In this document: piece after piece, positions 1 through 64,000 of the stretch
How the letters are laid out: every line of letters starts with the position of its first letter
Numbering within the stretch: position 1 is the first letter of the stretch
Assembly: GCA_041687695.1 (NCBI GenBank)
Contig: JAWLBL010000035.1
Span: forward strand, 1-64,000
Source: Myxococcota bacterium
Lineage (GTDB): Bacteria; Myxococcota_A; UBA9042; PHBI01; JAWLBL01
Reading direction: 5' to 3'
Length of the DNA stretch: 64,000 bases
The notes under the pieces: model-generated
Told to the model about the DNA's origin: nothing
The model's input: only the letters and a program-made list of their open reading frames with translations
Database searches by the model: none
Position numbers and translations under genes: made by a program

Positions 1-215
1 CGACCGATGTCCATCGCCCCGTGCCATAACCCCGTCACCCCAGCGATGCCCATCAACCACCCGGTCCGCATCCCCATCAGCAACCCTGCGCGGTAACACC
101 ATGCAAGTTCCCGAACACCTGCGCGAAACCTCAGTACCTGGCGACCGCAGCGGCCGAGCTTGTTGCACCGGCGGGCCCGATGGGCGATGACCCCCGGCGG
201 ACGACGGAGGGGTCG

Positions 216-1886
216 ATGACGACGATGAGGCCGAAGCGAACGGTTGGGGCGCCGCGGGCGCGCCGAGGCACGACGACGGCGGCCGAAGACGCATCCCGCG
301 CGTTCGTGCTGGACGTGCCATTCGCGATGCGGGCGGTGGCGACGGGGCTAGGGGCGCGCTGGGACGCGGACGACGGGGTGTTCGTGTGGCGGGGCGAGGC
401 GCTGCCGGCGGGGTTGGCGGCGTTTCGGGCGCGGCCGTACTCGTGGGAGGCCAGCGTCGAGCGTCGGCTGAACGGTTCCGCGGTCCCCCGGACGGCCGGG
501 GCGGCGCCGATGGAGCCGCGGGCGCATCAGAAGCAAGCCATCGAGGCCATCGAGGCGGCGGCCAAGCGCGGGCGGCCGGGGTTCCTGCTGGCCGACGACG
601 TGGGCCTGGGCAAGACGCTATCGGCCTGGGAGGCCGTGCGCGGCATGCGGACGGCGCGGACCGTGCTGATCGTCTGCCCGCTGGCGGTGGTGCCTCACTG
701 GCGGCGGACGGTCGAGGCGCAGGGGGACGGCGGGCGCGAGGTGGTCGTCATCAACTACGAGCGGCTCGGCAAGCTGTTTGAGGTCAGCGCGGCGGCCAAG
801 AAGAAGGTGAAGTCGAAGAAGGGGTTGGCGCGGGCGGGCTCGGCGCCCGAGTTCGACGTGGTGATCTGGGACGAGAGCCACAAGTGCAAGAACCCGACGG
901 CGGCGCGGTCGAAGTTCGCGGCGAAGATCAACACCAAGGCGGGCTTCGTGCTGTGGCTGTCGGCGACGGCGGGGCAGAACCCACTGGAGCTGTCGTATCT
1001 GGCGCCGCTGCTTGCGTCGGTGACGGGAGCCAAGGCGTCGGACTTGAAGGACTTCGAGGCGTGGTGCCTGGCGCAGGGGCTGGGGGTCAGCCGCGGGAAG
1101 TTCGGGCAGTGGGAGTGGCGCGGGGACCCGCGGGACTGCGATAAGGTGCGGACGTTACTGTTCGACGGGGCGGCGCCGGCCGGGCTGCGGCGGCGGCCCG
1201 AGGACATCGCGGGGTGGCCCGAGATCAACCGCATCCTGACGCCGCTGGCGCTCGACGGCGAGGCGCGCCAGCTGTACGCGCAGGCGTGGACCGAGTTCCG
1301 CGAGGAGATGGCGCTGGAGCCCTCGGGTCGGAACCCGAAGAGCGCGCTGGCGGCGGCGCTGAGGCTGCGTCAGAAGAGTTCGCTCATCCGGGTCGAGAGC
1401 ACGGCCGAGCTGGTGCTCGAGCTGTTGGACAGCGGGCATCACGTGGCGGTCTCGGTGGCCTTCATCGAGACGCTGGAGGCGCTGCGCGACGCGCTGGGGC
1501 GTGACAAGGTGAAGTGCGCCGAGGTGCACGGCCGCATGGGCGCCGCCGAGCGCGAGGCCGAGCGGCTGCGCTTCCAGCGCGGCGAGGTGCCGGTCGTCCT
1601 GTTCACGGTCGAGGAGGGCATCTCGCTGCACCAGGGCGAGCACGACGAGACGCCGCGGTCCGAGGTCATCCACGACCTGCGTTGGTCGGCCATCCAGATG
1701 GCGCAGATCGAGGGCCGCTGCCACCGCGACGGCCGCTACGCGCCGGTCTACTGGACCTATGCCGACGAGACCATCGAGGAGCGCATCGCCGGCGTCGTCT
1801 GCCGCCGCATCCAGGCGATGAAGGCGATGGTCGGCGATGATGTCGAGACGTTGCGCGAGATCGAGCGGCTGCTGGTCGAGGGGTGA
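216..1886 (+). CDS. SNF2/SF2-family helicase with N-terminal DUF5710-like segment
   Basis: Motif I LADDVGLGKT, motif II WDESH, motif III LSAT, motif VI QIEGRCHR. N-terminal LDVPF..LGARWD. ATG at 216 follows GGAGGGG. Confidence 0.85.
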   Translation: MTTMRPKRTVGAPRARRGTTTAAEDASRAFVLDVPFAMRAVATGLGARWDADDGVFVWRGEALPAGLAAFRARPYSWEASVERRLNGSAVPRTAGAAPMEPRAHQKQAIEAIEAAAKRGRPGFLLADDVGLGKTLSAWEAVRGMRTARTVLIVCPLAVVPHWRRTVEAQGDGGREVVVINYERLGKLFEVSAAAKKKVKSKKGLARAGSAPEFDVVIWDESHKCKNPTAARSKFAAKINTKAGFVLWLSATAGQNPLELSYLAPLLASVTGAKASDLKDFEAWCLAQGLGVSRGKFGQWEWRGDPRDCDKVRTLLFDGAAPAGLRRRPEDIAGWPEINRILTPLALDGEARQLYAQAWTEFREEMALEPSGRNPKSALAAALRLRQKSSLIRVESTAELVLELLDSGHHVAVSVAFIETLEALRDALGRDKVKCAEVHGRMGAAEREAERLRFQRGEVPVVLFTVEEGISLHQGEHDETPRSEVIHDLRWSAIQMAQIEGRCHRDGRYAPVYWTYADETIEERIAGVVCRRIQAMKAMVGDDVETLREIERLLVEG

Positions 1887-1919
1887 GGGTACTGTGGCCG
1901 CGGACACGGGAGGCGAGTC

Positions 1920-2798
1920 ATGGCGGAGACCGGGACGAGGGCGCGGAGCACGGCCATTCGGCTCAATCAGGCGGGGCTCGATGCCGAAGACCGAGGGGCC
2001 TGGCACCAGGTCGAGAGCTTGTACCGGTGTGCCGCGGCCGCCGACGAGACCTGGGACGTGCCGTGGTTCAATCTGGGGCTGCACTACAAGCGCCAGGGAC
2101 TGTGGCGCGAGTCGCTCGCTGCCAATGAGGAGGCTGCGCGCCGCATCACAGAACGCGAGGGTGAGCCTGCGCTATGGAACCTGGGCATCGCCGCAACGGC
2201 GTTGAGCGACTGGGCTCGAGCGAGGTGGGCCTGGTGTGAGTTCGGCATCTCTGTTCCCGATGGCGAGGGTCCCATCGAAATGCGACTGGGCACCGTGCCG
2301 ATCCGCTTGAGCCCCTCTGGCGAGGTCGTCTGGTGCGCCCGCTTGGACCCGGCCCGCGGACGTATCCTGAACGTTCCGATGGACGGACACCAGTGGGGCG
2401 ACCTCGTCCTGCATGATGGATCGCCTTGTGGCCATCGCAGGCTCGGTGATCGCGAGGTTCCCGTGTTCGACCAGTTGGAGCTGCTCGAGCGGTCACCCTT
2501 CCTTACGTTCGAGACCGAAGTCACGGCGGCTTCGGACGAGGACTGCGAGGCGTTGAGCGACGTCTTCAACGCCGCCGGACTGGCAGCGCAGGACTGGACG
2601 TCGTCCATCCGCCTGCTCTGCCGAGCGTGCAGCGAGGGAACACCGCACGATCACGAAGAAACTCATGCTGAACCGTCCACGGGCTGGGCGACGCAGCGCA
2701 GCTTCGGCCTGGCCGCGCCCGACCGACGAGCCGCGACGGCGCTGCTGGGAGAGTGGAAGCTCGGCGGGCGGGGACGCGCGTTCAGGCTGCTGGCGTGA
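1920..2798 (+). CDS. TPR-containing protein
   Basis: GGAGG RBS. TPR-like helices WFNLGLHYK and LWNLGIAATAL; C-terminal CRAC..H motif. Confidence 0.7.
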   Translation: MAETGTRARSTAIRLNQAGLDAEDRGAWHQVESLYRCAAAADETWDVPWFNLGLHYKRQGLWRESLAANEEAARRITEREGEPALWNLGIAATALSDWARARWAWCEFGISVPDGEGPIEMRLGTVPIRLSPSGEVVWCARLDPARGRILNVPMDGHQWGDLVLHDGSPCGHRRLGDREVPVFDQLELLERSPFLTFETEVTAASDEDCEALSDVFNAAGLAAQDWTSSIRLLCRACSEGTPHDHEETHAEPSTGWATQRSFGLAAPDRRAATALLGEWKLGGRGRAFRLLA

Positions 2799-2887
2799 GG
2801 CCCTTCCGCCGGTGGCCCCTGCCGCAAGCTGCGCTGGGGCGGGGCGCGAGCAAGCTCGCGCACTCCTCGTGGCCCGCACGACGCTCA

Positions 2888-4252
2888 TCATCTCGGGTGC
2901 ATGAGGGAGATGACAGGGATGCGGGTTCGAACCCGGGCGACCTGGCGCGCCGCGGCGGTGAAGCCGAGGCGCGTCAGTTGCATCTCGGCGCGCTCGAAAT
3001 AGGGGCCGGCGTCGCGGAAGCGCCAACTGGGGAAGGCAGCGAACACTCGGGGTTGCGGCTGGTCCCAGGGGTAATTGGCATCTCTGCAACGGATCCTCTG
3101 GAGCATTCGCGTCCCCCAATCTCTGGATCGTTGCGCGTCTTTGGGGTCGTCGAACAGGAGCGACTCTTCGAGCTGCTCAGCGGCGAGCTCGGGGCGACAA
3201 GTGGCTTGGAGGTGCTCGGCGAAAGCCCATCGAGCCCAGGTGTTACCTCGCGGCCACACCCGTATGAGATGGCGGATGGTGCTGGCGAAGAGGGCATCGC
3301 CCACATGTGGCTCGACGACCTCGGCCATGCCCTTGGTCACATGCAGTAGTTCATAGGAAAGGTGCTCGCCGGAGTAGATGGCCTGAATCAAGTGGTCCCG
3401 CCATGAACGGCGGAATCCCGGCCTGGACTCGACAGCGGCACGGGAAGCCTCTCTGGCGACGCGGACGTGCCCGGCGAACGAAGCCCGAAGCGTAGTCGTC
3501 GCGAGCAAGTCGCGGCGCAGGCGCAGGTCGTGCAAGCGCATCAGCGCGCTCGTTTCGTCCAGCTCGCTGTAGGTGTAGAGGAGCTTGTGCAGAACGAGCG
3601 ACTGAGAGATGACGAACTCTACATGCGCGGCCTCGTTGAGGATGGGAGCCAGCTCGGGTGAGGCGGCATAGGCCATGGCGGAACCAGAGACTCCCTGGTT
3701 TGCGAGGTCCGCGATGAGGGCCTCGCGCCAGTGGCCTTGGCAGCGGCGCACGAGCTGAGGACGCTCGTCATGGAAGCGAGCTGGGTCGAGAGGGCCCACT
3801 CCGCAAGAGGGAATGTGCGCCTCGAGGTCGGACAGAGGCAGGGGGCAGGGATCGAGGCCGTAGTGGACCGGTGGGAGGCGTTTGCCGGTGGTGTCCCAGG
3901 CCTGCCAGGGGCCGACGGGGCGGTCCTGGTCGTACGCGCCCTGCTCGAGGGGGGAGCCATCCGGGTAGAAGCGGACCCAAGGGCCATGGCGCTTGCCGTT
4001 CAGGAAGCGGCCGCGGGCGGCGACGGTGCCGTCGGCCCAGAGGGCCTGCCAGGGTTGGCCGTCGATGGGCGGAGGGGGGGCGACCTCGCCGGGCAGGAGG
4101 AGATCGTCGGGCCAGGGGTAGGCGCGGATGAGGACGTCGGGGTCAGGGACGCGGTCCGCGGCCGGCAGCGGGTCGACCAGGCGGGCGCCGAAGCCGACCA
4201 GGAGCAGGCTGGCGAGGAGGAGCGCCCAGGGATGGCAGAAGAGTCGGCCCAT
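2888..4252 (-). CDS. Exported protein with N-terminal MORN-variant (YwqK-like) repeats and unknown C-terminus
   Basis: Hydrophobic signal, then GRFLNGKRHGPWVRFYPDG and GAYDQDRPVGPWQAWDTTG repeats. Confidence 0.6.
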   Translation of the reverse strand: MGRLFCHPWALLLASLLLVGFGARLVDPLPAADRVPDPDVLIRAYPWPDDLLLPGEVAPPPPIDGQPWQALWADGTVAARGRFLNGKRHGPWVRFYPDGSPLEQGAYDQDRPVGPWQAWDTTGKRLPPVHYGLDPCPLPLSDLEAHIPSCGVGPLDPARFHDERPQLVRRCQGHWREALIADLANQGVSGSAMAYAASPELAPILNEAAHVEFVISQSLVLHKLLYTYSELDETSALMRLHDLRLRRDLLATTTLRASFAGHVRVAREASRAAVESRPGFRRSWRDHLIQAIYSGEHLSYELLHVTKGMAEVVEPHVGDALFASTIRHLIRVWPRGNTWARWAFAEHLQATCRPELAAEQLEESLLFDDPKDAQRSRDWGTRMLQRIRCRDANYPWDQPQPRVFAAFPSWRFRDAGPYFERAEMQLTRLGFTAAARQVARVRTRIPVISLMHPR

Positions 4253-4309
4253 ACTGGATGCATCGTAGAACGATGGGGCCGGATGGCAAGCGGGCCGCAG
4301 GCGTGCCGG

Positions 4310-5062
4310 TCAGGGGGCGAGCGCGAAGGAGTTCGGGGTCGGAGCCGAGGCGAACTCGGCCACGAAGTCGGTGGCGGGGGCGGCGCGGAGGGCGGCGAGG
4401 GGGCCGCGCTGGACGAGGCGGCCGTTTTCGAGGACGCAGACGGTGGCGCCAATGGCGGCGACGTCGCGGGGGTCGTGGGTGACGACCAGCGACGGACGGC
4501 CGAGGGCGCGGAGCTGGGAGGCGAGGAAGGCGCGGACCGAGCGGCGGGCGGTGGCGTCGAGGGCGGCGAGGGGCTCGTCGAGGAGCAGGAGGGCCGGGTC
4601 GATGACCAGGGCGCGGGCAAGGGCGACACGTTGCTGCTCGCCGCCGGACAGACGCGCCGGGAGGCGCTGGGCGAGGTGGGCGACGTCGAGGGCGGTGAGC
4701 ATGGCCGTGGCGGCCTGCCGTCGGGCGGCGCGGGGCTGCCGGTTGGGCCCGGTCGACAGGCCGAAGGCGACGTTGTCGAGGACGGTCAGGTGGGGGAAGA
4801 GGCCGTAGCCCTGGGGGACGAAGCCGATGCGGCGGCGCTCGATGGGCAGGTCGATGCCCTTGCTGCTCGAGAAGAGGGTCGCGCCGGCGACCTCGATGGT
4901 GCCGTGGTCGGGGGTGAGGGCGCCGGTGACGAGGCGCAGGAGCGTGGTCTTGCCGCTGCCGTTGGGGCCGACCAGGGCGAGGGGCTCGGGGCCCCCCTGG
5001 AGGTCGACGTCGAGGGTCAGGGCGCCCACGCGGGCGCGGACGGCGACGCGCCAGCTCATCAT
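4310..5062 (-). CDS. modC: Molybdate ABC transporter ATP-binding subunit
   Basis: [29 protein letters not shown] overlaps the modB stop (ATGA). Confidence 0.88.
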
Positions 5063-5879
5063 GGCGTCCCCAGTGCAGCGGGGCGCTGGCGGGTCCAGGC
5101 GCGCCAGGCGGCGGGGACCAAGCGCAAGAGGATCAGGAGGCCGGCACCCATCGCGGCCAGGACCAGCGAGAAGACGACGGCGAGGCGGACGTCGCGCTCG
5201 AGGGCGGCGAAGATGGCGAGCGGCATGGTCTGGGTGGTGCCGGGCAGGTTGCCGGCGAAGAGGAGCGTCGCGCCGAACTCGCCGAGGGCGCGGGCCCAGG
5301 CGAGCGAGGCGCCGACGACCAGGCCCGGCAGGGCGATGGGGACGGCGACGCGCAGGAAGGCGACGGGCGCGGAGGCGCCGAGGGTGCGGGCGACGACCAG
5401 GGTGTCGGGGTCGACCTTGCGGAAGGCGTTGGCGGCGGCCTGGACGTAGAAGGGCGCCGAGACCACGACCTGGGCGAGCACGACGGCGGCCTGGGTGAAC
5501 GGCAGGGCGAGGTCGGCGCTGGCGAGGGCCGGGCCGAGCAGGCCCTGGCGGCCGAAGGCCTGCAGGAGGGCGATACCGAGGACGGCCGGCGGGATGACGA
5601 TGGGCAGATCGACGAGCAGCTCGGCGACGCGGGCGGCGCGCGAGCGCGAGGTGGCGAGCCACCAGGCGAGGGGGGTGCCGGTGAGGACGGTCAGGGCCAG
5701 GCTGACGAGGGTCGTGCGCAGGCTGAGGGTCAGCGCCGGCGCGAAGAGCGGGTGGGAGGCGCCGGCGGCGAGGGCGTCGGGCGAGGTGGACAGCGCCAGG
5801 GCGACCAGGGGCAGGACGAGGGCGACCAGGAGGGCGAGGCCGAGCGCGGCGCCCAGGAGGGAGACGGGGGCGCGGCGGG

Positions 5880-5883
<4 letters not shown>
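5059..5883 (-). CDS. modB: Molybdate ABC transporter permease
   Basis: [35 protein letters not shown]; multiple TM segments. Confidence 0.92.
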
Positions 5884-6650
<767 letters not shown>

Positions 6651-6659
6651 CGCGCGACC

Positions 6660-7763
6660 TCAGGCGACGGGCACGGCCAGGGCGTGGCCGGCGGTCGAGA
6701 GGTCGTAGCCGGGCAGACGCGCGGCCTCGGCGCGGAAGGCCGGGCGGTCGATGAGGTCGAGCAGGCGGGCGACCGACGGGTCGGACAGGCGCGCGTCGGG
6801 TACGACCAGGTCGAAGCGCTCTTCGGACAATGGAATGAAGTCGAGGCCCTCGGCGAGTGCGGCGGACTCGATGGCGACCCCGACGTCGGCGACGCCCCAG
6901 CGGACGAGGCGGGCGACCTCGGCGTGGTCGGCGGCGCGGAGGGCGTTGCCCGGCGCCAGCGTGCCCAGGACGCGCTCGAGGAGCCGCTGGGCGCCCGAGC
7001 CGGGGTCGCGGAGGACGCAGCGGACGTCGGGGCGAAGGACGTCGGCGGGCGCGCGGATGGCGAGCGGGTTGCCGCGGGCGACGACGAGGCCCTGGCGCCA
7101 GCGGGTCAGGTGGACCAGGGTCGCGCGCTGGCCGGGGAGCGCGGCGGTGACGAGTGCCGCGTGGACGGCGGGGTGGGCGGCGTCGGCGAGGTGGAGGCCG
7201 GCGAGGTGGACGTGGCGGCGGGCGAGGAGGTCGAGCGAGCGGGCGCTGGCGCTGGGGAGCCAGGTGGCGCGGGCGTCGCGGTGGCGTCGGCCGAGGCGGG
7301 CGGCGAGCAGGCCGAGGAGCGGGGCGCAGCCGGCGACGAGGACGTTGGCGATGAGGTCGGCGGGGTCGACGAGCGGCTCGACGGTCGCGGCGTGGGGGTC
7401 GTCCAGGCCGCCAACGAGCACGCCGTCGGCCGGATGCGCGGGGTCGAGGACGGGGTGGGCGACCCAGCGGTCGTCGATGCGGCCCAGGGCGACGCGCGTG
7501 GTGGGGGTCGGCGGCGCTTCGGGGAGCGCGGCCTGCAGGGTCGGGGGCGTCGGCAGGGCGAAGAGGTCCTCGACGGAGCAGCCCAGGGCGCGGGCCAGCT
7601 GGAGCGACAGCGTGGTCGAGGGGACCTGGCGGCCGGCCTCGATGGCGACCAGGGCCTGGCGCGAGACGCCGACGCGTCCGGCGAGCTGGCCCTGCGAGAG
7701 GCCGCGCGCGGTGCGGCGCTGTCGGAGGGTGGTGGTCAGGGCGGCGTCGCTCACCGGTGCCAT
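6660..7763 (-). CDS. XRE-type HTH fused to PBP-superfamily substrate-binding domain; probable molybdate-responsive regulator
   Basis: LSQGQLAGRVGVSRQALVAIEAG HTH; C-terminal S..SLDLL, AGLHL, GNPLAI, RDPGSGA, GYDL motifs. Sits directly upstream of modA. Confidence 0.85.
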   Translation of the reverse strand: MAPVSDAALTTTLRQRRTARGLSQGQLAGRVGVSRQALVAIEAGRQVPSTTLSLQLARALGCSVEDLFALPTPPTLQAALPEAPPTPTTRVALGRIDDRWVAHPVLDPAHPADGVLVGGLDDPHAATVEPLVDPADLIANVLVAGCAPLLGLLAARLGRRHRDARATWLPSASARSLDLLARRHVHLAGLHLADAAHPAVHAALVTAALPGQRATLVHLTRWRQGLVVARGNPLAIRAPADVLRPDVRCVLRDPGSGAQRLLERVLGTLAPGNALRAADHAEVARLVRWGVADVGVAIESAALAEGLDFIPLSEERFDLVVPDARLSDPSVARLLDLIDRPAFRAEAARLPGYDLSTAGHALAVPVA

Positions 7764-7811
7764 GTAAGCCGAACGCGACGTCGTGTAAAGGCAAGGCGAC
7801 AGACCAACCGG

Positions 7812-9716
7812 TCAGGGGGCGGACGCGGGGACGAGGGTCTGGACCAGCTCGCGGACCTGCTGCGGAGTGAAGGGCTTGTACAAGCGTGGATTGGGGACGC
7901 GTTCGATGAAGGCCTGGGCGGCCGGGGTGAAGGCGCCGCCGGTGATGAAGGCGACGCGCTCGGTCAGGGCGGGCCAGCGGGTCTCGAGCTGGGCGAAGAA
8001 GTCCATGCCGGACATCTCGGGCATCATCAGGTCCGAGACGATGAGGTCGTAGCGGCGGCCGGCGACGAGGAGCTCGAGGGCGTCGCGGGCCGAGGTGACG
8101 GTCGTGACGTCGTGGTCGCGCAGGATGCGGGCGAGGAGGCGGCCGACGGCGACCTCGTCGTCGACGACCAGGATGGAGGCGGAGAGACCGGGGGCCGGCG
8201 TGGCCGGGGACGGAGCGGGAGCGAGGGCCATCGCGGAGGACTGCGCCGGCGGGAGGACGACACGGAAGGTCGTCCCGTGGCCGGGCTGGCTGTCGACGCT
8301 GATGCTGCCCTGCATGGCGCGCACGATGTTGTGGCAGATGGACAGGCCCAGGCCGGTGCCGACGCCGACCGCCTTGGTGGTGAAGAACGGGTCGAAGATG
8401 CGGCCGACGACGCCGGGATCGATGCCGCAGCCCGTGTCGCGGACCTCGATGGCGGCGTGCCCGGCGGCGTCGGTGCGGGTGACGACGCGGACCTCGTGGG
8501 CGGCGGCGTCGCCCTCGGGCAGGGCCTGGGCGGCGTTGATGAGCAGGTTGATGAAGACCTGGGCGAGGCGGGCGTCGTCGCCCTCGACGGGCGGGAGGGC
8601 GCCGAAGTCGCGGACGAGGCGGGCGCGGTGGCGGATCTCGTTGTCCGTCATCTTGGCGGCCAGCTCGATGACGGGGTGGACCTCGAAGACGACGCGGCGC
8701 TCGTCCTCGAGGCGTGAGAAGGTGCTGAGGCCGCCGACGATCTTGCGGATGCGCTCGGCGCCCGAGGCGATGTCGGCGGCCATGTCGAGCAGATCCGGGA
8801 GGCTCGGGGGCGCGCGGTCGAGGGGGAGGGCCTCGAGCTCGTCGAGGATCATCGAGACGTTGGCGGTGACGGCGGCGAGGGGGTTGTTGATCTCGTGGGC
8901 GACGCCGGCCGCGAGGGTGCCAACCGAGGCCATGCGGTCGGCGAAGTAGAGCTGGCGCTGCAGGCGCTCCTGGGTCTCCTTGGCCTCGGCGAGGCGCTCG
9001 GCGGCGAGCTTCTGCTCGGTGATGTCGCGGGCGGCGGCGTAGACCAGGCCCTGACGGTCGTGGGTGACCGAGCGCCACTCGAACCAGCGGAAGCCGCCGT
9101 CCTTGCACAGGTAACGGTTGACCAGCCGGCCCAGGTGGCCGCCTTCGCGCAGGCGCTGGCGTCCGGCGAGGGTGGCCTCGCGATCGTCCGGGTGGACGAG
9201 CTCGATGGAGGGGCGCGACAGGATCTCCTCGGCGGACCAGCCGAGGGTGCGGGTCCAGGCGGGGTTGAGGTGCTTGATGTAGCCGTCGAGGCCGGCGACG
9301 CAGAGGCAGTCGAGCGAGTGCTCGAAGAAGTCGTCGGTGGCGAAGGGCAGCGCCCGACGGGGCTGTCCCTCGAGGTCGAGGCAGGCGCCGACGAACCCGG
9401 CGAAGGCGCCGGAGGGGTCCGTGAACGGCTCGCCCTGGTCGCGCACGCGCCGATAGGCCCCGTCGGCGCCGCGCAGGCGGTACTCGAGTTCGAAGGGCCG
9501 CCGTCGCGCGAACTGGACGGCCATGGTCGCCAGGCAGTCGTTGGCGTCGTCGGGGTGCAGGCCCTCGGTCCAGCCGCGGCCTCGCTCGTCGGCCAGCGAC
9601 CGCCCTCGGAAGCTCAGCCAGCGCGCGTTGAAGTGGTCGCGCTGGCCGTCGGGCCCCGCGCGCCACAGCATGACCGGCGCGGCCTCGAGCATGCCCAGGT
9701 GGAGGTCGCGGTCCAC
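7812..9716 (-). CDS. PAS-PAS hybrid histidine kinase with C-terminal receiver
   Basis: Two PAS domains (LHPDD, VHPDD), H-box VAHEINNPL, NLLINA, DTGCGI, FFTTK, GTGLGL, receiver VVDDE..SDLMMP..KP. GTG start at 9716 inferred. Confidence 0.92.
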   Translation of the reverse strand: MDRDLHLGMLEAAPVMLWRAGPDGQRDHFNARWLSFRGRSLADERGRGWTEGLHPDDANDCLATMAVQFARRRPFELEYRLRGADGAYRRVRDQGEPFTDPSGAFAGFVGACLDLEGQPRRALPFATDDFFEHSLDCLCVAGLDGYIKHLNPAWTRTLGWSAEEILSRPSIELVHPDDREATLAGRQRLREGGHLGRLVNRYLCKDGGFRWFEWRSVTHDRQGLVYAAARDITEQKLAAERLAEAKETQERLQRQLYFADRMASVGTLAAGVAHEINNPLAAVTANVSMILDELEALPLDRAPPSLPDLLDMAADIASGAERIRKIVGGLSTFSRLEDERRVVFEVHPVIELAAKMTDNEIRHRARLVRDFGALPPVEGDDARLAQVFINLLINAAQALPEGDAAAHEVRVVTRTDAAGHAAIEVRDTGCGIDPGVVGRIFDPFFTTKAVGVGTGLGLSICHNIVRAMQGSISVDSQPGHGTTFRVVLPPAQSSAMALAPAPSPATPAPGLSASILVVDDEVAVGRLLARILRDHDVTTVTSARDALELLVAGRRYDLIVSDLMMPEMSGMDFFAQLETRWPALTERVAFITGGAFTPAAQAFIERVPNPRLYKPFTPQQVRELVQTLVPASAP

Positions 9717-9840
9717 AGTGTCCCCCCCTGTGTCCGTCGCGTGGCGGGCAAGCTGCCCCCGCGGTCGCCGCGCCGCGCCGCTGAACCAGGGCCGATGAAG
9801 CCTGCGACGGTGGGGGCGCGTCAAGGACAACGGGAACGGG

Positions 9841-10221
9841 TCAGTCGATGGCGAGCTTGTCGAAGGCCTTCAGGAGCTTGGCGATGTGGTGGCCCTGGGG
9901 ATCCGAGGCGGCGCGGTCGGCGATGGTGAGCGAGAAGGGGCCGCGGGTGCGGACGACGGCGGTGAGGGCGTCGCCTGCGAAGGCCTCGAGGGCGGCCGTG
10001 GCGGAGGAGGCCTGGGCCGGGTCGGGGTGGCGGCAGGCCAGGAGCGACAGGCCGGCGGCCTGGGTCGTGACGCAAGACGTGGCGACGTACGGCTCGGGGG
10101 CGGTCGCTTCCGCGTCCGACAGCTCGAGGCCGGCGGTCGCCAGGGCCTCGAGGACCGGGTCGGGGCCCTTGGCGCAGGCGGCGAGGCCTCCGAGGGCGGC
10201 GATCAGGAGGAGGCGCTTCAT
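9841..10221 (-). CDS. Small lipoprotein, unknown function
   Basis: MKRLLLIAALGGLAAC lipobox; ATG overlaps the upstream stop. Confidence 0.75.
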   Translation of the reverse strand: MKRLLLIAALGGLAACAKGPDPVLEALATAGLELSDAEATAPEPYVATSCVTTQAAGLSLLACRHPDPAQASSATAALEAFAGDALTAVVRTRGPFSLTIADRAASDPQGHHIAKLLKAFDKLAID

Positions 10222-10943
10222 CGGGTCTTGCCTTTGCGCGGGCCGGGCTGGCCGCGGCGGCCGGACTTCCAGTGGCCGTGCTTGGCGTGGCCGGGCGGGA
10301 CGGGGCGGCGATGGACGCGGCGGGGAGCGGCGAGGTGGACCTCGGCCCCGGGCAGGGCGACGTCGACGCGCACCCGTGGGGCGGTCCAGAGGACGCCGCC
10401 GAAGCCCGCCGGAGCCCCGGTCACCACGATGGCCGGGCGGGCCAGCGAGACGCGCGCGTAGTGGCGGTCGAGGTCGCGGTGCTTGTGGGCGTGGTAGCGC
10501 CTGGGGAGGGGGCCGGTGTACCAGATGGCGCCGTCGTGGAGGGTCCAGGCCTCGGTGATCGGGGCCGTCTGCCAGTGGCGGTGCGGGCCCGAGATGTAGC
10601 ACCAGTGCTCGTCGGCGTGGCTGGGGACCCAGAAGGCGGGGTGATGCCCGTAGTACACCTGGACCTGGACGGCGTCGCTGGGGGCCTCGAACTCGACGGG
10701 GTCGCCCACGAAGATCCAGGTGTCCCCCGGGAGGGCGACGTACAGGAGCGGCTCGTGGGGCTCGTAGGCGTGCACGTGCGGCCCCGGGATGTGGCACAGG
10801 CCGTCGGCGATGTCCGGGTCGACCGGGTGCGGGCCCTCGTAGCGGACGCGGTGCAGGGCGGCGTCGGCGGGCGGGGCGGCCGACGCGGGTGGGGCGACCA
10901 GAGAGGCGGCCAGGGCGAGGGTGACGAGGGCCGGGCGCGACAT
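10218..10943 (-). CDS. Secreted His-rich protein with duplicated motif
   Basis: GGAGG RBS, signal peptide, two Y-x-G-x-H-P...C-x-I-x-G-P-H-x-H units, basic tail. Confidence 0.75.
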   Translation of the reverse strand: MSRPALVTLALAASLVAPPASAAPPADAALHRVRYEGPHPVDPDIADGLCHIPGPHVHAYEPHEPLLYVALPGDTWIFVGDPVEFEAPSDAVQVQVYYGHHPAFWVPSHADEHWCYISGPHRHWQTAPITEAWTLHDGAIWYTGPLPRRYHAHKHRDLDRHYARVSLARPAIVVTGAPAGFGGVLWTAPRVRVDVALPGAEVHLAAPRRVHRRPVPPGHAKHGHWKSGRRGQPGPRKGKTR

Positions 10944-11122
10944 GGGACCTCCTGCGGGCCGTCCTGGGGACCTTGGCGCGACGAGGTGAGGATCGGGCCG
11001 GCGGGGGGCGGCTTTCCATGACAGCGCGTGACGGGGCGGCCGGCGTTCGGAATGGCGAAAGGGGGTGGCGGCGGGCGGGGACGGTCGGTAGGCTGTCCGG
11101 CCTCGGACTGGGAGGCTGTGCG

Positions 11123-12463
11123 ATGCGTCAGGTGCTGATCGGCGGAGCGGTGGCGGGGCTGCTGGCCCTGGGGACGGGCTGCGGGACCGAGGGCGGCGCG
11201 ACGCCGCCGGGTGGGACGGCGGACGTGACCGGAGACGTCGGCGGCGGCGAGGGCGACGCCGAGAGCGACACGGCCGAGGCCGACACCAAGGCGCCCGATC
11301 CCGAGTGCACGACCGACGACGACTGCGCGGACAGCGAGGTCGGGCCGGTGTGCAACGTCGAGGCGGGCGCGTGCGAGGCGCTGCCGCGGGCGTGGCAGCT
11401 CGGTGACGGGGACGGCTCGCCCGGGACGGTGACGCTGACGACCATCTTCGAGCCGCAGGACGCCTTCGAGGCGACGGACCTGGAGTTCCACCCGACGCGG
11501 CACGAGCTGTGGGTGGTCAACCGGCCGTTTCACGTCGAGGGCGTGTGCGCCGAGAGCAACCCGTTCAGCGCGCGGTGCCGGTCGCTCGAGGGCACGACGA
11601 CCATCATCTTCGAGCCCGGCACGCCCAACCAGAGCGCCGAGATCCGCGTCGACGGCAACGCGTGGCACTTCATGCGGCGCCCGCCGGCGATGGCGATGGG
11701 CGTGGGCGAGCGCTGGGCGACCTGCGGCGAGGCCGCGACCGGCAACTTCGAGGACAACAGCGTCCAGTTCATCGGGCCGAGCCTATGGTCGAGCGAGCTC
11801 GACGAGTTCGCGACCGACGAGCTCACCTACAAGAACGGCTACAACGGCTCGCACTACGACATGCTGCACGCGACGCCGTGGTGCATGGGCATCGCCCACG
11901 AGCGCGACAACGTCTACTGGGCCTTCAACGGGCACGTCGGGGCGCTCGACCGCTACGACTTCCACGAGGACCACGGCCCGGGCGCCGAGGACCACTCGGA
12001 CGGCGAGATCCACCGCTACGCCGAAGGCCAGGTCGCGCGGGTCGCCGGGGTGCCCAGCCACATGGAGTTCAACGACGACGACCAGCACCTGTACGTCGTC
12101 GACACCGGCAACGAGCGCATCATCAAGCTGGACAGCACCAGCGGCAAGAAGGGCCTGCCGTTCTCGCCGGTCTACGAGCCGCTCGCCGACTACGGCAAGA
12201 TGACTGGCGCGGTCGTCAGCGACGTCGTCTCGGCCGGGCTGCTGGACAAGCCCAGCGGGCTGGCGCTGCACGACGGGCTGCTGTTCGTCAGCGACAACGC
12301 CACCAGCAAGCTGTACGCCTTCGAGCTGGACGGGACCCTGGTGCGCTCGCTGGACACCGGGCTGCCGACGGGGACGTTGGCCGGGCTGGCGGTCGGCCCC
12401 GACGACAAGCTGTACCTGTCGGACCTGCTGACGGGCAGCGTCTACCGGGTCGACCCCAAGTAG
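11123..12463 (+). CDS. Lipoprotein with Cys-rich linker and probable beta-propeller (NHL/YncE-like)
   Basis: GGAGG RBS, LGTGC lipobox, CTTDDDC..C..C linker, blades LYVVDTGNERI, PSGLAL..LFVSDN, GLAVGPDDKLYLSD. Confidence 0.8.
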   Translation: MRQVLIGGAVAGLLALGTGCGTEGGATPPGGTADVTGDVGGGEGDAESDTAEADTKAPDPECTTDDDCADSEVGPVCNVEAGACEALPRAWQLGDGDGSPGTVTLTTIFEPQDAFEATDLEFHPTRHELWVVNRPFHVEGVCAESNPFSARCRSLEGTTTIIFEPGTPNQSAEIRVDGNAWHFMRRPPAMAMGVGERWATCGEAATGNFEDNSVQFIGPSLWSSELDEFATDELTYKNGYNGSHYDMLHATPWCMGIAHERDNVYWAFNGHVGALDRYDFHEDHGPGAEDHSDGEIHRYAEGQVARVAGVPSHMEFNDDDQHLYVVDTGNERIIKLDSTSGKKGLPFSPVYEPLADYGKMTGAVVSDVVSAGLLDKPSGLALHDGLLFVSDNATSKLYAFELDGTLVRSLDTGLPTGTLAGLAVGPDDKLYLSDLLTGSVYRVDPK

Positions 12464-12467
12464 CGTC

Positions 12468-13436
12468 GTGCGGAGACGTCGCTGGTGGGCCCGTCTCTGC
12501 GCGGCGCTGCTGATGGGCGGCGCCGCGCAGGCGCTGCCGTGGGGCGACGCCGCGCGGGCGCACATCGGGCTGGGCATCAAGCCGCAGTTCCTGGCGCCGC
12601 AGGGCTTCGTCGTGGTCGACGGCAGCGCGCCCGTGTCGCTGCGGTACACCAGCTTCGAGGTGCACCCCGAGATGGCCCACACGCTGAGCTACCAGGCGGA
12701 CGGGCTGCCGGCCTCGGCGGGGGTGGCCCAGCGGCTGCGCGACGGGACGCCGATCGCGGTCGAGCCGGCCGCGGCGGCGGTCAACGAGGTGCTGTGGGAC
12801 CTCGGCGACGTCCCGACCGGCGCCTACCACGTGACCAACGAGTACGAGGAGTTCGACTGCATCCTGCTGGAGCTGGCGCCGGCGCTGGTGGTCGTCCAGC
12901 GGCCCGGGGACCCGCCGCCGCTGGGGGTGATGGTCACCGAGCCCTTCGAGCAGTCGGTGCTGGTCGACGGCGCCGCGCCCTTCGAGCTGACGGCCGTGGG
13001 GCCCGCCGGGGTGACGGTCACCGTCGAGGCGGGAGACATGGTGCGCGACCCCGGGCTGCCGGCGGACGCGCTGTGCCAGGAGCTGGTGTGGGCGCCGCGC
13101 TTCGAGGTGCTGACGGACGCGCCGCTCGAGCGCGACGAGGCCGCCGGGCCGGACCGGTGGCGGCTCGAGGCGACGTGGGACACGCGGCAGGTGCCGGACG
13201 GGGCGTATCTGCTGCGGGTGACAGTCAGGGCGCCGTCGGGCGAGGCGACCGTGAGCTACGCGCGGCGCTGGTTCAACGTGGCGCATGCGCCGACCCACCA
13301 GCCCGACGTGGCGGACGGCGACGAGGGTGGCGGGGTCTCGCGCGGCGAGGGCTGCGCGGGCGGGAGCGCGGGTGGCGCCTGGCTGTCGCTGGTGACTTGG
13401 CTGGGGCTCAGACGGCCAGGGCGAAGGGCGGCGTAG
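12468..13436 (+). CDS. Secreted Ig-like protein with MYXO-CTERM-like sorting tail
   Basis: Signal peptide, WDTRQVPDGAYLLRV, C-terminal GC-AGG-hydrophobic-RR tail. Confidence 0.7.
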   Translation: MRRRRWWARLCAALLMGGAAQALPWGDAARAHIGLGIKPQFLAPQGFVVVDGSAPVSLRYTSFEVHPEMAHTLSYQADGLPASAGVAQRLRDGTPIAVEPAAAAVNEVLWDLGDVPTGAYHVTNEYEEFDCILLELAPALVVVQRPGDPPPLGVMVTEPFEQSVLVDGAAPFELTAVGPAGVTVTVEAGDMVRDPGLPADALCQELVWAPRFEVLTDAPLERDEAAGPDRWRLEATWDTRQVPDGAYLLRVTVRAPSGEATVSYARRWFNVAHAPTHQPDVADGDEGGGVSRGEGCAGGSAGGAWLSLVTWLGLRRPGRRAA

Positions 13437-15111
13437 CGGCCAGAACGGCGTCGTGAACGCGCCAGTGGATGCGGCCGGGGCCCAGGTGTTGCCACAGGCC
13501 CGAGCGCTGCAGCACGTCGCGGACGGGACCCTTGACCTCGGCCAGGTGCAGGGTGACGCCCCGGTCGGCCAGCTCGCCCTCGAGGTCGCGCAGGGCGGCC
13601 TCGGCGGAGCTGTCGAGCTGGTTCATGCCCGAGGCGTCGAGGACCACGGCGTGCAGGGTGGCGTCGGCGACGGTGAGGCGGCGCAGCGTGTCTTTGAGGA
13701 AGGTCACGTTGCCGAAGTAGAACTGCGCGTCGACGCGCAGGACGAGCACGCCGGGCGGGGGGACGGCCTCGGGGAAGCGGCGGACGTTGCGGTAGACGTC
13801 GGCGGCGCCGGGCAGGCGGCCGAGCACGGCGAAGTGCGGACGGGTGGTGCGGACCAGGAAGAGGACGAGCGAGGCGGCGACGCCGACGAGGAGGCCGCGG
13901 TCGACGCCCAGGGTGAGGGTGGCGGCGAAGGTGAAGGCGAGCAGGGCGAAGTCGCTGCGCTTGACGGTCCAGAGGCGGCGGGCCTCGCGGTGCTCGACCA
14001 GGCCGACGCAGGCCACGACGATGAGGGCGGCCAGGGCGGCGAGCGGGAGGTGGCGGAAGAGCGGGGTCAGCGCGAGCAGGGTGACGGTGACCAGGGCGGC
14101 GGTGGCGAGGGTGGCCACGGTGGTGCGGGCGCCGGCGCTGGCGTTGACGGCGGTGCGCGAGAAGCTGGTCGCGATGGGGTGCCCCGACAGCAGGCCGCCG
14201 GTGGCGTTGGCGGCGCCGATGGCGAGCAGCTCCTGGTCGGGGTCGATGTCGTAGCGGTGCTTGCGGGCGAACACCTTGCCGACGGAGATGACCTCCATGG
14301 TGCCGACCAGGGCGAGGGTGGCGGCGAGGGGCGCCAGGGCCTGCAGGGTCGGGAGATCGAGGGGCGGCAGGGACAGGGGCGGCAGGCCGCCGGGGACGTG
14401 GCCGACCGTGCGGACGCCGTGGGCGCCGAGGTCGAGGGCCCAGGTGACGAGGGTGCCGAGGGCGACCGCGAGGAGGGCCCCGGGGAGACGAGGCCAGCGG
14501 CGCTTGGCGACGAGCAGCAGGGCGACCGAACCGACGCCGAGGGCGGCGGTCGGGAGGTGGGAGCCGGGCAGATCGCTGGCGAGCTGGCCGAGGGCGGTGT
14601 GGAGCTGGTGAGGGGCGTCGAGCGGGACGCCGAGCAGGTGGCCGAGTTGGCTGCCGGCGATGACGAGGGCGGCGGCCGAGGTGAACCCGCTGACGACGGG
14701 CTGCGAGAGGAAGTTGACCAGGAAGCCGGCGCGGAGGGCGGCCATGAGCATCTGAATGGCGCCGACCATCAGGGCCAGGGTGGCGGCGAGGGCGACGTAG
14801 CCGGAGGTCTGCGGCGGGGCGAAGGCGGCGAGGCCGGCGCCGATGAGCAGGGCGTCGAGGGCGGCCGGGCCGACGCCGAGCTGGCGGGAGGTGCCGAAGA
14901 GGGCGTAGACGACCAGCGGGACGGTCGAGGCGTACAGGCCGACGATGGGCGGCAGGCCGGCGACCAGGGCGTAGGCCATGGCCTGCGGGACCAGCATCAC
15001 GGCGGTCGTGGCGCCGGCGGTGACGTCGGCCGCGAGATCGGCGCGGCGATAGGTGCGCAGCAGCCGCAGGAGCGGCGGGCGCCCCCAGGTCCCCCGGGTC
15101 CCCCGGGTCAA
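13408..15111 (-). CDS. sulP: SulP (SLC26) anion permease with STAS domain
   Basis: VPQAMAYA..AGLP..GLY, FGTSRQL, SFSRTAVN, C-terminal STAS (FGN..LDSSA). TTG start overlapping the upstream stop is inferred. Confidence 0.92.
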   Translation of the reverse strand: MTRGTRGTWGRPPLLRLLRTYRRADLAADVTAGATTAVMLVPQAMAYALVAGLPPIVGLYASTVPLVVYALFGTSRQLGVGPAALDALLIGAGLAAFAPPQTSGYVALAATLALMVGAIQMLMAALRAGFLVNFLSQPVVSGFTSAAALVIAGSQLGHLLGVPLDAPHQLHTALGQLASDLPGSHLPTAALGVGSVALLLVAKRRWPRLPGALLAVALGTLVTWALDLGAHGVRTVGHVPGGLPPLSLPPLDLPTLQALAPLAATLALVGTMEVISVGKVFARKHRYDIDPDQELLAIGAANATGGLLSGHPIATSFSRTAVNASAGARTTVATLATAALVTVTLLALTPLFRHLPLAALAALIVVACVGLVEHREARRLWTVKRSDFALLAFTFAATLTLGVDRGLLVGVAASLVLFLVRTTRPHFAVLGRLPGAADVYRNVRRFPEAVPPPGVLVLRVDAQFYFGNVTFLKDTLRRLTVADATLHAVVLDASGMNQLDSSAEAALRDLEGELADRGVTLHLAEVKGPVRDVLQRSGLWQHLGPGRIHWRVHDAVLAATPPFALAV

Positions 15112-18100
15112 CGTCGGGCGCCCATCGCCTGCAGGCGCCGCTGGGCCAGCGCCCATGTGGACAGGCCCTCGCCGTAGGTCGGCTTGGCGATGCGCGCGTA
15201 GTACATGCGGGCGGCGTCCTCGAGGCCCATGTGCTCGGCGATGCGGCCCAGGATCCACCAGTCGTCCTGCCGGACCTGGCCGTCGGCGTAGGTGCCCGCG
15301 ATCTCGACGAGGCGCTCGTGGGCGGCGGCCAGATCGCCGCGCTCGGCCTGCAGGCAGGCGAGCGTGTGCAGCAGGCTGACGCGCCGGCTCGGGGCCTGGT
15401 CGACGGCGCGCGTCGCGCGGGTGAGGGCGACGTCGAGATCGCCGCCGAACAGGGCGAGCCAGGCGGCGTCGTTCAGGGCCGTGACGGTCGCGTTGGCCGC
15501 GGTGGCGCCTCGCTCGTACAGGCCGCGGGCGCGGTCGTAGTCGCGGACGGAGCCGGCCAGGGTGGCCGCGAGGTGGGTGAGGAACGGGTGCTTGGGCGCC
15601 TTGGCGAGCCCGGCGTCGAGGAGCTTGCCCGCGCCGGCGTCGTCCCCGCGCTCGAACAGCTTCAGGGCGTGCAGGCCGGCGACGACCGGGTCGTCGGGGC
15701 GGGCCTCGGCGAGGCGCTCGAAGGCGGCGTTGGCGAGGTCGGGCCGCTTGGCGTCCAGGTAGCTGTGGGCCAGGACCAGGTCGAGGACCTGCGCCTCGAG
15801 GCCCTTGGCGGCCTTGCGGGCGCGCTCGATCACGGCGCGGTGGGGGGCGGCGCCTTCGCCACGGGCCAGGTAGGTGGCGACGGCGAGGCGGACCCGGGCG
15901 TCGTCGGCGGCCTCGACCGGCCACAGGTGCGCCACGGGGTCGGCGGACAGCGGGTTGGCCGGGTCGGGGTCGGCCACGTGCCCGCGCAACCAGCCCAGCC
16001 AGCGCCGGGCCGCCGCGGGGCGCTTGCGGTCGAGCTGACGGACGGCCTCGGCGGCGAGCGGGCGCAGGTCGTCGTTGGTGGTCAGGACGCGCGCCTGACC
16101 GTCCTCGCGCACGACGTAGACGACCAGACCGTCCGCGTCGTCGTCCTCGGAGTAGACGCGCCAGCCGGTGTCGGCGTCGCCGTCGACCTTCAGCGTGAGG
16201 GAGCTGGCGACGAGGTCGCCCAGGGCCTGCATGCTGAGCGGGACGCTGGACAGACGGCCGGCGTGCACGGCCGCGAGCTTGCGGCGGCGCCCGGCGCTGG
16301 CGGCGAAGACGCCGCTTTGCGACTTGGCGAGCAGCGGGCGCCAGGTGGCCTCGTCCGGGAAGGGCTCGAACAGGGAGGCGTAGAAGAGGCGCGCGGCGTG
16401 CTCGGGCTCGGTGACCTTGCCGACCGTCGAGGGCAGCCAGCGGCGGGCGCTGCGCATCGTAGTGAGGAAGCTGTCGTCGCCGCCGCGGCCCAGCTTCTGC
16501 TGGGCGTCGAGCAGCTGGGCGGCCTCGGTGAAGCGCCCAGCGGTGGCCAGCCAGAGGGCGGCGCTGCCCAGGGTGTTCTGCCGGTCCTGCGGGTTGCCGG
16601 CGAGGCGTGTCGCGAGGCGGGTGGCCGCCTCGGCGCCGTCGGCGGCGGCGACCGCGGCGACGCGCAGGGGGAAGCGCTCGCTGACCGTGGGCAGGCTGCG
16701 CGCGATGGGCTCGACCTCAGCGGCGCGCCCCGCCATGAACAGCGTCTCGAGCCAGGCGGTCTGGTGTTCGGCCTCCTGGCCGAGCTCGGCCGCGCGCTTC
16801 CAGTGCGTGAGCGCGGTCTCGAGGTCCGTGCCGGGGCCCCAGCGGGTGCCGCTGGCGTCGTGCTCGTGCGCGACCGCGACGCGCACATGGGCCAGCGCGT
16901 CCTCGGGGTCGAGCTGGACGACCTTCAGGAAGGCCGCCATGGCGCCCGGCCGGTCCCAGCCGCGCTCGAGCCAGCGACCGACCAAGTCGTGCCCCAGGGT
17001 CCAGCCCAGCGCGCGCCAGGCGTCGGCGTCCTCGGGCCGCTTGGCGACCAGCGCCTTGGCCTGCTCGCGCGCGGCCTCGCCCAGGCCGTAGCGCATCATG
17101 GTCTCGATGAGGAAGTTGCGGCTGGGCGCCTCGCTGGCCGGCAGCGTGACGAGGCGCTCGAGCACGTCGACCGCCTCACGCACCCGGCCGGCCGCCTCGT
17201 GGAGGGCCGCCTCGTGGTCGAAGGTCATGACGGCCGCGTTGGCCTTGTCGAAGCCCTGGATGCCCGCCCACAGGGCGCGCGCCTCGGCCGGGGTCAGGCG
17301 GCGCTGGTTCAAGGTGAAGGCGATGGTCGCCGAGACGGCGCCGTCCGGCTCGAGGGCGTAGCGCTCGGTCAGGCGCGCGGCGGGGCCGACGTCCCAGTCG
17401 CGCGGCTCGGGGACCGGGCGCGCCTTGTACCCGGGGGGCGGGACGATGCGGTAGCGGATCTCGCTGACGAAGGGGTGCTCGACCTGCACGTCGTGGGTGC
17501 GCTTGGCCCAGGCCTGGTCGGCGCGCTCGGGGACGCGCGTGCCCAGCGGCGCCGCCTGCGGGTGGGTGAGGATCTCGGGCAGCCCTCGATAGACCCGCAG
17601 GTGACGCAGGGCGACGCTGGCCTCCCTCTGCGAGGTCCAGGCGACGCCGGCGTCGGCCACCTCGAGCGTGAGCGTCATCGGATCCTGGACCTGCTTGGGG
17701 TCCGTGAAGCGCAGGTCGGTCAGGCGGACGGCGTCGTAGGTCTCCTTGGCGTAGGACTCGAGGTGCGCGCGGAGGCGCTCGGCGTTGGCGGTCGCGTACT
17801 GACCGCGCAGGCCCAGGGCCGGGACGCCGGTGTACTCCGAGGCCTCGACGACGGCGGCCGGGCCGTCGGGCGACAGGCGCACCTCGCGCGTCTCGATGAT
17901 GCGGTTGGCCTGCGCGGCGGCGACCGGGGTCTGGATCAGGCCCTTGGTGGTCGGGGCGGCGACCAGGACGAGGCGGCCCTGGTCCGAGGCGGGCAGCTGG
18001 CCGGCGGCGGCGGCCTCCCAGGTCGGGTCGACCCAGAGCGGCTCGGGGCCGGGGACGAAGACGATGGCGTGGTCGAACTGGTCGAGGCCGGGCAGGTCGT

Positions 18101-19241
18101 CACGCACCTCGCGGCTGTCGCCGACCCGGATGAGCGTGACGTGGGCGTCGACGCCGACCGCGCGCAGCAGGCCCACCAGCAGGGTCGCCTTGTCCTTGCA
18201 GTCGCCGTAGCGGCGGGCCAGCGTCTCGGCCGGCTTGCGCGGGACGATGGCGGCCTCGCCGAACTCGAGGCCCGTGTAGCGCACCTTGTCCTGCACGAGG
18301 GCCAGCAGCCGCGCGACCTTCTCGTCGCGGGTCGCGGCGCCGGCCACGGCCTCGGCCGCCATGGCGTCGAGCGCGTGCCCCTCGAGCTGCGCCTCGACGA
18401 TGGCCGTGTACTCGGCGGCCACGTCGGCCCAGCCCTTCACGGTCGAGTAGGCGACCCTCGGCCAGCGAACGCTGTCCCAGGGCGTGTTCGGCTCGAAGAC
18501 GCGCTCGGCGGCGACCCCTCGCATCTCGAACGTGGTGACGCGCCGGCCGTCCACGGTGGCGGTCTTCGGCTTGAGCTTCAGCGCGTCGAGGACGAAGCGC
18601 GGCTTGACCTTGGGGTCGGCGGCGACGACGAAGCGCATGACGCGCACCGGGTCCTGCGAGGCGAAGTAGAAGGCGCCGGTGGCGCCGGAGCGTGAGAACG
18701 GACGGTGATCGCGCGTGACGACGAGGCTCTCGACGACCGCGCCCGGGGCGACGGCGGGGAGCGGGCCGAACAGGCGCTTGCGATCGGTCAGGACGTCCGG
18801 CGAGTCGGCGCCGACGCCGGCCTCGGTGAGGGTCGCCGGGTCGAGGACGTGGGTGACGCCGTCCGGGGTCACGACGCGGGCGCGGACCTCGGCGCGCTCC
18901 TGGAACCAGGGCGCCCAGTAGCCGCCGATGGTGGCCGAGCCCTGGACCCCGGCGGGCGTCAGGACGCGGCTGATGGTGTGCCAGGCGTGGGTCTCGCGGC
19001 CGTCGGCCTCGAGGGTGACGGTGAGCTGGAAGAGGAGGATCTCGGTGTCAACGCCTTCGAGGGCCGCGGGGTCGGGCGCGGCGGCGGCGACCTCGAGCAG
19101 GCGGGCCGGGTCGACCGACAGCGGCGGCGCGGTGTGCCAGTCCGGCGGCGCGGCGGACGCAGGGCCCGTCAGGGCGAGCAGCGCCAGGGCGGCGAACAGC
19201 GCGTGATGGATCGTGGAGACAATGGCGACGCGGCGAGACAT
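15108..19241 (-). CDS. Secreted DUF3857 + transglutaminase-like + TPR protein
   Basis: Signal peptide; VRYTGLEFG, GDCKDKA / FDHAI / WVDPT Cys-His-Asp triad; helical TPR-like C-terminal half. Confidence 0.85.
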   Translation of the reverse strand: MSRRVAIVSTIHHALFAALALLALTGPASAAPPDWHTAPPLSVDPARLLEVAAAAPDPAALEGVDTEILLFQLTVTLEADGRETHAWHTISRVLTPAGVQGSATIGGYWAPWFQERAEVRARVVTPDGVTHVLDPATLTEAGVGADSPDVLTDRKRLFGPLPAVAPGAVVESLVVTRDHRPFSRSGATGAFYFASQDPVRVMRFVVAADPKVKPRFVLDALKLKPKTATVDGRRVTTFEMRGVAAERVFEPNTPWDSVRWPRVAYSTVKGWADVAAEYTAIVEAQLEGHALDAMAAEAVAGAATRDEKVARLLALVQDKVRYTGLEFGEAAIVPRKPAETLARRYGDCKDKATLLVGLLRAVGVDAHVTLIRVGDSREVRDDLPGLDQFDHAIVFVPGPEPLWVDPTWEAAAAGQLPASDQGRLVLVAAPTTKGLIQTPVAAAQANRIIETREVRLSPDGPAAVVEASEYTGVPALGLRGQYATANAERLRAHLESYAKETYDAVRLTDLRFTDPKQVQDPMTLTLEVADAGVAWTSQREASVALRHLRVYRGLPEILTHPQAAPLGTRVPERADQAWAKRTHDVQVEHPFVSEIRYRIVPPPGYKARPVPEPRDWDVGPAARLTERYALEPDGAVSATIAFTLNQRRLTPAEARALWAGIQGFDKANAAVMTFDHEAALHEAAGRVREAVDVLERLVTLPASEAPSRNFLIETMMRYGLGEAAREQAKALVAKRPEDADAWRALGWTLGHDLVGRWLERGWDRPGAMAAFLKVVQLDPEDALAHVRVAVAHEHDASGTRWGPGTDLETALTHWKRAAELGQEAEHQTAWLETLFMAGRAAEVEPIARSLPTVSERFPLRVAAVAAADGAEAATRLATRLAGNPQDRQNTLGSAALWLATAGRFTEAAQLLDAQQKLGRGGDDSFLTTMRSARRWLPSTVGKVTEPEHAARLFYASLFEPFPDEATWRPLLAKSQSGVFAASAGRRRKLAAVHAGRLSSVPLSMQALGDLVASSLTLKVDGDADTGWRVYSEDDDADGLVVYVVREDGQARVLTTNDDLRPLAAEAVRQLDRKRPAAARRWLGWLRGHVADPDPANPLSADPVAHLWPVEAADDARVRLAVATYLARGEGAAPHRAVIERARKAAKGLEAQVLDLVLAHSYLDAKRPDLANAAFERLAEARPDDPVVAGLHALKLFERGDDAGAGKLLDAGLAKAPKHPFLTHLAATLAGSVRDYDRARGLYERGATAANATVTALNDAAWLALFGGDLDVALTRATRAVDQAPSRRVSLLHTLACLQAERGDLAAAHERLVEIAGTYADGQVRQDDWWILGRIAEHMGLEDAARMYYARIAKPTYGEGLSTWALAQRRLQAMGARR

Positions 19242-19468
19242 GTGAACCCCCCCAGGCGAGCCGTCCTAGCATGAAGGCGCGAGCCGGCGCCACAGTGCGG
19301 GGCGTTCGCGGGGGCCGGCTGACACGGCCGGCCGGGCGGGGCGCCGAGCGTGTAGAGGAATGCCACACGGGCGGTCGTGCCGGGCGCGGAGGGGCCGCGC
19401 AGTGGCTGGAGGGGCGCGGCTGGCACGCGACGTGAAACGGGCCGGGACGCACCCCGAGGACGAGGAGG

Positions 19469-20317
19469 ATGACGATGGCGTGGCTACAGCACGAGGGCGC
19501 GCGGCTCTGGTTCGAGACGGCGGGCGACCGGGGCACGCGGGTGCTGCTGATCATGGGGTTCGCGGTGCCCGGGCGGGTCTGGGAGCCGCAGGTCGAGGCG
19601 CTGAGCCGGCATCACCGGGTCGTGTGGTACGACAACCGCGGGTCGGGCGCGACGCGGGCGCGGGCGGGGCTGTACTCGATGACGCAGCTGGCGCGCGACG
19701 CGCGGGCGCTGATGGATCACCTGGGCTGGCGCGACGCGCACGTGGTCGGGGCGTCGATGGGCGGGATGATCGCGCAGGAGCTGGCGCTGGGCGCGCGCGA
19801 GCGGGTGCGGACGCTGGCGCTGGTGGCGACGCACGCGGGCGGCGGGCTGCGGACCCTGGTGCCGAGCCGGCGGGGGCTGGGGGCGCTGGCGCGGGCGAGC
19901 GTGGGCCCGCTGGAGCAGCGCGTGGCCGGGTGGCGACGGCTGATGTTCCCCGAAGCGTACCTGGCCGAGTGCGACCGCGAGGCGGTGGACGCGGGGCTGG
20001 CCCGGGACTTCGGGCCGATGCCCAAGGCGTCGCTGCGGCTGTCGCAGATCGCGGCCATGGTGGGGCACGACACGCGGCGGCGGCTGGCGCGGCTGGAGGG
20101 GCTGCCGACGCTGGTGGTGCAGCCGGACCAGGATCTGCTCATCGCGCCCGAGCGGTGCGCGGCGCTGACGGCGCTGATTCCGGGCGCGCGGGGCGTCGTG
20201 GTGCGGGGCGCTGGGCACGCGGTGACCGGGCAGTGCGCCGATCAGGTCAACGCGATGCTGCTGGAGCACTTCCGGGCGGTCGACGCGACGCCCGTGCGGG
20301 CGGTCAGCGCGGCTTGA
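19469..20317 (+). CDS. Alpha/beta hydrolase
   Basis: GAGGAGG RBS; DNRGSG, GASMGG nucleophile elbow, D..I, GAGH. Confidence 0.9.
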   Translation: MTMAWLQHEGARLWFETAGDRGTRVLLIMGFAVPGRVWEPQVEALSRHHRVVWYDNRGSGATRARAGLYSMTQLARDARALMDHLGWRDAHVVGASMGGMIAQELALGARERVRTLALVATHAGGGLRTLVPSRRGLGALARASVGPLEQRVAGWRRLMFPEAYLAECDREAVDAGLARDFGPMPKASLRLSQIAAMVGHDTRRRLARLEGLPTLVVQPDQDLLIAPERCAALTALIPGARGVVVRGAGHAVTGQCADQVNAMLLEHFRAVDATPVRAVSAA

Positions 20318-21251
20318 GGCGCTGGGCCGCGGCGCGGCGAGAGGCGACGACCAGGACGACGGCGGCGACGATGAGGGCGGCGGCGAGGGCGGTCCGCGGG
20401 GCGAGGGCCTCGCCGAGGACCACCCAGCCGAGGAGCACGGCGACCACCGGGTTGACGAAGGCGTAGGTGGCGACGGCGGCGGCCGAGGCGTTGCGGGCGA
20501 GCCAGACGAAGGCGCTGAAGGCGACGATGGAGCCGAAGACGGTGAGGTAGGCGACGGCGAGGACCGAGGAGGCGCTGACGGCGGCGAGGTCGAGGCGGGC
20601 CCACTCGCCGGTGGCCGAGCCGAGCAGGGCGAGGAGGGCGCCGCCGGCGAGCATCTGGAGGGCGGAGGACATCAGGGGCGAGGGCGGCAGGGCGGCGCGG
20701 CGGGCGTAGAGGGTGCCGAGGGCCCAGGAGGCGGCGGAGACGACGAGGACGAGCAGGCCGAGCCAGGAGGCGGAGGTGGGGGTGGCGCCGGGGGCGACGA
20801 GGACGGCGACGCCGGACAGGCCGAGGGCGAGGGCGGTGAGGACGAGGCCGCTCGGGCGGGGGCCGCGGAAGAGGAGCCAGTCGAAGAGGACGACCCAGAG
20901 GCTGACGGTGGCGATGAGGAGGGCGGCGAGGCCGGTGGAGACGGTCTGCTCGGCCCAGGTGACGAGGCCGTTGCCGCCGAGCATGAGGAGGGCGCCGGCG
21001 AGGGTGGCGGCGCGCCAGGCGGCGGCGGGCGGGGCGGGGGCGCCGCGGAGGCGGGCGACGCCGTAGAGGAGGGCGCCGGCGGCGAGGAAGCGGACGCCGG
21101 CGAGGAGGAAGGGCGGGAGGGTCTCGAGGGCGATGGCGATGCCGAGGTAGGTCGAGCCCCAGATGAGGTAGATGGCCGCGAAGGCGGCGACGAACCAGGC
21201 GGTGCGGGGGGCGACGGGGGCGGCGGGCGCGGTGGGGAGGGCGAGGGACAC
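20304..21251 (-). CDS. EamA/DMT family transporter (YedA-like)
   Basis: IYLIWGSTY, PPFLLAGVRF, YAFVNPVVAVLLG; about 10 TM segments. GTG start after GGAG. Confidence 0.9.
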   Translation of the reverse strand: MSLALPTAPAAPVAPRTAWFVAAFAAIYLIWGSTYLGIAIALETLPPFLLAGVRFLAAGALLYGVARLRGAPAPPAAAWRAATLAGALLMLGGNGLVTWAEQTVSTGLAALLIATVSLWVVLFDWLLFRGPRPSGLVLTALALGLSGVAVLVAPGATPTSASWLGLLVLVVSAASWALGTLYARRAALPPSPLMSSALQMLAGGALLALLGSATGEWARLDLAAVSASSVLAVAYLTVFGSIVAFSAFVWLARNASAAAVATYAFVNPVVAVLLGWVVLGEALAPRTALAAALIVAAVVLVVASRRAAAQRLKPR

Positions 21252-21354
21252 GGGGGGCTCCGGGGTGCGAGCGGGTGCTGGCGGCGCTCGGGGCCGGCGG
21301 CAGCATGGGGAGCATGCGCCTGGGACGCGAACCGTGACAGATGCAGGTGATTCG

Positions 21355-21373
21355 AATTGTTTCGGGTACAGTT
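21355..21373. promoter_or_regulatory. Candidate MocR operator, imperfect palindrome AATTGT-N7-ACAGTT
   Basis: AT-rich inverted repeat between the divergent eamA and mocR genes; extra ACTGT/ACAG half-sites at about 21337, 21386 and 21411. Confidence 0.55.
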
Positions 21374-21465
21374 CGGCAGGGGCGGACTGTGCTGGTCGCG
21401 CGGGTGGGCGACTGTGTCTGTCGGCGAGGGGCGCCTCGGGGCAAGGTCGGGGCGTGGAGGGAGCG

Positions 21466-22896
21466 ATGGACGAGGCGGCGGGGAGCGGGACGCTGTACGA
21501 GGAGGTGGCGGGGCGCATCGAGCAGCTCATCGCGCAGGGGACGCTGCGGCCAGGCGAGCGGATCCCGTCGATCCGGCGGCTGCATCGGCAGTGGGGCGTC
21601 AGCGTGTCGACGGTGCTGGAGGCGTATCGGCGGCTGGAGGACCGCGGGTGGGTGGAGGCGCGGCCGCAGTCGGGGTACTACGTCAAGGCGCGGCCGGGGC
21701 CGAGGCTGCCCGAGCCGGGGGTGAGCGCGCCGCCGCGGGAGCCGTGCCGGGTCGACATGAGCACGCTGGGGCAGCGGCTGGTGTCGGTGGTCGGGGTGGC
21801 GGACTTCGTGAAGCTGTGCGCGGCCGTGCCGGACGCGAAGCTGCTGCCGACCAAGGCGCTGGGGCGCCTGACGGCCGAGGTGTCGCGTCGAGTGCGGGAC
21901 GCGCACGACTACGCGATGACGCCGGGGCGGTGCGAGCTGCGGCGGGCGTTGGCGGCGCGGATGGTGGACGCCGGGTGCACGCTGGGGGCGGACGAGCTCG
22001 TGGTGACGAGCGGCGCGCAGGAGGCGGTGTGGCTGGCGCTGGCGACGGTGACGCGGCCTGGGGACGCGGTGGCCGTGCCGGCGCCGACGTACTTCGGGAC
22101 GTTGGAGGCGCTGCAGGCGCAGGGGCTGAGGGCGCTGGAGATCCCGACCGACCCGCGCGAGGGGATGGACCTCGAGGCGCTCGAGCGGGTGATGGCGGCG
22201 GGCGCGGTGCGGGCGGTGGCGCTGGTGGCGAACTTCGGCAACCCGCTGGGCACGCTGATGAGCGACGCGCGCAAGGAGGCCCTGTGCGCGATGGCGGCGC
22301 GCTGGGACGTGGCGGTCGTCGAGGACGACATCTACGGGGAGCTGCCCTTCGAGGGCGGGCGCCCCAAGGCGCTCAAGGCCTTCGACGCCGAGGGGCGCGT
22401 CGTGTACTGCGCATCGGTGTCGAAGACGCTGTCACCCGGGTTACGCATCGGCTGGGCGGCGCCGGGGCGCTACCTGGAGCGGTTCACGCGGCTCAAGCGG
22501 GTGTCGAGCCTGGGCTCGCCGACCGTGCCGCAGCTGGTCGTGGCCGAGTACCTGGCGTCGGGGGCGTTCGACCGGCACCTGCGGCGGCTGCGGACGGTGT
22601 ACCGGGATCACGTGCAGCGGATGATCTGGGCGCTCGGGCAGCACATGCCGCCGGGCACGCGGGTGACGCGGCCGCAGGGCGGCCACGTGGTGTGGGTCGA
22701 GATGCCCGAGCGGGTCGACTCGGTGCGGCTGTTCGACGAGGCGTGGGCGGCCGGGGTCAGCATGGCGCCCGGGCCGATGTTCTCGGCGTCGGGGCGGTTC
22801 CAGCACTGCATGCGGCTGAACGCGGCTGCTTGGTCGCCGGCCGTCGAGGACGCCATCGCGCGGCTGGGCGGGCTGGTGGCGGCGCAGCTGCGCTGA
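21466..22896 (+). CDS. MocR/GntR-family PLP-dependent transcriptional regulator
   Basis: N-terminal wHTH (PSIRRL..VSVSTV..AY), TSGAQEA, NPLG, EDDIY, SVSKTLSPGLRIGW. Confidence 0.93.
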   Translation: MDEAAGSGTLYEEVAGRIEQLIAQGTLRPGERIPSIRRLHRQWGVSVSTVLEAYRRLEDRGWVEARPQSGYYVKARPGPRLPEPGVSAPPREPCRVDMSTLGQRLVSVVGVADFVKLCAAVPDAKLLPTKALGRLTAEVSRRVRDAHDYAMTPGRCELRRALAARMVDAGCTLGADELVVTSGAQEAVWLALATVTRPGDAVAVPAPTYFGTLEALQAQGLRALEIPTDPREGMDLEALERVMAAGAVRAVALVANFGNPLGTLMSDARKEALCAMAARWDVAVVEDDIYGELPFEGGRPKALKAFDAEGRVVYCASVSKTLSPGLRIGWAAPGRYLERFTRLKRVSSLGSPTVPQLVVAEYLASGAFDRHLRRLRTVYRDHVQRMIWALGQHMPPGTRVTRPQGGHVVWVEMPERVDSVRLFDEAWAAGVSMAPGPMFSASGRFQHCMRLNAAAWSPAVEDAIARLGGLVAAQLR

Positions 22897-22904
22897 GATC
22901 GTTC

Positions 22905-22935
22905 GTCAGACGAGGGGCGGCCCCTCGACCCTGAC
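22905..22935 (+). terminator. GC-rich hairpin after mocR
   Basis: GTCAG..CGAGGGG-CGG-CCCCTCG..CTGAC; no U-tract. Confidence 0.35.
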
Positions 22936-23012
22936 ACGGATGCCGCACCCGAAAGGCTGGCGCGGCCCGACGCTGGACCGAGCGGCGCGCGACACCGGGC
23001 CCCTGCCCGCGC

Positions 23013-23028
23013 TGGCACGCCGCGTGCT
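23013..23028 (+). promoter_or_regulatory. sigma54 -24/-12 promoter motif
   Basis: TGGCAC-GCCGC-GTGCT, exact GG-N10-GC, about 65 nt before the ATG at 23094. Confidence 0.65.
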
Positions 23029-23093
23029 AAGGTCATCGGGCGTGGGCCGGCGCCGTGGGAGGCGCCGCCGCGCCACCGCCCTCGGGAGGACCG

Positions 23094-24101
23094 ATGAACC
23101 GCCTGTGGAAGCTGCTCGCCCTCGCCGTGGTGACCTGCACGGCCCTGGCCGCCGCGCCTGCCGCGCACGCCGCCGAGGTCTGGGTCGTGCACCGACTGGG
23201 AACGCAAGGCGTCGACGAGGCGACGGCCGCCACCTTCCGGGATCTGCTCATCGCCGAGCTGGGCGAGCGGGTGGCCGCCACCTTCGCGCAGGCCGACGCC
23301 GTGTGCGACGGCTCGGAGTGCGCGCGCGTCACGGCCGAGCAGCTGGGCGCGGACGTGGCGGTCTTCGGCACCGTGTCCGCCCTGGGCCGAAAGATCCTGG
23401 TCAACCTGTACGTCGTCGACGCTCACGACGGGTCGACCCTGTCGCGACACAAGATGGACGTGGACCGGGTCGAGGATCTGGACACCGTCGCGCTGCGCGT
23501 GGCCAAGGCCATCGCCGGCGGCCGGCACGTCTCCGAGACCGCCGAGCTGGGCGCCATCACCCATCGCGAGGTGCAGCCGGATCTGCGCCGCGAGGGCGCG
23601 CGCGGGCTGGGCCTGTACCTGGGCGGGGTCGTGCCGGTGTCCGAGGCCTTCCAGGGCGGCGGACCCGGCGTGCTCATCGACGGCAGCTACTGGTTCGAGA
23701 CGACCGACTTCGCCATCGAGCCGCGCATCGGCCTGCGCTTCAACACCAACGGGCTCGACGACGCCTCCGACTGGATCGAGATCCCGGTCGACGTCGGGGT
23801 CTACTACATCCTGGGGCGTGGCGACCTCGCGCCCTTCTTCGGGGGCGGCGCCGGGCTGCGCTTCGCCTGGGCGGACGAGTCGCGCACGCTCACCCAGGGC
23901 GACGTCATCAAGACCACCCACACGGCCGAGATCGAAGACGGCGGCGTCGGGTTCGGCGTCTTCGGCCGCGCTGGCCTGATGCTGCTGCGCACCTACGCGA
24001 TGCGTATGTCCATCAGCGTCGAGTACAACGCGATCCTCCGTGACTTCCTGGATCGCGGCGTGCCCCAGCAGCTCAACTTCGCCCTCGGCGTCTACTTCTG
24101 A
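23094..24101 (+). CDS. Outer-membrane protein: N-terminal CsgG/TolB-N-like domain plus beta-barrel
   Basis: Signal peptide, C-x4-C..LGADVAVFGTVS domain, alternating beta strands, C-terminal LGVYF. Confidence 0.72.
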   Translation: MNRLWKLLALAVVTCTALAAAPAAHAAEVWVVHRLGTQGVDEATAATFRDLLIAELGERVAATFAQADAVCDGSECARVTAEQLGADVAVFGTVSALGRKILVNLYVVDAHDGSTLSRHKMDVDRVEDLDTVALRVAKAIAGGRHVSETAELGAITHREVQPDLRREGARGLGLYLGGVVPVSEAFQGGGPGVLIDGSYWFETTDFAIEPRIGLRFNTNGLDDASDWIEIPVDVGVYYILGRGDLAPFFGGGAGLRFAWADESRTLTQGDVIKTTHTAEIEDGGVGFGVFGRAGLMLLRTYAMRMSISVEYNAILRDFLDRGVPQQLNFALGVYF

Positions 24102-24121
24102 TCGCGCCCCGGAGGACCGCC

Positions 24122-24604
24122 GTGACGATCTCGACCCGACTCGCCGCCCTGCTGGTCGCGCTGGGCGCTCCCCTGCCGGCCTGCGACCTCGACTCCGACT
24201 GGCCCTTCGACCGCGCGTGCGCCGCTTCGGTCGTGCCCATGTCGCTGCAGGGTGCCTGGACCGTTCACGGCGACGGCAAACGCACCTCGTGCGACGACGC
24301 CACGCTGAACGCCTCGGAGCTAGCCCTGACGGTCGGCCCCCTCGACATCGTCCAGTCGGGCTCGACCCTGACGCTCGCCGAGCCCCTGTCCCTGCCGCCC
24401 GGCGTGTCGTTCACCTTCGACGGCGCGCGCGTCGACGGCTCGTGCGTCACCTTCACGACGACGGAGACGTCGGCCCACGGGGACGTGGTGCGCGTGACAT
24501 TCGACGGGACGCGCGACGGCAGCCGCCTGAGCGGCACGTTCACCGGGTTCGGCCCGGGCACGTGCCGGCTCGAGGGCGACTTCAGCGTCGACGTCCGGCG
24601 CTGA
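24122..24604 (+). CDS. Lipoprotein, beta-rich, unknown function
   Basis: GGAGG RBS, LPAC lipobox, GAW motif, further Cys residues. Confidence 0.7.
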   Translation: MTISTRLAALLVALGAPLPACDLDSDWPFDRACAASVVPMSLQGAWTVHGDGKRTSCDDATLNASELALTVGPLDIVQSGSTLTLAEPLSLPPGVSFTFDGARVDGSCVTFTTTETSAHGDVVRVTFDGTRDGSRLSGTFTGFGPGTCRLEGDFSVDVRR

Positions 24605-24607
24605 GTC

Positions 24608-24647
24608 TCCGGACGCGGGCGCGCTCGCGACGAGGCGCCCGCCCGGA
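24608..24647. terminator. Hairpin between convergent genes
   Basis: TCCGG/CCGGA, GCGGGCGC/GCGCCCGC and CTCG/CGAG pairings. Confidence 0.45.
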
Positions 24648-24652
24648 TCGGA

Positions 24653-25069
24653 CTACTGCTGCGGGTTGAAGCCGCGGATCTTTTCGACCAGCGCCTGGAC
24701 GACCGCGGGCTTGTCCTTCAGATCCGGGTTGCCCGGCATCAGCGGCGACAGGCCGACCGCCGCGCCGCCCTCGACGATGACCTTGCGCAGGTGATCGTCG
24801 GTCACGCTCTTCTGCCACTCGGCGTCCGCGTACGAGCGCGGCTTCGGGTCGAGGCTGGCCGCGGCCGGGCCGTCGCCCTTGCCCGACTCGCCGTGGCAGC
24901 TGACGCACAGCGTGGTCCACTTCTGGTCGGCCTCGGCCTTGGCCTTGGCGTCGACCTGAACGGCCGCCTGCTGCCCACCGGCGGCCCCGCCGCCGTCGTC
25001 CTTCTTGCACGCGCCCAGCCCGAAGGTCAGCGCCAGCCCCAGCCCGAGCGTCATCATCGCCTTGCGCAT
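24653..25069 (-). CDS. Monoheme class I cytochrome c lipoprotein
   Basis: AGGAGG RBS, LGAC lipobox, CVSCH heme motif, GDGP, distal MP. Confidence 0.9.
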   Translation of the reverse strand: MRKAMMTLGLGLALTFGLGACKKDDGGGAAGGQQAAVQVDAKAKAEADQKWTTLCVSCHGESGKGDGPAAASLDPKPRSYADAEWQKSVTDDHLRKVIVEGGAAVGLSPLMPGNPDLKDKPAVVQALVEKIRGFNPQQ

Positions 25070-25348
25070 CGCGTCCTCCTGAGTCCAAACCGTCGCGATC
25101 GAGTGGCGCCAGTTTCACCATGCGCCGCCACATCGCAAGCTCTTGGACGCAGCGCAGGGCATTTTGACGCGCCTGGCGTCATGCCCGCCGCGGCGGCTCC
25201 GCGTACGCAGTGTCGAAAGGCACCGGACCTCGCCATCATGGCCCCGGCTCGCCAGGTCACCTGTCGCGGAGTGGTGTCGGGGAGTCACCCTCCTGCGTGG
25301 GCCCTACCGGGATGTGGGTCGGAGCGCGATGCCTCTCGCGGGAACGAC

Positions 25349-25383
25349 CGCCGCGCGGCGAAAAAGGGGGGCGCCGCGCGGCG
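25349..25383. repeat. Two copies of the 12-bp self-palindrome CGCCGCGCGGCG around AAAAAGGGGGG
   Basis: Copies at 25349-25360 and 25372-25383, read directly. Confidence 0.7.
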
Positions 25384-25474
25384 TGCAGACGGCTCGGGGG
25401 AGAGGCCGCCTGCGCTCGGAACATGTTGTCAGGCGGCCGGGAGGCGCCGCCGTCCAGGGAGTGGTCCCAGGTTT

Positions 25475-25490
25475 AGCACGGGCCGTGCCA
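25475..25490 (-). promoter_or_regulatory. sigma54 -24/-12 promoter motif
   Basis: Minus strand TGGCAC-GGCCC-GTGCT, GG-N10-GC. Confidence 0.6.
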
Positions 25491-25819
25491 AACGGCTCGA
25501 GGCCGGCGATGACCCGCACGGCAGGCCGCTCTCGTCGGATCGGGACGCCTCCCCGGCCGCCGCTCCCTCACCTCCACGCCTCGACTGACCGGGAAAGTTT
25601 TCACCACCGCCTGCCGCGCCCAGTGACGCGACCGTCACGCCAGCGTCGCGCCCGCCCGCACGGCCGCTCGCGCCACGACACGCTGCGTCATCTTCCCCAC
25701 CCTGCTGGGGACGCCGTCCATGGCGCCCACAACCTCCCGGCCCCGCCCTCGCTGTGGTGTGATCGTTCCGCGCGCCCGCGCAAGCCCCCTCCCCTCCCTC
25801 CCCCTGCCAGGATCACGCC

Positions 25820-26149
25820 ATGTCCCTCTCCCACGCCCGGCGCTCGCTCGTCTCCCTCGCCGCCGTCCTCGCCCTGTTCGCCTGCGGCGGCAACGCCTCC
25901 GTCCCGCCCGAGGGCGCCCCGCCCCCTCCCGAGTCCACCGTCGTCGTCGGCGACGACCCCTGCCAGACCGACGCCGACTGCTTCCCCGCCGAGTGCTGCC
26001 ACGCCTCGATGTGCGTGTCGGGCGACAACACCCCCATGTGCGAGAACATCGCCTGCACGATGGAGTGCCGCCCGGGCACCATCGACTGCGGTGGCGGCTG
26101 CCTCTGCGTCGAAGGGCGCTGCGCCGCGCGCCTGATGCATCGCTTCTGA
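25820..26149 (+). CDS. Small Cys-rich lipoprotein
   Basis: LFAC lipobox, Pro linker, CQTDADC..ECCH..C..C..ACTMEC..C..CLC..C. Confidence 0.75.
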   Translation: MSLSHARRSLVSLAAVLALFACGGNASVPPEGAPPPPESTVVVGDDPCQTDADCFPAECCHASMCVSGDNTPMCENIACTMECRPGTIDCGGGCLCVEGRCAARLMHRF

Positions 26150-26268
26150 CGCGGGCGCCGCCCGCCCTTGTGTCTTCTCGCACGCCCCGCCGCGGCCGGG
26201 TCGCGCCATCTCGCACACGGCGTCGCCCACCAACTCCGCAAACCCGCGTCGCCTCTAGGCTTTCACCT

Positions 26269-26284
26269 TGGCACGCGGGTTGCT
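26269..26284 (+). promoter_or_regulatory. sigma54 -24/-12 promoter, consensus match
   Basis: TGGCAC-GCGGG-TTGCT; predicted +1 near 26295; GGAG RBS and ATG at 26320. Confidence 0.8.
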
Positions 26285-26319
26285 CAAACCCTGCCGCGGA
26301 CACGTGCTGGAGACCACAC

Positions 26320-27273
26320 ATGGGCGACGACGGGATCTGGGTCATCATCCTCGCGGGCGGCGAAGGCCGCCGGGTGCAGGCGGTCACGCGTCGGCCCGAC
26401 GGCGCCTCGGTCCCCAAGCAGTTCTGGCGCCTGCCCGAGGGCCCCACCCCCCTCGAGCTCGCGCTCGATCGCGCCTCGGATCTGGCCTCGCCCGAGCGCA
26501 CCATGGTCGTGGTCTCGGCCGACCACGAGCCGCTGTGGGCCCCGGCGCTCGACAGCCACCCCCGCGACAACGTCGTCGTCCAGCCAGCGCGTCGCGGCAC
26601 CGCCCCGGCCCTCCTGCTGGCCCTCGTGCGCGTCCTCGAGCGCGATCCCGGCGCCACCGTCGTCGTCATGCCCAGCGACCACTTCGTCGAAGACGAGGGC
26701 GCCCTGCACTGGGCCATGCTCAACGCCGTCGGCTCGGCGCGCCACCGCTCGGGCCCCATCGTGCTGCTCGGCATGACCCCGACCCACGCCGACACCAGCT
26801 ACGGCTGGGTGGTCCCCGAGCGCGGCGGCGACGGCCTCGCCCACGGCGTCGCCCGCTTCGTCGAAAAGCCCGCCCCCGCGCAGGCCGCCGCCCTCCACGC
26901 CGAGGGCGCCCTGTGGAGCAGCTTCATCCTGGCGGGCGCCGCCACGGCCCTGCTGCGTCTGCTCTCCGACACGCTGCCCGAGCTGGTCGCGGCCCTCTGG
27001 CACTGCGACGGACGCCGCCGCTCCCGCGATCTCGAGAGCCTCGAGGTCATCTACGAGCGCCTCCCCGCTCACGACCTGTCGGCCGACGTCCTGCAGACCG
27101 TCCCCGAGCGCCTCCGCGTCTTGCCCGTCCCGCCCTGCGGCTGGACCGACCTCGGCACTCCCGACGGCCTCACCGGCCGCCGCCCCGTCGCCGTCATCGC
27201 CCCGCGCCCCCCCGCGCGCCCCAGCACCTCCCTCCTGTCCACCCTCCTCGCGGCCGTGGGGCTCACCCGATGA
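26320..27273 (+). CDS. Mannose-1-phosphate guanylyltransferase-like nucleotidyltransferase, no isomerase domain
   Basis: ILAGGEGRR, PKQF, RGTAPA, PSDH, FVEKP, WTDLG. Confidence 0.85.
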   Translation: MGDDGIWVIILAGGEGRRVQAVTRRPDGASVPKQFWRLPEGPTPLELALDRASDLASPERTMVVVSADHEPLWAPALDSHPRDNVVVQPARRGTAPALLLALVRVLERDPGATVVVMPSDHFVEDEGALHWAMLNAVGSARHRSGPIVLLGMTPTHADTSYGWVVPERGGDGLAHGVARFVEKPAPAQAAALHAEGALWSSFILAGAATALLRLLSDTLPELVAALWHCDGRRRSRDLESLEVIYERLPAHDLSADVLQTVPERLRVLPVPPCGWTDLGTPDGLTGRRPVAVIAPRPPARPSTSLLSTLLAAVGLTR

Positions 27274-28676
27274 CGATGCAGCTCACCTTCCTCGGCGCCG
27301 TCGGCACCGTCACCGGGTCCAAGACCCTCGTCTCCGCCGGGCGCGCCCAGGTCCTGGTCGACTGCGGCCTGTTCCAGGGCTACAAGCGGCTCCGCCTCCG
27401 CAACTGGCGCCGGCCCGACTTCGAGCCCAGCCGCCTCGACGCCGTCGTCCTCACCCACGCCCACCTCGACCACTCCGGCTGGTTGCCGGTCCTGGTCCGC
27501 GCCGGCTTCCGCGGCCCCGTCTACTGCACCCCCGGCACGGCCGATCTCTGCGGCCTCCTCCTGCCCGACGCCGCGCGCCTGCAGGAAGAGGACGCGTCCT
27601 TCGCCAACCGCCACGGCACCTCGCGGCACCGCCCGGCCCTGCCCCTGTTCGACGAGAACGACGCGCGCCGCGCCTTGCGCCTGCTGAAGCCGGTGCCCTT
27701 CGACGCGCCGTTCGAGGCCGCCCCCGGCGTCGAGGTCTCCTTCGCGCCGGCCGGCCACATCCTGGGCGCGGCCCTCACCCAGCTCACCCACCGGGGCGCG
27801 ACGGCGCTCTTCACCGGCGACCTCGGGCGCCCCGACGATCTCATCATGCGCCCGCCGCGCCGTGGCCTCGAGACCGATCACCTGGTCCTCGAGAGCACCT
27901 ACGGCGGCCGCCAGCACCCCGAGGGCGACCCGCTCGAGGCCATCGCCCAGGTCATCACGCGCACCGTCGAGCGCGGCGGCTCGGTCCTGATCCCCGCCTT
28001 CGCCGTCGGGCGCGCCCAGGAGCTGACCCTGGCCCTGGACCGCCTGCGCCGCGCCGGCCGCATCCCGGAGGTCCCGGTCTTCCTGGACAGCCCCATGGCC
28101 GTCAAGGCGACCCACATCTACGCGCGCCATTACGCCGAGCACCGCCTGTCCGCCGACGAGGTCGAGCACATGGCCGAGTCGGCCCGGCTCGTCACCCAGG
28201 TCGAGGAGTCCAAGGCGCTCACGCGCATGCGCCACTCGCGCGTCATCGTCAGCGCGAGCGGCATGCTCACCGGCGGCCGCTCCCTCCACCACCTGGTCGC
28301 GCTGGCGCCCAACCCGGCCAACACCATCGCCTTCGCCGGGTTCCAGGCGCCCGCCACCCGCGGCGGCGATCTCGTGGCCGGCTCCCGGTCGGTCAAGGTC
28401 CATGGCCAGTGGATCCAGATCCGCGCCGAGGTCGTCTCGCTCGACGGCTTCAGCGCGCACGCCGACCAGCCCGAGACCCTCGACTGGCTCCGCACGCTGG
28501 CGCGCCCGCCACGCACGGTCTTCCTCAACCACGGCGAGCCCGCCGCGACCGAGGCCCTGCGCATCGCCATCCGCGAGGCCCTCGGCTGGGACGTCGTCGT
28601 CCCCGAGGAGGGGCAGCCCTACCGCTTGGACCCGGGCGTCCCCGCGCGCCTCGTCGAGCCGGGAGGGGCCACATGA
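27270..28676 (+). CDS. MBL-fold beta-CASP nuclease (YSH1/TTHA0252-like)
   Basis: VTGS, DCGLFQG, THAHLDH, GHILG, ESTYG, FAVGRAQE, SAHAD, HGE. ATGA overlap. Confidence 0.92.
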   Translation: MTMQLTFLGAVGTVTGSKTLVSAGRAQVLVDCGLFQGYKRLRLRNWRRPDFEPSRLDAVVLTHAHLDHSGWLPVLVRAGFRGPVYCTPGTADLCGLLLPDAARLQEEDASFANRHGTSRHRPALPLFDENDARRALRLLKPVPFDAPFEAAPGVEVSFAPAGHILGAALTQLTHRGATALFTGDLGRPDDLIMRPPRRGLETDHLVLESTYGGRQHPEGDPLEAIAQVITRTVERGGSVLIPAFAVGRAQELTLALDRLRRAGRIPEVPVFLDSPMAVKATHIYARHYAEHRLSADEVEHMAESARLVTQVEESKALTRMRHSRVIVSASGMLTGGRSLHHLVALAPNPANTIAFAGFQAPATRGGDLVAGSRSVKVHGQWIQIRAEVVSLDGFSAHADQPETLDWLRTLARPPRTVFLNHGEPAATEALRIAIREALGWDVVVPEEGQPYRLDPGVPARLVEPGGAT

Positions 28677-31420
28677 AGTCGGCCCCCGCCCCGCACGCCG
28701 TCCCTGCGAGCGAGGTCCTGGCCGGCCTCGACACCGGCCCGTCCGGCCTGTCCCCTGCCGAGGCCGCCGCCCGCCTCGCCCGCCTCGGGCCGAACACGCT
28801 GCCGTCCGAGCCTCCGGTCGGCCTGCTCGTGCTCTTCATCCGTCAGTTCAAGAGCCCGCTCATCTACGTGCTGCTGCTGGCGGCCATCGTGTCCCTGGCC
28901 CTGGGCGAGCTCGCCGACGGCCTGTTCGTCTTCTTCGCCCTCCTCCTCAACGCCATCATCGGCTTCATCCAGGAGCGCAGCGCCCAGCGCTCGGCCGAGG
29001 CGCTCAAGAGCCTGGTCGTCGCCCACGCGACCGTCCGCCGCGCCGGCGAGGACGCCGAGATCGCCGCCCAGGATCTGGTCCTGGGCGACCTGGTCCTGCT
29101 CGAGTCCGGCGCCAAGGTGCCGGCGGACCTGCGCCTCGTGCGCGCGAGCGGCCTCGAGGTCGACGAGTCCCTGCTGACCGGCGAGTCCCTGACGGTCGAC
29201 AAGCGCCCGGACGTCGTCCTCACCGAGGACGCGCCGCTGGGTGACCGCCGGAACATGGTCTTCGCCGGCACCCTGGTCACCCGCGGACGCGCCGAGGGGG
29301 TCGTGGTCGCGACGGCGTTCGACACCCAGCTGGGCCGCATCGCCGCCGACGTCCTGGGCGCCGAGTCGGGCGAGCCCCCGCTCCTGCAGCGCATGGCGCG
29401 CTTCACCTCGCGCGTCGCCATCGCCGTCGCCGTCATGGTCTCGCTGCTCGGCACCTTGTCGCTCCTGCAGGGCGCCACGCTGCACGAGGTCTTCATCCTG
29501 GGCGTGGCCCTGGCCGTCTGCGCGGTCCCCGAGGGGCTGCCCGTGTCCATCACGGTGGCCCTCGCCCTGGGCATGTCACGCATGAGCCGCCGCAACGTCG
29601 TCGTGCGCCGCCTGGTCGCGGTCGAGTCGCTGGGCTCCTGCACCTTCATCGCCACCGACAAGACGGGCACGCTGACCCTCAACGCGCTCACGGTGCAGCG
29701 CGTCGTCGCCCCCGGCGAGCGCCCCTGGGAGGTCACCGGCGGTGGCCAGGTCCCCGAGGGCGGCGTGCAGTGGCCCGACGATCTGGACCCGGCGGCCGCC
29801 GCCTCGCTGGCCGGCCGCATCGCCGAGGCCGGCGCCCTGTGCAACGAGGCCACCCTCGCCCGCAAGGACGGCGCCTGGACCCAGCACGGCGACGCCGTCG
29901 ACGTGGCCCTGCTGGTCTACGCGCACAAGCTGGGCCTGACCCGCGGCGCCCTCGAGGCCGCCCACCCGCCGCTCGCGGCCCTGCCCTTCGAGTCCGAGCG
30001 CCTCTTCGCCGCCTCGGTCCACCGCGTCGCCGGCCAGCCGGTCGCCTTCGTCAAGGGCGCCCTCGAGCGCGTCCTGCCGATGTGCACCACCATGGCCACG
30101 CGCCACGGTGACGCCCCCCTCGACGCCGCCACGCTCGAGGCCCAGGCCCGCGCCCTGGCCGCCGACGGCTACCGCGTCCTCGCCCTCGCCAGCGGCCCGG
30201 TCCCGGCGCTCGCGGGCGAGGCCCCGCCCCACCTCGTCGCCGATCACTTGAACGATCTCACGCTGGTCGGCCTCGTCGGCATGATCGACCCGCTGCGCCC
30301 CGAGGCCCCCGCCGCCATCGAGGCCTGCCGCCGCGCCGGCATCGAGGTCGCCATGGTCACGGGCGACCACCCGCTGACCGCCCTCGCCATCGCCCGCTCG
30401 CTCGGCCTCGCCGACACCGCCGAGCAGGTCGTCACGGGCCCCCAGCTCGCCGAGGCCGCCGCCCGCTCCGACGCCGAACGCGACGCCCTCGTCCGCCGCG
30501 CCCGCGTCTTCGCTCGGGTCAGCCCGCGCGACAAGCTCGAGATCGTCCAGGCCCTGACCCGCCTCGGCCACTTCGTCGCCGTCACCGGCGACGGCGCCAA
30601 CGACGCCCCCGCCCTGCGCGCCGCCCACGTCGGCGTCGCCATGGGCCTGCGCGGCACCGACGTCGCCCGCGAGACCGCCGACCTCATCATCAGCGACGAC
30701 GACTTCTCCTCCATCGTCAGCGGCATCGAAGAGGGGCGCGTCTCCTACGCCAACGTCCGCAAGGTCATCTTCCTGCTCATCTCGTGCGGCGCGGCCGAGC
30801 TCATCCTGTTCACGCTGGCCATGGCCTTCGGCCAGCCCCTGCCGTTCACGGCCGTGCAGCTCCTGTGGCTGAACCTGGTCACCAACGGCATCCAGGACGT
30901 GGCCCTGGCCTACGAGCCGGCCGAGGGCGACGAGCTGCGCCGCCGGCCGCGCTCGCCCGGCGAGGCCATCTTCGACCGCTCGATGATCGAGCGCGTGCTC
31001 CTGAGCGCCCTGGTCATGGGCGCGGTCACCTTCGCCGTGTTCGTCACCCTGCTCGACGCCGGCTGGGGCCTCGAGTCCGCGCGCAACAGCGCCCTGCTCA
31101 CCCTGGTGCTCTTCCAGAACGTCCTGGTGGGCAGCGCCCGCTCCGAGACCCGCTCGGCCTTCGCCCTGTCGCCGCTGCGCAACCGCGTGCTGCTCATCGG
31201 CACGGCGACCGCGCAGCTCATCCACCTGGGCGCCATGGTCACCCCCGGCGTGCGCGACGTGCTCGGCCTGCAGCCGGTCTCGCTCACCCACTGGCTCACC
31301 CTCTTCGGCCTCTCCCTGACCGTCCTCGCCGCGATGGAGCTGTACAAGTTCGTCCGGCGGCCCGCGCCGCGGCCGGTCGGCGGCGAGCGGCTGGCCACCG
31401 AGGCTGGAGCCCGGTCATGA
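28673..31420 (+). CDS. P2A-type cation-transporting P-type ATPase
   Basis: [40 protein letters not shown] overlap. Confidence 0.95.
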
Positions 31421-33300
31421 GCGCGACCGAGACCAAGGGACGACGCCTCACCCCGCAGCGGCTGGTCACCTTCGCCCTGCTCCTCGGGCTGACCCTGTGG
31501 GTGCTCCACGACGCCCGCACCCGCGCGGCGGCGGCGCAGCTCGTGCCCTACAGCGAGCTGCTCGAGGCCGCCCAGGACGGGCGGGTCGCCCGGCTGGTGG
31601 TGCATCCCGGGAGCTTCGAGGCCGAGCTGGTCGCCGACGGCGCCGCCGAGGACCGCGGCGAGCGCGAGCACGTCCGCGCCCAGCGTCTGCCCGGCCTCGA
31701 GGAGCGCGCCCTGCTCGACGCCCTCGCGGGGCGGCCGGTCGAGCTGGTGGGCGAAGACGACGGCCAGGGCGCCTGGTGGCCGATGCTGCTGATGTGGCTG
31801 CTGCCCATGGGCCTGTTCTTCGGCTACCTCGCCTGGAGCGTGCGCCGCGTGGGGCGCGGCGGCGGCGCGTCCGCCCTGAGCGTCGGCAAGGCCGGCGTGC
31901 GCATCTTCGACGCCTCGCGCGACCGCAAGGTGACCTTCGCCGACGTCGCGGGCGTCGACGAGGCCAAGACCGAGCTGGCCGAGATCGTCGCCTTCCTGCG
32001 CCACCCCGAGCGCTTCGCGGGCGTCGGCGCCCTGATGCCCAAGGGCGTCCTGCTCCTCGGCCCGCCCGGCACGGGCAAGACGCTGCTCGCGCGCGCCGTC
32101 GCGGGCGAGGCCGGCGTCCCCTTCTTCTCCATCTCGGGCTCGGCCTTCGTCGAGATGTTCGTCGGCGTCGGGGCCGCCCGCATGCGCGATCTGTTCGACA
32201 AGGCCCGCGAGCGCGCCCCCTGCATCGTCTTCATCGACGAGATCGACGCGGTCGGCCGCTCCCGCGGCGGCGTCGGCGCCATGGCCACCCACGACGAGCG
32301 CGAGCAGACCCTCAACCAGCTGCTGACCGAGATGGACGGGTTCGCCCCCAACAGCGGCGTCATCATCATGGCGGCCACCAACCGTCACGAGATCCTCGAC
32401 CCCGCCCTCCTGCGCGCCGGCCGCTTCGACCGCCAGGTGCTCGTCGACCGCCCCGACGTGACCGGCCGCGAGGCCATCCTGCGCATCCACGCGCGCCGGC
32501 TGCGCCTCGACGAGGACGTCGCGCTCGAGGTCGTCGCGCGCCGCACGCCCGGCATGGCCGGGGCCGACCTGGCCAACGTGGTCAACGAGGCGGCGCTCGC
32601 GGCCGTTCGCCGCGGCGCGGACCGGGTCGCGCAGCGCGACTTCGAGGAGGCCATCGACCGCATCCAGCTCGGGCTGAAGAAGGGCGCCTCGCCCATGACC
32701 GAGGCGGAGAAGCGCCGGGTCGCCATCCACGAGGCCGGCCACGCGCTGGTGGCCCTGTCGGTGCCGAACGCCGATCCCGTCCACCGCGTGTCCATCCTGC
32801 CGCGCGGGCTCGGGGCGCTCGGCGTGACCCTGCAGCTGCCGACCCACGACCGTCAGCTGCTGACGCGCTCCGAGCTCGACGACCGGCTCGCCGTGTTGAT
32901 GGGGGGCCGCGCCGCCGAGGAGCTCGTCTGCCACGAGGCCTCGACGGGCGCCCAGAACGACCTCGTCCAGGCGACCGAGACCGCCCGCGCGATGGTCCTT
33001 CAGCTCGGCCTCAGCGAAGCCATCGGGCCGGTCACCTACGAGCGGCGCCCCGAGTCGAGCTGGCTCGCCGGCTCCTCCCGCGCCGAGACGTCCGAGGAGA
33101 CCGCGCGCCTCATCGACGCCGAGATCCGCCGCATCCTCGACGAAGCCTACGGCCGGGCCTTGCGCGTGCTCGAGGTCCGGCGCGACCATCTGGAGGCGGT
33201 GGCCGACGCGCTCTGCGAGCACGAGACGCTCGACGCCGCCGCGCTGCAACAGCTGCTCGCCCGCCGGCCGCGGGTCGTACGCAGAGCGGGTGCGACATGA
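31417..33300 (+). CDS. ftsH: ATP-dependent zinc metalloprotease FtsH
   Basis: Two TM segments, [40 protein letters not shown] overlap. Confidence 0.95.
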
Positions 33301-34445
33301 CCGAAGCCTTCCAGCCGCTGGCCGACTCCCTCGGCTTCACGCCCCAGGACTCCGTCTACCTCCGGGCCTTGCACCAAAGGGTCGAGCCCCACCTGCCGGG
33401 CCTGGTCGACGGCTTCTACGCCTCCCTCGCCCGCCGCCCCGACACCGCCGCCGCCCTCGACCGCCACGGCCCACTCACGCGCCTGCACGCCATGCTCGCC
33501 GGCTGGCTCGACGAGCTGCTCCTCGGCCCCCACGACGAGGCCTGGCACGCCCGCCGCCGCCAGGTCGGCAGCGTCCACTTCCGCCTCGGCCTCGATCAGC
33601 GCGCCATGGTCCTCGCCATGGGCTTCGTCCGCCGCGGCCTGGTCGACCTCACCCTGACCCACGGCCTCGCCGACGACCCGGCCGCCACCGTCGGCGCCAT
33701 CGAGCGCGTCCTCGACCTCGAGCTGGCGACCCTGCTCGAGTCCTGGAACGAGGCCGACCGCCTCGCCACCGAGGCCGAGGCCGCCGAGGCCCGCAACCTC
33801 GCCCGCATGGGCGCCTTCGCCGCCGCCATCGCCCACGAGATCCGAAACCCCCTCGCGGGCATCTCGGCCGCCATGCAGCTCGTCCTGCTCTCGCTGCCCG
33901 CGGACGACCGCCGCCGCGGCGTCCTCACGAAGCTGCTCGACCAGGTGCGCCGCCTCGACCAGCACGCCACCGATCTGCTCGCCTTCAGCCAACCCCTCGA
34001 GGCCCGCTCCGCCTCCATCGACCTCGGCCAGGTGGCCCGGCTGGTCGCCTCCCAGGTGGCCGCCGGCGACCTCGGCGGCGCCGAGGTGGTGGGCGAAGGC
34101 GCCGCCCTGGGCGACGCCTCCCTGCTCGGCCTCGCCCTGACGCAGCTCATCCAGAACGCCTGGCAGGCGGGCGCCCGCCGCGTCCACGTCGCCATCCGGG
34201 ACGGCGCCATCGCCGTCTACGACGACGGGCCCGGCATCGATCCCGCCATCGTCGCCCGCATCTACGAGCCCTTCTACACGACGCGCCAGCGCGGCTCGGG
34301 CCTGGGCCTCACCAACGCCCTCCGCGCCATCCAGGCCATGGGCGGCAGGCTCCAGCTCACCGACTCGCCCCTCGGCGGCGCCGGCTTCGAGCTGACGCTT
34401 CAGCGCGCGACCAGCACCAGCGCGTCGTCGTCCGGGCGTCCGTAG
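33297..34445 (+). CDS. Globin-coupled (protoglobin domain) histidine kinase
   Basis: N-terminal [16 protein letters not shown] globin pattern; [32 protein letters not shown] overlap. Confidence 0.85.
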
Positions 34446-35419
34446 CGCTCGAGCAGCGCGTGCGCCACGAACAGGGGGTGCTGCCGGAGCAGCGCCAGGT
34501 CCGACGACAGATCCAGGCGCGTCCTCAGCCCGTCGGTCGCCAGCACCAGGACCTCGCCCGGCTCGCGCGGCATCCGCTCGACCCGCGGCGCGCGCCGTCG
34601 CAGGTCCGCCGCACCCAGCATGCCGCGCGTCGCCGTGAAGCGCAGCGCCTCGCGCGGCCGGTACCGATGCACCATGACGTCGCCGACGATGGTCGCCTCG
34701 AGCGCCTCGGCCGCGAAGTCGACCCGCGCGACGCCCATCACCGCCCCGCGCGTGCCCACGAGCGCCGCGTCGCACGCCCGCACCACGCCCTCGGGATCCC
34801 GCCCCGGGTCGGCGAGCACGGCCTGCATCGCCCGCGCCGACGCCTCGTGCGCCGGCGGCCCATGCCCCAGCCCGTCCGCCACGGCCACCAGCAGCGCCCC
34901 GTCGGTCCGGCAGAACGCCGCGTCGTCCCCGCTGACCGCCTCGCCCGGATAGGGCCGCCCCAGCACGGCGACGTCGCTGCGCCACGGCACCGGCCCCGCG
35001 AACACCCGCGCCCGCACGCACAGCCCCTCGCCCAGCCTCGCGTCGACGTCCAGCTCGTCGGCCAGCCGGTGCACGCCCGCCAGCCCCTGCCCCAGCCCGC
35101 CCGCGCTCGACGCGCCGCCCTCCAGCGCCGAACGCGCGTCGGCCAGCCCCGGCCCGCGGTCCGCCGCGATGACCTCGAGCCCGCAGACCGCGCCCCGCCG
35201 GACCTCGCGCACCCCCACGCGTCCGCCCACCGCGTGCCGCAGCTGGTTGTGCGCCAGCTCGCTCGCCGCCGTCGCCAGCCGCTCGAACGCGTCGCGCTCG
35301 AGCCCCACGCGCGCCCCCGCCTCGCGCACCGCCTCGCGCGCGACGGCGACCGAGGCCGGGTCGAAGATCGGCACGACCTCGGCCCCGGCCAGCCAGCGTT
35401 CGGTCAGAGTCGCTTCCAC
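34400..35419 (-). CDS. RsbX-like PP2C phosphatase with N-terminal RsbT-like HATPase domain
   Basis: SELAHN..H, DRGPG, GLGQGL, then SGDD, ADGLGHG, TDGL, DDDALV. Confidence 0.85.
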   Translation of the reverse strand: MEATLTERWLAGAEVVPIFDPASVAVAREAVREAGARVGLERDAFERLATAASELAHNQLRHAVGGRVGVREVRRGAVCGLEVIAADRGPGLADARSALEGGASSAGGLGQGLAGVHRLADELDVDARLGEGLCVRARVFAGPVPWRSDVAVLGRPYPGEAVSGDDAAFCRTDGALLVAVADGLGHGPPAHEASARAMQAVLADPGRDPEGVVRACDAALVGTRGAVMGVARVDFAAEALEATIVGDVMVHRYRPREALRFTATRGMLGAADLRRRAPRVERMPREPGEVLVLATDGLRTRLDLSSDLALLRQHPLFVAHALLERYGRPDDDALVLVAR

Positions 35420-35817
35420 TTCACGATGACCACGCGCGTCCCCTGGCCGGGCGCGGTGTCCAGCTCCATCTCGTCGACCAGCCGCCGGCTGCCCGACAGC
35501 CCGAGCCCCAGCGAGCGCACCGTGCTGAAGCCGCCCTCCATCGCCCGCGACAGGTCGGCGATGCCGGGCCCCTCGTCCGTGAACGTGACCCGGATGCCGC
35601 GCTGCCCGAGGCGCTCGACCTCCTCGACGATCGCGTCGCCGCCGCCGCCGTGGACCCAGGCGTTGCGGGCCAGCTCGCTGGTCGCCGTCGTGATCGCCGC
35701 CGCCGCGAACGAGCTGAACCCCAGGCGATCGGCCAGCTCGCGCACCTTGCGGCGCACCAGCACCACGTCGTCCTCGGCGCGGATGGGCAGCGCGTGCTGC
35801 GAGACGCTACGCGACAT
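35404..35817 (-). CDS. rsbT: Stressosome serine/threonine kinase RsbT
   Basis: DVVLVR, SELARNA..HGGGG, DEGPGI, GFST..LGLGL, KW. Confidence 0.92.
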   Translation of the reverse strand: MSRSVSQHALPIRAEDDVVLVRRKVRELADRLGFSSFAAAAITTATSELARNAWVHGGGGDAIVEEVERLGQRGIRVTFTDEGPGIADLSRAMEGGFSTVRSLGLGLSGSRRLVDEMELDTAPGQGTRVVIVKWKRL

Positions 35818-35823
35818 CGGCGC

Positions 35824-36192
35824 TCAACCCCGCCCGAGCAGCTCGCCGAGCAGGGCGAGCCCCTCGTCCACGTTCAGCGCCGTCCGCAGCCCGCGCGTCT
35901 GGAACCCCATCCGGACCAGCGTCGCCGCCACCTCGGGCCGCATGCCGACCAGCACGGCCTCGGTCCCCATCAGGCGCGCCATCTGGCCCGTGTCGACCAG
36001 CACGCGCGCGACGTAGCTGTCGACCGTGTCCAGGCCGCTGATGTCGATGACCAGCCCGGGCGCGCCCATGCGCTCGATCTCGCTGAGGATGTCCTCCTGG
36101 AAGGCGTCGGCGACCGTGTCGCGCAGCTCGATCTGGATGGTGACCAGCAGCGTCTTGCCGACCCGCAGGATGGGGATGGGGTGGTCTCTCAC
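35824..36192 (-). CDS. rsbS: Stressosome STAS protein RsbS
   Basis: IPILR..LLVTIQ, IDISGLDTVDS phospho-site, GMRPEVAATLV. GTG overlaps the rsbR stop. Confidence 0.92.
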   Translation of the reverse strand: MRDHPIPILRVGKTLLVTIQIELRDTVADAFQEDILSEIERMGAPGLVIDISGLDTVDSYVARVLVDTGQMARLMGTEAVLVGMRPEVAATLVRMGFQTRGLRTALNVDEGLALLGELLGRG

Positions 36193-37142
36193 TGGTCGCC
36201 TCCCACGTCCGACACCAGCGCGTCGTCGGCCATGCCGGCCGCGGGCCGGTCGACCAGGGTCATGGCCAGCTTCAGGCCGTCCGCGAGGCGGTTGCGCGTG
36301 TGCATGGCCGAGATGTTCAGCCCCAGCTGCACGATGGTCTTGGCCACGGTCGGCGAGATGCCGGTCAGGACGGTGCGCGCCCCCAGCAGCCGAACGGCCT
36401 CGGTCGTCTTGAGCAGGTGGTCGGCGACCTTGGTGTCGACGACGGCGACGCCCGCGATGTCGATGATGATGATGCGCGCCTGGTGCTCGACGACGGCCAT
36501 CAGCACGCGCTCCATCACCTGCTGGGCGCGCTGCGTGTCGACGGTCCCCACCAGCGGCAGGAGCAGGATGCGGTCGTGGATCTGGATGACCGGCGTGGAA
36601 AGCTCGCGGACGGCCGCCTGGTGGCGCTCGAGCGAGTCGACGAAGGCGGCGATGTAGGTGTCCATCGCGATGGCCATGTCGAAGGCGACCAGCTTCTCGA
36701 TGCTCTGCTGCGCCGCGTGGAACTCCTCGCGCGACTCGAACTCGTGCAGCAGCCGGTCGAAGATGAGGCGCAGGTAGCGGGCGTAGGCGCCGATGTACAG
36801 CTTGGGCGGCACGCCGACGCGCTCGTGGGCGAGGCCGATGCGCAGCCGATCGTCGACGTAGGCGAGGTCGCAGCGCCCCGCGAACAGCCCCAGGAAGTAC
36901 TCGCGCTGGGCCTGCTTGACGTGCCGGATGGTCGCCTGGTCGGGGAAGTGTCGCCGGCTCTCCGCGTGGCCCAGGATGAGCTCGTAGAGGGACTCGACGA
37001 TGTCGTCCATGTACTTTTCGGCGAAGGGCCGCAGCCGCGCGAGCCGCGCGAGGTCCTCGTCGTGCAGCTCGAAGAATTCGCGGCGGCTGCGTAGCTCGGC
37101 CTCGTCGAACCGCAGCCGCGCCGTCAGATGTTGGTAGACCAT
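36189..37142 (-). CDS. rsbR: Globin-coupled stressosome sensor RsbR
   Basis: Sensor globin (VESLY, RLRIGLAHERVG..PKLY), ELSTPV linker, STAS with GTVDTQRA and VVDTKVA. Confidence 0.92.
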   Translation of the reverse strand: MVYQHLTARLRFDEAELRSRREFFELHDEDLARLARLRPFAEKYMDDIVESLYELILGHAESRRHFPDQATIRHVKQAQREYFLGLFAGRCDLAYVDDRLRIGLAHERVGVPPKLYIGAYARYLRLIFDRLLHEFESREEFHAAQQSIEKLVAFDMAIAMDTYIAAFVDSLERHQAAVRELSTPVIQIHDRILLLPLVGTVDTQRAQQVMERVLMAVVEHQARIIIIDIAGVAVVDTKVADHLLKTTEAVRLLGARTVLTGISPTVAKTIVQLGLNISAMHTRNRLADGLKLAMTLVDRPAAGMADDALVSDVGGDQ

Positions 37143-37223
37143 CGCTCGCTCCCGAAAAGGCCGGCACGCTTTTAACCCGCCCGCGCCCGGCCCGCCAGCG
37201 TTGTCGAGCCCGCCGCTCCAGGC

Positions 37224-38465
37224 TTGACGTCATCCGCCTCGCTCCCGACACTCGCGCCCGTGTCGGCCTCGCCCCCCAACGTGGACACCAAGACGCCCAT
37301 CGAGGTGCTCGTCCACTTCAGCCACCTGCTCGCCACGACGGACGCTCCCGACGAGATCCTCGGGCTGCTCGCGCGCGCCGCGGTCGACCACCTGGGCGCC
37401 GACGGCGCGGGCGTGCTCGAGATCGCCGGCGACGAGGCCCACCTGGTCGCGGCCGCCGGGCTCCCCGTCGCCTCCCCGGCCGCCCACCCCAGCCCGTCCT
37501 TCGAGGTCGAGACCATCGGCCCCGAGCTCGGCGATCGCCTGCTCGCCGCCTGGCACCTGCCCGACGGCGTCGCCCACACCCTGCCGCTCGTGTCGGGCGG
37601 CGACCTCTTCGGCGTCCTGGTCCTCGTCTGCGCGACCGGCCACCGCCACCACCTGGCCGAGCTGCAGCTCGGGCAGGCCCTGGTGGATCTGGCCGCCACG
37701 GCCCTCAGCAAGGCCCACCGCCTGGCCCAGCTCGAGCGCGCCTACGCCGAGCTCGAGGCCTCGCGCGACGTCCTCGTCCGCACCGAGAAGCTGCGCGCCC
37801 TGGGCGAGATGTCGACCGGCGTGGCCCACGACCTCAAGAACATCCTGACCCCGCTCATCCTCGCCGTCACCCAGCTCAAGCGGAACCCGGACGTCCCCAA
37901 GGCGACGCTCGAGATGGTCCTGGGCTCGATGGACCGCGTCCTCGTCCGCGGCCTGCAGACCGTCGACCGCCTGCGCCTGTTCGGCCACCAGTCCGCCGAC
38001 AGCCCCGCCCAGGCCGTCGACGTCGACGCCCTCGTCGACGAGGCCGTCCACATGGCCAACGGCCACATCAAGCCCGGCCAGATGGCCCGCATCGTCACCG
38101 AGCGCGGCGCCCCACCGCTCATCCGCGTGCAGCCCTCCGAGCTCGTCGCCGCCCTGGTGAACCTGCTGGTCAACGCCCTGCACGCCATCGGCGGCGCCGG
38201 CCGCGTCACCGTGACGACCCGCGCGGCCGCTGGAGGCGCCGAGATCCTGGTCGCCGACACCGGCCCGGGCATGACGGCCGAGGTCAGAGAGCGCGTCTTC
38301 CAGCCGTTCTTCACCACCAAGGGCCGCGAGGGCACGGGCCTCGGCCTGGCGATGGTCTACGCCCTGGTGCAGCGCAGCCACGGCCTCATCCACCTCGACT
38401 CCGAGCCGGGCGAGGGCGCCACCTTCACCCTGTGGTTCCCCGCCGCCGAGCCCCCCGCCGCCTGA
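37224..38465 (+). CDS. GAF-domain histidine kinase
   Basis: GAF-like N-terminus (LPLVSGG..FGVL), VAHDLKN, NLLVNA, DTGPGM, FFTTK, GTGLGL. Start uncertain; GTG at 37281 is possible. Confidence 0.88.
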   Translation: MTSSASLPTLAPVSASPPNVDTKTPIEVLVHFSHLLATTDAPDEILGLLARAAVDHLGADGAGVLEIAGDEAHLVAAAGLPVASPAAHPSPSFEVETIGPELGDRLLAAWHLPDGVAHTLPLVSGGDLFGVLVLVCATGHRHHLAELQLGQALVDLAATALSKAHRLAQLERAYAELEASRDVLVRTEKLRALGEMSTGVAHDLKNILTPLILAVTQLKRNPDVPKATLEMVLGSMDRVLVRGLQTVDRLRLFGHQSADSPAQAVDVDALVDEAVHMANGHIKPGQMARIVTERGAPPLIRVQPSELVAALVNLLVNALHAIGGAGRVTVTTRAAAGGAEILVADTGPGMTAEVRERVFQPFFTTKGREGTGLGLAMVYALVQRSHGLIHLDSEPGEGATFTLWFPAAEPPAA

Positions 38466-38482
38466 GGACCCGACCCCGCGCT

Positions 38483-40753
38483 TCAGCGCGGCAGGTCCAC
38501 GCGAAAGCGCGCGCCGCCGCTGACCGCCTCGCCGACCGCGATGCGGCCGCCCAGCGCCTCGACGATGCGCCGCACGATCCACAGCCCCAGGCCGTGGCTC
38601 TCGCTCGCGGCCTCGTCCGTCGCGCGATAGAACCGCTCGAAGACCAGCTCCCGGTGCTCGGGCGCGATCCCTGGGCCCCCGTCGGACACCTCGATCCAGG
38701 CGGTCTTCGCGTCCGCCCCGATCTCGATGAGGATGGGCCGCCCCGTCCCGTACTTCACCGCGTTGGTCAGCAGGTTCGTCAGGATCTGCTCGATCCGCAC
38801 CCGGTCCCACCGCCCCCGCACCTGGCCTTCGCACACGCAGCTGGCCTCGCACGCGCCGGCGTCCAACAGCTCGGCCTGCCGCGCGAGCACGTCGCGCGCC
38901 ACCTCGGCCAGGTCCAGATCCTCCGGGAACACCTCGACCGGGCCGGTCGAGCGCCCCGTGGCCAGCAGATCGTCGATGAGCCGCACCGCCCGATCGACCG
39001 TCTCGCGGCTGCGCGTCATGGCGGCCTCGAGCCACTCGCCGCTGACCCGCTCGGGGCTCTTGCGCAGCGTCCGCATCACCATGTCCTGCTGCAGCCGCAG
39101 CGCGGCCAGGGGCTCCTTCAGGTCGTGCGACGCCATCGCCAGCAGATCCTCGCGCGCCAGCCGCTCGGCCTCGTCCCGCACCGCCCGCGCGCGCTCGGCC
39201 TTGGCCCGCCGGGTGTCGCTGATGTCGATGCCCGTCCCCACGAAGTGCGTCGCCTGGCCCTCGTCCCGCGACACGGGCGAGAACGACCAGGCGATCCAGC
39301 GCCGCTCTCCGCCGCGCGTCGTCCACGCCAGCTCACACCCGCGCGGCTGGCCGCTCTGGCGCACGCGCCCCAGCGTCTCGTCCAGGCTGGCCAGGTTCTG
39401 GGCAGAGACCATGCGCCGGTAGCCGTGGTCGCGGGCGTCCTCGAAGCTGAAGCCGGTCAGGCGCTCGCACGCCGGGTTCCAGCGCACCAGCCGCGCCTCG
39501 GCGTCCAGCACGATCACCAGGGTCCCCAGGGCGCCCAGCACGTCCCCGCTCACCCCGAAGGCGCCGTCGACCCGCGCCTTGGCGTCCAGGTGCCGCTCCA
39601 TCGTGACCCGCGACCGCTCGAGCGCCGCCGCCGTCGCCTCGGCCACGCGCTCGAGGGCCGCCCGGCCCCCGGCGTCGGGCGTCGCCGACGGCGCGTAGGC
39701 GACCGAGAGCATGCCCAGCGTGCGACCGCCGACGATGAGCGGGATGAACCCGAAGGCCTCGCGCTTGCCCAGCTCGGGGGTCTTCGCGACGAGCTCGGGG
39801 TAGCGCTGCGCCATCTCGGTCCGCGACGCGATCCACAGCGGCCGCCCCATCGCGATCGCCTCGGTCACCGGGTTCACCACCGGCGTCTGCACCCGGAGGC
39901 TGGACCACTCGCGCATCAGCTCCGTCGGGATCCCGCTGGCGGCCGTCAGCTCCAGGGTGCGCCAGAGCGGATCGAGCAGCCACAGGATCGCCGCCCGCCC
40001 GCCCACCGCGCGCCGACCCTCGTCCACCGCGGCCTCGGCCACCTCCAGCGGCGTGGCGATGCCCTGCAGGGCTTGGGTGAAGCGCTCCACGTCCTCGGGA
40101 CCGACGGTGGTCGCGGCCGGCGGGTCCCCTCGCCGCATCGCGCCGAACGACTCGGCCAGCCGCACGGCGATGGGTTCGATCCCGAGCAGCTGCGGATGAG
40201 ACAGACCCAGCGTCGCGCACGTCCCCACGGTCAGCGCCCCCACCAACTCACCCCGGCACAGCAGCGGAAACACCGCCAAGCCCCCAAGGAGCGGCTCGAC
40301 GTCCATGAACACCGGCAGCCGGTCGGCGTCGTCACGCGCCGTCTCGAGCAGCCGCCGCGCCACCGCCACGCCGTCGACGGCCCCGACGCCTCGCTCCGTC
40401 GCGCCGTCGCCTGCCCCCCCGCAACGCCCCCGTGCCGGACATTCGTGCATCTGCACAACCCGCAGGCTGCCGCCGCCCTGCAGCGCGGCGTCGACGGCAT
40501 ACCAGTCGACGATCGCGGCCAGATCCCGCGCCTCTTTGTGCAGTGCAGCGAATTCGCCGCCCTCGGCCGAGCGCGAAGTGGCAGACGGGCCCTCCGGCGG
40601 TGATGCGAACGCCGGCCGGACCCCTCCCTGCCGCGATTCGCCCTGGCCAGGCAGCCGCGTGGAGTCGGTCACGATATCCCCCCGAAGTCGGGCCTGCGTG
40701 TGGCTCCGATGAAGGACAAGATACCGCCGATGGCGCCCGGCTGCCAAGGGCAC
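38483..40753 (-). CDS. GAF-PAS histidine kinase
   Basis: GAF (FIPLIVGGRTLG), PAS (WNPACERLTG), ASHDLKEPL, NLLTNAVKY, DGGPGI, GLGL. Start uncertain; GTG at 40672 is an alternative. Confidence 0.85.
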   Translation of the reverse strand: MPLAAGRHRRYLVLHRSHTQARLRGDIVTDSTRLPGQGESRQGGVRPAFASPPEGPSATSRSAEGGEFAALHKEARDLAAIVDWYAVDAALQGGGSLRVVQMHECPARGRCGGAGDGATERGVGAVDGVAVARRLLETARDDADRLPVFMDVEPLLGGLAVFPLLCRGELVGALTVGTCATLGLSHPQLLGIEPIAVRLAESFGAMRRGDPPAATTVGPEDVERFTQALQGIATPLEVAEAAVDEGRRAVGGRAAILWLLDPLWRTLELTAASGIPTELMREWSSLRVQTPVVNPVTEAIAMGRPLWIASRTEMAQRYPELVAKTPELGKREAFGFIPLIVGGRTLGMLSVAYAPSATPDAGGRAALERVAEATAAALERSRVTMERHLDAKARVDGAFGVSGDVLGALGTLVIVLDAEARLVRWNPACERLTGFSFEDARDHGYRRMVSAQNLASLDETLGRVRQSGQPRGCELAWTTRGGERRWIAWSFSPVSRDEGQATHFVGTGIDISDTRRAKAERARAVRDEAERLAREDLLAMASHDLKEPLAALRLQQDMVMRTLRKSPERVSGEWLEAAMTRSRETVDRAVRLIDDLLATGRSTGPVEVFPEDLDLAEVARDVLARQAELLDAGACEASCVCEGQVRGRWDRVRIEQILTNLLTNAVKYGTGRPILIEIGADAKTAWIEVSDGGPGIAPEHRELVFERFYRATDEAASESHGLGLWIVRRIVEALGGRIAVGEAVSGGARFRVDLPR

Positions 40754-40777
40754 AGCCGTATTCTTTGGGAATACGAG

Positions 40778-42175
<1,398 letters not shown>

Positions 42176-42250
42176 CTTGCTCTCCTCGTTGGGCCGTCGG
42201 GCGGTCGGAGCGTGTCTCGCGCCCCCATCCGGGTCCTCGCCGGGTCATTC

Positions 42251-42266
42251 TGCACACGGCGTGCCG
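42251..42266 (-). promoter_or_regulatory. sigma54-like promoter motif upstream of the NtrC-type gene
   Basis: Minus strand CGGCAC-GCCGT-GTGCA, GG-N10-GC. Confidence 0.5.
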
Positions 42267-42356
42267 AATCCGGTCCGACCCTGTCCGCGCGCCGTGCTGC
42301 GGGCCGTGGCGACGCGCGCGTCCTCGTCTTGGTGCGAAAGGCCACACCGGGCCGTG

Positions 42357-43883
42357 CTATTTCCCACACCCCGTAGCATCGGCCAGGGGCAGCTCGATGG
42401 TCATCACGGTGCCTCCGTCGGGCGGGCACACCAGATCGACCGTGCCGCCGTGGGCCTCGACCATGCGCCGCACGATGGCCAGGCCCAGCCCGGTGCCCTT
42501 GTGGCGCGTCGTGAAGAACGGCTGGAAGACCCGGTCTCGCACGTCCGGCGGGATCCCCGGTCCCTCGTCGGCCACCGCGATGCGGCACGTGCGCTCCCCC
42601 CGAGTGAGGGTCAGCCGTACGGGGCGTCCGGTGATGCCGGCCTCGTCGAGGGCCTGAGACGCGTTGAGCAGCAGGTTGAGCACGGCCTCGCGCAGCAGCG
42701 CCGCGTCCGCCGCGACGACGACCGGCGTCGCCGGCCGCTCGAAGACGACCTCGCCCTGCCCGGGCGAGTCGGCGAGCAGCGCCCTGGTCTCCTCGAGCAG
42801 GGCCCCCAGCTCGACCTCGGCCATGAGCGGCGTCCGCGGCCGCGCGTACAGCAGCAGATCCTCGAGCTTGAGCGTCAGCGTCTTGATGCGCTCGACGATG
42901 CTGCCGATGACGCGCCGCTCGGGGCTGGCTTCGGGCAGCCGCGTCGCGATGACCTGCACGGCCCCGCCGATCCCGGTCAGGGGGTTGCGCACCTCGTGGG
43001 CCACCATCGCCGCCATCTCACCCAAGGTCGCCAGCGCCGCCTGCTCGCGCAGCCGCTGCTCGGCGCGCTTGCGCTCGGTGATGTCGTTGCGGATGGACAG
43101 GTAGCGATAGGGCCGGCCGCGCTCGTCCAGGAACGGGACGATGGTCGTGTCCACCCAGTAGAAGTGCCCGTCCTTGGCGCGGTTGCGGATCTCGCCGCGC
43201 CACACGCCCCCCTGCCCGATGGTCCGCCACATCTCGCGGAAGAACTCGCGCGGGTGGTAGCCCGAGTTGACGATCCGGTGATCCTGCCCCATCAGCTCGT
43301 CGCGCGCGTAGCCGCTGATCGCGCAGAAGCGGTCGTTGACGTAGATGATGCGACCGCGCTGGTCGGTGGTCGCCACGATGCTCGCCTGGTCGAGCGCCTG
43401 CTTCATCTCCTCGAGCTCGCGGCGCGAGGCCGCCAGGGCGCGGTCCGCGTCGTGGCGCTCGGTGAAGTCCAACCCGGAGCAGAGCAGGCCCACGCGCCCG
43501 GTCGCGTCCTTGAGCGGCGTGTGCTGCCAGCGCACCTGTCGGATCTCGCCCGCCCGCGTCAGCATCGGCAGCTCGAGCGGCTCGTCGGCCTCGGGGCTCC
43601 CCGCCAGACAGCGCTCGAGCGCCTCGCGCGCGCCCAGCTCCGCCGACGGCGGCAGCGACCGCGCGAACCAGTCCTGTCCGATCAGCTCCTCCGCGGTCCA
43701 CCCGACCACCTGCGCGAGCCGCTCGTTGGCCAGCGTGACGCGCCCCTCGCGGTCCAGCGCCACGACGTACGCCTCGGCGATGTCGAGCACGAGCGCGGCC
43801 ACGCGCGCTTTGTCGCCCACCACGCCCGCCTCGGCCGCCGGCGCCCGCGCCGCCACGTCCGCTCGTCGTCCCTCGGCCGTCAC
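42357..43883 (-). CDS. PAS-PAS histidine kinase
   Basis: PAS1 (ELIGQDWF), PAS2 (YVNDRFC.ISGY, NSGYHP..FF..MW.TI, GEIRNRAKDG), VAHEVRNPL, DEGPGI, GTGLGL. GTG overlaps the upstream stop. Confidence 0.92.
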   Translation of the reverse strand: MTAEGRRADVAARAPAAEAGVVGDKARVAALVLDIAEAYVVALDREGRVTLANERLAQVVGWTAEELIGQDWFARSLPPSAELGAREALERCLAGSPEADEPLELPMLTRAGEIRQVRWQHTPLKDATGRVGLLCSGLDFTERHDADRALAASRRELEEMKQALDQASIVATTDQRGRIIYVNDRFCAISGYARDELMGQDHRIVNSGYHPREFFREMWRTIGQGGVWRGEIRNRAKDGHFYWVDTTIVPFLDERGRPYRYLSIRNDITERKRAEQRLREQAALATLGEMAAMVAHEVRNPLTGIGGAVQVIATRLPEASPERRVIGSIVERIKTLTLKLEDLLLYARPRTPLMAEVELGALLEETRALLADSPGQGEVVFERPATPVVVAADAALLREAVLNLLLNASQALDEAGITGRPVRLTLTRGERTCRIAVADEGPGIPPDVRDRVFQPFFTTRHKGTGLGLAIVRRMVEAHGGTVDLVCPPDGGTVMTIELPLADATGCGK

Positions 43884-44320
43884 GACAGACACGCGGCGAT
43901 CTGCCCGGCGATCGTCTCGAGGTCGAAGGGCTTGTCCACGAAGGCCCGCACGCCGCCCGCCACCGCCCGCGCCGTCACCGCGTCGCTCCGATGGGCCGTC
44001 ATCAGGATGACGACGGCGCCCGGCGCCGCCGCCCGCACGTCCGCGAGCAGACTCAAGCCGTCCGAGTCGGGCAGCTTGAGGTCGAGCAGCACGACGTCCG
44101 GCGGCCGCGCCGACGGGTCGGCCAGCCGCGCGCGCGCCTCGCCGATGCTGGCGGCCTCGCGGACCTCGCAGCCGAGCTCGCCCAGGCGCTGCGTGAGCGA
44201 CCACCGGATGAGCTCCTCGTCGTCGACGACCAGGACGGCGCGGCCGGCGAGGCTGGGCGGGACGTCGTCCTGACCTCGCGGGCCGCGCGCGGGCGGTACT
44301 GGCAGCGTCATCGGGCCCAT
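43880..44320 (-). CDS. Single-domain response regulator
   Basis: VVDDEELIRWSL, LLDLKLPD, MTAH, KPFD. ATG after GAGAGG. Confidence 0.88.
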   Translation of the reverse strand: MGPMTLPVPPARGPRGQDDVPPSLAGRAVLVVDDEELIRWSLTQRLGELGCEVREAASIGEARARLADPSARPPDVVLLDLKLPDSDGLSLLADVRAAAPGAVVILMTAHRSDAVTARAVAGGVRAFVDKPFDLETIAGQIAACLS

Positions 44321-44354
44321 GGGGAACCTCTCGGGTGGGCGGGCGGGCACGTGG

Positions 44355-44831
44355 TCAGGCCTCGGGCGATGGCGCGGCCCGCCGCACGACCAGCACGGGG
44401 ACCGACGCCAGACGCACGACGCGCTCGGCCACGGAACCCAGCAGCGCGCGCTTGATGCCCGTGCGGCCGTGCGTGCCGACCACGATGCGGTCGACACCCA
44501 GCTGCGTGGCGGCCTCCAGCACGGCCTCGGCCGCGTGCCCGACCCGCAGCTCGGGGTCGCAGTCGACGCCCGGGAACGTGCGCTCGACGCGCTCCGCGGC
44601 CTCTTGCAGGCTCGCCCGCGCGCGCTCGGAGGCCTGCGCGTGGACGTCCTCCCACGATCCCAGGCTGCCGTAGCCGCCCAGCGGGTCCAGGGTCACGGGC
44701 GCCGGCGCGAGGTCCAGCACGTGCAGCAGCACGATGCGGCCCTGACGGGCGACCAGCTCGCGCGCCGCCTCGTTCAGGGCCTCCTCGGCCGACTCTGAGA
44801 AATCGTAGGCCACCAGCCAGGTCGGGTTCAT
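44355..44831 (-). CDS. Universal stress protein
   Basis: VAYDFS, LLHV, IVVGTHGRTG..LGSVAERVV..PVLVV. Confidence 0.92.
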   Translation of the reverse strand: MNPTWLVAYDFSESAEEALNEAARELVARQGRIVLLHVLDLAPAPVTLDPLGGYGSLGSWEDVHAQASERARASLQEAAERVERTFPGVDCDPELRVGHAAEAVLEAATQLGVDRIVVGTHGRTGIKRALLGSVAERVVRLASVPVLVVRRAAPSPEA

Positions 44832-44872
44832 CGCGGACTCCATCATTCGAGAGGTGGGTTCGAGCAGCCGGG

Positions 44873-45307
44873 TCAGGGGACGATGGTGACGGGGACCTTG
44901 CTGTGGGCAGCCAGGGCGCGCGAGACGCTGCCCTCGATGGCGCGGCGGAACGGCCCCTTGCCGGTCCGGCCGAGCACCACCATCTGAACGCCCTCGCGCT
45001 CGGCGAGATCCAGCAGCCGGTCGGCGACGTGGCCGATCTCGACGTGGGCATGGACGGGCGGCGCCTCCGGGCCGAGGCGCAGGACGGCCGGCCGCAGCAC
45101 CTCGGCGTCGACCCGCTGCTCGAGCGCCTGCACGTCGGTCCAGGCGATGCCGTCGCGCGTGAACATCTCGAGGGGCGGCGTCTCGAGCACCGCCACCACC
45201 TCGAGCGACAGGCCCTGGGCGGTGGCGAGCCGCGCGGCCAGCGCCAGCGCGCGCAGGCTGGGCTCGGAGCCGTCGATCGGGACGAGGAGGCGGTCGGTCG
45301 TGGTCAT
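44873..45307 (-). CDS. Universal stress protein
   Basis: LVPIDGS, VVLGRTG, GSVS..PVTIVP. Confidence 0.9.
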   Translation of the reverse strand: MTTTDRLLVPIDGSEPSLRALALAARLATAQGLSLEVVAVLETPPLEMFTRDGIAWTDVQALEQRVDAEVLRPAVLRLGPEAPPVHAHVEIGHVADRLLDLAEREGVQMVVLGRTGKGPFRRAIEGSVSRALAAHSKVPVTIVP

Positions 45308-45384
45308 GTCGTGTCCTGTGTAGGTAACGGTGTGCGGGGGCGGCGTGTCCAGCGCTCACCCCGCGTGCGGTCCACCCACGCTTC

Positions 45385-45400
45385 AGCACGTTCCATGCCA
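45385..45400 (-). promoter_or_regulatory. sigma54 -24/-12 promoter motif for the usp operon
   Basis: Minus strand TGGCAT-GGAAC-GTGCT, GG-N10-GC, about 80 nt before the usp ATG. Confidence 0.68.
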
Positions 45401-45599
45401 GTGTGATATGCACCGCACTCCGCGGCGTCCCGCCAGCCCCGGGGCCGATACCCCGTGCCATCTGCCCCAGGCCGGCGTGTGTTCCCACACACCCGTCGCC
45501 GAGCGCTCCGCGGAGGGGGACCTCCCCTGCGGCCCCTGGGGGCGATTGCCCGGCCTCCGGCGACGGGTTAACGTTGGGCCCGGACGTGAGGGGGACACG

Positions 45600-46796
45600 A
45601 TGAGCGATCCCGCGAACCAGCAGCCCGCCGACGATCTGTACGACGTCGAGATGCCCGAGGCTTCCCCACCCGGCGTGGCGGCCGGGTCCGCGGCCGGGTC
45701 GCCGTCCGCGCCCGCCCGCCCGCGACGCCCACAGCGCGCCGCCGCGCCGCCGCCGCCCTTCAAGGTCCCGGCGCCGAACGTGCTGGATCTGCTGAAGGCG
45801 CATCTGGCGCGCGCGTTCGCCGTCGACGGCGGCCCCGAGCGCCTCGTCGCCGACGAGCAGCGCACCTTCGAGGTCACCAAGCCCGCCGTCGCGACCGAGC
45901 TGCTCGCGAAGGTCCTGCTCTGGCGACGCGCCAGCCTGACGATCGGCGGCCTGATGCTCGCCCTGGCGCTCCTGCTGCTGCTGGTCGACACCGCGACCAG
46001 CCTCTCGGCCATGAGGGGCTCGGCCGTCCTGATGGTCCTCGTGACCCTGACCGGCCTCGGCGTCCTGGGCTGGGCCGTCTGGCAGGCCTTCGCCGGCTGG
46101 GACTTCTGGGCGCGGCACCGCGGCGGGCTGCGCCTCGGGCTGCTGGTCGCCCTGGCCGCCGTCGCCGTCGGCTCCGTCCTGCGCGGCCACAGCCTGTACC
46201 TGTTCGCCCTCGCGCCGTGCCTGCTCGGCCTGACCCTGGGCACGGTCCGCATGGCCGGCTTCGCCAAGGCGGCCTTCCCCGGCGCCCGCGCCCCGGGTTG
46301 GGTGCTGACCTTCGCCTTCCCCGTCCACGCCGCGCTCGCCTTCAGCCTGCTCATCATGGCCTGGCAAGGCTTCGGCAGCGCCGTCTACCTGCTCGGCGCC
46401 CTCACGGTCGCCGCCATCCCGGTCTTCCACTGGCGCGCCGCCGCCGCCCTGTCACGCCCGGCCGAAGCCGCCGACGTCGTCGCCACCCTGGGCGCGGTCC
46501 GCCTCAAGGCCTGGCTCCTGGGCGGCATGGCCCTGCTCTACTTCCTGCTCGGCGCCATGCTCGCCCTCGACGGAGGCACCGTCGCGACCCTCACCGCCCT
46601 GCTCTTGTGCGGCGCCTTCACCTTCGTCGGCGGCGTCGTCGCCTTCGACCTCTACTTCGAGCTCCAGACGCGCGTCGCCGCCGAGGCCACCGCCGACGCC
46701 GACCTCGCGCGATCCCAGGCCGAGCTGTGGACCGCCTTCGTGGCCGACGCCGCCCTCGAAGGCGAGCGCGCGGCCCGCCTCCCGGGCGGCGTCTGA
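45600..46796 (+). CDS. Multi-pass membrane protein, unknown function
   Basis: GAGGGGG RBS, Pro-rich N-terminus, about 8 hydrophobic segments, strong GC3 bias. Confidence 0.75.
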   Translation: MSDPANQQPADDLYDVEMPEASPPGVAAGSAAGSPSAPARPRRPQRAAAPPPPFKVPAPNVLDLLKAHLARAFAVDGGPERLVADEQRTFEVTKPAVATELLAKVLLWRRASLTIGGLMLALALLLLLVDTATSLSAMRGSAVLMVLVTLTGLGVLGWAVWQAFAGWDFWARHRGGLRLGLLVALAAVAVGSVLRGHSLYLFALAPCLLGLTLGTVRMAGFAKAAFPGARAPGWVLTFAFPVHAALAFSLLIMAWQGFGSAVYLLGALTVAAIPVFHWRAAAALSRPAEAADVVATLGAVRLKAWLLGGMALLYFLLGAMLALDGGTVATLTALLLCGAFTFVGGVVAFDLYFELQTRVAAEATADADLARSQAELWTAFVADAALEGERAARLPGGV

Positions 46797-46800
46797 CCCG

Positions 46801-46995
46801 CTACCCTGGCGTCGTCGAAACCAGCGACACCACGGCCATCACGAGGAACAGGACGGCCGCGACGAGCAGCACCTTGCGGGCGACGCCCATCAGCTGCGTG
46901 CTCCCGACGCCGCGCGCGCCCTGCGGGCTCAGTCCCAGCACGGCCGCCAGGGCCGCGAGCAGCGCCGCGATGCCGAGCAGAGGGATCCAGGTCAT
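46801..46995 (-). CDS. Small two-TM protein
   Basis: GGAG RBS; MTWIPLLG.. with two hydrophobic helices. Confidence 0.55.
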   Translation of the reverse strand: MTWIPLLGIAALLAALAAVLGLSPQGARGVGSTQLMGVARKVLLVAAVLFLVMAVVSLVSTTPG

Positions 46996-47109
46996 GGGTG
47001 GTCTCCGGGTCGTCCGGGTGAGGTCGGCCACCGAGGGCCTCTCGTGCTCGCCAACCCTAAGCACGGTCCCCCGGGGACGCCCTCACGCGGCCCGGACCAC
47101 GCCGCCCCG

Positions 47110-47334
47110 TCAGCCCGCCGCGCGCGCCAGCGCCTCGAGCTCGGCCTCATCCGCCTCGGTCGCGTCCACGAACCAGGGGTCGCCCGGCGGCCCCTCGAGG
47201 TAGCGCGTCAGCAGGTCGCCCGGCCGCAGCGGCCCGGCCAGCCCGTCGAGCAGCAGCGCGACCGACAGGTCGTCCACCGACAGGGTCGAGGTCGAAGAGA
47301 CGAGGTCATCGTTCTGCGCACGGAGCGTCACCAT
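47110..47334 (-). CDS. Small hypothetical protein
   Basis: GAGGAGG RBS before ATG; GC3-biased frame. Confidence 0.5.
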   Translation of the reverse strand: MVTLRAQNDDLVSSTSTLSVDDLSVALLLDGLAGPLRPGDLLTRYLEGPPGDPWFVDATEADEAELEALARAAG

Positions 47335-47449
47335 GGGGGCCTCCTCGGCGGGCAAGCTCACCGCCGTTACGAGGGCAACGACGACGGCGCGGCGGGCGAC
47401 ATTTCGGGCGCCGCGCGCTTTGCCACATCGTCTCGGAAGTGGCCCGCGG

Positions 47450-47465
47450 AGCGCCGCGATTGCCA
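47450..47465 (-). promoter_or_regulatory. Weak sigma54-like motif
   Basis: Minus strand TGGCAA-TCGCG-GCGCT, GG-N10-GC. Confidence 0.3.
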
Positions 47466-47528
47466 AATCGGCACGCGCGACTTCCCGACGCTAACACCCC
47501 TGCCCGGCTCGGCCGACGGCCCGGTCGT

Positions 47529-49010
47529 TCACCGGCCCCCGGCCCCGCCCGACTCGCGCTCCTTCAGCTTCTTCTCGACCTCGCACGCCGTCTTCACGCC
47601 CCCCTTGCAGGCCTTCGCCGCCATCGCGCGCCCCTTCTTCGGATCCCGGGGCACGCCCAGCCCCTCGAAGTGCACCACCGCCAGATCCGCGCAGCTGGCC
47701 ATCCGCCCCTTCGCGCACGCCCCGTCCATCAGCTTGGCCGCCCGCTCGAAGTGCTCGGCGTCCCCCACCACCTCGATGAGCGCCACCCCCAGGCTCCCGC
47801 ACGCGTCCACGTCCCCCAGCTCGCACCCCCTCTCGAACGCCGCGACCGCCCGCTCCTCGTCCTCGGCCACCCCGCCGTGTCCCTCGAGCAGCACCACGCC
47901 CAGGGTCAGACACGCCCAGCCGTCCCCGTCCTTGCACGCCGCGTCGAGCAGCCCGACGCCCTTGGCCGCGTCCCGCGCCACCCCCTCGCCCGTGATGTGC
48001 GCCGCCCCCAGCCGCGCGCACCCGTGCGGCCACTTGCCCTCGCAGCTCTTGGCGTACAGCGCCGCCGCCCGCTTCGCGTCCGCCTTCACCCCGGTCCCCG
48101 TCTCCAGGTGCGCCCCCAGGTCCGCGCACCCCACCTCGTCCCCCGCCTCGCACGCCTGCCCCAGCACCGCCACCGCCCTCGCGTGGTCCGCCTTGCCCGC
48201 GAGCCCCGCGTTCAGCGCCCGCGCGAGGTGCACGCACCCCTTCGCGCTCCCCGCCTCGCACGCCTTGCGGAACAGCGCGACCGCCTTCTTCCCGTCGGCC
48301 TTCATCCCCGTCCCGGTCTCGAGCCGCTCGCCCAGGGCCGAGCACGCCTGAGGGTCGCCGCCCTTGCACCCCTTGTCGGCCAGCTTCATCGCCGCCTTGT
48401 CGTCCTTGGCGGTCCCCAGCCCGTGCAGGTGGTGCACCGCCGCCGCCCGGCACCCGTGCAGCGCGTTGCCCGCCGCGCACGCCTTCTCGTACAGCTTCAG
48501 CGCCGCCGCGTCGTCCGCCTTCACCCCGGCGAACCCGGTCCGCAGCTGCGTCGCCCGCCCGGTGCACGTCCACGCGTCCTGCGCGCACGCCCGCTCGAGC
48601 AGCGCCGACGCCTTCTCGGCCGCCCCGTCCCCGCCGGCCCCGAACATGTACAGCTTCGCCAGCGCCAGGCACGCCCGCTGGTCGTCCTTCTGGCACGCTG
48701 CCGTCAGCCGCGCGCCCTCGGCGTTCCAGTCCACACCGCCCTTGATCCCCGCCTTCAGCAGCCCCTCGAAGGCGACGAACCCGTCCAGATCGTCGGCCAG
48801 CAGCGCCTTCCACGCCCAGCCCATCGCCGCCTCGGCCCGCCCGGCCAGCCGCTCGCGGTGGCTCGCCTGCACGCACGCGTACCCGGCCCCCGCCTCGCAC
48901 GCCGCGTCCGGCCACGCCGCCGCCTCCTCACCAGCCGCGGCCGCCCCGGCCCCGCCCAGCAAGCCCGCCGCCACCGCCACCGCCCCGAGCCACCACCGTC
49001 CACCCGTCAT
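47529..49010 (-). CDS. Secreted Cys-paired Sel1-like repeat protein (Hcp-like)
   Basis: GGAGG RBS, signal peptide, ~36-aa repeats G.GV..D...A..L...AC..G...GC..LG. Confidence 0.88.
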   Translation of the reverse strand: MTGGRWWLGAVAVAAGLLGGAGAAAAGEEAAAWPDAACEAGAGYACVQASHRERLAGRAEAAMGWAWKALLADDLDGFVAFEGLLKAGIKGGVDWNAEGARLTAACQKDDQRACLALAKLYMFGAGGDGAAEKASALLERACAQDAWTCTGRATQLRTGFAGVKADDAAALKLYEKACAAGNALHGCRAAAVHHLHGLGTAKDDKAAMKLADKGCKGGDPQACSALGERLETGTGMKADGKKAVALFRKACEAGSAKGCVHLARALNAGLAGKADHARAVAVLGQACEAGDEVGCADLGAHLETGTGVKADAKRAAALYAKSCEGKWPHGCARLGAAHITGEGVARDAAKGVGLLDAACKDGDGWACLTLGVVLLEGHGGVAEDEERAVAAFERGCELGDVDACGSLGVALIEVVGDAEHFERAAKLMDGACAKGRMASCADLAVVHFEGLGVPRDPKKGRAMAAKACKGGVKTACEVEKKLKERESGGAGGR

Positions 49011-49118
49011 CGCCGCCTCCGTTGGGCCCTCGCCGGGCCGCGCGCCGGCAGGCAACCACCCCGCGCCCCCCTTGGCAAGCCTTGGCAACGCCGCCGTCCT
49101 CGCCCTACCCTCGCCCCC

Positions 49119-50057
49119 ATGCCCGCGCCCACCCTCATCTACGAGACCGTCTACGGCAGCCGCGCCTACGGCCTCGACACCGCCGCCTCCGACGAGGACC
49201 TCCGCGGCGTCGTCGTCGGACCGGCCGCCTGGTACCACGGCTTCGTCGGCGGCCCCGAGCAGGTCGACCTCGGCAAGGACCACGTCCACTGGGAGATCCG
49301 CAAGCTCATGCGGCTCCTCGCCGCCGCCAACCCGACCGTGCTCGAGGTCGTCTACACCGATCCGCGCCACCACCGCGTCCTGACGCCGGCCGGCCGCCGC
49401 CTCCTCGACGCCCGCGACCTCTTCCTCTCCCGCCGCGTCAAGGACACCTTCGCCGGCTACGCCCTGGGTCAACTCCGCCGCATCGAGACGCACCGCCGCT
49501 GGCTGCTCCACCCGCCCTCCGAGGCGCCCACCCGCGCCGCCTACGGCCTTCCCGAGCGCTCCCTCGTCCCGCGCGACCAGCTCGGCGCCGCCGAGGCCCT
49601 GCTCGCGCGCGGCCGCCTGGGTGAACACGAGCTCCCAGCCGGCTTCCTCGAGCTCCTCGGCCGCGAGAAGCGCTACCGGGCCGCCCGCCGCGAGTGGGAG
49701 CAGTTCCAGCAGTGGTGCAAGGCGCGAAACCCGGCCCGCGCCGAGCTCGAGCGGCGCTTCGGCTACGACACCAAGCACGCGCAGCACCTCATCCGCCTGC
49801 TCCGCATGGCGCTCGAGATCCTCGAGCGCGGCCAGGTGGTCGTCGAGCGCCCCGACCGCGACGAGCTGCTGGCCATCCGGCAGGGCGCCTGGTCCTACGA
49901 GCAGCTCCTCGACGAGGCCCGCCGCCTGCAGGCCGCCGCGGACGCCGCCGCCGCCACCTCCCCGCTGCCCGCCGACGTCGACCTCGCCGACCTCGACGCG
50001 CTGTGCGCCTCCATCGTCGAAGACGTCCTCCGCGCCCGCGCCCCAGGCCACCCATGA
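49119..50057 (+). CDS. RlaP/YcgL-like Pol-beta superfamily nucleotidyltransferase, copy 1
   Basis: GSRAYG...SDEDLRG, ANPTVLE, GYDTKHAQHLIRLL, LLAIRQG. Confidence 0.85.
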   Translation: MPAPTLIYETVYGSRAYGLDTAASDEDLRGVVVGPAAWYHGFVGGPEQVDLGKDHVHWEIRKLMRLLAAANPTVLEVVYTDPRHHRVLTPAGRRLLDARDLFLSRRVKDTFAGYALGQLRRIETHRRWLLHPPSEAPTRAAYGLPERSLVPRDQLGAAEALLARGRLGEHELPAGFLELLGREKRYRAARREWEQFQQWCKARNPARAELERRFGYDTKHAQHLIRLLRMALEILERGQVVVERPDRDELLAIRQGAWSYEQLLDEARRLQAAADAAAATSPLPADVDLADLDALCASIVEDVLRARAPGHP

Positions 50058-50872
50058 CCCCGCACGACCTCCCGCCCGCCGCCGCCCCCGACCTCGCCCT
50101 CGCCCGCCGCGTCCTGGCGACCCGCTCTCCTCCGGGCGCGCTCGTCCTGTGCGCGGTCACCGGCGCCCACCAGTACGGCTTCCCGTCGCCCGACAGCGAT
50201 CTGGACCTCAAAGGCGTCCACGCCGCTCCGACACGCGCGCTGCTCGGGCTCGGGACGCCGGCCGAGTCCTGGGACACCACCGTCGTCTTCGAGGGCGTCG
50301 AGTGCGACGTCACCACCCAGGAGCTGGCGCGCGCCATCGGCCTGCTCCTGCGCGGCAACGGCAACATGCTCGAGCGCCTGCTCTCTCCCTTCCAGGTCCT
50401 GCCGGGCCCCGACCAGCAGGCCCTCACCGACCTCGCCCGCGCCTCCGTCAGCCGCCGCTTCCTGCAGCACTACCTGGGGTTCTTCCGGGGCAAGCGCCGC
50501 GAGCACGAGCGCGCCCCCGCGGCCGAGGCCAAGACGCTGCTCTACATCTATCGCACGGCCCTCACCGGCGCCCACCTGCTGACCACGGGCGCCCTCGAGG
50601 CCGACCTGTCCGTCCTCGCGCCCGCGTACGGCTTCCCCGAGGCCCTGCCGCTCATCGCTCACAAGCGCGCCGGCCGAGAGCACATCGCCGTCTCGCCCGA
50701 GGACGACGCGCTCCACCGCGCCCAGTGGCCCCGCCTCGAGGCGACCCTGCTCGCCGCGCACGAGGCCAGCCCCCTCCCGGAAGATCCCCCGAACCGGGAC
50801 GCTTTCGACGCCTGGCTGGTCGACCACCGCCTGCGTGCCCTCGCCGCGCGCCGAGATCGTCACGATTCGTGA
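50054..50872 (+). CDS. RlaP/YcgL-like nucleotidyltransferase, copy 2
   Basis: GAHQYGFPSPDSDLDLKG, GNGNMLE, HYLGF, K.LLY.YR..LTG.HL. ATGA overlap. Confidence 0.85.
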   Translation: MTPHDLPPAAAPDLALARRVLATRSPPGALVLCAVTGAHQYGFPSPDSDLDLKGVHAAPTRALLGLGTPAESWDTTVVFEGVECDVTTQELARAIGLLLRGNGNMLERLLSPFQVLPGPDQQALTDLARASVSRRFLQHYLGFFRGKRREHERAPAAEAKTLLYIYRTALTGAHLLTTGALEADLSVLAPAYGFPEALPLIAHKRAGREHIAVSPEDDALHRAQWPRLEATLLAAHEASPLPEDPPNRDAFDAWLVDHRLRALAARRDRHDS

Positions 50873-50974
50873 CAAAAGCGCGCGAGGGCCCTTCCCCAGC
50901 ACCGTCACAGCTTGGTATGTTCCGCCGCGTCCGGGGCCCGTCGCGCCCCGGGGGGACGTGGGGGAGGCGCAGCC

Positions 50975-52450
50975 ATGGTGCAAGCAGCGGACAAGGTCGA
51001 CAGACAGGTGCTGGTGGTCGACGACGACCCGCAGATCGGGCGGCTGGTCGACCGGGTGCTCACCCGCCAGGGCTATCGCGTCCAGGTCACCACGACGGCG
51101 GCGGCGGGCCTCACCGCCATCGCGAACGGCTTCCGCGGCGTCGTGGTGCTCGACGTGCAGCTGCCCGACATGCCCGGCACCGAGCTGTTCGAGCGCTTCC
51201 GCGCCGAGGCGCCCGAGCTGCCGGTCATCTTCCTGACCGGCTACGGGTCGACCGACCTCGCCCTCGACTCGCTGCAGCAGGGCGCCTTCGAGTTCCTCGA
51301 CAAGTCGGCCGTGCTCGACCGGCTCGCGCCCAGCGTCGCGGCGGCCTTCGAGACCCTGCAGGTCGACGAGCAGGCGCAGTCGCTCCAGCACGAAGGCCAC
51401 GCCGACCTGGCCTTCGCCAGCATCATCACCCAGTCGCGCCCGATGCGCGCCGTCTTCCAGGCGCTCCGCAACGCCATCGACTCCAAGCTGACGGTCCTCA
51501 TCCGCGGCGAGTCGGGCACCGGCAAGGAGCTCATCGCCCGGGCCATCCACCAGGGCTCGCCGCGCCGGAGCGAGGCCTTCGTCCCGGTCAACTCGGCGGG
51601 CATCCCCGAGAGCCTGCTCGAGTCCGAGATGTTCGGCTACGAGCGCGGCGCCTTCACCGGCGCCAACAACCGCAAGATCGGCCACTTCGAGGCCGCCCGC
51701 CGCGGCACGCTCTTCCTCGACGAGATAGGCGAGCTGCACACGACCCTGCAGGCCAAGCTCCTGCGCGCCATCCAGGAGGGCCAGATCACCCGCGTCGGCG
51801 GCTCCGAGCCCATCAGCGTCGACGTGCGCCTCGTCGCGGCCACCCACCGCGACCTCGAGCAGGAGGTCGAGCAGGGCCGCTTCCGCGAGGACCTGTACTA
51901 CCGACTCGCCGTCTTCACGGTCTATCTGCCCGCGCTGCGCGAGCGCCCCGGCGACATCCCGCTGCTGGCCGAGCACTTCGTCGCCCGCGCCGCCGAGCGC
52001 GAAAACCGCCCCATCCAGGGCATCGACCCGCGCGCGCTGGAGGTCCTGACCTCCTACTCCTACCCAGGCAACGTCCGCGAGCTCGAGAACCTCATCTCCT
52101 ACGCGGTCGTCGCCTCGCGCGGCCCGAACCTGACCCTGGCCGATCTGCCGCGGCACTTCCTGCAGGCCGTCTCCCTCGAGCGCAAGCAGAAGGGCCTGCG
52201 CCCCGCCGGCGCCGCGGCCACCACCAGCCCCGACGCCTCCGCGCCGCCCCCGGCCGCCCCGGCCTCGAGCCCGGCCGCGCCCGCCTACCGCCTCGACACC
52301 TTCCCGACCCTCGCCGCCATCGAGCGCTCCCACATCCTGGCCGCCCTCGACCTCGCCCAGGGCAACAAGACCAAGGCCGCCCAGCTCCTCGGCATCTCGC
52401 GCATGACCCTGTACCGCAAGACCGCCGACCTGGGCCTCGCCGAGACCTGA
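50975..52450 (+). CDS. NtrC-family sigma54 enhancer-binding response regulator
   Basis: Receiver, [30 protein letters not shown], Fis HTH. Confidence 0.95.
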
Positions 52451-52463
52451 CGGCGCCCCCGCC

Positions 52464-52623
52464 TCAGGCGTCCTCGTCGTCGTCGTCGTCCAGGCTCAGC
52501 GCGCCGGCGCCCTCGACCACCGACAAGGCGCCCTCGCCGGCCGCCGGCGTGGGCGCCGCGCGTGGCCTGCAGGACGTCGCCCGGCACCTCGACCGCGCCG
52601 AGGACCGGCAGCGCGTGCATCAC
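52464..52623 (-). pseudogene. Possible frameshifted gene remnant
   Basis: Coding-like frame MHALPVLGAVEVPGDVLQAT switches near 52560 to another frame, AAPTPAAGEGALSVVEGAGALSLDDDDDEDA-stop. Confidence 0.3.
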
Positions 52624-52633
52624 CGTCCGGCGC

Positions 52634-53344
52634 TCAGAACACCAGGCCCAACCCGATGCGGAAGACGTCCTGATAGACGCTCACCTCCGGCTCGGGGAAG
52701 CGCGCCAGGTTGTCGGGATCCTCGGCCGTCGCGTACGCGATGTCGGCCGGCGACCACTCGGCGAAGATCTGCAGGCCCATGTCCTCGTCCAGCCGGTGGA
52801 ACACCGACCCTCGCAGCTGCAGCGCGTCGAGGCCGGCCTCCCCGTCCACCCAGGCCGTGCTGGCCTCCTGGGGCGTCCAGCGGCCCATCGCCTCGAGGTG
52901 CAGGTCGCTCGTCACCGAAAAGAGCAGGCGCCCGCGCACGTACCCGTACGCGTGCTGGACGTTCAGGCCGGCGCCGAGGGCGAAGGTCAGCAGCGTCGAG
53001 CCGAACCCGCCCTCGCCCAGCTGCAGGAGCGTGATCGGGAAGCCCAGCCCGACGTCGAAGATCAGCTCGGACGCGGCGTACGACTCGTAGCCCAATTCGG
53101 TCGCCAGTTCGAAGCCCAGGAAATTGCCCAGCGCCGTCGGCGACACCGGGAGGCCGAGCTCGAAGTGCGCCGACAGGCCGTAGCCGCCGCCGCCCAGTCG
53201 GTCGCCGAACATCCCCGACACGCCGGCCGCCATCCCGCCGATGCCGAACAGCCCGCCTTCGTCGGCCCGCGCCGACGCCATCGGCGCCGAGAGTGCCCCC
53301 ACCGTCGCCGCAACGCACGCGACCCGCGCCCTCCAAGCCATCAT
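52634..53344 (-). CDS. Probable outer-membrane beta-barrel protein
   Basis: Signal peptide, amphipathic strands, C-terminal IGLGLVF. Confidence 0.7.
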   Translation of the reverse strand: MMAWRARVACVAATVGALSAPMASARADEGGLFGIGGMAAGVSGMFGDRLGGGGYGLSAHFELGLPVSPTALGNFLGFELATELGYESYAASELIFDVGLGFPITLLQLGEGGFGSTLLTFALGAGLNVQHAYGYVRGRLLFSVTSDLHLEAMGRWTPQEASTAWVDGEAGLDALQLRGSVFHRLDEDMGLQIFAEWSPADIAYATAEDPDNLARFPEPEVSVYQDVFRIGLGLVF

Positions 53345-53354
53345 GACACTCTCC

Positions 53355-54236
53355 TCAGAACCGCAGCCCGGCCGAGGCGCGGAACCCGAAGTCGCCCGAG
53401 TCCAGCGCCGGCGTGGTCACGCTGCCCTGCAGCATGACCCGCCCGAACAGCGCCGTCGTCATCCCCAGCTCGAGATGACTGCCGCTCAGCTGCCGCTTGT
53501 AGCGCCCCGGCTCGTCCAGCACCTGCGGCTCGTGGCCGCTCCACTCGCCCAGCCAGTTCCAGTCCCACTGGAACCAGACCAGCGCCGGCCCGGCCGCCAC
53601 ATTCAACTTGAACGGCATTCCGAAGTACGAGTGCGTCAGGGCCACCTGCCGCTCGTCACGCTCGAAGCGGCTCACCAGGCTGCCGAAGCCCATCCCGACG
53701 TCCAGCATCACGTGCTCGCCGAATTCGGCCCCGAAGAACATGTTCAGCTTGTACCCGCTGCTCTCGCCGCCGCCGGGCAGCCGCGTCATATACAGATCGA
53801 GTTCGAAGCTCTGGTCCTCGGCGCCCATCATCTCGCTCGAGGACTCGGCGGTCCGGTCCAGGATCGCCTGCTTCTCGGCTTCGCTGCGATAGGTCGTCTT
53901 CGTGACGATCCAGTTGCCCGATCGATAGCGCTCGACGCTCTTGGGCGACGACGCGGCGAGGCCGCCCGCCACCGTGTTCATCAGCGCGAAGAACAGCCCG
54001 GTGACGAAGCCCTTGCGCTCGGTGTAGCGCAGCCCGGTCAGCCGCGGCTCGAGCCCGAGCGCCGTGACCCCGAGCGCGCCGGACCCCACGCCGTAAAAGC
54101 CGCTGAAGGCGCCCCAGCGCCCGTGCAACAGCTCGAGGCCCGTGCTCCCGAAGCCGCCCTCGTCACCGCGCGCCGGCCCCACCGCCGTGACCATCGTCAA
54201 CATCCCGACCAACCCCGCGGCCACCGCGCGTCGCAT
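53355..54236 (-). CDS. Probable outer-membrane beta-barrel protein
   Basis: GGAGGGAG RBS, signal peptide ..ARG-DE, C-terminal FRASAGLRF. Confidence 0.7.
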   Translation of the reverse strand: MRRAVAAGLVGMLTMVTAVGPARGDEGGFGSTGLELLHGRWGAFSGFYGVGSGALGVTALGLEPRLTGLRYTERKGFVTGLFFALMNTVAGGLAASSPKSVERYRSGNWIVTKTTYRSEAEKQAILDRTAESSSEMMGAEDQSFELDLYMTRLPGGGESSGYKLNMFFGAEFGEHVMLDVGMGFGSLVSRFERDERQVALTHSYFGMPFKLNVAAGPALVWFQWDWNWLGEWSGHEPQVLDEPGRYKRQLSGSHLELGMTTALFGRVMLQGSVTTPALDSGDFGFRASAGLRF

Positions 54237-54381
54237 CCTGCTCCCTCCGGCTCCGTCGCTCGCTCGAGGCCACCATAACGAGCCGCGCCGACCGCGCCAG
54301 TACTCAAATCGCCCCGCCTCCACGCTTTGAGCACATCTACTCACGCCGGGGGCCTTGGCGGCCTCTTCGAGAGCTGCTAGC

Positions 54382-55460
54382 GTGAGTCGACGCCGTCCCA
54401 CGACGCGCGCCCGGAGCCCGAAGCCCTTGACGAAGACCGACCCCGTCGTCGCCGCCGTCCGCCGCGACCTGACGTCCGCCCACGACCTCGACGCGACCGC
54501 CCTGCGCGCCCGCGTCCTGGCCGGCTTGCGCCGCGTCGTCGACAGCGACGTCGCCATGTTCTACACGGTCGGCTTCACGCGACGTGGCCTCGGCCTTCGC
54601 GACTGGCTCATCGACGGCTGCGCCAACGGCGGCCACGCCATGGCCCTGGTGCAGTCGTGCCCCGAGCTGCTCAACCAGCCCGCCTCGCTGCCGCCCCAAC
54701 GCGACGGCCGCCCCTACGACGTCCTGCGCCCCCGCCCCCACGAGCGCCGCGCCTTCCTCGAGGACGCCGCCCTGTGGAGCCCCGGCCAGATCGAACGCTC
54801 GCCCTTCTACGCCCGCGTGTTCGTCCCCTTCGGCCTGACCAGCCAGCAGCGCCTGCTGGTCTACCACGGCGACCGCTTCGTCGGCTGGATCGGTCACATG
54901 CGCACCCGCGGCACCCAACCGTTCAGCGTCGCCGACCGCCGGCGCCTGCAGCCCCTGGTGCCGACCATCCGCACCGCCCTCGTCACCGCGGACCGCCTCG
55001 AGCGCGCCGCCACCCCCCAGGGCCCGGGCGACCTCGTCGTCTCGCCCGACGGCGGCCTCGAGTTCGCCACCCCTGCGGGCGCCGCCTGGCACGCCGTCCC
55101 CGCCTTCGCCGAGGCGCTCCGTCGCCACATCCGCGCCCTCGACCGCGACGACGCCCAGCAGCTCGCGGCGCCGCTCGCGCTCGCGGACGCACGCATCACG
55201 CGTCTCGACGGCGAGGGCCGTGTCCGCTATCTGGTCCAGGTCGTGCCCATCCGGCCCGCCCGCGTGGCGGCCGACGCGGGCCTGACGTCCCGGCAGCGCG
55301 CCGTCGCCAGCTACGCCGCAGCCGGCGCCACCGTCCCCGAGATCGCCCGCTGCCTGTCGGTGTCCCCCGAGACCGTCCGGACCCACCTGCGCGCGACCTA
55401 CCGCCACCTCGACGTCGCCAACCGCGTCGAGCTCGCCGCCGCCCTCGAGGCCCAGACGCC

Positions 55461-55464
<4 letters not shown>
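54382..55464 (+). CDS. LuxR-type HTH transcriptional regulator with GAF-like N-terminus
   Basis: C-terminal LTSRQ..G....[26 protein letters not shown]. Start uncertain. Confidence 0.82.
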
Positions 55465-56336
<872 letters not shown>

Positions 56337-56341
56337 GCCGC

Positions 56342-56380
56342 GCCCTGGCGACGCCACCCGAGCGGAAGCGTCGCCAGGGC
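56342..56380. terminator. 13-bp perfect stem hairpin between convergent genes
   Basis: GCCCTGGCGACGC-N13-GCGTCGCCAGGGC. Confidence 0.55.
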
Positions 56381-56387
56381 CGGCGGG

Positions 56388-59300
56388 TCACCACAGGACG
56401 CTCTCGACGCTGGTGCTCGGGCCGCTCGGCGTCAGGCCGCCGACCGCGAAGATGCGGCCGCTGCCCTGGCTCATGCCCATCAGCGCGCGCGACACCGCCA
56501 TGGTGTCGCCGGTGGCGTTGACGTTGCCCAGCGTGCCGTTGGGGCCGACGAAGCCCGAGTCGCGGCCGTTGGACGGCCCCGCCGTGCCGCTGCCCCCGAA
56601 CAGGAACAGCTGGTTCGACGCGGCGGCCGCTCCGTAGCCGGCCCGGCTGACGTTGCCGTTGAACGCCTGGGCCCAGGTGGTCAGCTGGCCGCCCGCCTGC
56701 ACCCGCGCCGCGTGGAAGCGGCTCGCGCCGGCGCCGCCGAGGCCCGGCCCCGAGTAGATCCACGTCTCGTCGAGCTCCACCTGCGTCGTGACCGTCGCGT
56801 CGACGCTGAAGGCCCCATGCAGCCGCTTGGCCGCCGGCATGAGGCTCAGGCCGGGCAGCCACGCGGGCGTCACCGAGTGGCCGCCGCCCTCGCCGACGGT
56901 GACGCTCACAATCTCGACGGACGCGAGGGTAGTCCCCAGGGCGCCCCGCCCGCCGAGCGCGTACAGATGCACCACGTCGCGGTCCACGGGGTCGACCGCC
57001 ACACCCAGGGCCAGCTCGGCGCGCGGGGCCAGCAGCGGCGGCATCGCCATCCACGCGCCCAGGTCCCCCAGCCGCCGCGGCGTCGCGGCCCCGGCCGGCG
57101 TCAGGGCGTCCACGAACGACGTGCTCGGCGCCGCGACCGTGGCGATGAGGCCCACGTCGGCCAGCGGCGCGTCCGCGGCCGGGCTGCGGTAGACGCGGTA
57201 CGCGGCCGCTCCCGGCACGGCCGACCAGCGCAAGGTCACCTCGAAGCCGTCGGGCGCCCAGCTCGGCACCTTGATGGGCAGCGGCTCGCTGGGCAGCGTC
57301 TCGCCGCCCGCGTTGTCCGCGTCGCCCGCGCCCATCACCGCGCTGACCCGGTAGTACCACAGGCCCTCGCCCAGCCCGTCCGGGTCCAGCGCGATCTCCA
57401 GGTCCCCGTCGATCTGCGGGGCGTCCTCGGGCCGCAGCACCTCGGCGCGCACCACGCTCGCGACGGCCCCGTCGCCGTCGTCGCCGCCCACGACATAAAG
57501 GAACCGGCCGATCGCCTTGGCCGCCGCCAGGGTGCGGCCTTCAGGCAGGCCCGCCGGCAGCGTCCGGAAGGCGCCCAGGTCCCCGAAGGGCGTCAACGGC
57601 GCCGCCTCGATCGACGCCAGCGGCGCCCCGGCCGCGCTGCCGTGTCCGCCCAGCGCATACAGGAACTTCGCCCGCCGCGTCGCCGCCCCCACGACGGCGG
57701 CCAGCCCCTGCCGCGCCGTGTTCAGGGTGGCGCCGGTCAGCTGGCTCGCCGGGATGTTCTCGGCCGGGTTCAGCATCACCAGCGCCGAGAACTCGTCGAA
57801 GCTGGCGTCGGGGTGGGTGACCCGGACCAGGCAGATCCAGTTCTGCGGGATCCCGTTGGGCACCGCGAACTCGATGCGCCCGGCGTCGACGAAGTTCGCC
57901 ATCGCGCCGAACTCGGTCGGCGCGGCGTCGGGGAGCTGCGGGTCGCGACACAGCAGATCCACCTCGGCGCCGGCGTCGAAGTCCTCGCCGACGATGGTCA
58001 CGACCACGCCGGGCCCTGGGACCGCGCCGGGGGCGATGGTCTCGATGATCGGCGGCGGGCTGTCGACGACGGTGAACCCGGCCGGGTCGAGGCCCACGGA
58101 GCCGTCCGGGTTGACGACGACGACGTCGTAGTCGCCGGGCGCCAGCCCCTGCCCGACCAGGGCCGTCAGCTCGGTCGGGCCGATGAAGCCGACGCTGGTC
58201 AGCGCGGTCGCGGTGCCGCCACCACCGACCGGGTTCAGGTACACGCGCGGCAGCTCCTGGAACGGGTCACCGGGCGCCGCGGCGTCGAGCAGGATGGACA
58301 CCGACGTGCGGCGCGTCGACCCGCCGAAGGGCGGCGAGACGGCGAAGGGGGCCATGTCGATCTGCCGCGTCAGGTCGGTCGCGCCGGTCAGGGCCGCGGG
58401 GCAGCCCAGGCCGTCGGTGACAGACACCTCGTAGGTGACGACCTCGCCGAGCTGCACCAGGTCCTTGGGCAAGGTGGCCAGCACCTTGCTGGGCGCGGCC
58501 GGGTCGAACGCGTGCGGCACGGTCAGCCACCCCGCGGTCCCGGCGCGGCGGATCTCGACCTCGTCGACGGCGCCCCCGTTGATGTTGGCCACGTACAGCG
58601 TCACCTGCAGATCGAGGCCGTTGTAGGCGACCGGCGGGTCGACGAAGAACACCACCGGCCGCGGCAGGACCGTGATCGCGTTCGGGCGGACGTCCTCGCA
58701 CCCGGCGCCGTTGGACACCGTCAGATCGTAGCTACCCGCGGCTAGCGGCCCGAAGCTCACGTCGGCCAGGGCCCCGCCCGTCGCGACCGCGGTGCTCAGG
58801 GCCGGGCGCTGCTGCCCGTCGGCGCCGGTCAGCCAGAACTGCGTCGAGGCGCGGAAGCCGCTGCCCGTCACCTGCAGCCCGACGTCGGCGTCCTCGCAGA
58901 AGGCCTTGGGGCTCACGTCCGCGATGGTGGGCTTGGCGCCGACCGAGAAGGTCGCCGTGTCCCCGCAGACCAGCGTCGTCGGGTTGTCGACCTCGATGAC
59001 GTAGTCGCCGGGCGCGAGGCTGGCCGCATCCGGCACCTCGAAGGTCAGCTCGGAGCACCCCTCGATGTCGAGGAACGCCCCCAGGACCGGCGCGCAGCCG
59101 CTCATGGCCGTCACGGGGACGGGCTGCCCGTCGAAGCTCACCCGCGGGCCCTCTCCCTCGACCACCAGGAACCCGGCCCCCGTCGCCTTCACGGTCAGCT
59201 CGCCCGGGACCACGCCCTCGCACGCCACCGGCGGCACGACCCCGGCGACCCCGAACCCGGCGCACAGGTCGAAGGCGGCGCACGTCACCAGGCACCCGTC

Positions 59301-60881
59301 CGTGTTGTCCAGGTTGCCGTCGTCGCAGTCCTCCTCGCCGCTCCAGACCACGCCGTCACCGCACTTGGCCGCTACGCACCCGCTCAGGCACCCGTCCGTG
59401 TCGACCGCGTTGCCGTCGTCGCACGCCTCCTGCCCCGCCCAGACGATCCCGTCGCCGCACCGCGCCGGCTCACACGCGCTCGTGCACGCGTCCCCGTCCA
59501 CCGCGTTGCCGTCGTCGCACGCCTCGACCCCGGCCCGCACGAACCCGTCCCCGCACCGCGCCAGCAGGCACGTGTTCAGGCACCCGTCCGCGTTCGACCC
59601 GTTCCCGTCGTCGCACTCCTCCCCGTCCTGCACGACCCCGTCGCCGCAGGTCGGCAGCGTGCACGACGACGTGCACCCGTCCGAATCGTCCGCGTTCCCG
59701 TCGTCGCAGGCCTCGACCCCGACGTGCACGAAGCCGTCCCCGCAGCTCGCCGGCACGCACGTGTTCAGGCACCCGTCCGCGTTCGACGCGTTCCCGTCGT
59801 CGCAGCTCTCGCCGCTCTGCACGATCCCGTCACCGCACTTGGCCAGCAGGCACCCGCCCGTGCACCCGTCCTCGTCGTCGTCGTCGCCGTCGTCGCACTG
59901 CTCGACCCCGACCTGCACGAACCCGTCGCCGCAGCTCGGCAGCTCGCACCCGTTCAAGCACCCGTCGTGGTTCGACGCGTTCCCGTCGTCGCACGCCTCG
60001 ACGCCCGCCCACACGAACCCGTCGCCGCAGCTCGCCGCCACGCACGTGTTCAAGCACCCGTCCGCGTTCGACGCGTTGCCGTCGTCACACTCCTCACCCG
60101 GCTGGACCACGCCGTCCCCGCAGCTGGCCAGCCTGCACCCCGGCGTGCAGCTCCCGTCGGCCGCCGCCCCCTCGCCCGCGTCGCACGCCTCGACCCCCGC
60201 CCACACGATGCCGTCACCGCACACGGCCGCCTCGCACGCGTTCGTGCAGCCGTCGTGGTCGTTCGCGTTGCCGTCGTCGCACGCCTCGACGCCCACCCAC
60301 ACGAAGCCGTCGCCGCACGACGCCGCGACGCACGTGTTCAGGCACCCGTCCGCGTTGGACGCGTTCCCGTCGTCGCACGCCTCGCCCGGCTGCACGATGC
60401 CGTCGCCGCAGGTCGCCACCCGACACGCCGTCGTGCACCCGTCGTCGTCGACCTCGTTTCCGTCGTCGCACGCCTCGACGCCGACCCGCACCACGCCGTC
60501 GCCGCACCGCGAGGTCGTGCACGCGTTCGTGCATCCGTCCCCGTCCACCGTGTTGCCGTCGTCGCACTGCTCGACGCCGACCTGCACGAACCCGTCACCG
60601 CACCGCGCCGCCCGGCACTGCCGCGTGCACCCGTCCCCGTCGTTCAGGTTGCCGTCGTCGCACTCCTCGCCGAGCGCCGCCTGCACGATGCCATCGCCGC
60701 AGCGAGCCACCGTGCAGGCGGGCGTGCACCCGTCGTCCTCCAGGTCGTTGCCGTCGTCGCACGCCTCCCCGGCCTCCAGCTGTCCATTGCCACAGACCGG
60801 CTCCTCGGAGCACCCCGCGCCCGCGAGCGCGGCGGCCAGCCCGAGGAGGGCCACCCAACGGTCACGACCCAGCGTCATCAC
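56388..60881 (-). CDS. Large surface lipoprotein: 16 myxobacterial Cys-rich (DUF4215-type) repeats, IPT/TIG-like domains, Kelch-like repeats and an FN3-like insert
   Basis: GAGC lipobox; CGDG..E.CDDGN....DGC...C x16; YDLTVSN and YDVVVVNPDG; LYALGG, LYVVGG, LFLFGG, IFAVGG; LRWSAVPGAAAYRVYRS. Confidence 0.88.
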   Translation of the reverse strand: MMTLGRDRWVALLGLAAALAGAGCSEEPVCGNGQLEAGEACDDGNDLEDDGCTPACTVARCGDGIVQAALGEECDDGNLNDGDGCTRQCRAARCGDGFVQVGVEQCDDGNTVDGDGCTNACTTSRCGDGVVRVGVEACDDGNEVDDDGCTTACRVATCGDGIVQPGEACDDGNASNADGCLNTCVAASCGDGFVWVGVEACDDGNANDHDGCTNACEAAVCGDGIVWAGVEACDAGEGAAADGSCTPGCRLASCGDGVVQPGEECDDGNASNADGCLNTCVAASCGDGFVWAGVEACDDGNASNHDGCLNGCELPSCGDGFVQVGVEQCDDGDDDDEDGCTGGCLLAKCGDGIVQSGESCDDGNASNADGCLNTCVPASCGDGFVHVGVEACDDGNADDSDGCTSSCTLPTCGDGVVQDGEECDDGNGSNADGCLNTCLLARCGDGFVRAGVEACDDGNAVDGDACTSACEPARCGDGIVWAGQEACDDGNAVDTDGCLSGCVAAKCGDGVVWSGEEDCDDGNLDNTDGCLVTCAAFDLCAGFGVAGVVPPVACEGVVPGELTVKATGAGFLVVEGEGPRVSFDGQPVPVTAMSGCAPVLGAFLDIEGCSELTFEVPDAASLAPGDYVIEVDNPTTLVCGDTATFSVGAKPTIADVSPKAFCEDADVGLQVTGSGFRASTQFWLTGADGQQRPALSTAVATGGALADVSFGPLAAGSYDLTVSNGAGCEDVRPNAITVLPRPVVFFVDPPVAYNGLDLQVTLYVANINGGAVDEVEIRRAGTAGWLTVPHAFDPAAPSKVLATLPKDLVQLGEVVTYEVSVTDGLGCPAALTGATDLTRQIDMAPFAVSPPFGGSTRRTSVSILLDAAAPGDPFQELPRVYLNPVGGGGTATALTSVGFIGPTELTALVGQGLAPGDYDVVVVNPDGSVGLDPAGFTVVDSPPPIIETIAPGAVPGPGVVVTIVGEDFDAGAEVDLLCRDPQLPDAAPTEFGAMANFVDAGRIEFAVPNGIPQNWICLVRVTHPDASFDEFSALVMLNPAENIPASQLTGATLNTARQGLAAVVGAATRRAKFLYALGGHGSAAGAPLASIEAAPLTPFGDLGAFRTLPAGLPEGRTLAAAKAIGRFLYVVGGDDGDGAVASVVRAEVLRPEDAPQIDGDLEIALDPDGLGEGLWYYRVSAVMGAGDADNAGGETLPSEPLPIKVPSWAPDGFEVTLRWSAVPGAAAYRVYRSPAADAPLADVGLIATVAAPSTSFVDALTPAGAATPRRLGDLGAWMAMPPLLAPRAELALGVAVDPVDRDVVHLYALGGRGALGTTLASVEIVSVTVGEGGGHSVTPAWLPGLSLMPAAKRLHGAFSVDATVTTQVELDETWIYSGPGLGGAGASRFHAARVQAGGQLTTWAQAFNGNVSRAGYGAAAASNQLFLFGGSGTAGPSNGRDSGFVGPNGTLGNVNATGDTMAVSRALMGMSQGSGRIFAVGGLTPSGPSTSVESVLW
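59280..60795 (-). repeat. Intragenic tandem array of 16 Cys-rich units of about 93-99 bp
   Basis: Recurrent GCCGTCGTCGCA and CCGTCGCCGCA on the + strand; units counted in translation; ends approximate. Confidence 0.85.
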
Positions 60882-60894
60882 GTCTCCCCCCTCG

Positions 60895-62805
60895 TCATTC
60901 CCACGCGTACTCGCAGACGAACGGCGCCGTCTGCGTGCACAGCCGGTCCTCCCAGGCGCCCGCGTCGTCGAGGCCCGCGCAGTCGCCGGCCCCGGGCGCG
61001 CCGTCCGCCCAGTTGGTGTAGGTCGCCGCGAAGAAGCTCCCCGGCCCCTCCACCCACAGCCACAGCCCCTCGGTGAACATGTCCGTCAGGCCGAACCACG
61101 CCGCGGGCGCGAGCGCCGCCGTCAGCAGCCCCTGCACCTCGGCGTTCTCGGTCTCCGACGTCACGCTCGCCAGGTGCCCCCCCAGCACCTCGCAGTACGC
61201 CCGCGCGTCCGCCCACGCCAGCTCCAGCGTGAACAGGGCGTAGCAGCTCCCGCTCGCGCCCAGCACGTTCTCGTCGCCGACGAAGCACTCCTTCTCGCAG
61301 ACCTCGTCGCACCAGTCGCCCGCCACCAGGTTGCCGTCGTCGCACGCCTCGACCCCGGCCTGGACGAACCCGTCGCCGCAGCGCGCCGCCACGCACCCCG
61401 GCAGGCACGCCGCGTCGAAGGCGTTGCCCGCCCCCAGGTCGCACTCCTCGACCCCCTCGCGCACCACGCCGTCGCCGCACACCGGCAGCTCGCACGCGTT
61501 GGTGCACCCGTCCGTGTCCACGTCGTTGCCGTCGTCACAGCCCTCGACGCCCTTCCACACGAACCCGTCCCCGCACTGGGCCACCTCGCAGCTGTTCAGG
61601 CACGCGTCCGCGTTCGACGCGTTGCCGTCGTCGCACGCCTCGCCCGGCTGCACGAACCCGTCGCCGCACGACGCCTCGAGGCACGTCGTCAGGCAGGCGT
61701 CGTGGTTCGACAGGTTGCCGTCGTCGCACGCCTCGCCCGGCTGGACGATGCCGTCGCCGCAGGTCGGCAGCGCGCACGCGTTGGTGCACCCGTCGTCGTC
61801 CACGTCGTTGCCGTCGTCGCACGCCTCGACGCCCACCAGCACGAACCCGTCACCGCACACGTTCAGCGCGCACGCGTTCGTGCACGCGTCGTTGTTCGAC
61901 GCGTTGCCGTCGTCACACGCCTCGCCCTCCTGCACCCAGCCGTCGCCGCACACGGCCAGCTGGCACTCGGTCGTGCACCCGTCGGTGTTCGACACGTTGC
62001 CGTCGTCGCACGCCTCGCCGGCCTGCACGATGCCGTCGCCGCAGCGCGGCAGCTCGCAGTCGTTGGTGCACCCGTCACCGTCGACCTCGTTGCCGTCGTC
62101 GCACGCCTCGACGCCGACGAAGCGCAGCCCGTCGCCGCACACGTTCAGCGCGCACGCGTTGGTGCACGCGTCGTTGTTCGACCCGTTGCCGTCGTCGCAC
62201 GCCTCGCCCGCCTGCACGAACCCGTCGCCGCAGCTGGGCTCGGTGCAGTTGGTCAGGCACGCGTCGGTGTTGGACAGGTTCCCGTCGTCGCAGGCCTCGC
62301 CGCCCTGCACGAACCCGTCGCCGCACCGCGCCGCCTTGCACGCGCTGGTGCACCCGTCCGTGTCGACGTCGTTGCCGTCGTCGCACTCCTCGACCCCGGC
62401 CTGCACCACGCCGTCGCCGCAGACGGCCACCGTGCACTCGGCCGTGCACCCGTCGCTGCCGTCGGCGTTGCCGTCGTCGCACTCCTCGCCCGCCTGCAGG
62501 ATGCCGTCCCCGCAGCGCGGCAGCCGGCAGTCGTTGGTGCACCCGTCGAAGTTGGTCCCGTTGCCGTCGTCGCACTCCTCGCCGACGCTCGCCTGGGTGA
62601 ACCCGTCGCCACACACGGCCAGCCGGCACGTCGACGTACACCCGTCGGTGTCGTCGTCGTTGCCGTCGTCACATTGTTCGCCCTCTTCGACCGTGGCGTT
62701 TCCGCACACGGCGTCGTCCCCACAGGCGACCAGCGCCCCCGACCAGAGCACGGCGCAGGCCGTCCAGACGAGCGCGTCACGAACGCGCGGCATACGCGAA
62801 GCCAT
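60895..62805 (-). CDS. Surface lipoprotein: 15 Cys-rich repeats plus C-terminal C-type lectin domain
   Basis: LVAC lipobox; 15 repeats; CY..W.DA...C...GGHLAS, WFGL.D, W.W, YTNW..G.P, DC, W.D..C....FVCE. Confidence 0.9.
   Translation of the reverse strand: MASRMPRVRDALVWTACAVLWSGALVACGDDAVCGNATVEEGEQCDDGNDDDTDGCTSTCRLAVCGDGFTQASVGEECDDGNGTNFDGCTNDCRLPRCGDGILQAGEECDDGNADGSDGCTAECTVAVCGDGVVQAGVEECDDGNDVDTDGCTSACKAARCGDGFVQGGEACDDGNLSNTDACLTNCTEPSCGDGFVQAGEACDDGNGSNNDACTNACALNVCGDGLRFVGVEACDDGNEVDGDGCTNDCELPRCGDGIVQAGEACDDGNVSNTDGCTTECQLAVCGDGWVQEGEACDDGNASNNDACTNACALNVCGDGFVLVGVEACDDGNDVDDDGCTNACALPTCGDGIVQPGEACDDGNLSNHDACLTTCLEASCGDGFVQPGEACDDGNASNADACLNSCEVAQCGDGFVWKGVEGCDDGNDVDTDGCTNACELPVCGDGVVREGVEECDLGAGNAFDAACLPGCVAARCGDGFVQAGVEACDDGNLVAGDWCDEVCEKECFVGDENVLGASGSCYALFTLELAWADARAYCEVLGGHLASVTSETENAEVQGLLTAALAPAAWFGLTDMFTEGLWLWVEGPGSFFAATYTNWADGAPGAGDCAGLDDAGAWEDRLCTQTAPFVCEYAWE
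61290..62710 (-). repeat. Intragenic tandem array of 15 Cys-rich units
   Basis: Same unit as the neighbouring gene; counted in translation; ends approximate. Confidence 0.85.
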
Positions 62806-63413
62806 GGAGTCCCTCCCAACGGATCCCGAAACGGTAGATTGGCCGGACGTCGGCCCGGGCTCGACCCGGACCCGCGCGCGCGGTCGCCGCCCACCCGGCG
62901 GCGTCCCGCGCTCCGTCCCGAAGCGCGGCATCGACTCTGCGCAGCTTTCGACCGCCGGCGATCCCGACGCAAGCGCACCGCCCCCCGCGGTCCGCCCTCG
63001 GCTGTGACCGAGGCCGGATCGTCCCCGCGCCGCGCTCCCCCACCCCCACGCCCGCTCGCGCCGCGCTCTCCATCGCAAGTGCGCGATAACAGACCATTGC
63101 GCGCCCTCTCGCGCGCCGCCTCCCCCACACGGCCCGGAAGTATCCAGAACGGATACGGAATCATCGCAACGAGGCTCGCGTGGGCCCGCATGTGCCCCCT
63201 CCCTGGACAGCTCGAGGCGGCCGTGAGGCGGCGCCGATCGCGCGCCGCGCTCCGTCACCCTGCCGGCTGCGCGAGGCGCGGTGGCGGCCTCGAGCCGTCG
63301 CGCCATTCTGCGGTTGTCTCGACGCCTCGCGGTTCATAGGCTCCGCACGCACCGCGGCCGGCTGCCTCCCCGGCGGCCCCCGGTGCGTCGCCCGAAGCGC
63401 GACGGGGGGACGA

Positions 63414-64000
63414 ATGCGTGGGTTCGGTTCGGTACGTTCAGGCCGTGGCGTCAGCCCTTGGACCATCGTGGTTGGCGCGCTGCTCGCAGCGATCGGCGCG
63501 TGCGGCGACGGAGGCGCGCCGACCTCCGACGTCGGCGACACCAGCGGCGACGTCGGCGAGGAGCTGGTCGACACGCTGCTGGTCGAGGCGGTCATCGGCC
63601 CCGAGGGCGGCACGCTGCGCGACGAGGCCCATGGCGTGACGGTGACCTTCCCCGAGGGCGCCCTGACCGAGCCGACCACGCTGCGCCTCTTCGCGCGCCA
63701 GGTCGCGCCCAAGGCCGACGGCGCCGAGGACCCGTGGGTGGTGCCGACGCGGCGCTTCCTCCTCGAGCCGGCCGGGCTGGCGCTGGCCGAGCCCGCGTGG
63801 GTCCATCTGAAGGCCTCGGCCGAGGCGATCCCCTTTCCGGCGACCGGCCCGGACCTGGGGATCTACCGCCGCGACGACGCCGGGTGGTCACCCATCGACC
63901 TCACGCCCTACGCCGGCTCCGAGCGCCACTTCCCCGCGACCTTCGAAGTCTCGGGCTACACCGACCGCCTCGGCGAATTCGCCGCTCGGCTCCACCCGCC
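63414..64000 (+). CDS. Lipoprotein with ZU5-like domain, partial (runs off the window; absent from the ORF track)
   Basis: ATG at 63414, IGAC lipobox, IGPEGGTL..GVTVTFPEGAL, LEPAGL.L.EP; open to the window end. Confidence 0.7.
   Translation, partial: MRGFGSVRSGRGVSPWTIVVGALLAAIGACGDGGAPTSDVGDTSGDVGEELVDTLLVEAVIGPEGGTLRDEAHGVTVTFPEGALTEPTTLRLFARQVAPKADGAEDPWVVPTRRFLLEPAGLALAEPAWVHLKASAEAIPFPATGPDLGIYRRDDAGWSPIDLTPYAGSERHFPATFEVSGYTDRLGEFAARLHP

Follow-up and report, generated by a model that had tools for sequence, protein, structure and literature searches.

Haem sensors, hypoxia, universal stress proteins (USPs) and a cation ATPase are brought together in the mycobacterial DosS/DosT-DosR system, in which haem-GAF kinases are paired with a LuxR-type regulator outside the sigma-54 class. 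The locus examined here resembles that regulon by analogy only, as it has globin and PAS sensors and a REC-AAA-HTH_8 regulator that is not of the LuxR type. Nearer to it is NmpRSTU of M. xanthus, in which a globin kinase acts through an NtrC-type activator on a sigma-54 hypoxia regulon (PMC6211767, PMC11841059). In NmpRSTU and Anaeromyxobacter AfGcHK (PDB 5OHE), as is predicted here, a protoglobin kinase stands upstream of an autoregulated NtrC-type activator. Further likenesses to NmpRSTU, likewise predicted for this locus, are paired enhancer sites, a receiver-only sink, and a sigma-54 regulon with cbb3 oxidase and its P-type ATPase, hemN, CBS protein and USP (PMC6211767, PMC11841059). No stressosome is mentioned in the accessible text of these two papers.

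Stressosomes with a haem-globin RsbR are described from V. brasiliensis (PMC4976288) and V. vulnificus (PMC9237108). As here, RsbR in these systems joins a globin that has a proximal His and a distal Tyr to a STAS domain and is accompanied by RsbS and RsbT; a feedback phosphatase comes next, SigB is absent, and the candidate output is of the two-component type. Vibrio-type RsbX is a single-domain PP2C directly after RsbT, whereas here the PP2C is fused to an RsbT-like domain, and a GAF kinase lacking RsbU_N, encoded upstream and divergently, is the candidate output here. The V. vulnificus study saw no RsbU_N in most downstream proteins, and it did not detect binding of RsbT to its candidate kinase (PMC9237108). 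The stressosome of Moorella thermoacetica offers a second precedent, in that RsbT acts on a GAF signalling enzyme, MtG, and not on RsbU (PMC4976288, PMC12143880); MtG, however, has an RsbU_N domain and synthesises c-di-GMP, in contrast to the histidine kinase with GAF only that is found here. The accessible text of a stressosome survey names Proteobacteria, Lentisphaerae, Bacteroidetes and Cyanobacteria, with PP2C, c-di-GMP and phosphorelay outputs; a sigma-54 hypoxia regulon is not among the outputs listed there.

Gene content and transcription units

The window is a stretch of 64,000 nucleotides from the start of contig JAWLBL010000035.1 of a Myxococcota bacterium. Within it, the region 26269..45400 comprises four transcription units, with the stressosome genes placed between two convergent sigma-54 operons. 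The left operon (plus strand) begins with a mannose-1-phosphate guanylyltransferase-like NTP transferase (26320..27273; PF00483, below the TIGR01479 cut-off). Downstream on the same strand lie a beta-CASP nuclease of the metallo-beta-lactamase fold (27270..28676; HxHxDH motif), a P2A-type cation ATPase (28673..31420; DKTGT, TGES and PEGL motifs), an additional FtsH paralogue (31417..33300; over the TIGR01241 cut-off, and one of three in the genome) and a protoglobin histidine kinase that keeps Tyr41 and His94 (33297..34445). On the minus strand, rsbR, rsbS and rsbT share one operon, encoding a protoglobin-STAS RsbR with Tyr53 and His106 (36189..37142; PF11563 and PF01740), a STAS-domain RsbS with Ser59 in a VDS motif (35824..36192) and the switch kinase RsbT (35404..35817); in the RsbX position follows a fusion of an RsbT-like domain to a SpoIIE/PP2C phosphatase (34400..35419). 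A GAF histidine kinase (37260..38465, plus strand; a structure model and a fold search both indicate the GAF fold) is divergent from rsbR. On the right, all on the minus strand, are two USPs (44873..45307 and 44355..44846, the latter conserved beside the activator order-wide), a stand-alone receiver (43880..44320), a PAS-PAS histidine kinase (42357..43856), a REC-AAA-HTH sigma-54 activator with a GSFTDA loop (40778..42175) and a GAF-PAS histidine kinase of uncertain start (38483..40753), which is conserved with neither the stressosome nor the activator module. Pfam confirmed every gene that the initial annotation had listed for the region (globins, rsbRST, kinases, activator, USPs, FtsH, ATPase, nuclease), a list from which the NTP transferase was omitted. 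GC content is flat across the region (0.71-0.77) and like that of the flanks, so the deviant composition of a mobile genomic island was not found.

The left operon is preceded by the -24/-12 motif TGGCAC-N5-TTGC (26269..26284, plus strand) and the right operon by TGGCAT-N5-GTGC (45385..45400, minus strand); the latter is confirmed, reading 45400-45386, but the coordinate 45385 previously assigned to it is its low end. A degenerate motif, CGGCAC-N5-GTGC (42251..42266, minus strand), precedes the activator gene, for which autoregulation is predicted. The window holds four sigma-54 matches against 0.85 expected, and 1 of 100 shuffles reached four. Across the genome, intergenic DNA makes up only ~13% of the sequence but contains 103 of the 136 strict matches; 84 face a gene, and the motifs occur about once per 95 kb. 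Sigma-54 motifs are real but common. Both inward-facing motifs that had been taken to bound ~19 kb exist, but the 'bracket' is merely two convergent operons. Motifs at 23013 and 25490 were excluded as parts of the system, being without a palindrome box (see below). A scan for sigma-70 promoters and terminators gave one promoter-like site (40747, minus strand; 0.2 expected) and five terminator-like sites (2.0 expected). Neither kind of site, nor any sigma-54 match or palindrome box, was found in the 118 bp that separate rsbR from the GAF kinase gene, which leaves the stressosome without a sigma-54 site of its own.

In its full version, the initial annotation saw a single conserved sigma-54-bracketed island whose 16 genes together form a new system, a reading that we consider highly improbable. 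It would account for the box shared by both outer promoters, and in a few relatives cargo genes turn up close to hypoxia genes: FtsH adjoins USP, CBS and a hemN homologue (G017) and the P2A ATPase adjoins the nuclease (G013). However, there are four transcription units, and among 80 stressosome loci the cargo genes are rare or absent (FtsH and NTP transferase 0/80 each, P2A ATPase 3/80, nuclease 2/80). Nor was any cargo or stressosome gene found beside the activator in 14 loci of the order. As a conserved unit the island is already contradicted.

Paired palindromes and the predicted regulon

We found that a pair of 14-bp palindromes with a consensus near GTGYGA-WW-TCRCAC precedes all three local sigma-54 promoters. 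The left pair (26170..26216, plus strand) consists of imperfect palindromes at 26170-26183 and 26203-26216, predicted activator sites whose distances to the downstream -24 element are 99 and 66 nt; the other two pairs, on the minus strand, are at 42332..42367 (42332-42345 and 42354-42367) and 45455..45490 (45455-45468 and 45477-45490). When each promoter in turn was left out of the matrix, its own box still ranked third or better of 83. With a matrix from other genomes (22 sites, chosen with our own matrix, itself built on six training sites selected by eye), the local pairs ranked 6, 1 and 8, respectively, among 30 genome-wide pairs; norC/CBS ranked 2, ccoG 4, an rpoH-like gene 5 and hemN-ccoNO 7. 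The palindromes of a pair are 22-33 nt apart, and sigma-54 cores follow 50-125 nt downstream of the pairs. At nirK (TIGR02376), the box ranks 8 of the 184 sigma-54 sites of this genome.

The same box recurs beside orthologous activators, which keep the recognition helix of the resident one. Scores of 15 or more were obtained at 14/32 sigma-54 sites close to the activator within the order (9 genomes) and at 15/46 sites, in 12 of 20 loci, across the phylum, compared with 8/184 sites in this genome, the three training promoters included. The box is absent from the other 18/32 and 31/46 sites, among them several upstream of activator genes themselves. The NmpR enhancer GCGCA-N5-TGCGC was found at none of the three local promoters, which rules it out as the local enhancer, and at 1/184 sigma-54 sites in the genome; the recognition helix of the window activator likewise differs from that of NmpR (GISVRKIQYR).

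We consider it likely that the activator would bind these palindromes and so switch on both local operons, its own gene and remote low-oxygen targets. Among the remote targets, cbb3 oxidase, hemN and NO reductase, whose promoters the paired palindrome also precedes, would be joined by a CBS protein, an RpoH-like sigma factor and, probably, nitrite reductase. As predicted from the box, this gene set (cbb3 oxidase, hemN, CBS, USP) is that of NmpRSTU, from which it would differ by including denitrification genes.

Binding of the palindrome by another factor, either a Crp/Fnr-family protein or one of two paralogues of the activator (C14:151322 and C7:73313), appears improbable to us. The consensus does look like two TGTGA half-sites, and the pair ranked 3 of 30, located after a Crp/Fnr-family gene, lacks a sigma-54 core. 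Both paralogues group with the resident activator in the tree, and that on C14 also adjoins an NTP transferase and a CBS gene. However, the half-site spacing differs from that of a CRP/FNR site, the pairs cluster around orthologues of the resident activator, and the C14 paralogue has a different recognition helix.

The activator and its likely inputs

The window activator falls outside the NmpR-like clade and is 45% identical to the NmpR-like protein of L151, which was taken as the nmp locus by gene layout and not by a named sequence; the best NmpR-type match in G000 is 51%. The activator and kinase trees are quick trees and FastTree with local supports only. Of 401 genomes sampled across the phylum, 65 have this activator family. 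From its predicted targets we infer that the resident activator is a low-oxygen regulator, which would make it the second such myxobacterial regulator, with a predicted box and regulon of its own.

The protoglobin kinase and the PAS-PAS kinase have an H-box signature in common (HE[IV]RNPL[AT]GI), as the activator and the lone receiver have a helix-1 signature of 10 residues. The kinase domain of the globin kinase belongs to a family found beside this activator, and in 13/20 phylum loci the activator has a globin kinase no more than 10 kb away (two checked by Pfam). Candidates beside the activator in G004 and G010 were rejected, as the match is confined to the kinase half and Pfam detects no globin domain there. 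A PAS kinase is near the activator in 7/14 loci of the order, and the second PAS domain of the local one is closest to 3EWK, Aer and NifL. The PAS-PAS kinase, which is MmoS/Aer-like, is the likely cognate kinase of the activator, the globin kinase is a likely second input, and the lone receiver is likely a phosphate sink.

A globin kinase that would signal to an NtrC-type activator of a sigma-54 hypoxia regulon is known logic from M. xanthus NmpRSTU, a system that the initial annotation did not mention. The local globin kinase and the NmpU-like protein of L151 share 30% identity, but the kinase domain of the former groups elsewhere. No orthologues of NmpT (two receivers) or NmpS (a receiver-kinase hybrid) were found in the genome, where the best matches (35-37%) have unrelated architectures. 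In contrast to NmpRSTU, the wiring here looks direct and includes a flavin-type PAS kinase. This suggests that many uncultured Myxococcota wire the globin kinase directly to the activator, which would require an O2 sign opposite to that of AfGcHK and NmpU. The latter are active with O2 bound (PMC11841059), the reverse of what a direct link needs; the local globin kinase would therefore have to respond with the other sign or work as a phosphatase. With fair confidence, we propose that a drop in O2 would lead two sensors, the PAS kinase (predicted to sense redox through flavin) and the globin kinase (predicted to sense O2/NO through haem), to raise activator phosphorylation, with the lone receiver as sink.

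The signal might instead be nitric oxide or respiratory redox and not O2 itself. We regard this as rather improbable, even though the predicted targets include NO reductase, nitrite reductase and a NapA-like operon, the PAS kinase resembles MmoS and Aer, and Vibrio RsbR shows intermediate activity with NO and CO (PMC4976288). On the other side, cbb3 oxidase and hemN typically belong to low-O2 gene sets and are targets of NmpR (PMC11841059), and both globins retain the distal Tyr that is linked to O2 binding (PMC4976288).

A conserved stressosome unit without SigB

The conserved stressosome unit consists of globin-RsbR, RsbS, RsbT, the RsbT-RsbX fusion and the distinctive GAF kinase, which accompanies the stressosome in 62/80 loci and is divergent in 60; it is missing from 15/80 despite enough flank. 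The RsbT-like-SpoIIE fusion was found in 71/80 related loci. A single RsbR query gave no matches in the scan of related genomes, and an alignment query was used instead. Tyr53 and His106 of RsbR are invariant in 25 homologues (alignment rows). We take the phosphoacceptor motifs, VDS in RsbS and VVDT in RsbR, to be equivalent to the Bacillus sites. RsbR has its best full-length match in PDB 7O0I (E 6e-51).

The initial annotation had reported no sigB, rsbV or rsbW in the window and proposed a search of the genome; profile searches of both found no SigB pathway. In this 99% complete genome there is no RsbU_N domain, and no SigB/F/G scores over cut-off. For RsbW, full-length HATPase_c_2 matches are confined to the window. 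As for RsbV, STAS hits in the genome are SulP-like, RsbR/S or fused, besides a STAS-like 259-aa protein (C13:210106); the only other STAS match in the window (13450) is part of a SulP-like transporter.

Stressosome loci of relatives have USPs in 17 of 40 long loci (1% background) and NmpR boxes at 31 of their 66 sigma-54 sites (shuffles 0.42). A stressosome occurs together with this activator family in only 3 of the 50 activator genomes searched; within the order, a close RsbR was found only in G010, on a different contig from the activator.

A proposed link between the stressosome and the activator

Our preferred reading, held with moderate confidence and drawn from sequence comparison, is that the cluster would serve as the hub from which a low-oxygen sigma-54 regulon is controlled, and that the globin stressosome with its GAF kinase, in an orientation of its own, was probably inserted there as a third sensor. 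The GAF kinase, the genome's only strong member of its GAF family, is likely the stressosome module's output. Deoxy globin-RsbR would probably free RsbT, as in Vibrio, RsbT would act on the GAF kinase, and the RsbT-RsbX fusion would reset the cycle. We also think it probable that, phylum-wide, the GAF kinase would signal to the low-oxygen activator of its genome. This step is least certain in the present genome, where we put it forward only tentatively, because the GAF kinase here is without an activator-type kinase domain. The initial annotation had stressosome and globin-kinase signals reach sigma-54 through the resident activator: the low-oxygen module and the globin kinase input are supported, and the stressosome link is supported by co-variation in relatives but not by the local kinase.

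A broader proposal is possible, if somewhat doubtful: widespread Myxococcota haem-globin stressosomes may send their output via the dedicated GAF kinase into a sigma-54 hypoxia activator, re-tuned to either of two mutually exclusive activator families by point change or domain swap. The local hub of three sensors (stressosome, globin kinase and flavin-PAS kinase), with RsbT acting on the GAF domain, would then converge on an undescribed activator family with its own enhancer and a cbb3/denitrification regulon. For Gram-negative O2-sensing stressosomes, the GAF kinase family is a candidate output that is small and soluble and travels in most loci. Its co-variation with a transcription factor and DNA box makes input, transmitter and read-out testable in vitro with 5-6 proteins.

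It is also conceivable, though unlikely, that the two modules are neighbours only, the regulon being real and the stressosome and GAF kinase signalling elsewhere, or the kinase decaying. In the local GAF kinase the kinase domain is still the ancestral one (clade support 100), its signature HDLKNILTPLILAVTQ matches either activator type poorly, and the closest H-box among 58 kinases of the genome shares just 9/16 residues. Besides the module's lack of a sigma-54 site or box, the stressosome sits elsewhere in G010, G265, G333 and G361. A fold search of the GAF model returned generic GAF domains (12-26% identity) with no close solved relative. An invariant Ser/Thr of the GAF domain as RsbT target was also sought and rejected, the best columns being 58-65% Ser/Thr.

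Against mere proximity, stressosomes repeatedly reside among USP and NmpR-box genes, and in four genomes (G010, G265, G333, G353) the same GAF is joined to an activator-type kinase domain. The specificity residues of the GAF kinase also appear to track each genome's low-oxygen activator. In genomes with an NmpR-type activator, 33/38 GAF kinases have Asn at position H+7, the residue also found in the NmpS-like kinase, and 2/38 have a small residue there, although kin are not independent; in genomes without such an activator, H+7 is small in 5/6. The stressosome-to-activator link is thus supported across relatives by kinase/activator co-variation, at the level of predicted specificity, and the association of H+7 with activator type, set beforehand as a prediction, held in both testable genomes.

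Composition of the cluster

We found that the cluster is real and coherent and joins two known kinds of system, a Vibrio-type stressosome and NmpR-like hypoxia control. This combination was not found in print within the literature searched, which takes in few subscription journals: the searches returned no paper linking a globin-coupled stressosome to sigma-54 or a globin-coupled histidine kinase to cbb3 in Myxococcota, and no description of the stressosome/GAF-kinase module or the activator.

Every gene listed in the initial annotation was found in the window, and the left operon is additionally headed by an NTP transferase. The labels carried by its homologues assign the lineage to Myxococcota. 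Judged from gene orientation, the region has four units: 26320-34445 (+); 37142-34400 (-), with rsbR, rsbS, rsbT and an RsbT-RsbX fusion; 37260-38465 (+), the GAF kinase; and 45307-38483 (-). Near-consensus sigma-54 motifs lie at 26269 (+) and 45400 (-), and a third, degenerate site lies at 42266, upstream of the resident activator gene (40778-42175, -); the 118-bp gap common to the rsbR and GAF-kinase units has no sigma-54 match. Because 103 of the 136 strict matches in the genome (G000; 7.97 Mb, 99% complete) are intergenic, 84 of them face a gene, and rpoN is present, the two motifs are probably real promoters, though not rare. Both window globins retain the distal Tyr and proximal His, and no other gene of the genome matches protoglobin.

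The genes for the globin kinase (33297-34445, +) and the RsbT-RsbX fusion share 46 nt at their 3' ends (34400-34445), an arrangement that would be consistent with insertion of the stressosome module against the operon end. A secreted or lipoprotein cytochrome c (24653-25490, -) has a sigma-54 motif 421 nt upstream with no gene called between, a stretch that is possibly a long leader or a small RNA; a similar cytochrome closes the ccoG-ccoI operon at C22:30084. The window also holds a second REC-AAA-HTH sigma-54 activator (50975-52450, +), 35% identical to the resident one and with no adjoining kinase gene, and two neighbouring candidate nucleotidyltransferase-like genes (49119-50872, +), judged from sequence by eye.

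Genes that travel with the stressosome

Our scan of the genome collection yielded 166 RsbR relatives. Among the best 80 of these 166 loci, RsbS is found in 78, RsbT in 77, the RsbT-RsbX fusion in 71 and the distinctive GAF kinase in 62 (divergent and adjacent in 60), where the kinase profile was built on rows from 42 of these loci, which match by construction; the kinase is absent despite enough flank in 15, and three loci are too short. Structure prediction and fold search give it a GAF fold and a long signalling helix (pLDDT 93); in the alignment the GAF domain has conserved acidic positions and no invariant Ser/Thr. This architecture may be drawn in Fig. 3 of PMC9237108, as the legend names GAF and HisKA domains.

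The initial annotation had proposed a sigma-54-bracketed island; the cluster is not a conserved one: in the same best 80 of 166 loci, FtsH and the NTP transferase are found in none, the P2A ATPase in three and the beta-CASP nuclease in two. In a small number of relatives, homologues of these cargo genes have hypoxia genes close by. USPs occur in 17 and sigma-54 activators in 14 of the 40 stressosome loci of at least 19 kb, versus 1.0% and 7.8%, respectively, of random 21-kb windows, a background drawn from G000 only. Globin kinases were seen by eye in 10 of the best 80 loci (three confirmed by Pfam).

The published NmpR box (GCGCA-N5-TGCGC, at most one mismatch) is present at 31 of 66 sigma-54 sites of stressosome loci (shuffles: mean 0.42, maximum 3) and at one of 184 in G000. 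The activators of these stressosome loci cluster with the NmpR-like protein of a Myxococcus locus, laid out as nmpU-T-S and CBS...nmpR. Both observations indicate that, outside G000, the stressosome tends to sit inside NmpR-type hypoxia neighbourhoods; the NmpR regulon is reported to comprise 23 genes (PMC11841059).

At six loci (L033, L037, L041, L049, L056, L097) globin(-PAS) kinases adjoin NmpR-type activators. A tree that includes those of L033, L041, L049 and L097 shows the kinase domains of these four to be NmpS-like, not NmpU-like. Sequence comparison suggests that in Polyangia-type genomes the globin kinase may be wired directly, with no NmpS inverter.

The resident activator and its likely input kinases

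In trees, the resident activator falls outside the NmpR-like clade. Within the order, 13 of 17 further genomes carry an orthologue of 64-75% identity; across the phylum, 65 of the 401 genomes sampled contain a match with an E-value of 1e-160 or lower. Its neighbours at 14 order loci include the PAS kinase (seven), USPs (nine) and cbb3 genes (two); no stressosome and no gene for the nuclease, the P2A ATPase or FtsH is found at any of the 14. From the 54 matching genomes outside the order, 20 loci were chosen for their long contigs; 13 of these have a globin kinase no more than 10 kb from the activator (two confirmed by Pfam).

The second PAS domain of the PAS kinase (42357-43856, -) is closest to 3EWK (E 1.5e-59), which we take to be MmoS, and to Aer and NifL. 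The PAS domains of MmoS, Aer and NifL bind FAD. The globin and PAS kinases have an H-box signature in common, and the activator and the lone receiver (43880-44320, -) a helix 1; such reasoning was applied earlier to NmpT/NmpS (PMC6211767).

Elsewhere in G000 (C14:149932-155879), paralogues of the activator and of the window's NTP transferase are arranged divergently, close to a CBS gene and a c-type cytochrome-like gene; this type of transferase seems, from gene context, to be tied to the activator's family. In genome G014, assembly has probably split one operon: one contig ends (L187) with CBS, two USPs, a homologue of hemN and the beginning of a globin protein, and another starts (L133) with a kinase end and the activator.

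Possible routes from the stressosome

A genome search for sigB/rsbVW, advised in the initial annotation, found no SigB route: SigB/F/G models gave nothing above cut-off, and neither an RsbU_N domain nor a separate full-length RsbW-type protein was found. The seven STAS hits are RsbR, RsbS, four transporters read by eye as SulP-like, and one receiver-SpoIIE-STAS fusion. That fusion (C6:99163-100986) gives RssB/RssC-like hits. Together with a SpoIIE membrane phosphatase that adjoins a STAS-like 259-aa protein (C13:208533-210885), it represents partner-switch components in a genome in which no SigB was found.

Among 50 genomes of the best 80 stressosome loci, 43 have an NmpR-type activator, three the window type, four neither and none both, at the thresholds used. 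Residue H+7 of the GAF kinase, seven after the H-box His, is Asn in 33 of 38 kinases from NmpR-type genomes (otherwise two Tyr, one His, one Ala, one Ser) and Ala or Gly in five of six kinases from the others, as raw counts that ignore kinship among genomes; it is Asn in the NmpS-like kinase and Ala or Thr in activator-adjacent kinases. Three further genomes, out of 50 searched that have the window-type activator, also have the stressosome: G333, G265 and G361. In line with a prediction set down before these three were analysed, the GAF kinases of G333 and G265 have Ala, and both have a complete activator-type kinase domain; in G361 no kinase adjoins rsbR. A tree of kinase domains places four GAF kinases, those of G010, G265, G333 and G353, within the window PAS-kinase family (local support 87); most others form one clade (100) adjoining NmpS-like kinases (85). 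The G000 GAF kinase belongs to this second clade, as do those of L029 and L039; this placement, its Thr at H+7 and its drifted signature count against a stressosome-activator link here. Of the proposal that both signals reach sigma-54 through the resident activator, the globin-kinase part is favoured by the proximity of the two genes across the phylum; the stressosome part is supported across relatives by the co-variation of kinase and activator, and is least certain in G000, whose GAF kinase lacks the activator-type domain.

We propose that low O2 would, through the PAS and globin kinases, likely raise phosphorylation of the activator, which would then drive the cluster and a respiratory regulon through sigma-54, with the cargo genes (FtsH, ATPase, nuclease, NTP transferase) co-regulated. 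As the active forms of AfGcHK and NmpU are O2-bound (PMC11841059), a direct globin kinase would have to be of opposite sign or an O2-on phosphatase. By analogy with the Vibrio stressosome, whose activity peaks when the Fe(II) haem is unliganded (PMC4976288), low O2 would free RsbT to act on the GAF kinase through binding or phosphorylation; Moorella RsbT homologues act on a cyclase, as cited in PMC4976288 and PMC12143880.

Predicted box and regulon

Each of the three local sigma-54 sites is preceded, at a distance of 66-101 nt, by paired 14-bp palindromes that were first picked by eye, and each local promoter ranks 1-3 of 83 when left out of the matrix. Outside G000, scores of at least 15 are reached at 14 of 32 sigma-54 sites in the order (nine genomes, with sites common to both members in three divergent pairs) and at 15 of 46 sigma-54 sites in the phylum loci; near these orthologous activators, none of the 32 and none of the 46 sites has the NmpR box.

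A reverse scan of G000 used a matrix of 22 foreign sites and is not fully independent, as these were chosen with the first matrix. It returned 30 palindrome pairs genome-wide, with the local promoters at ranks 1, 6 and 8, norC/CBS at 2, ccoG at 4, an RpoH-like sigma at 5, hemN-ccoNO-ccoP at 7 and a NapA-like region at 12; rank 3, which has no sigma-54 core, belongs to a haem A synthase-like gene that follows a Crp/Fnr gene; ranks 9-11 are without annotation or explanation, and many lower-ranked pairs are probably noise. The ccoG, hemN and rpoH-like promoters have the core TGGCCC-N5-TTGC, and the copper nitrite reductase promoter ranks 8 of 184 sigma-54 sites by the box matrix. The predicted targets are the same gene set as in the NmpR system (cbb3 oxidase, its ATPase, hemN, CBS, USP; PMC11841059), but under another activator and another box.

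A fourth sigma-54 motif of the window, without the box, precedes a two-gene secreted/outer-membrane-like unit (23013-24604, +); of the 84 sigma-54 promoters in the genome, many are directed towards genes for secreted proteins or lipoproteins. The RpoH-like sigma-70 factor (C3:179805-180704), with its predicted box and sigma-54 core, may point to a possible cascade from sigma-54 to an alternative sigma factor under low oxygen.
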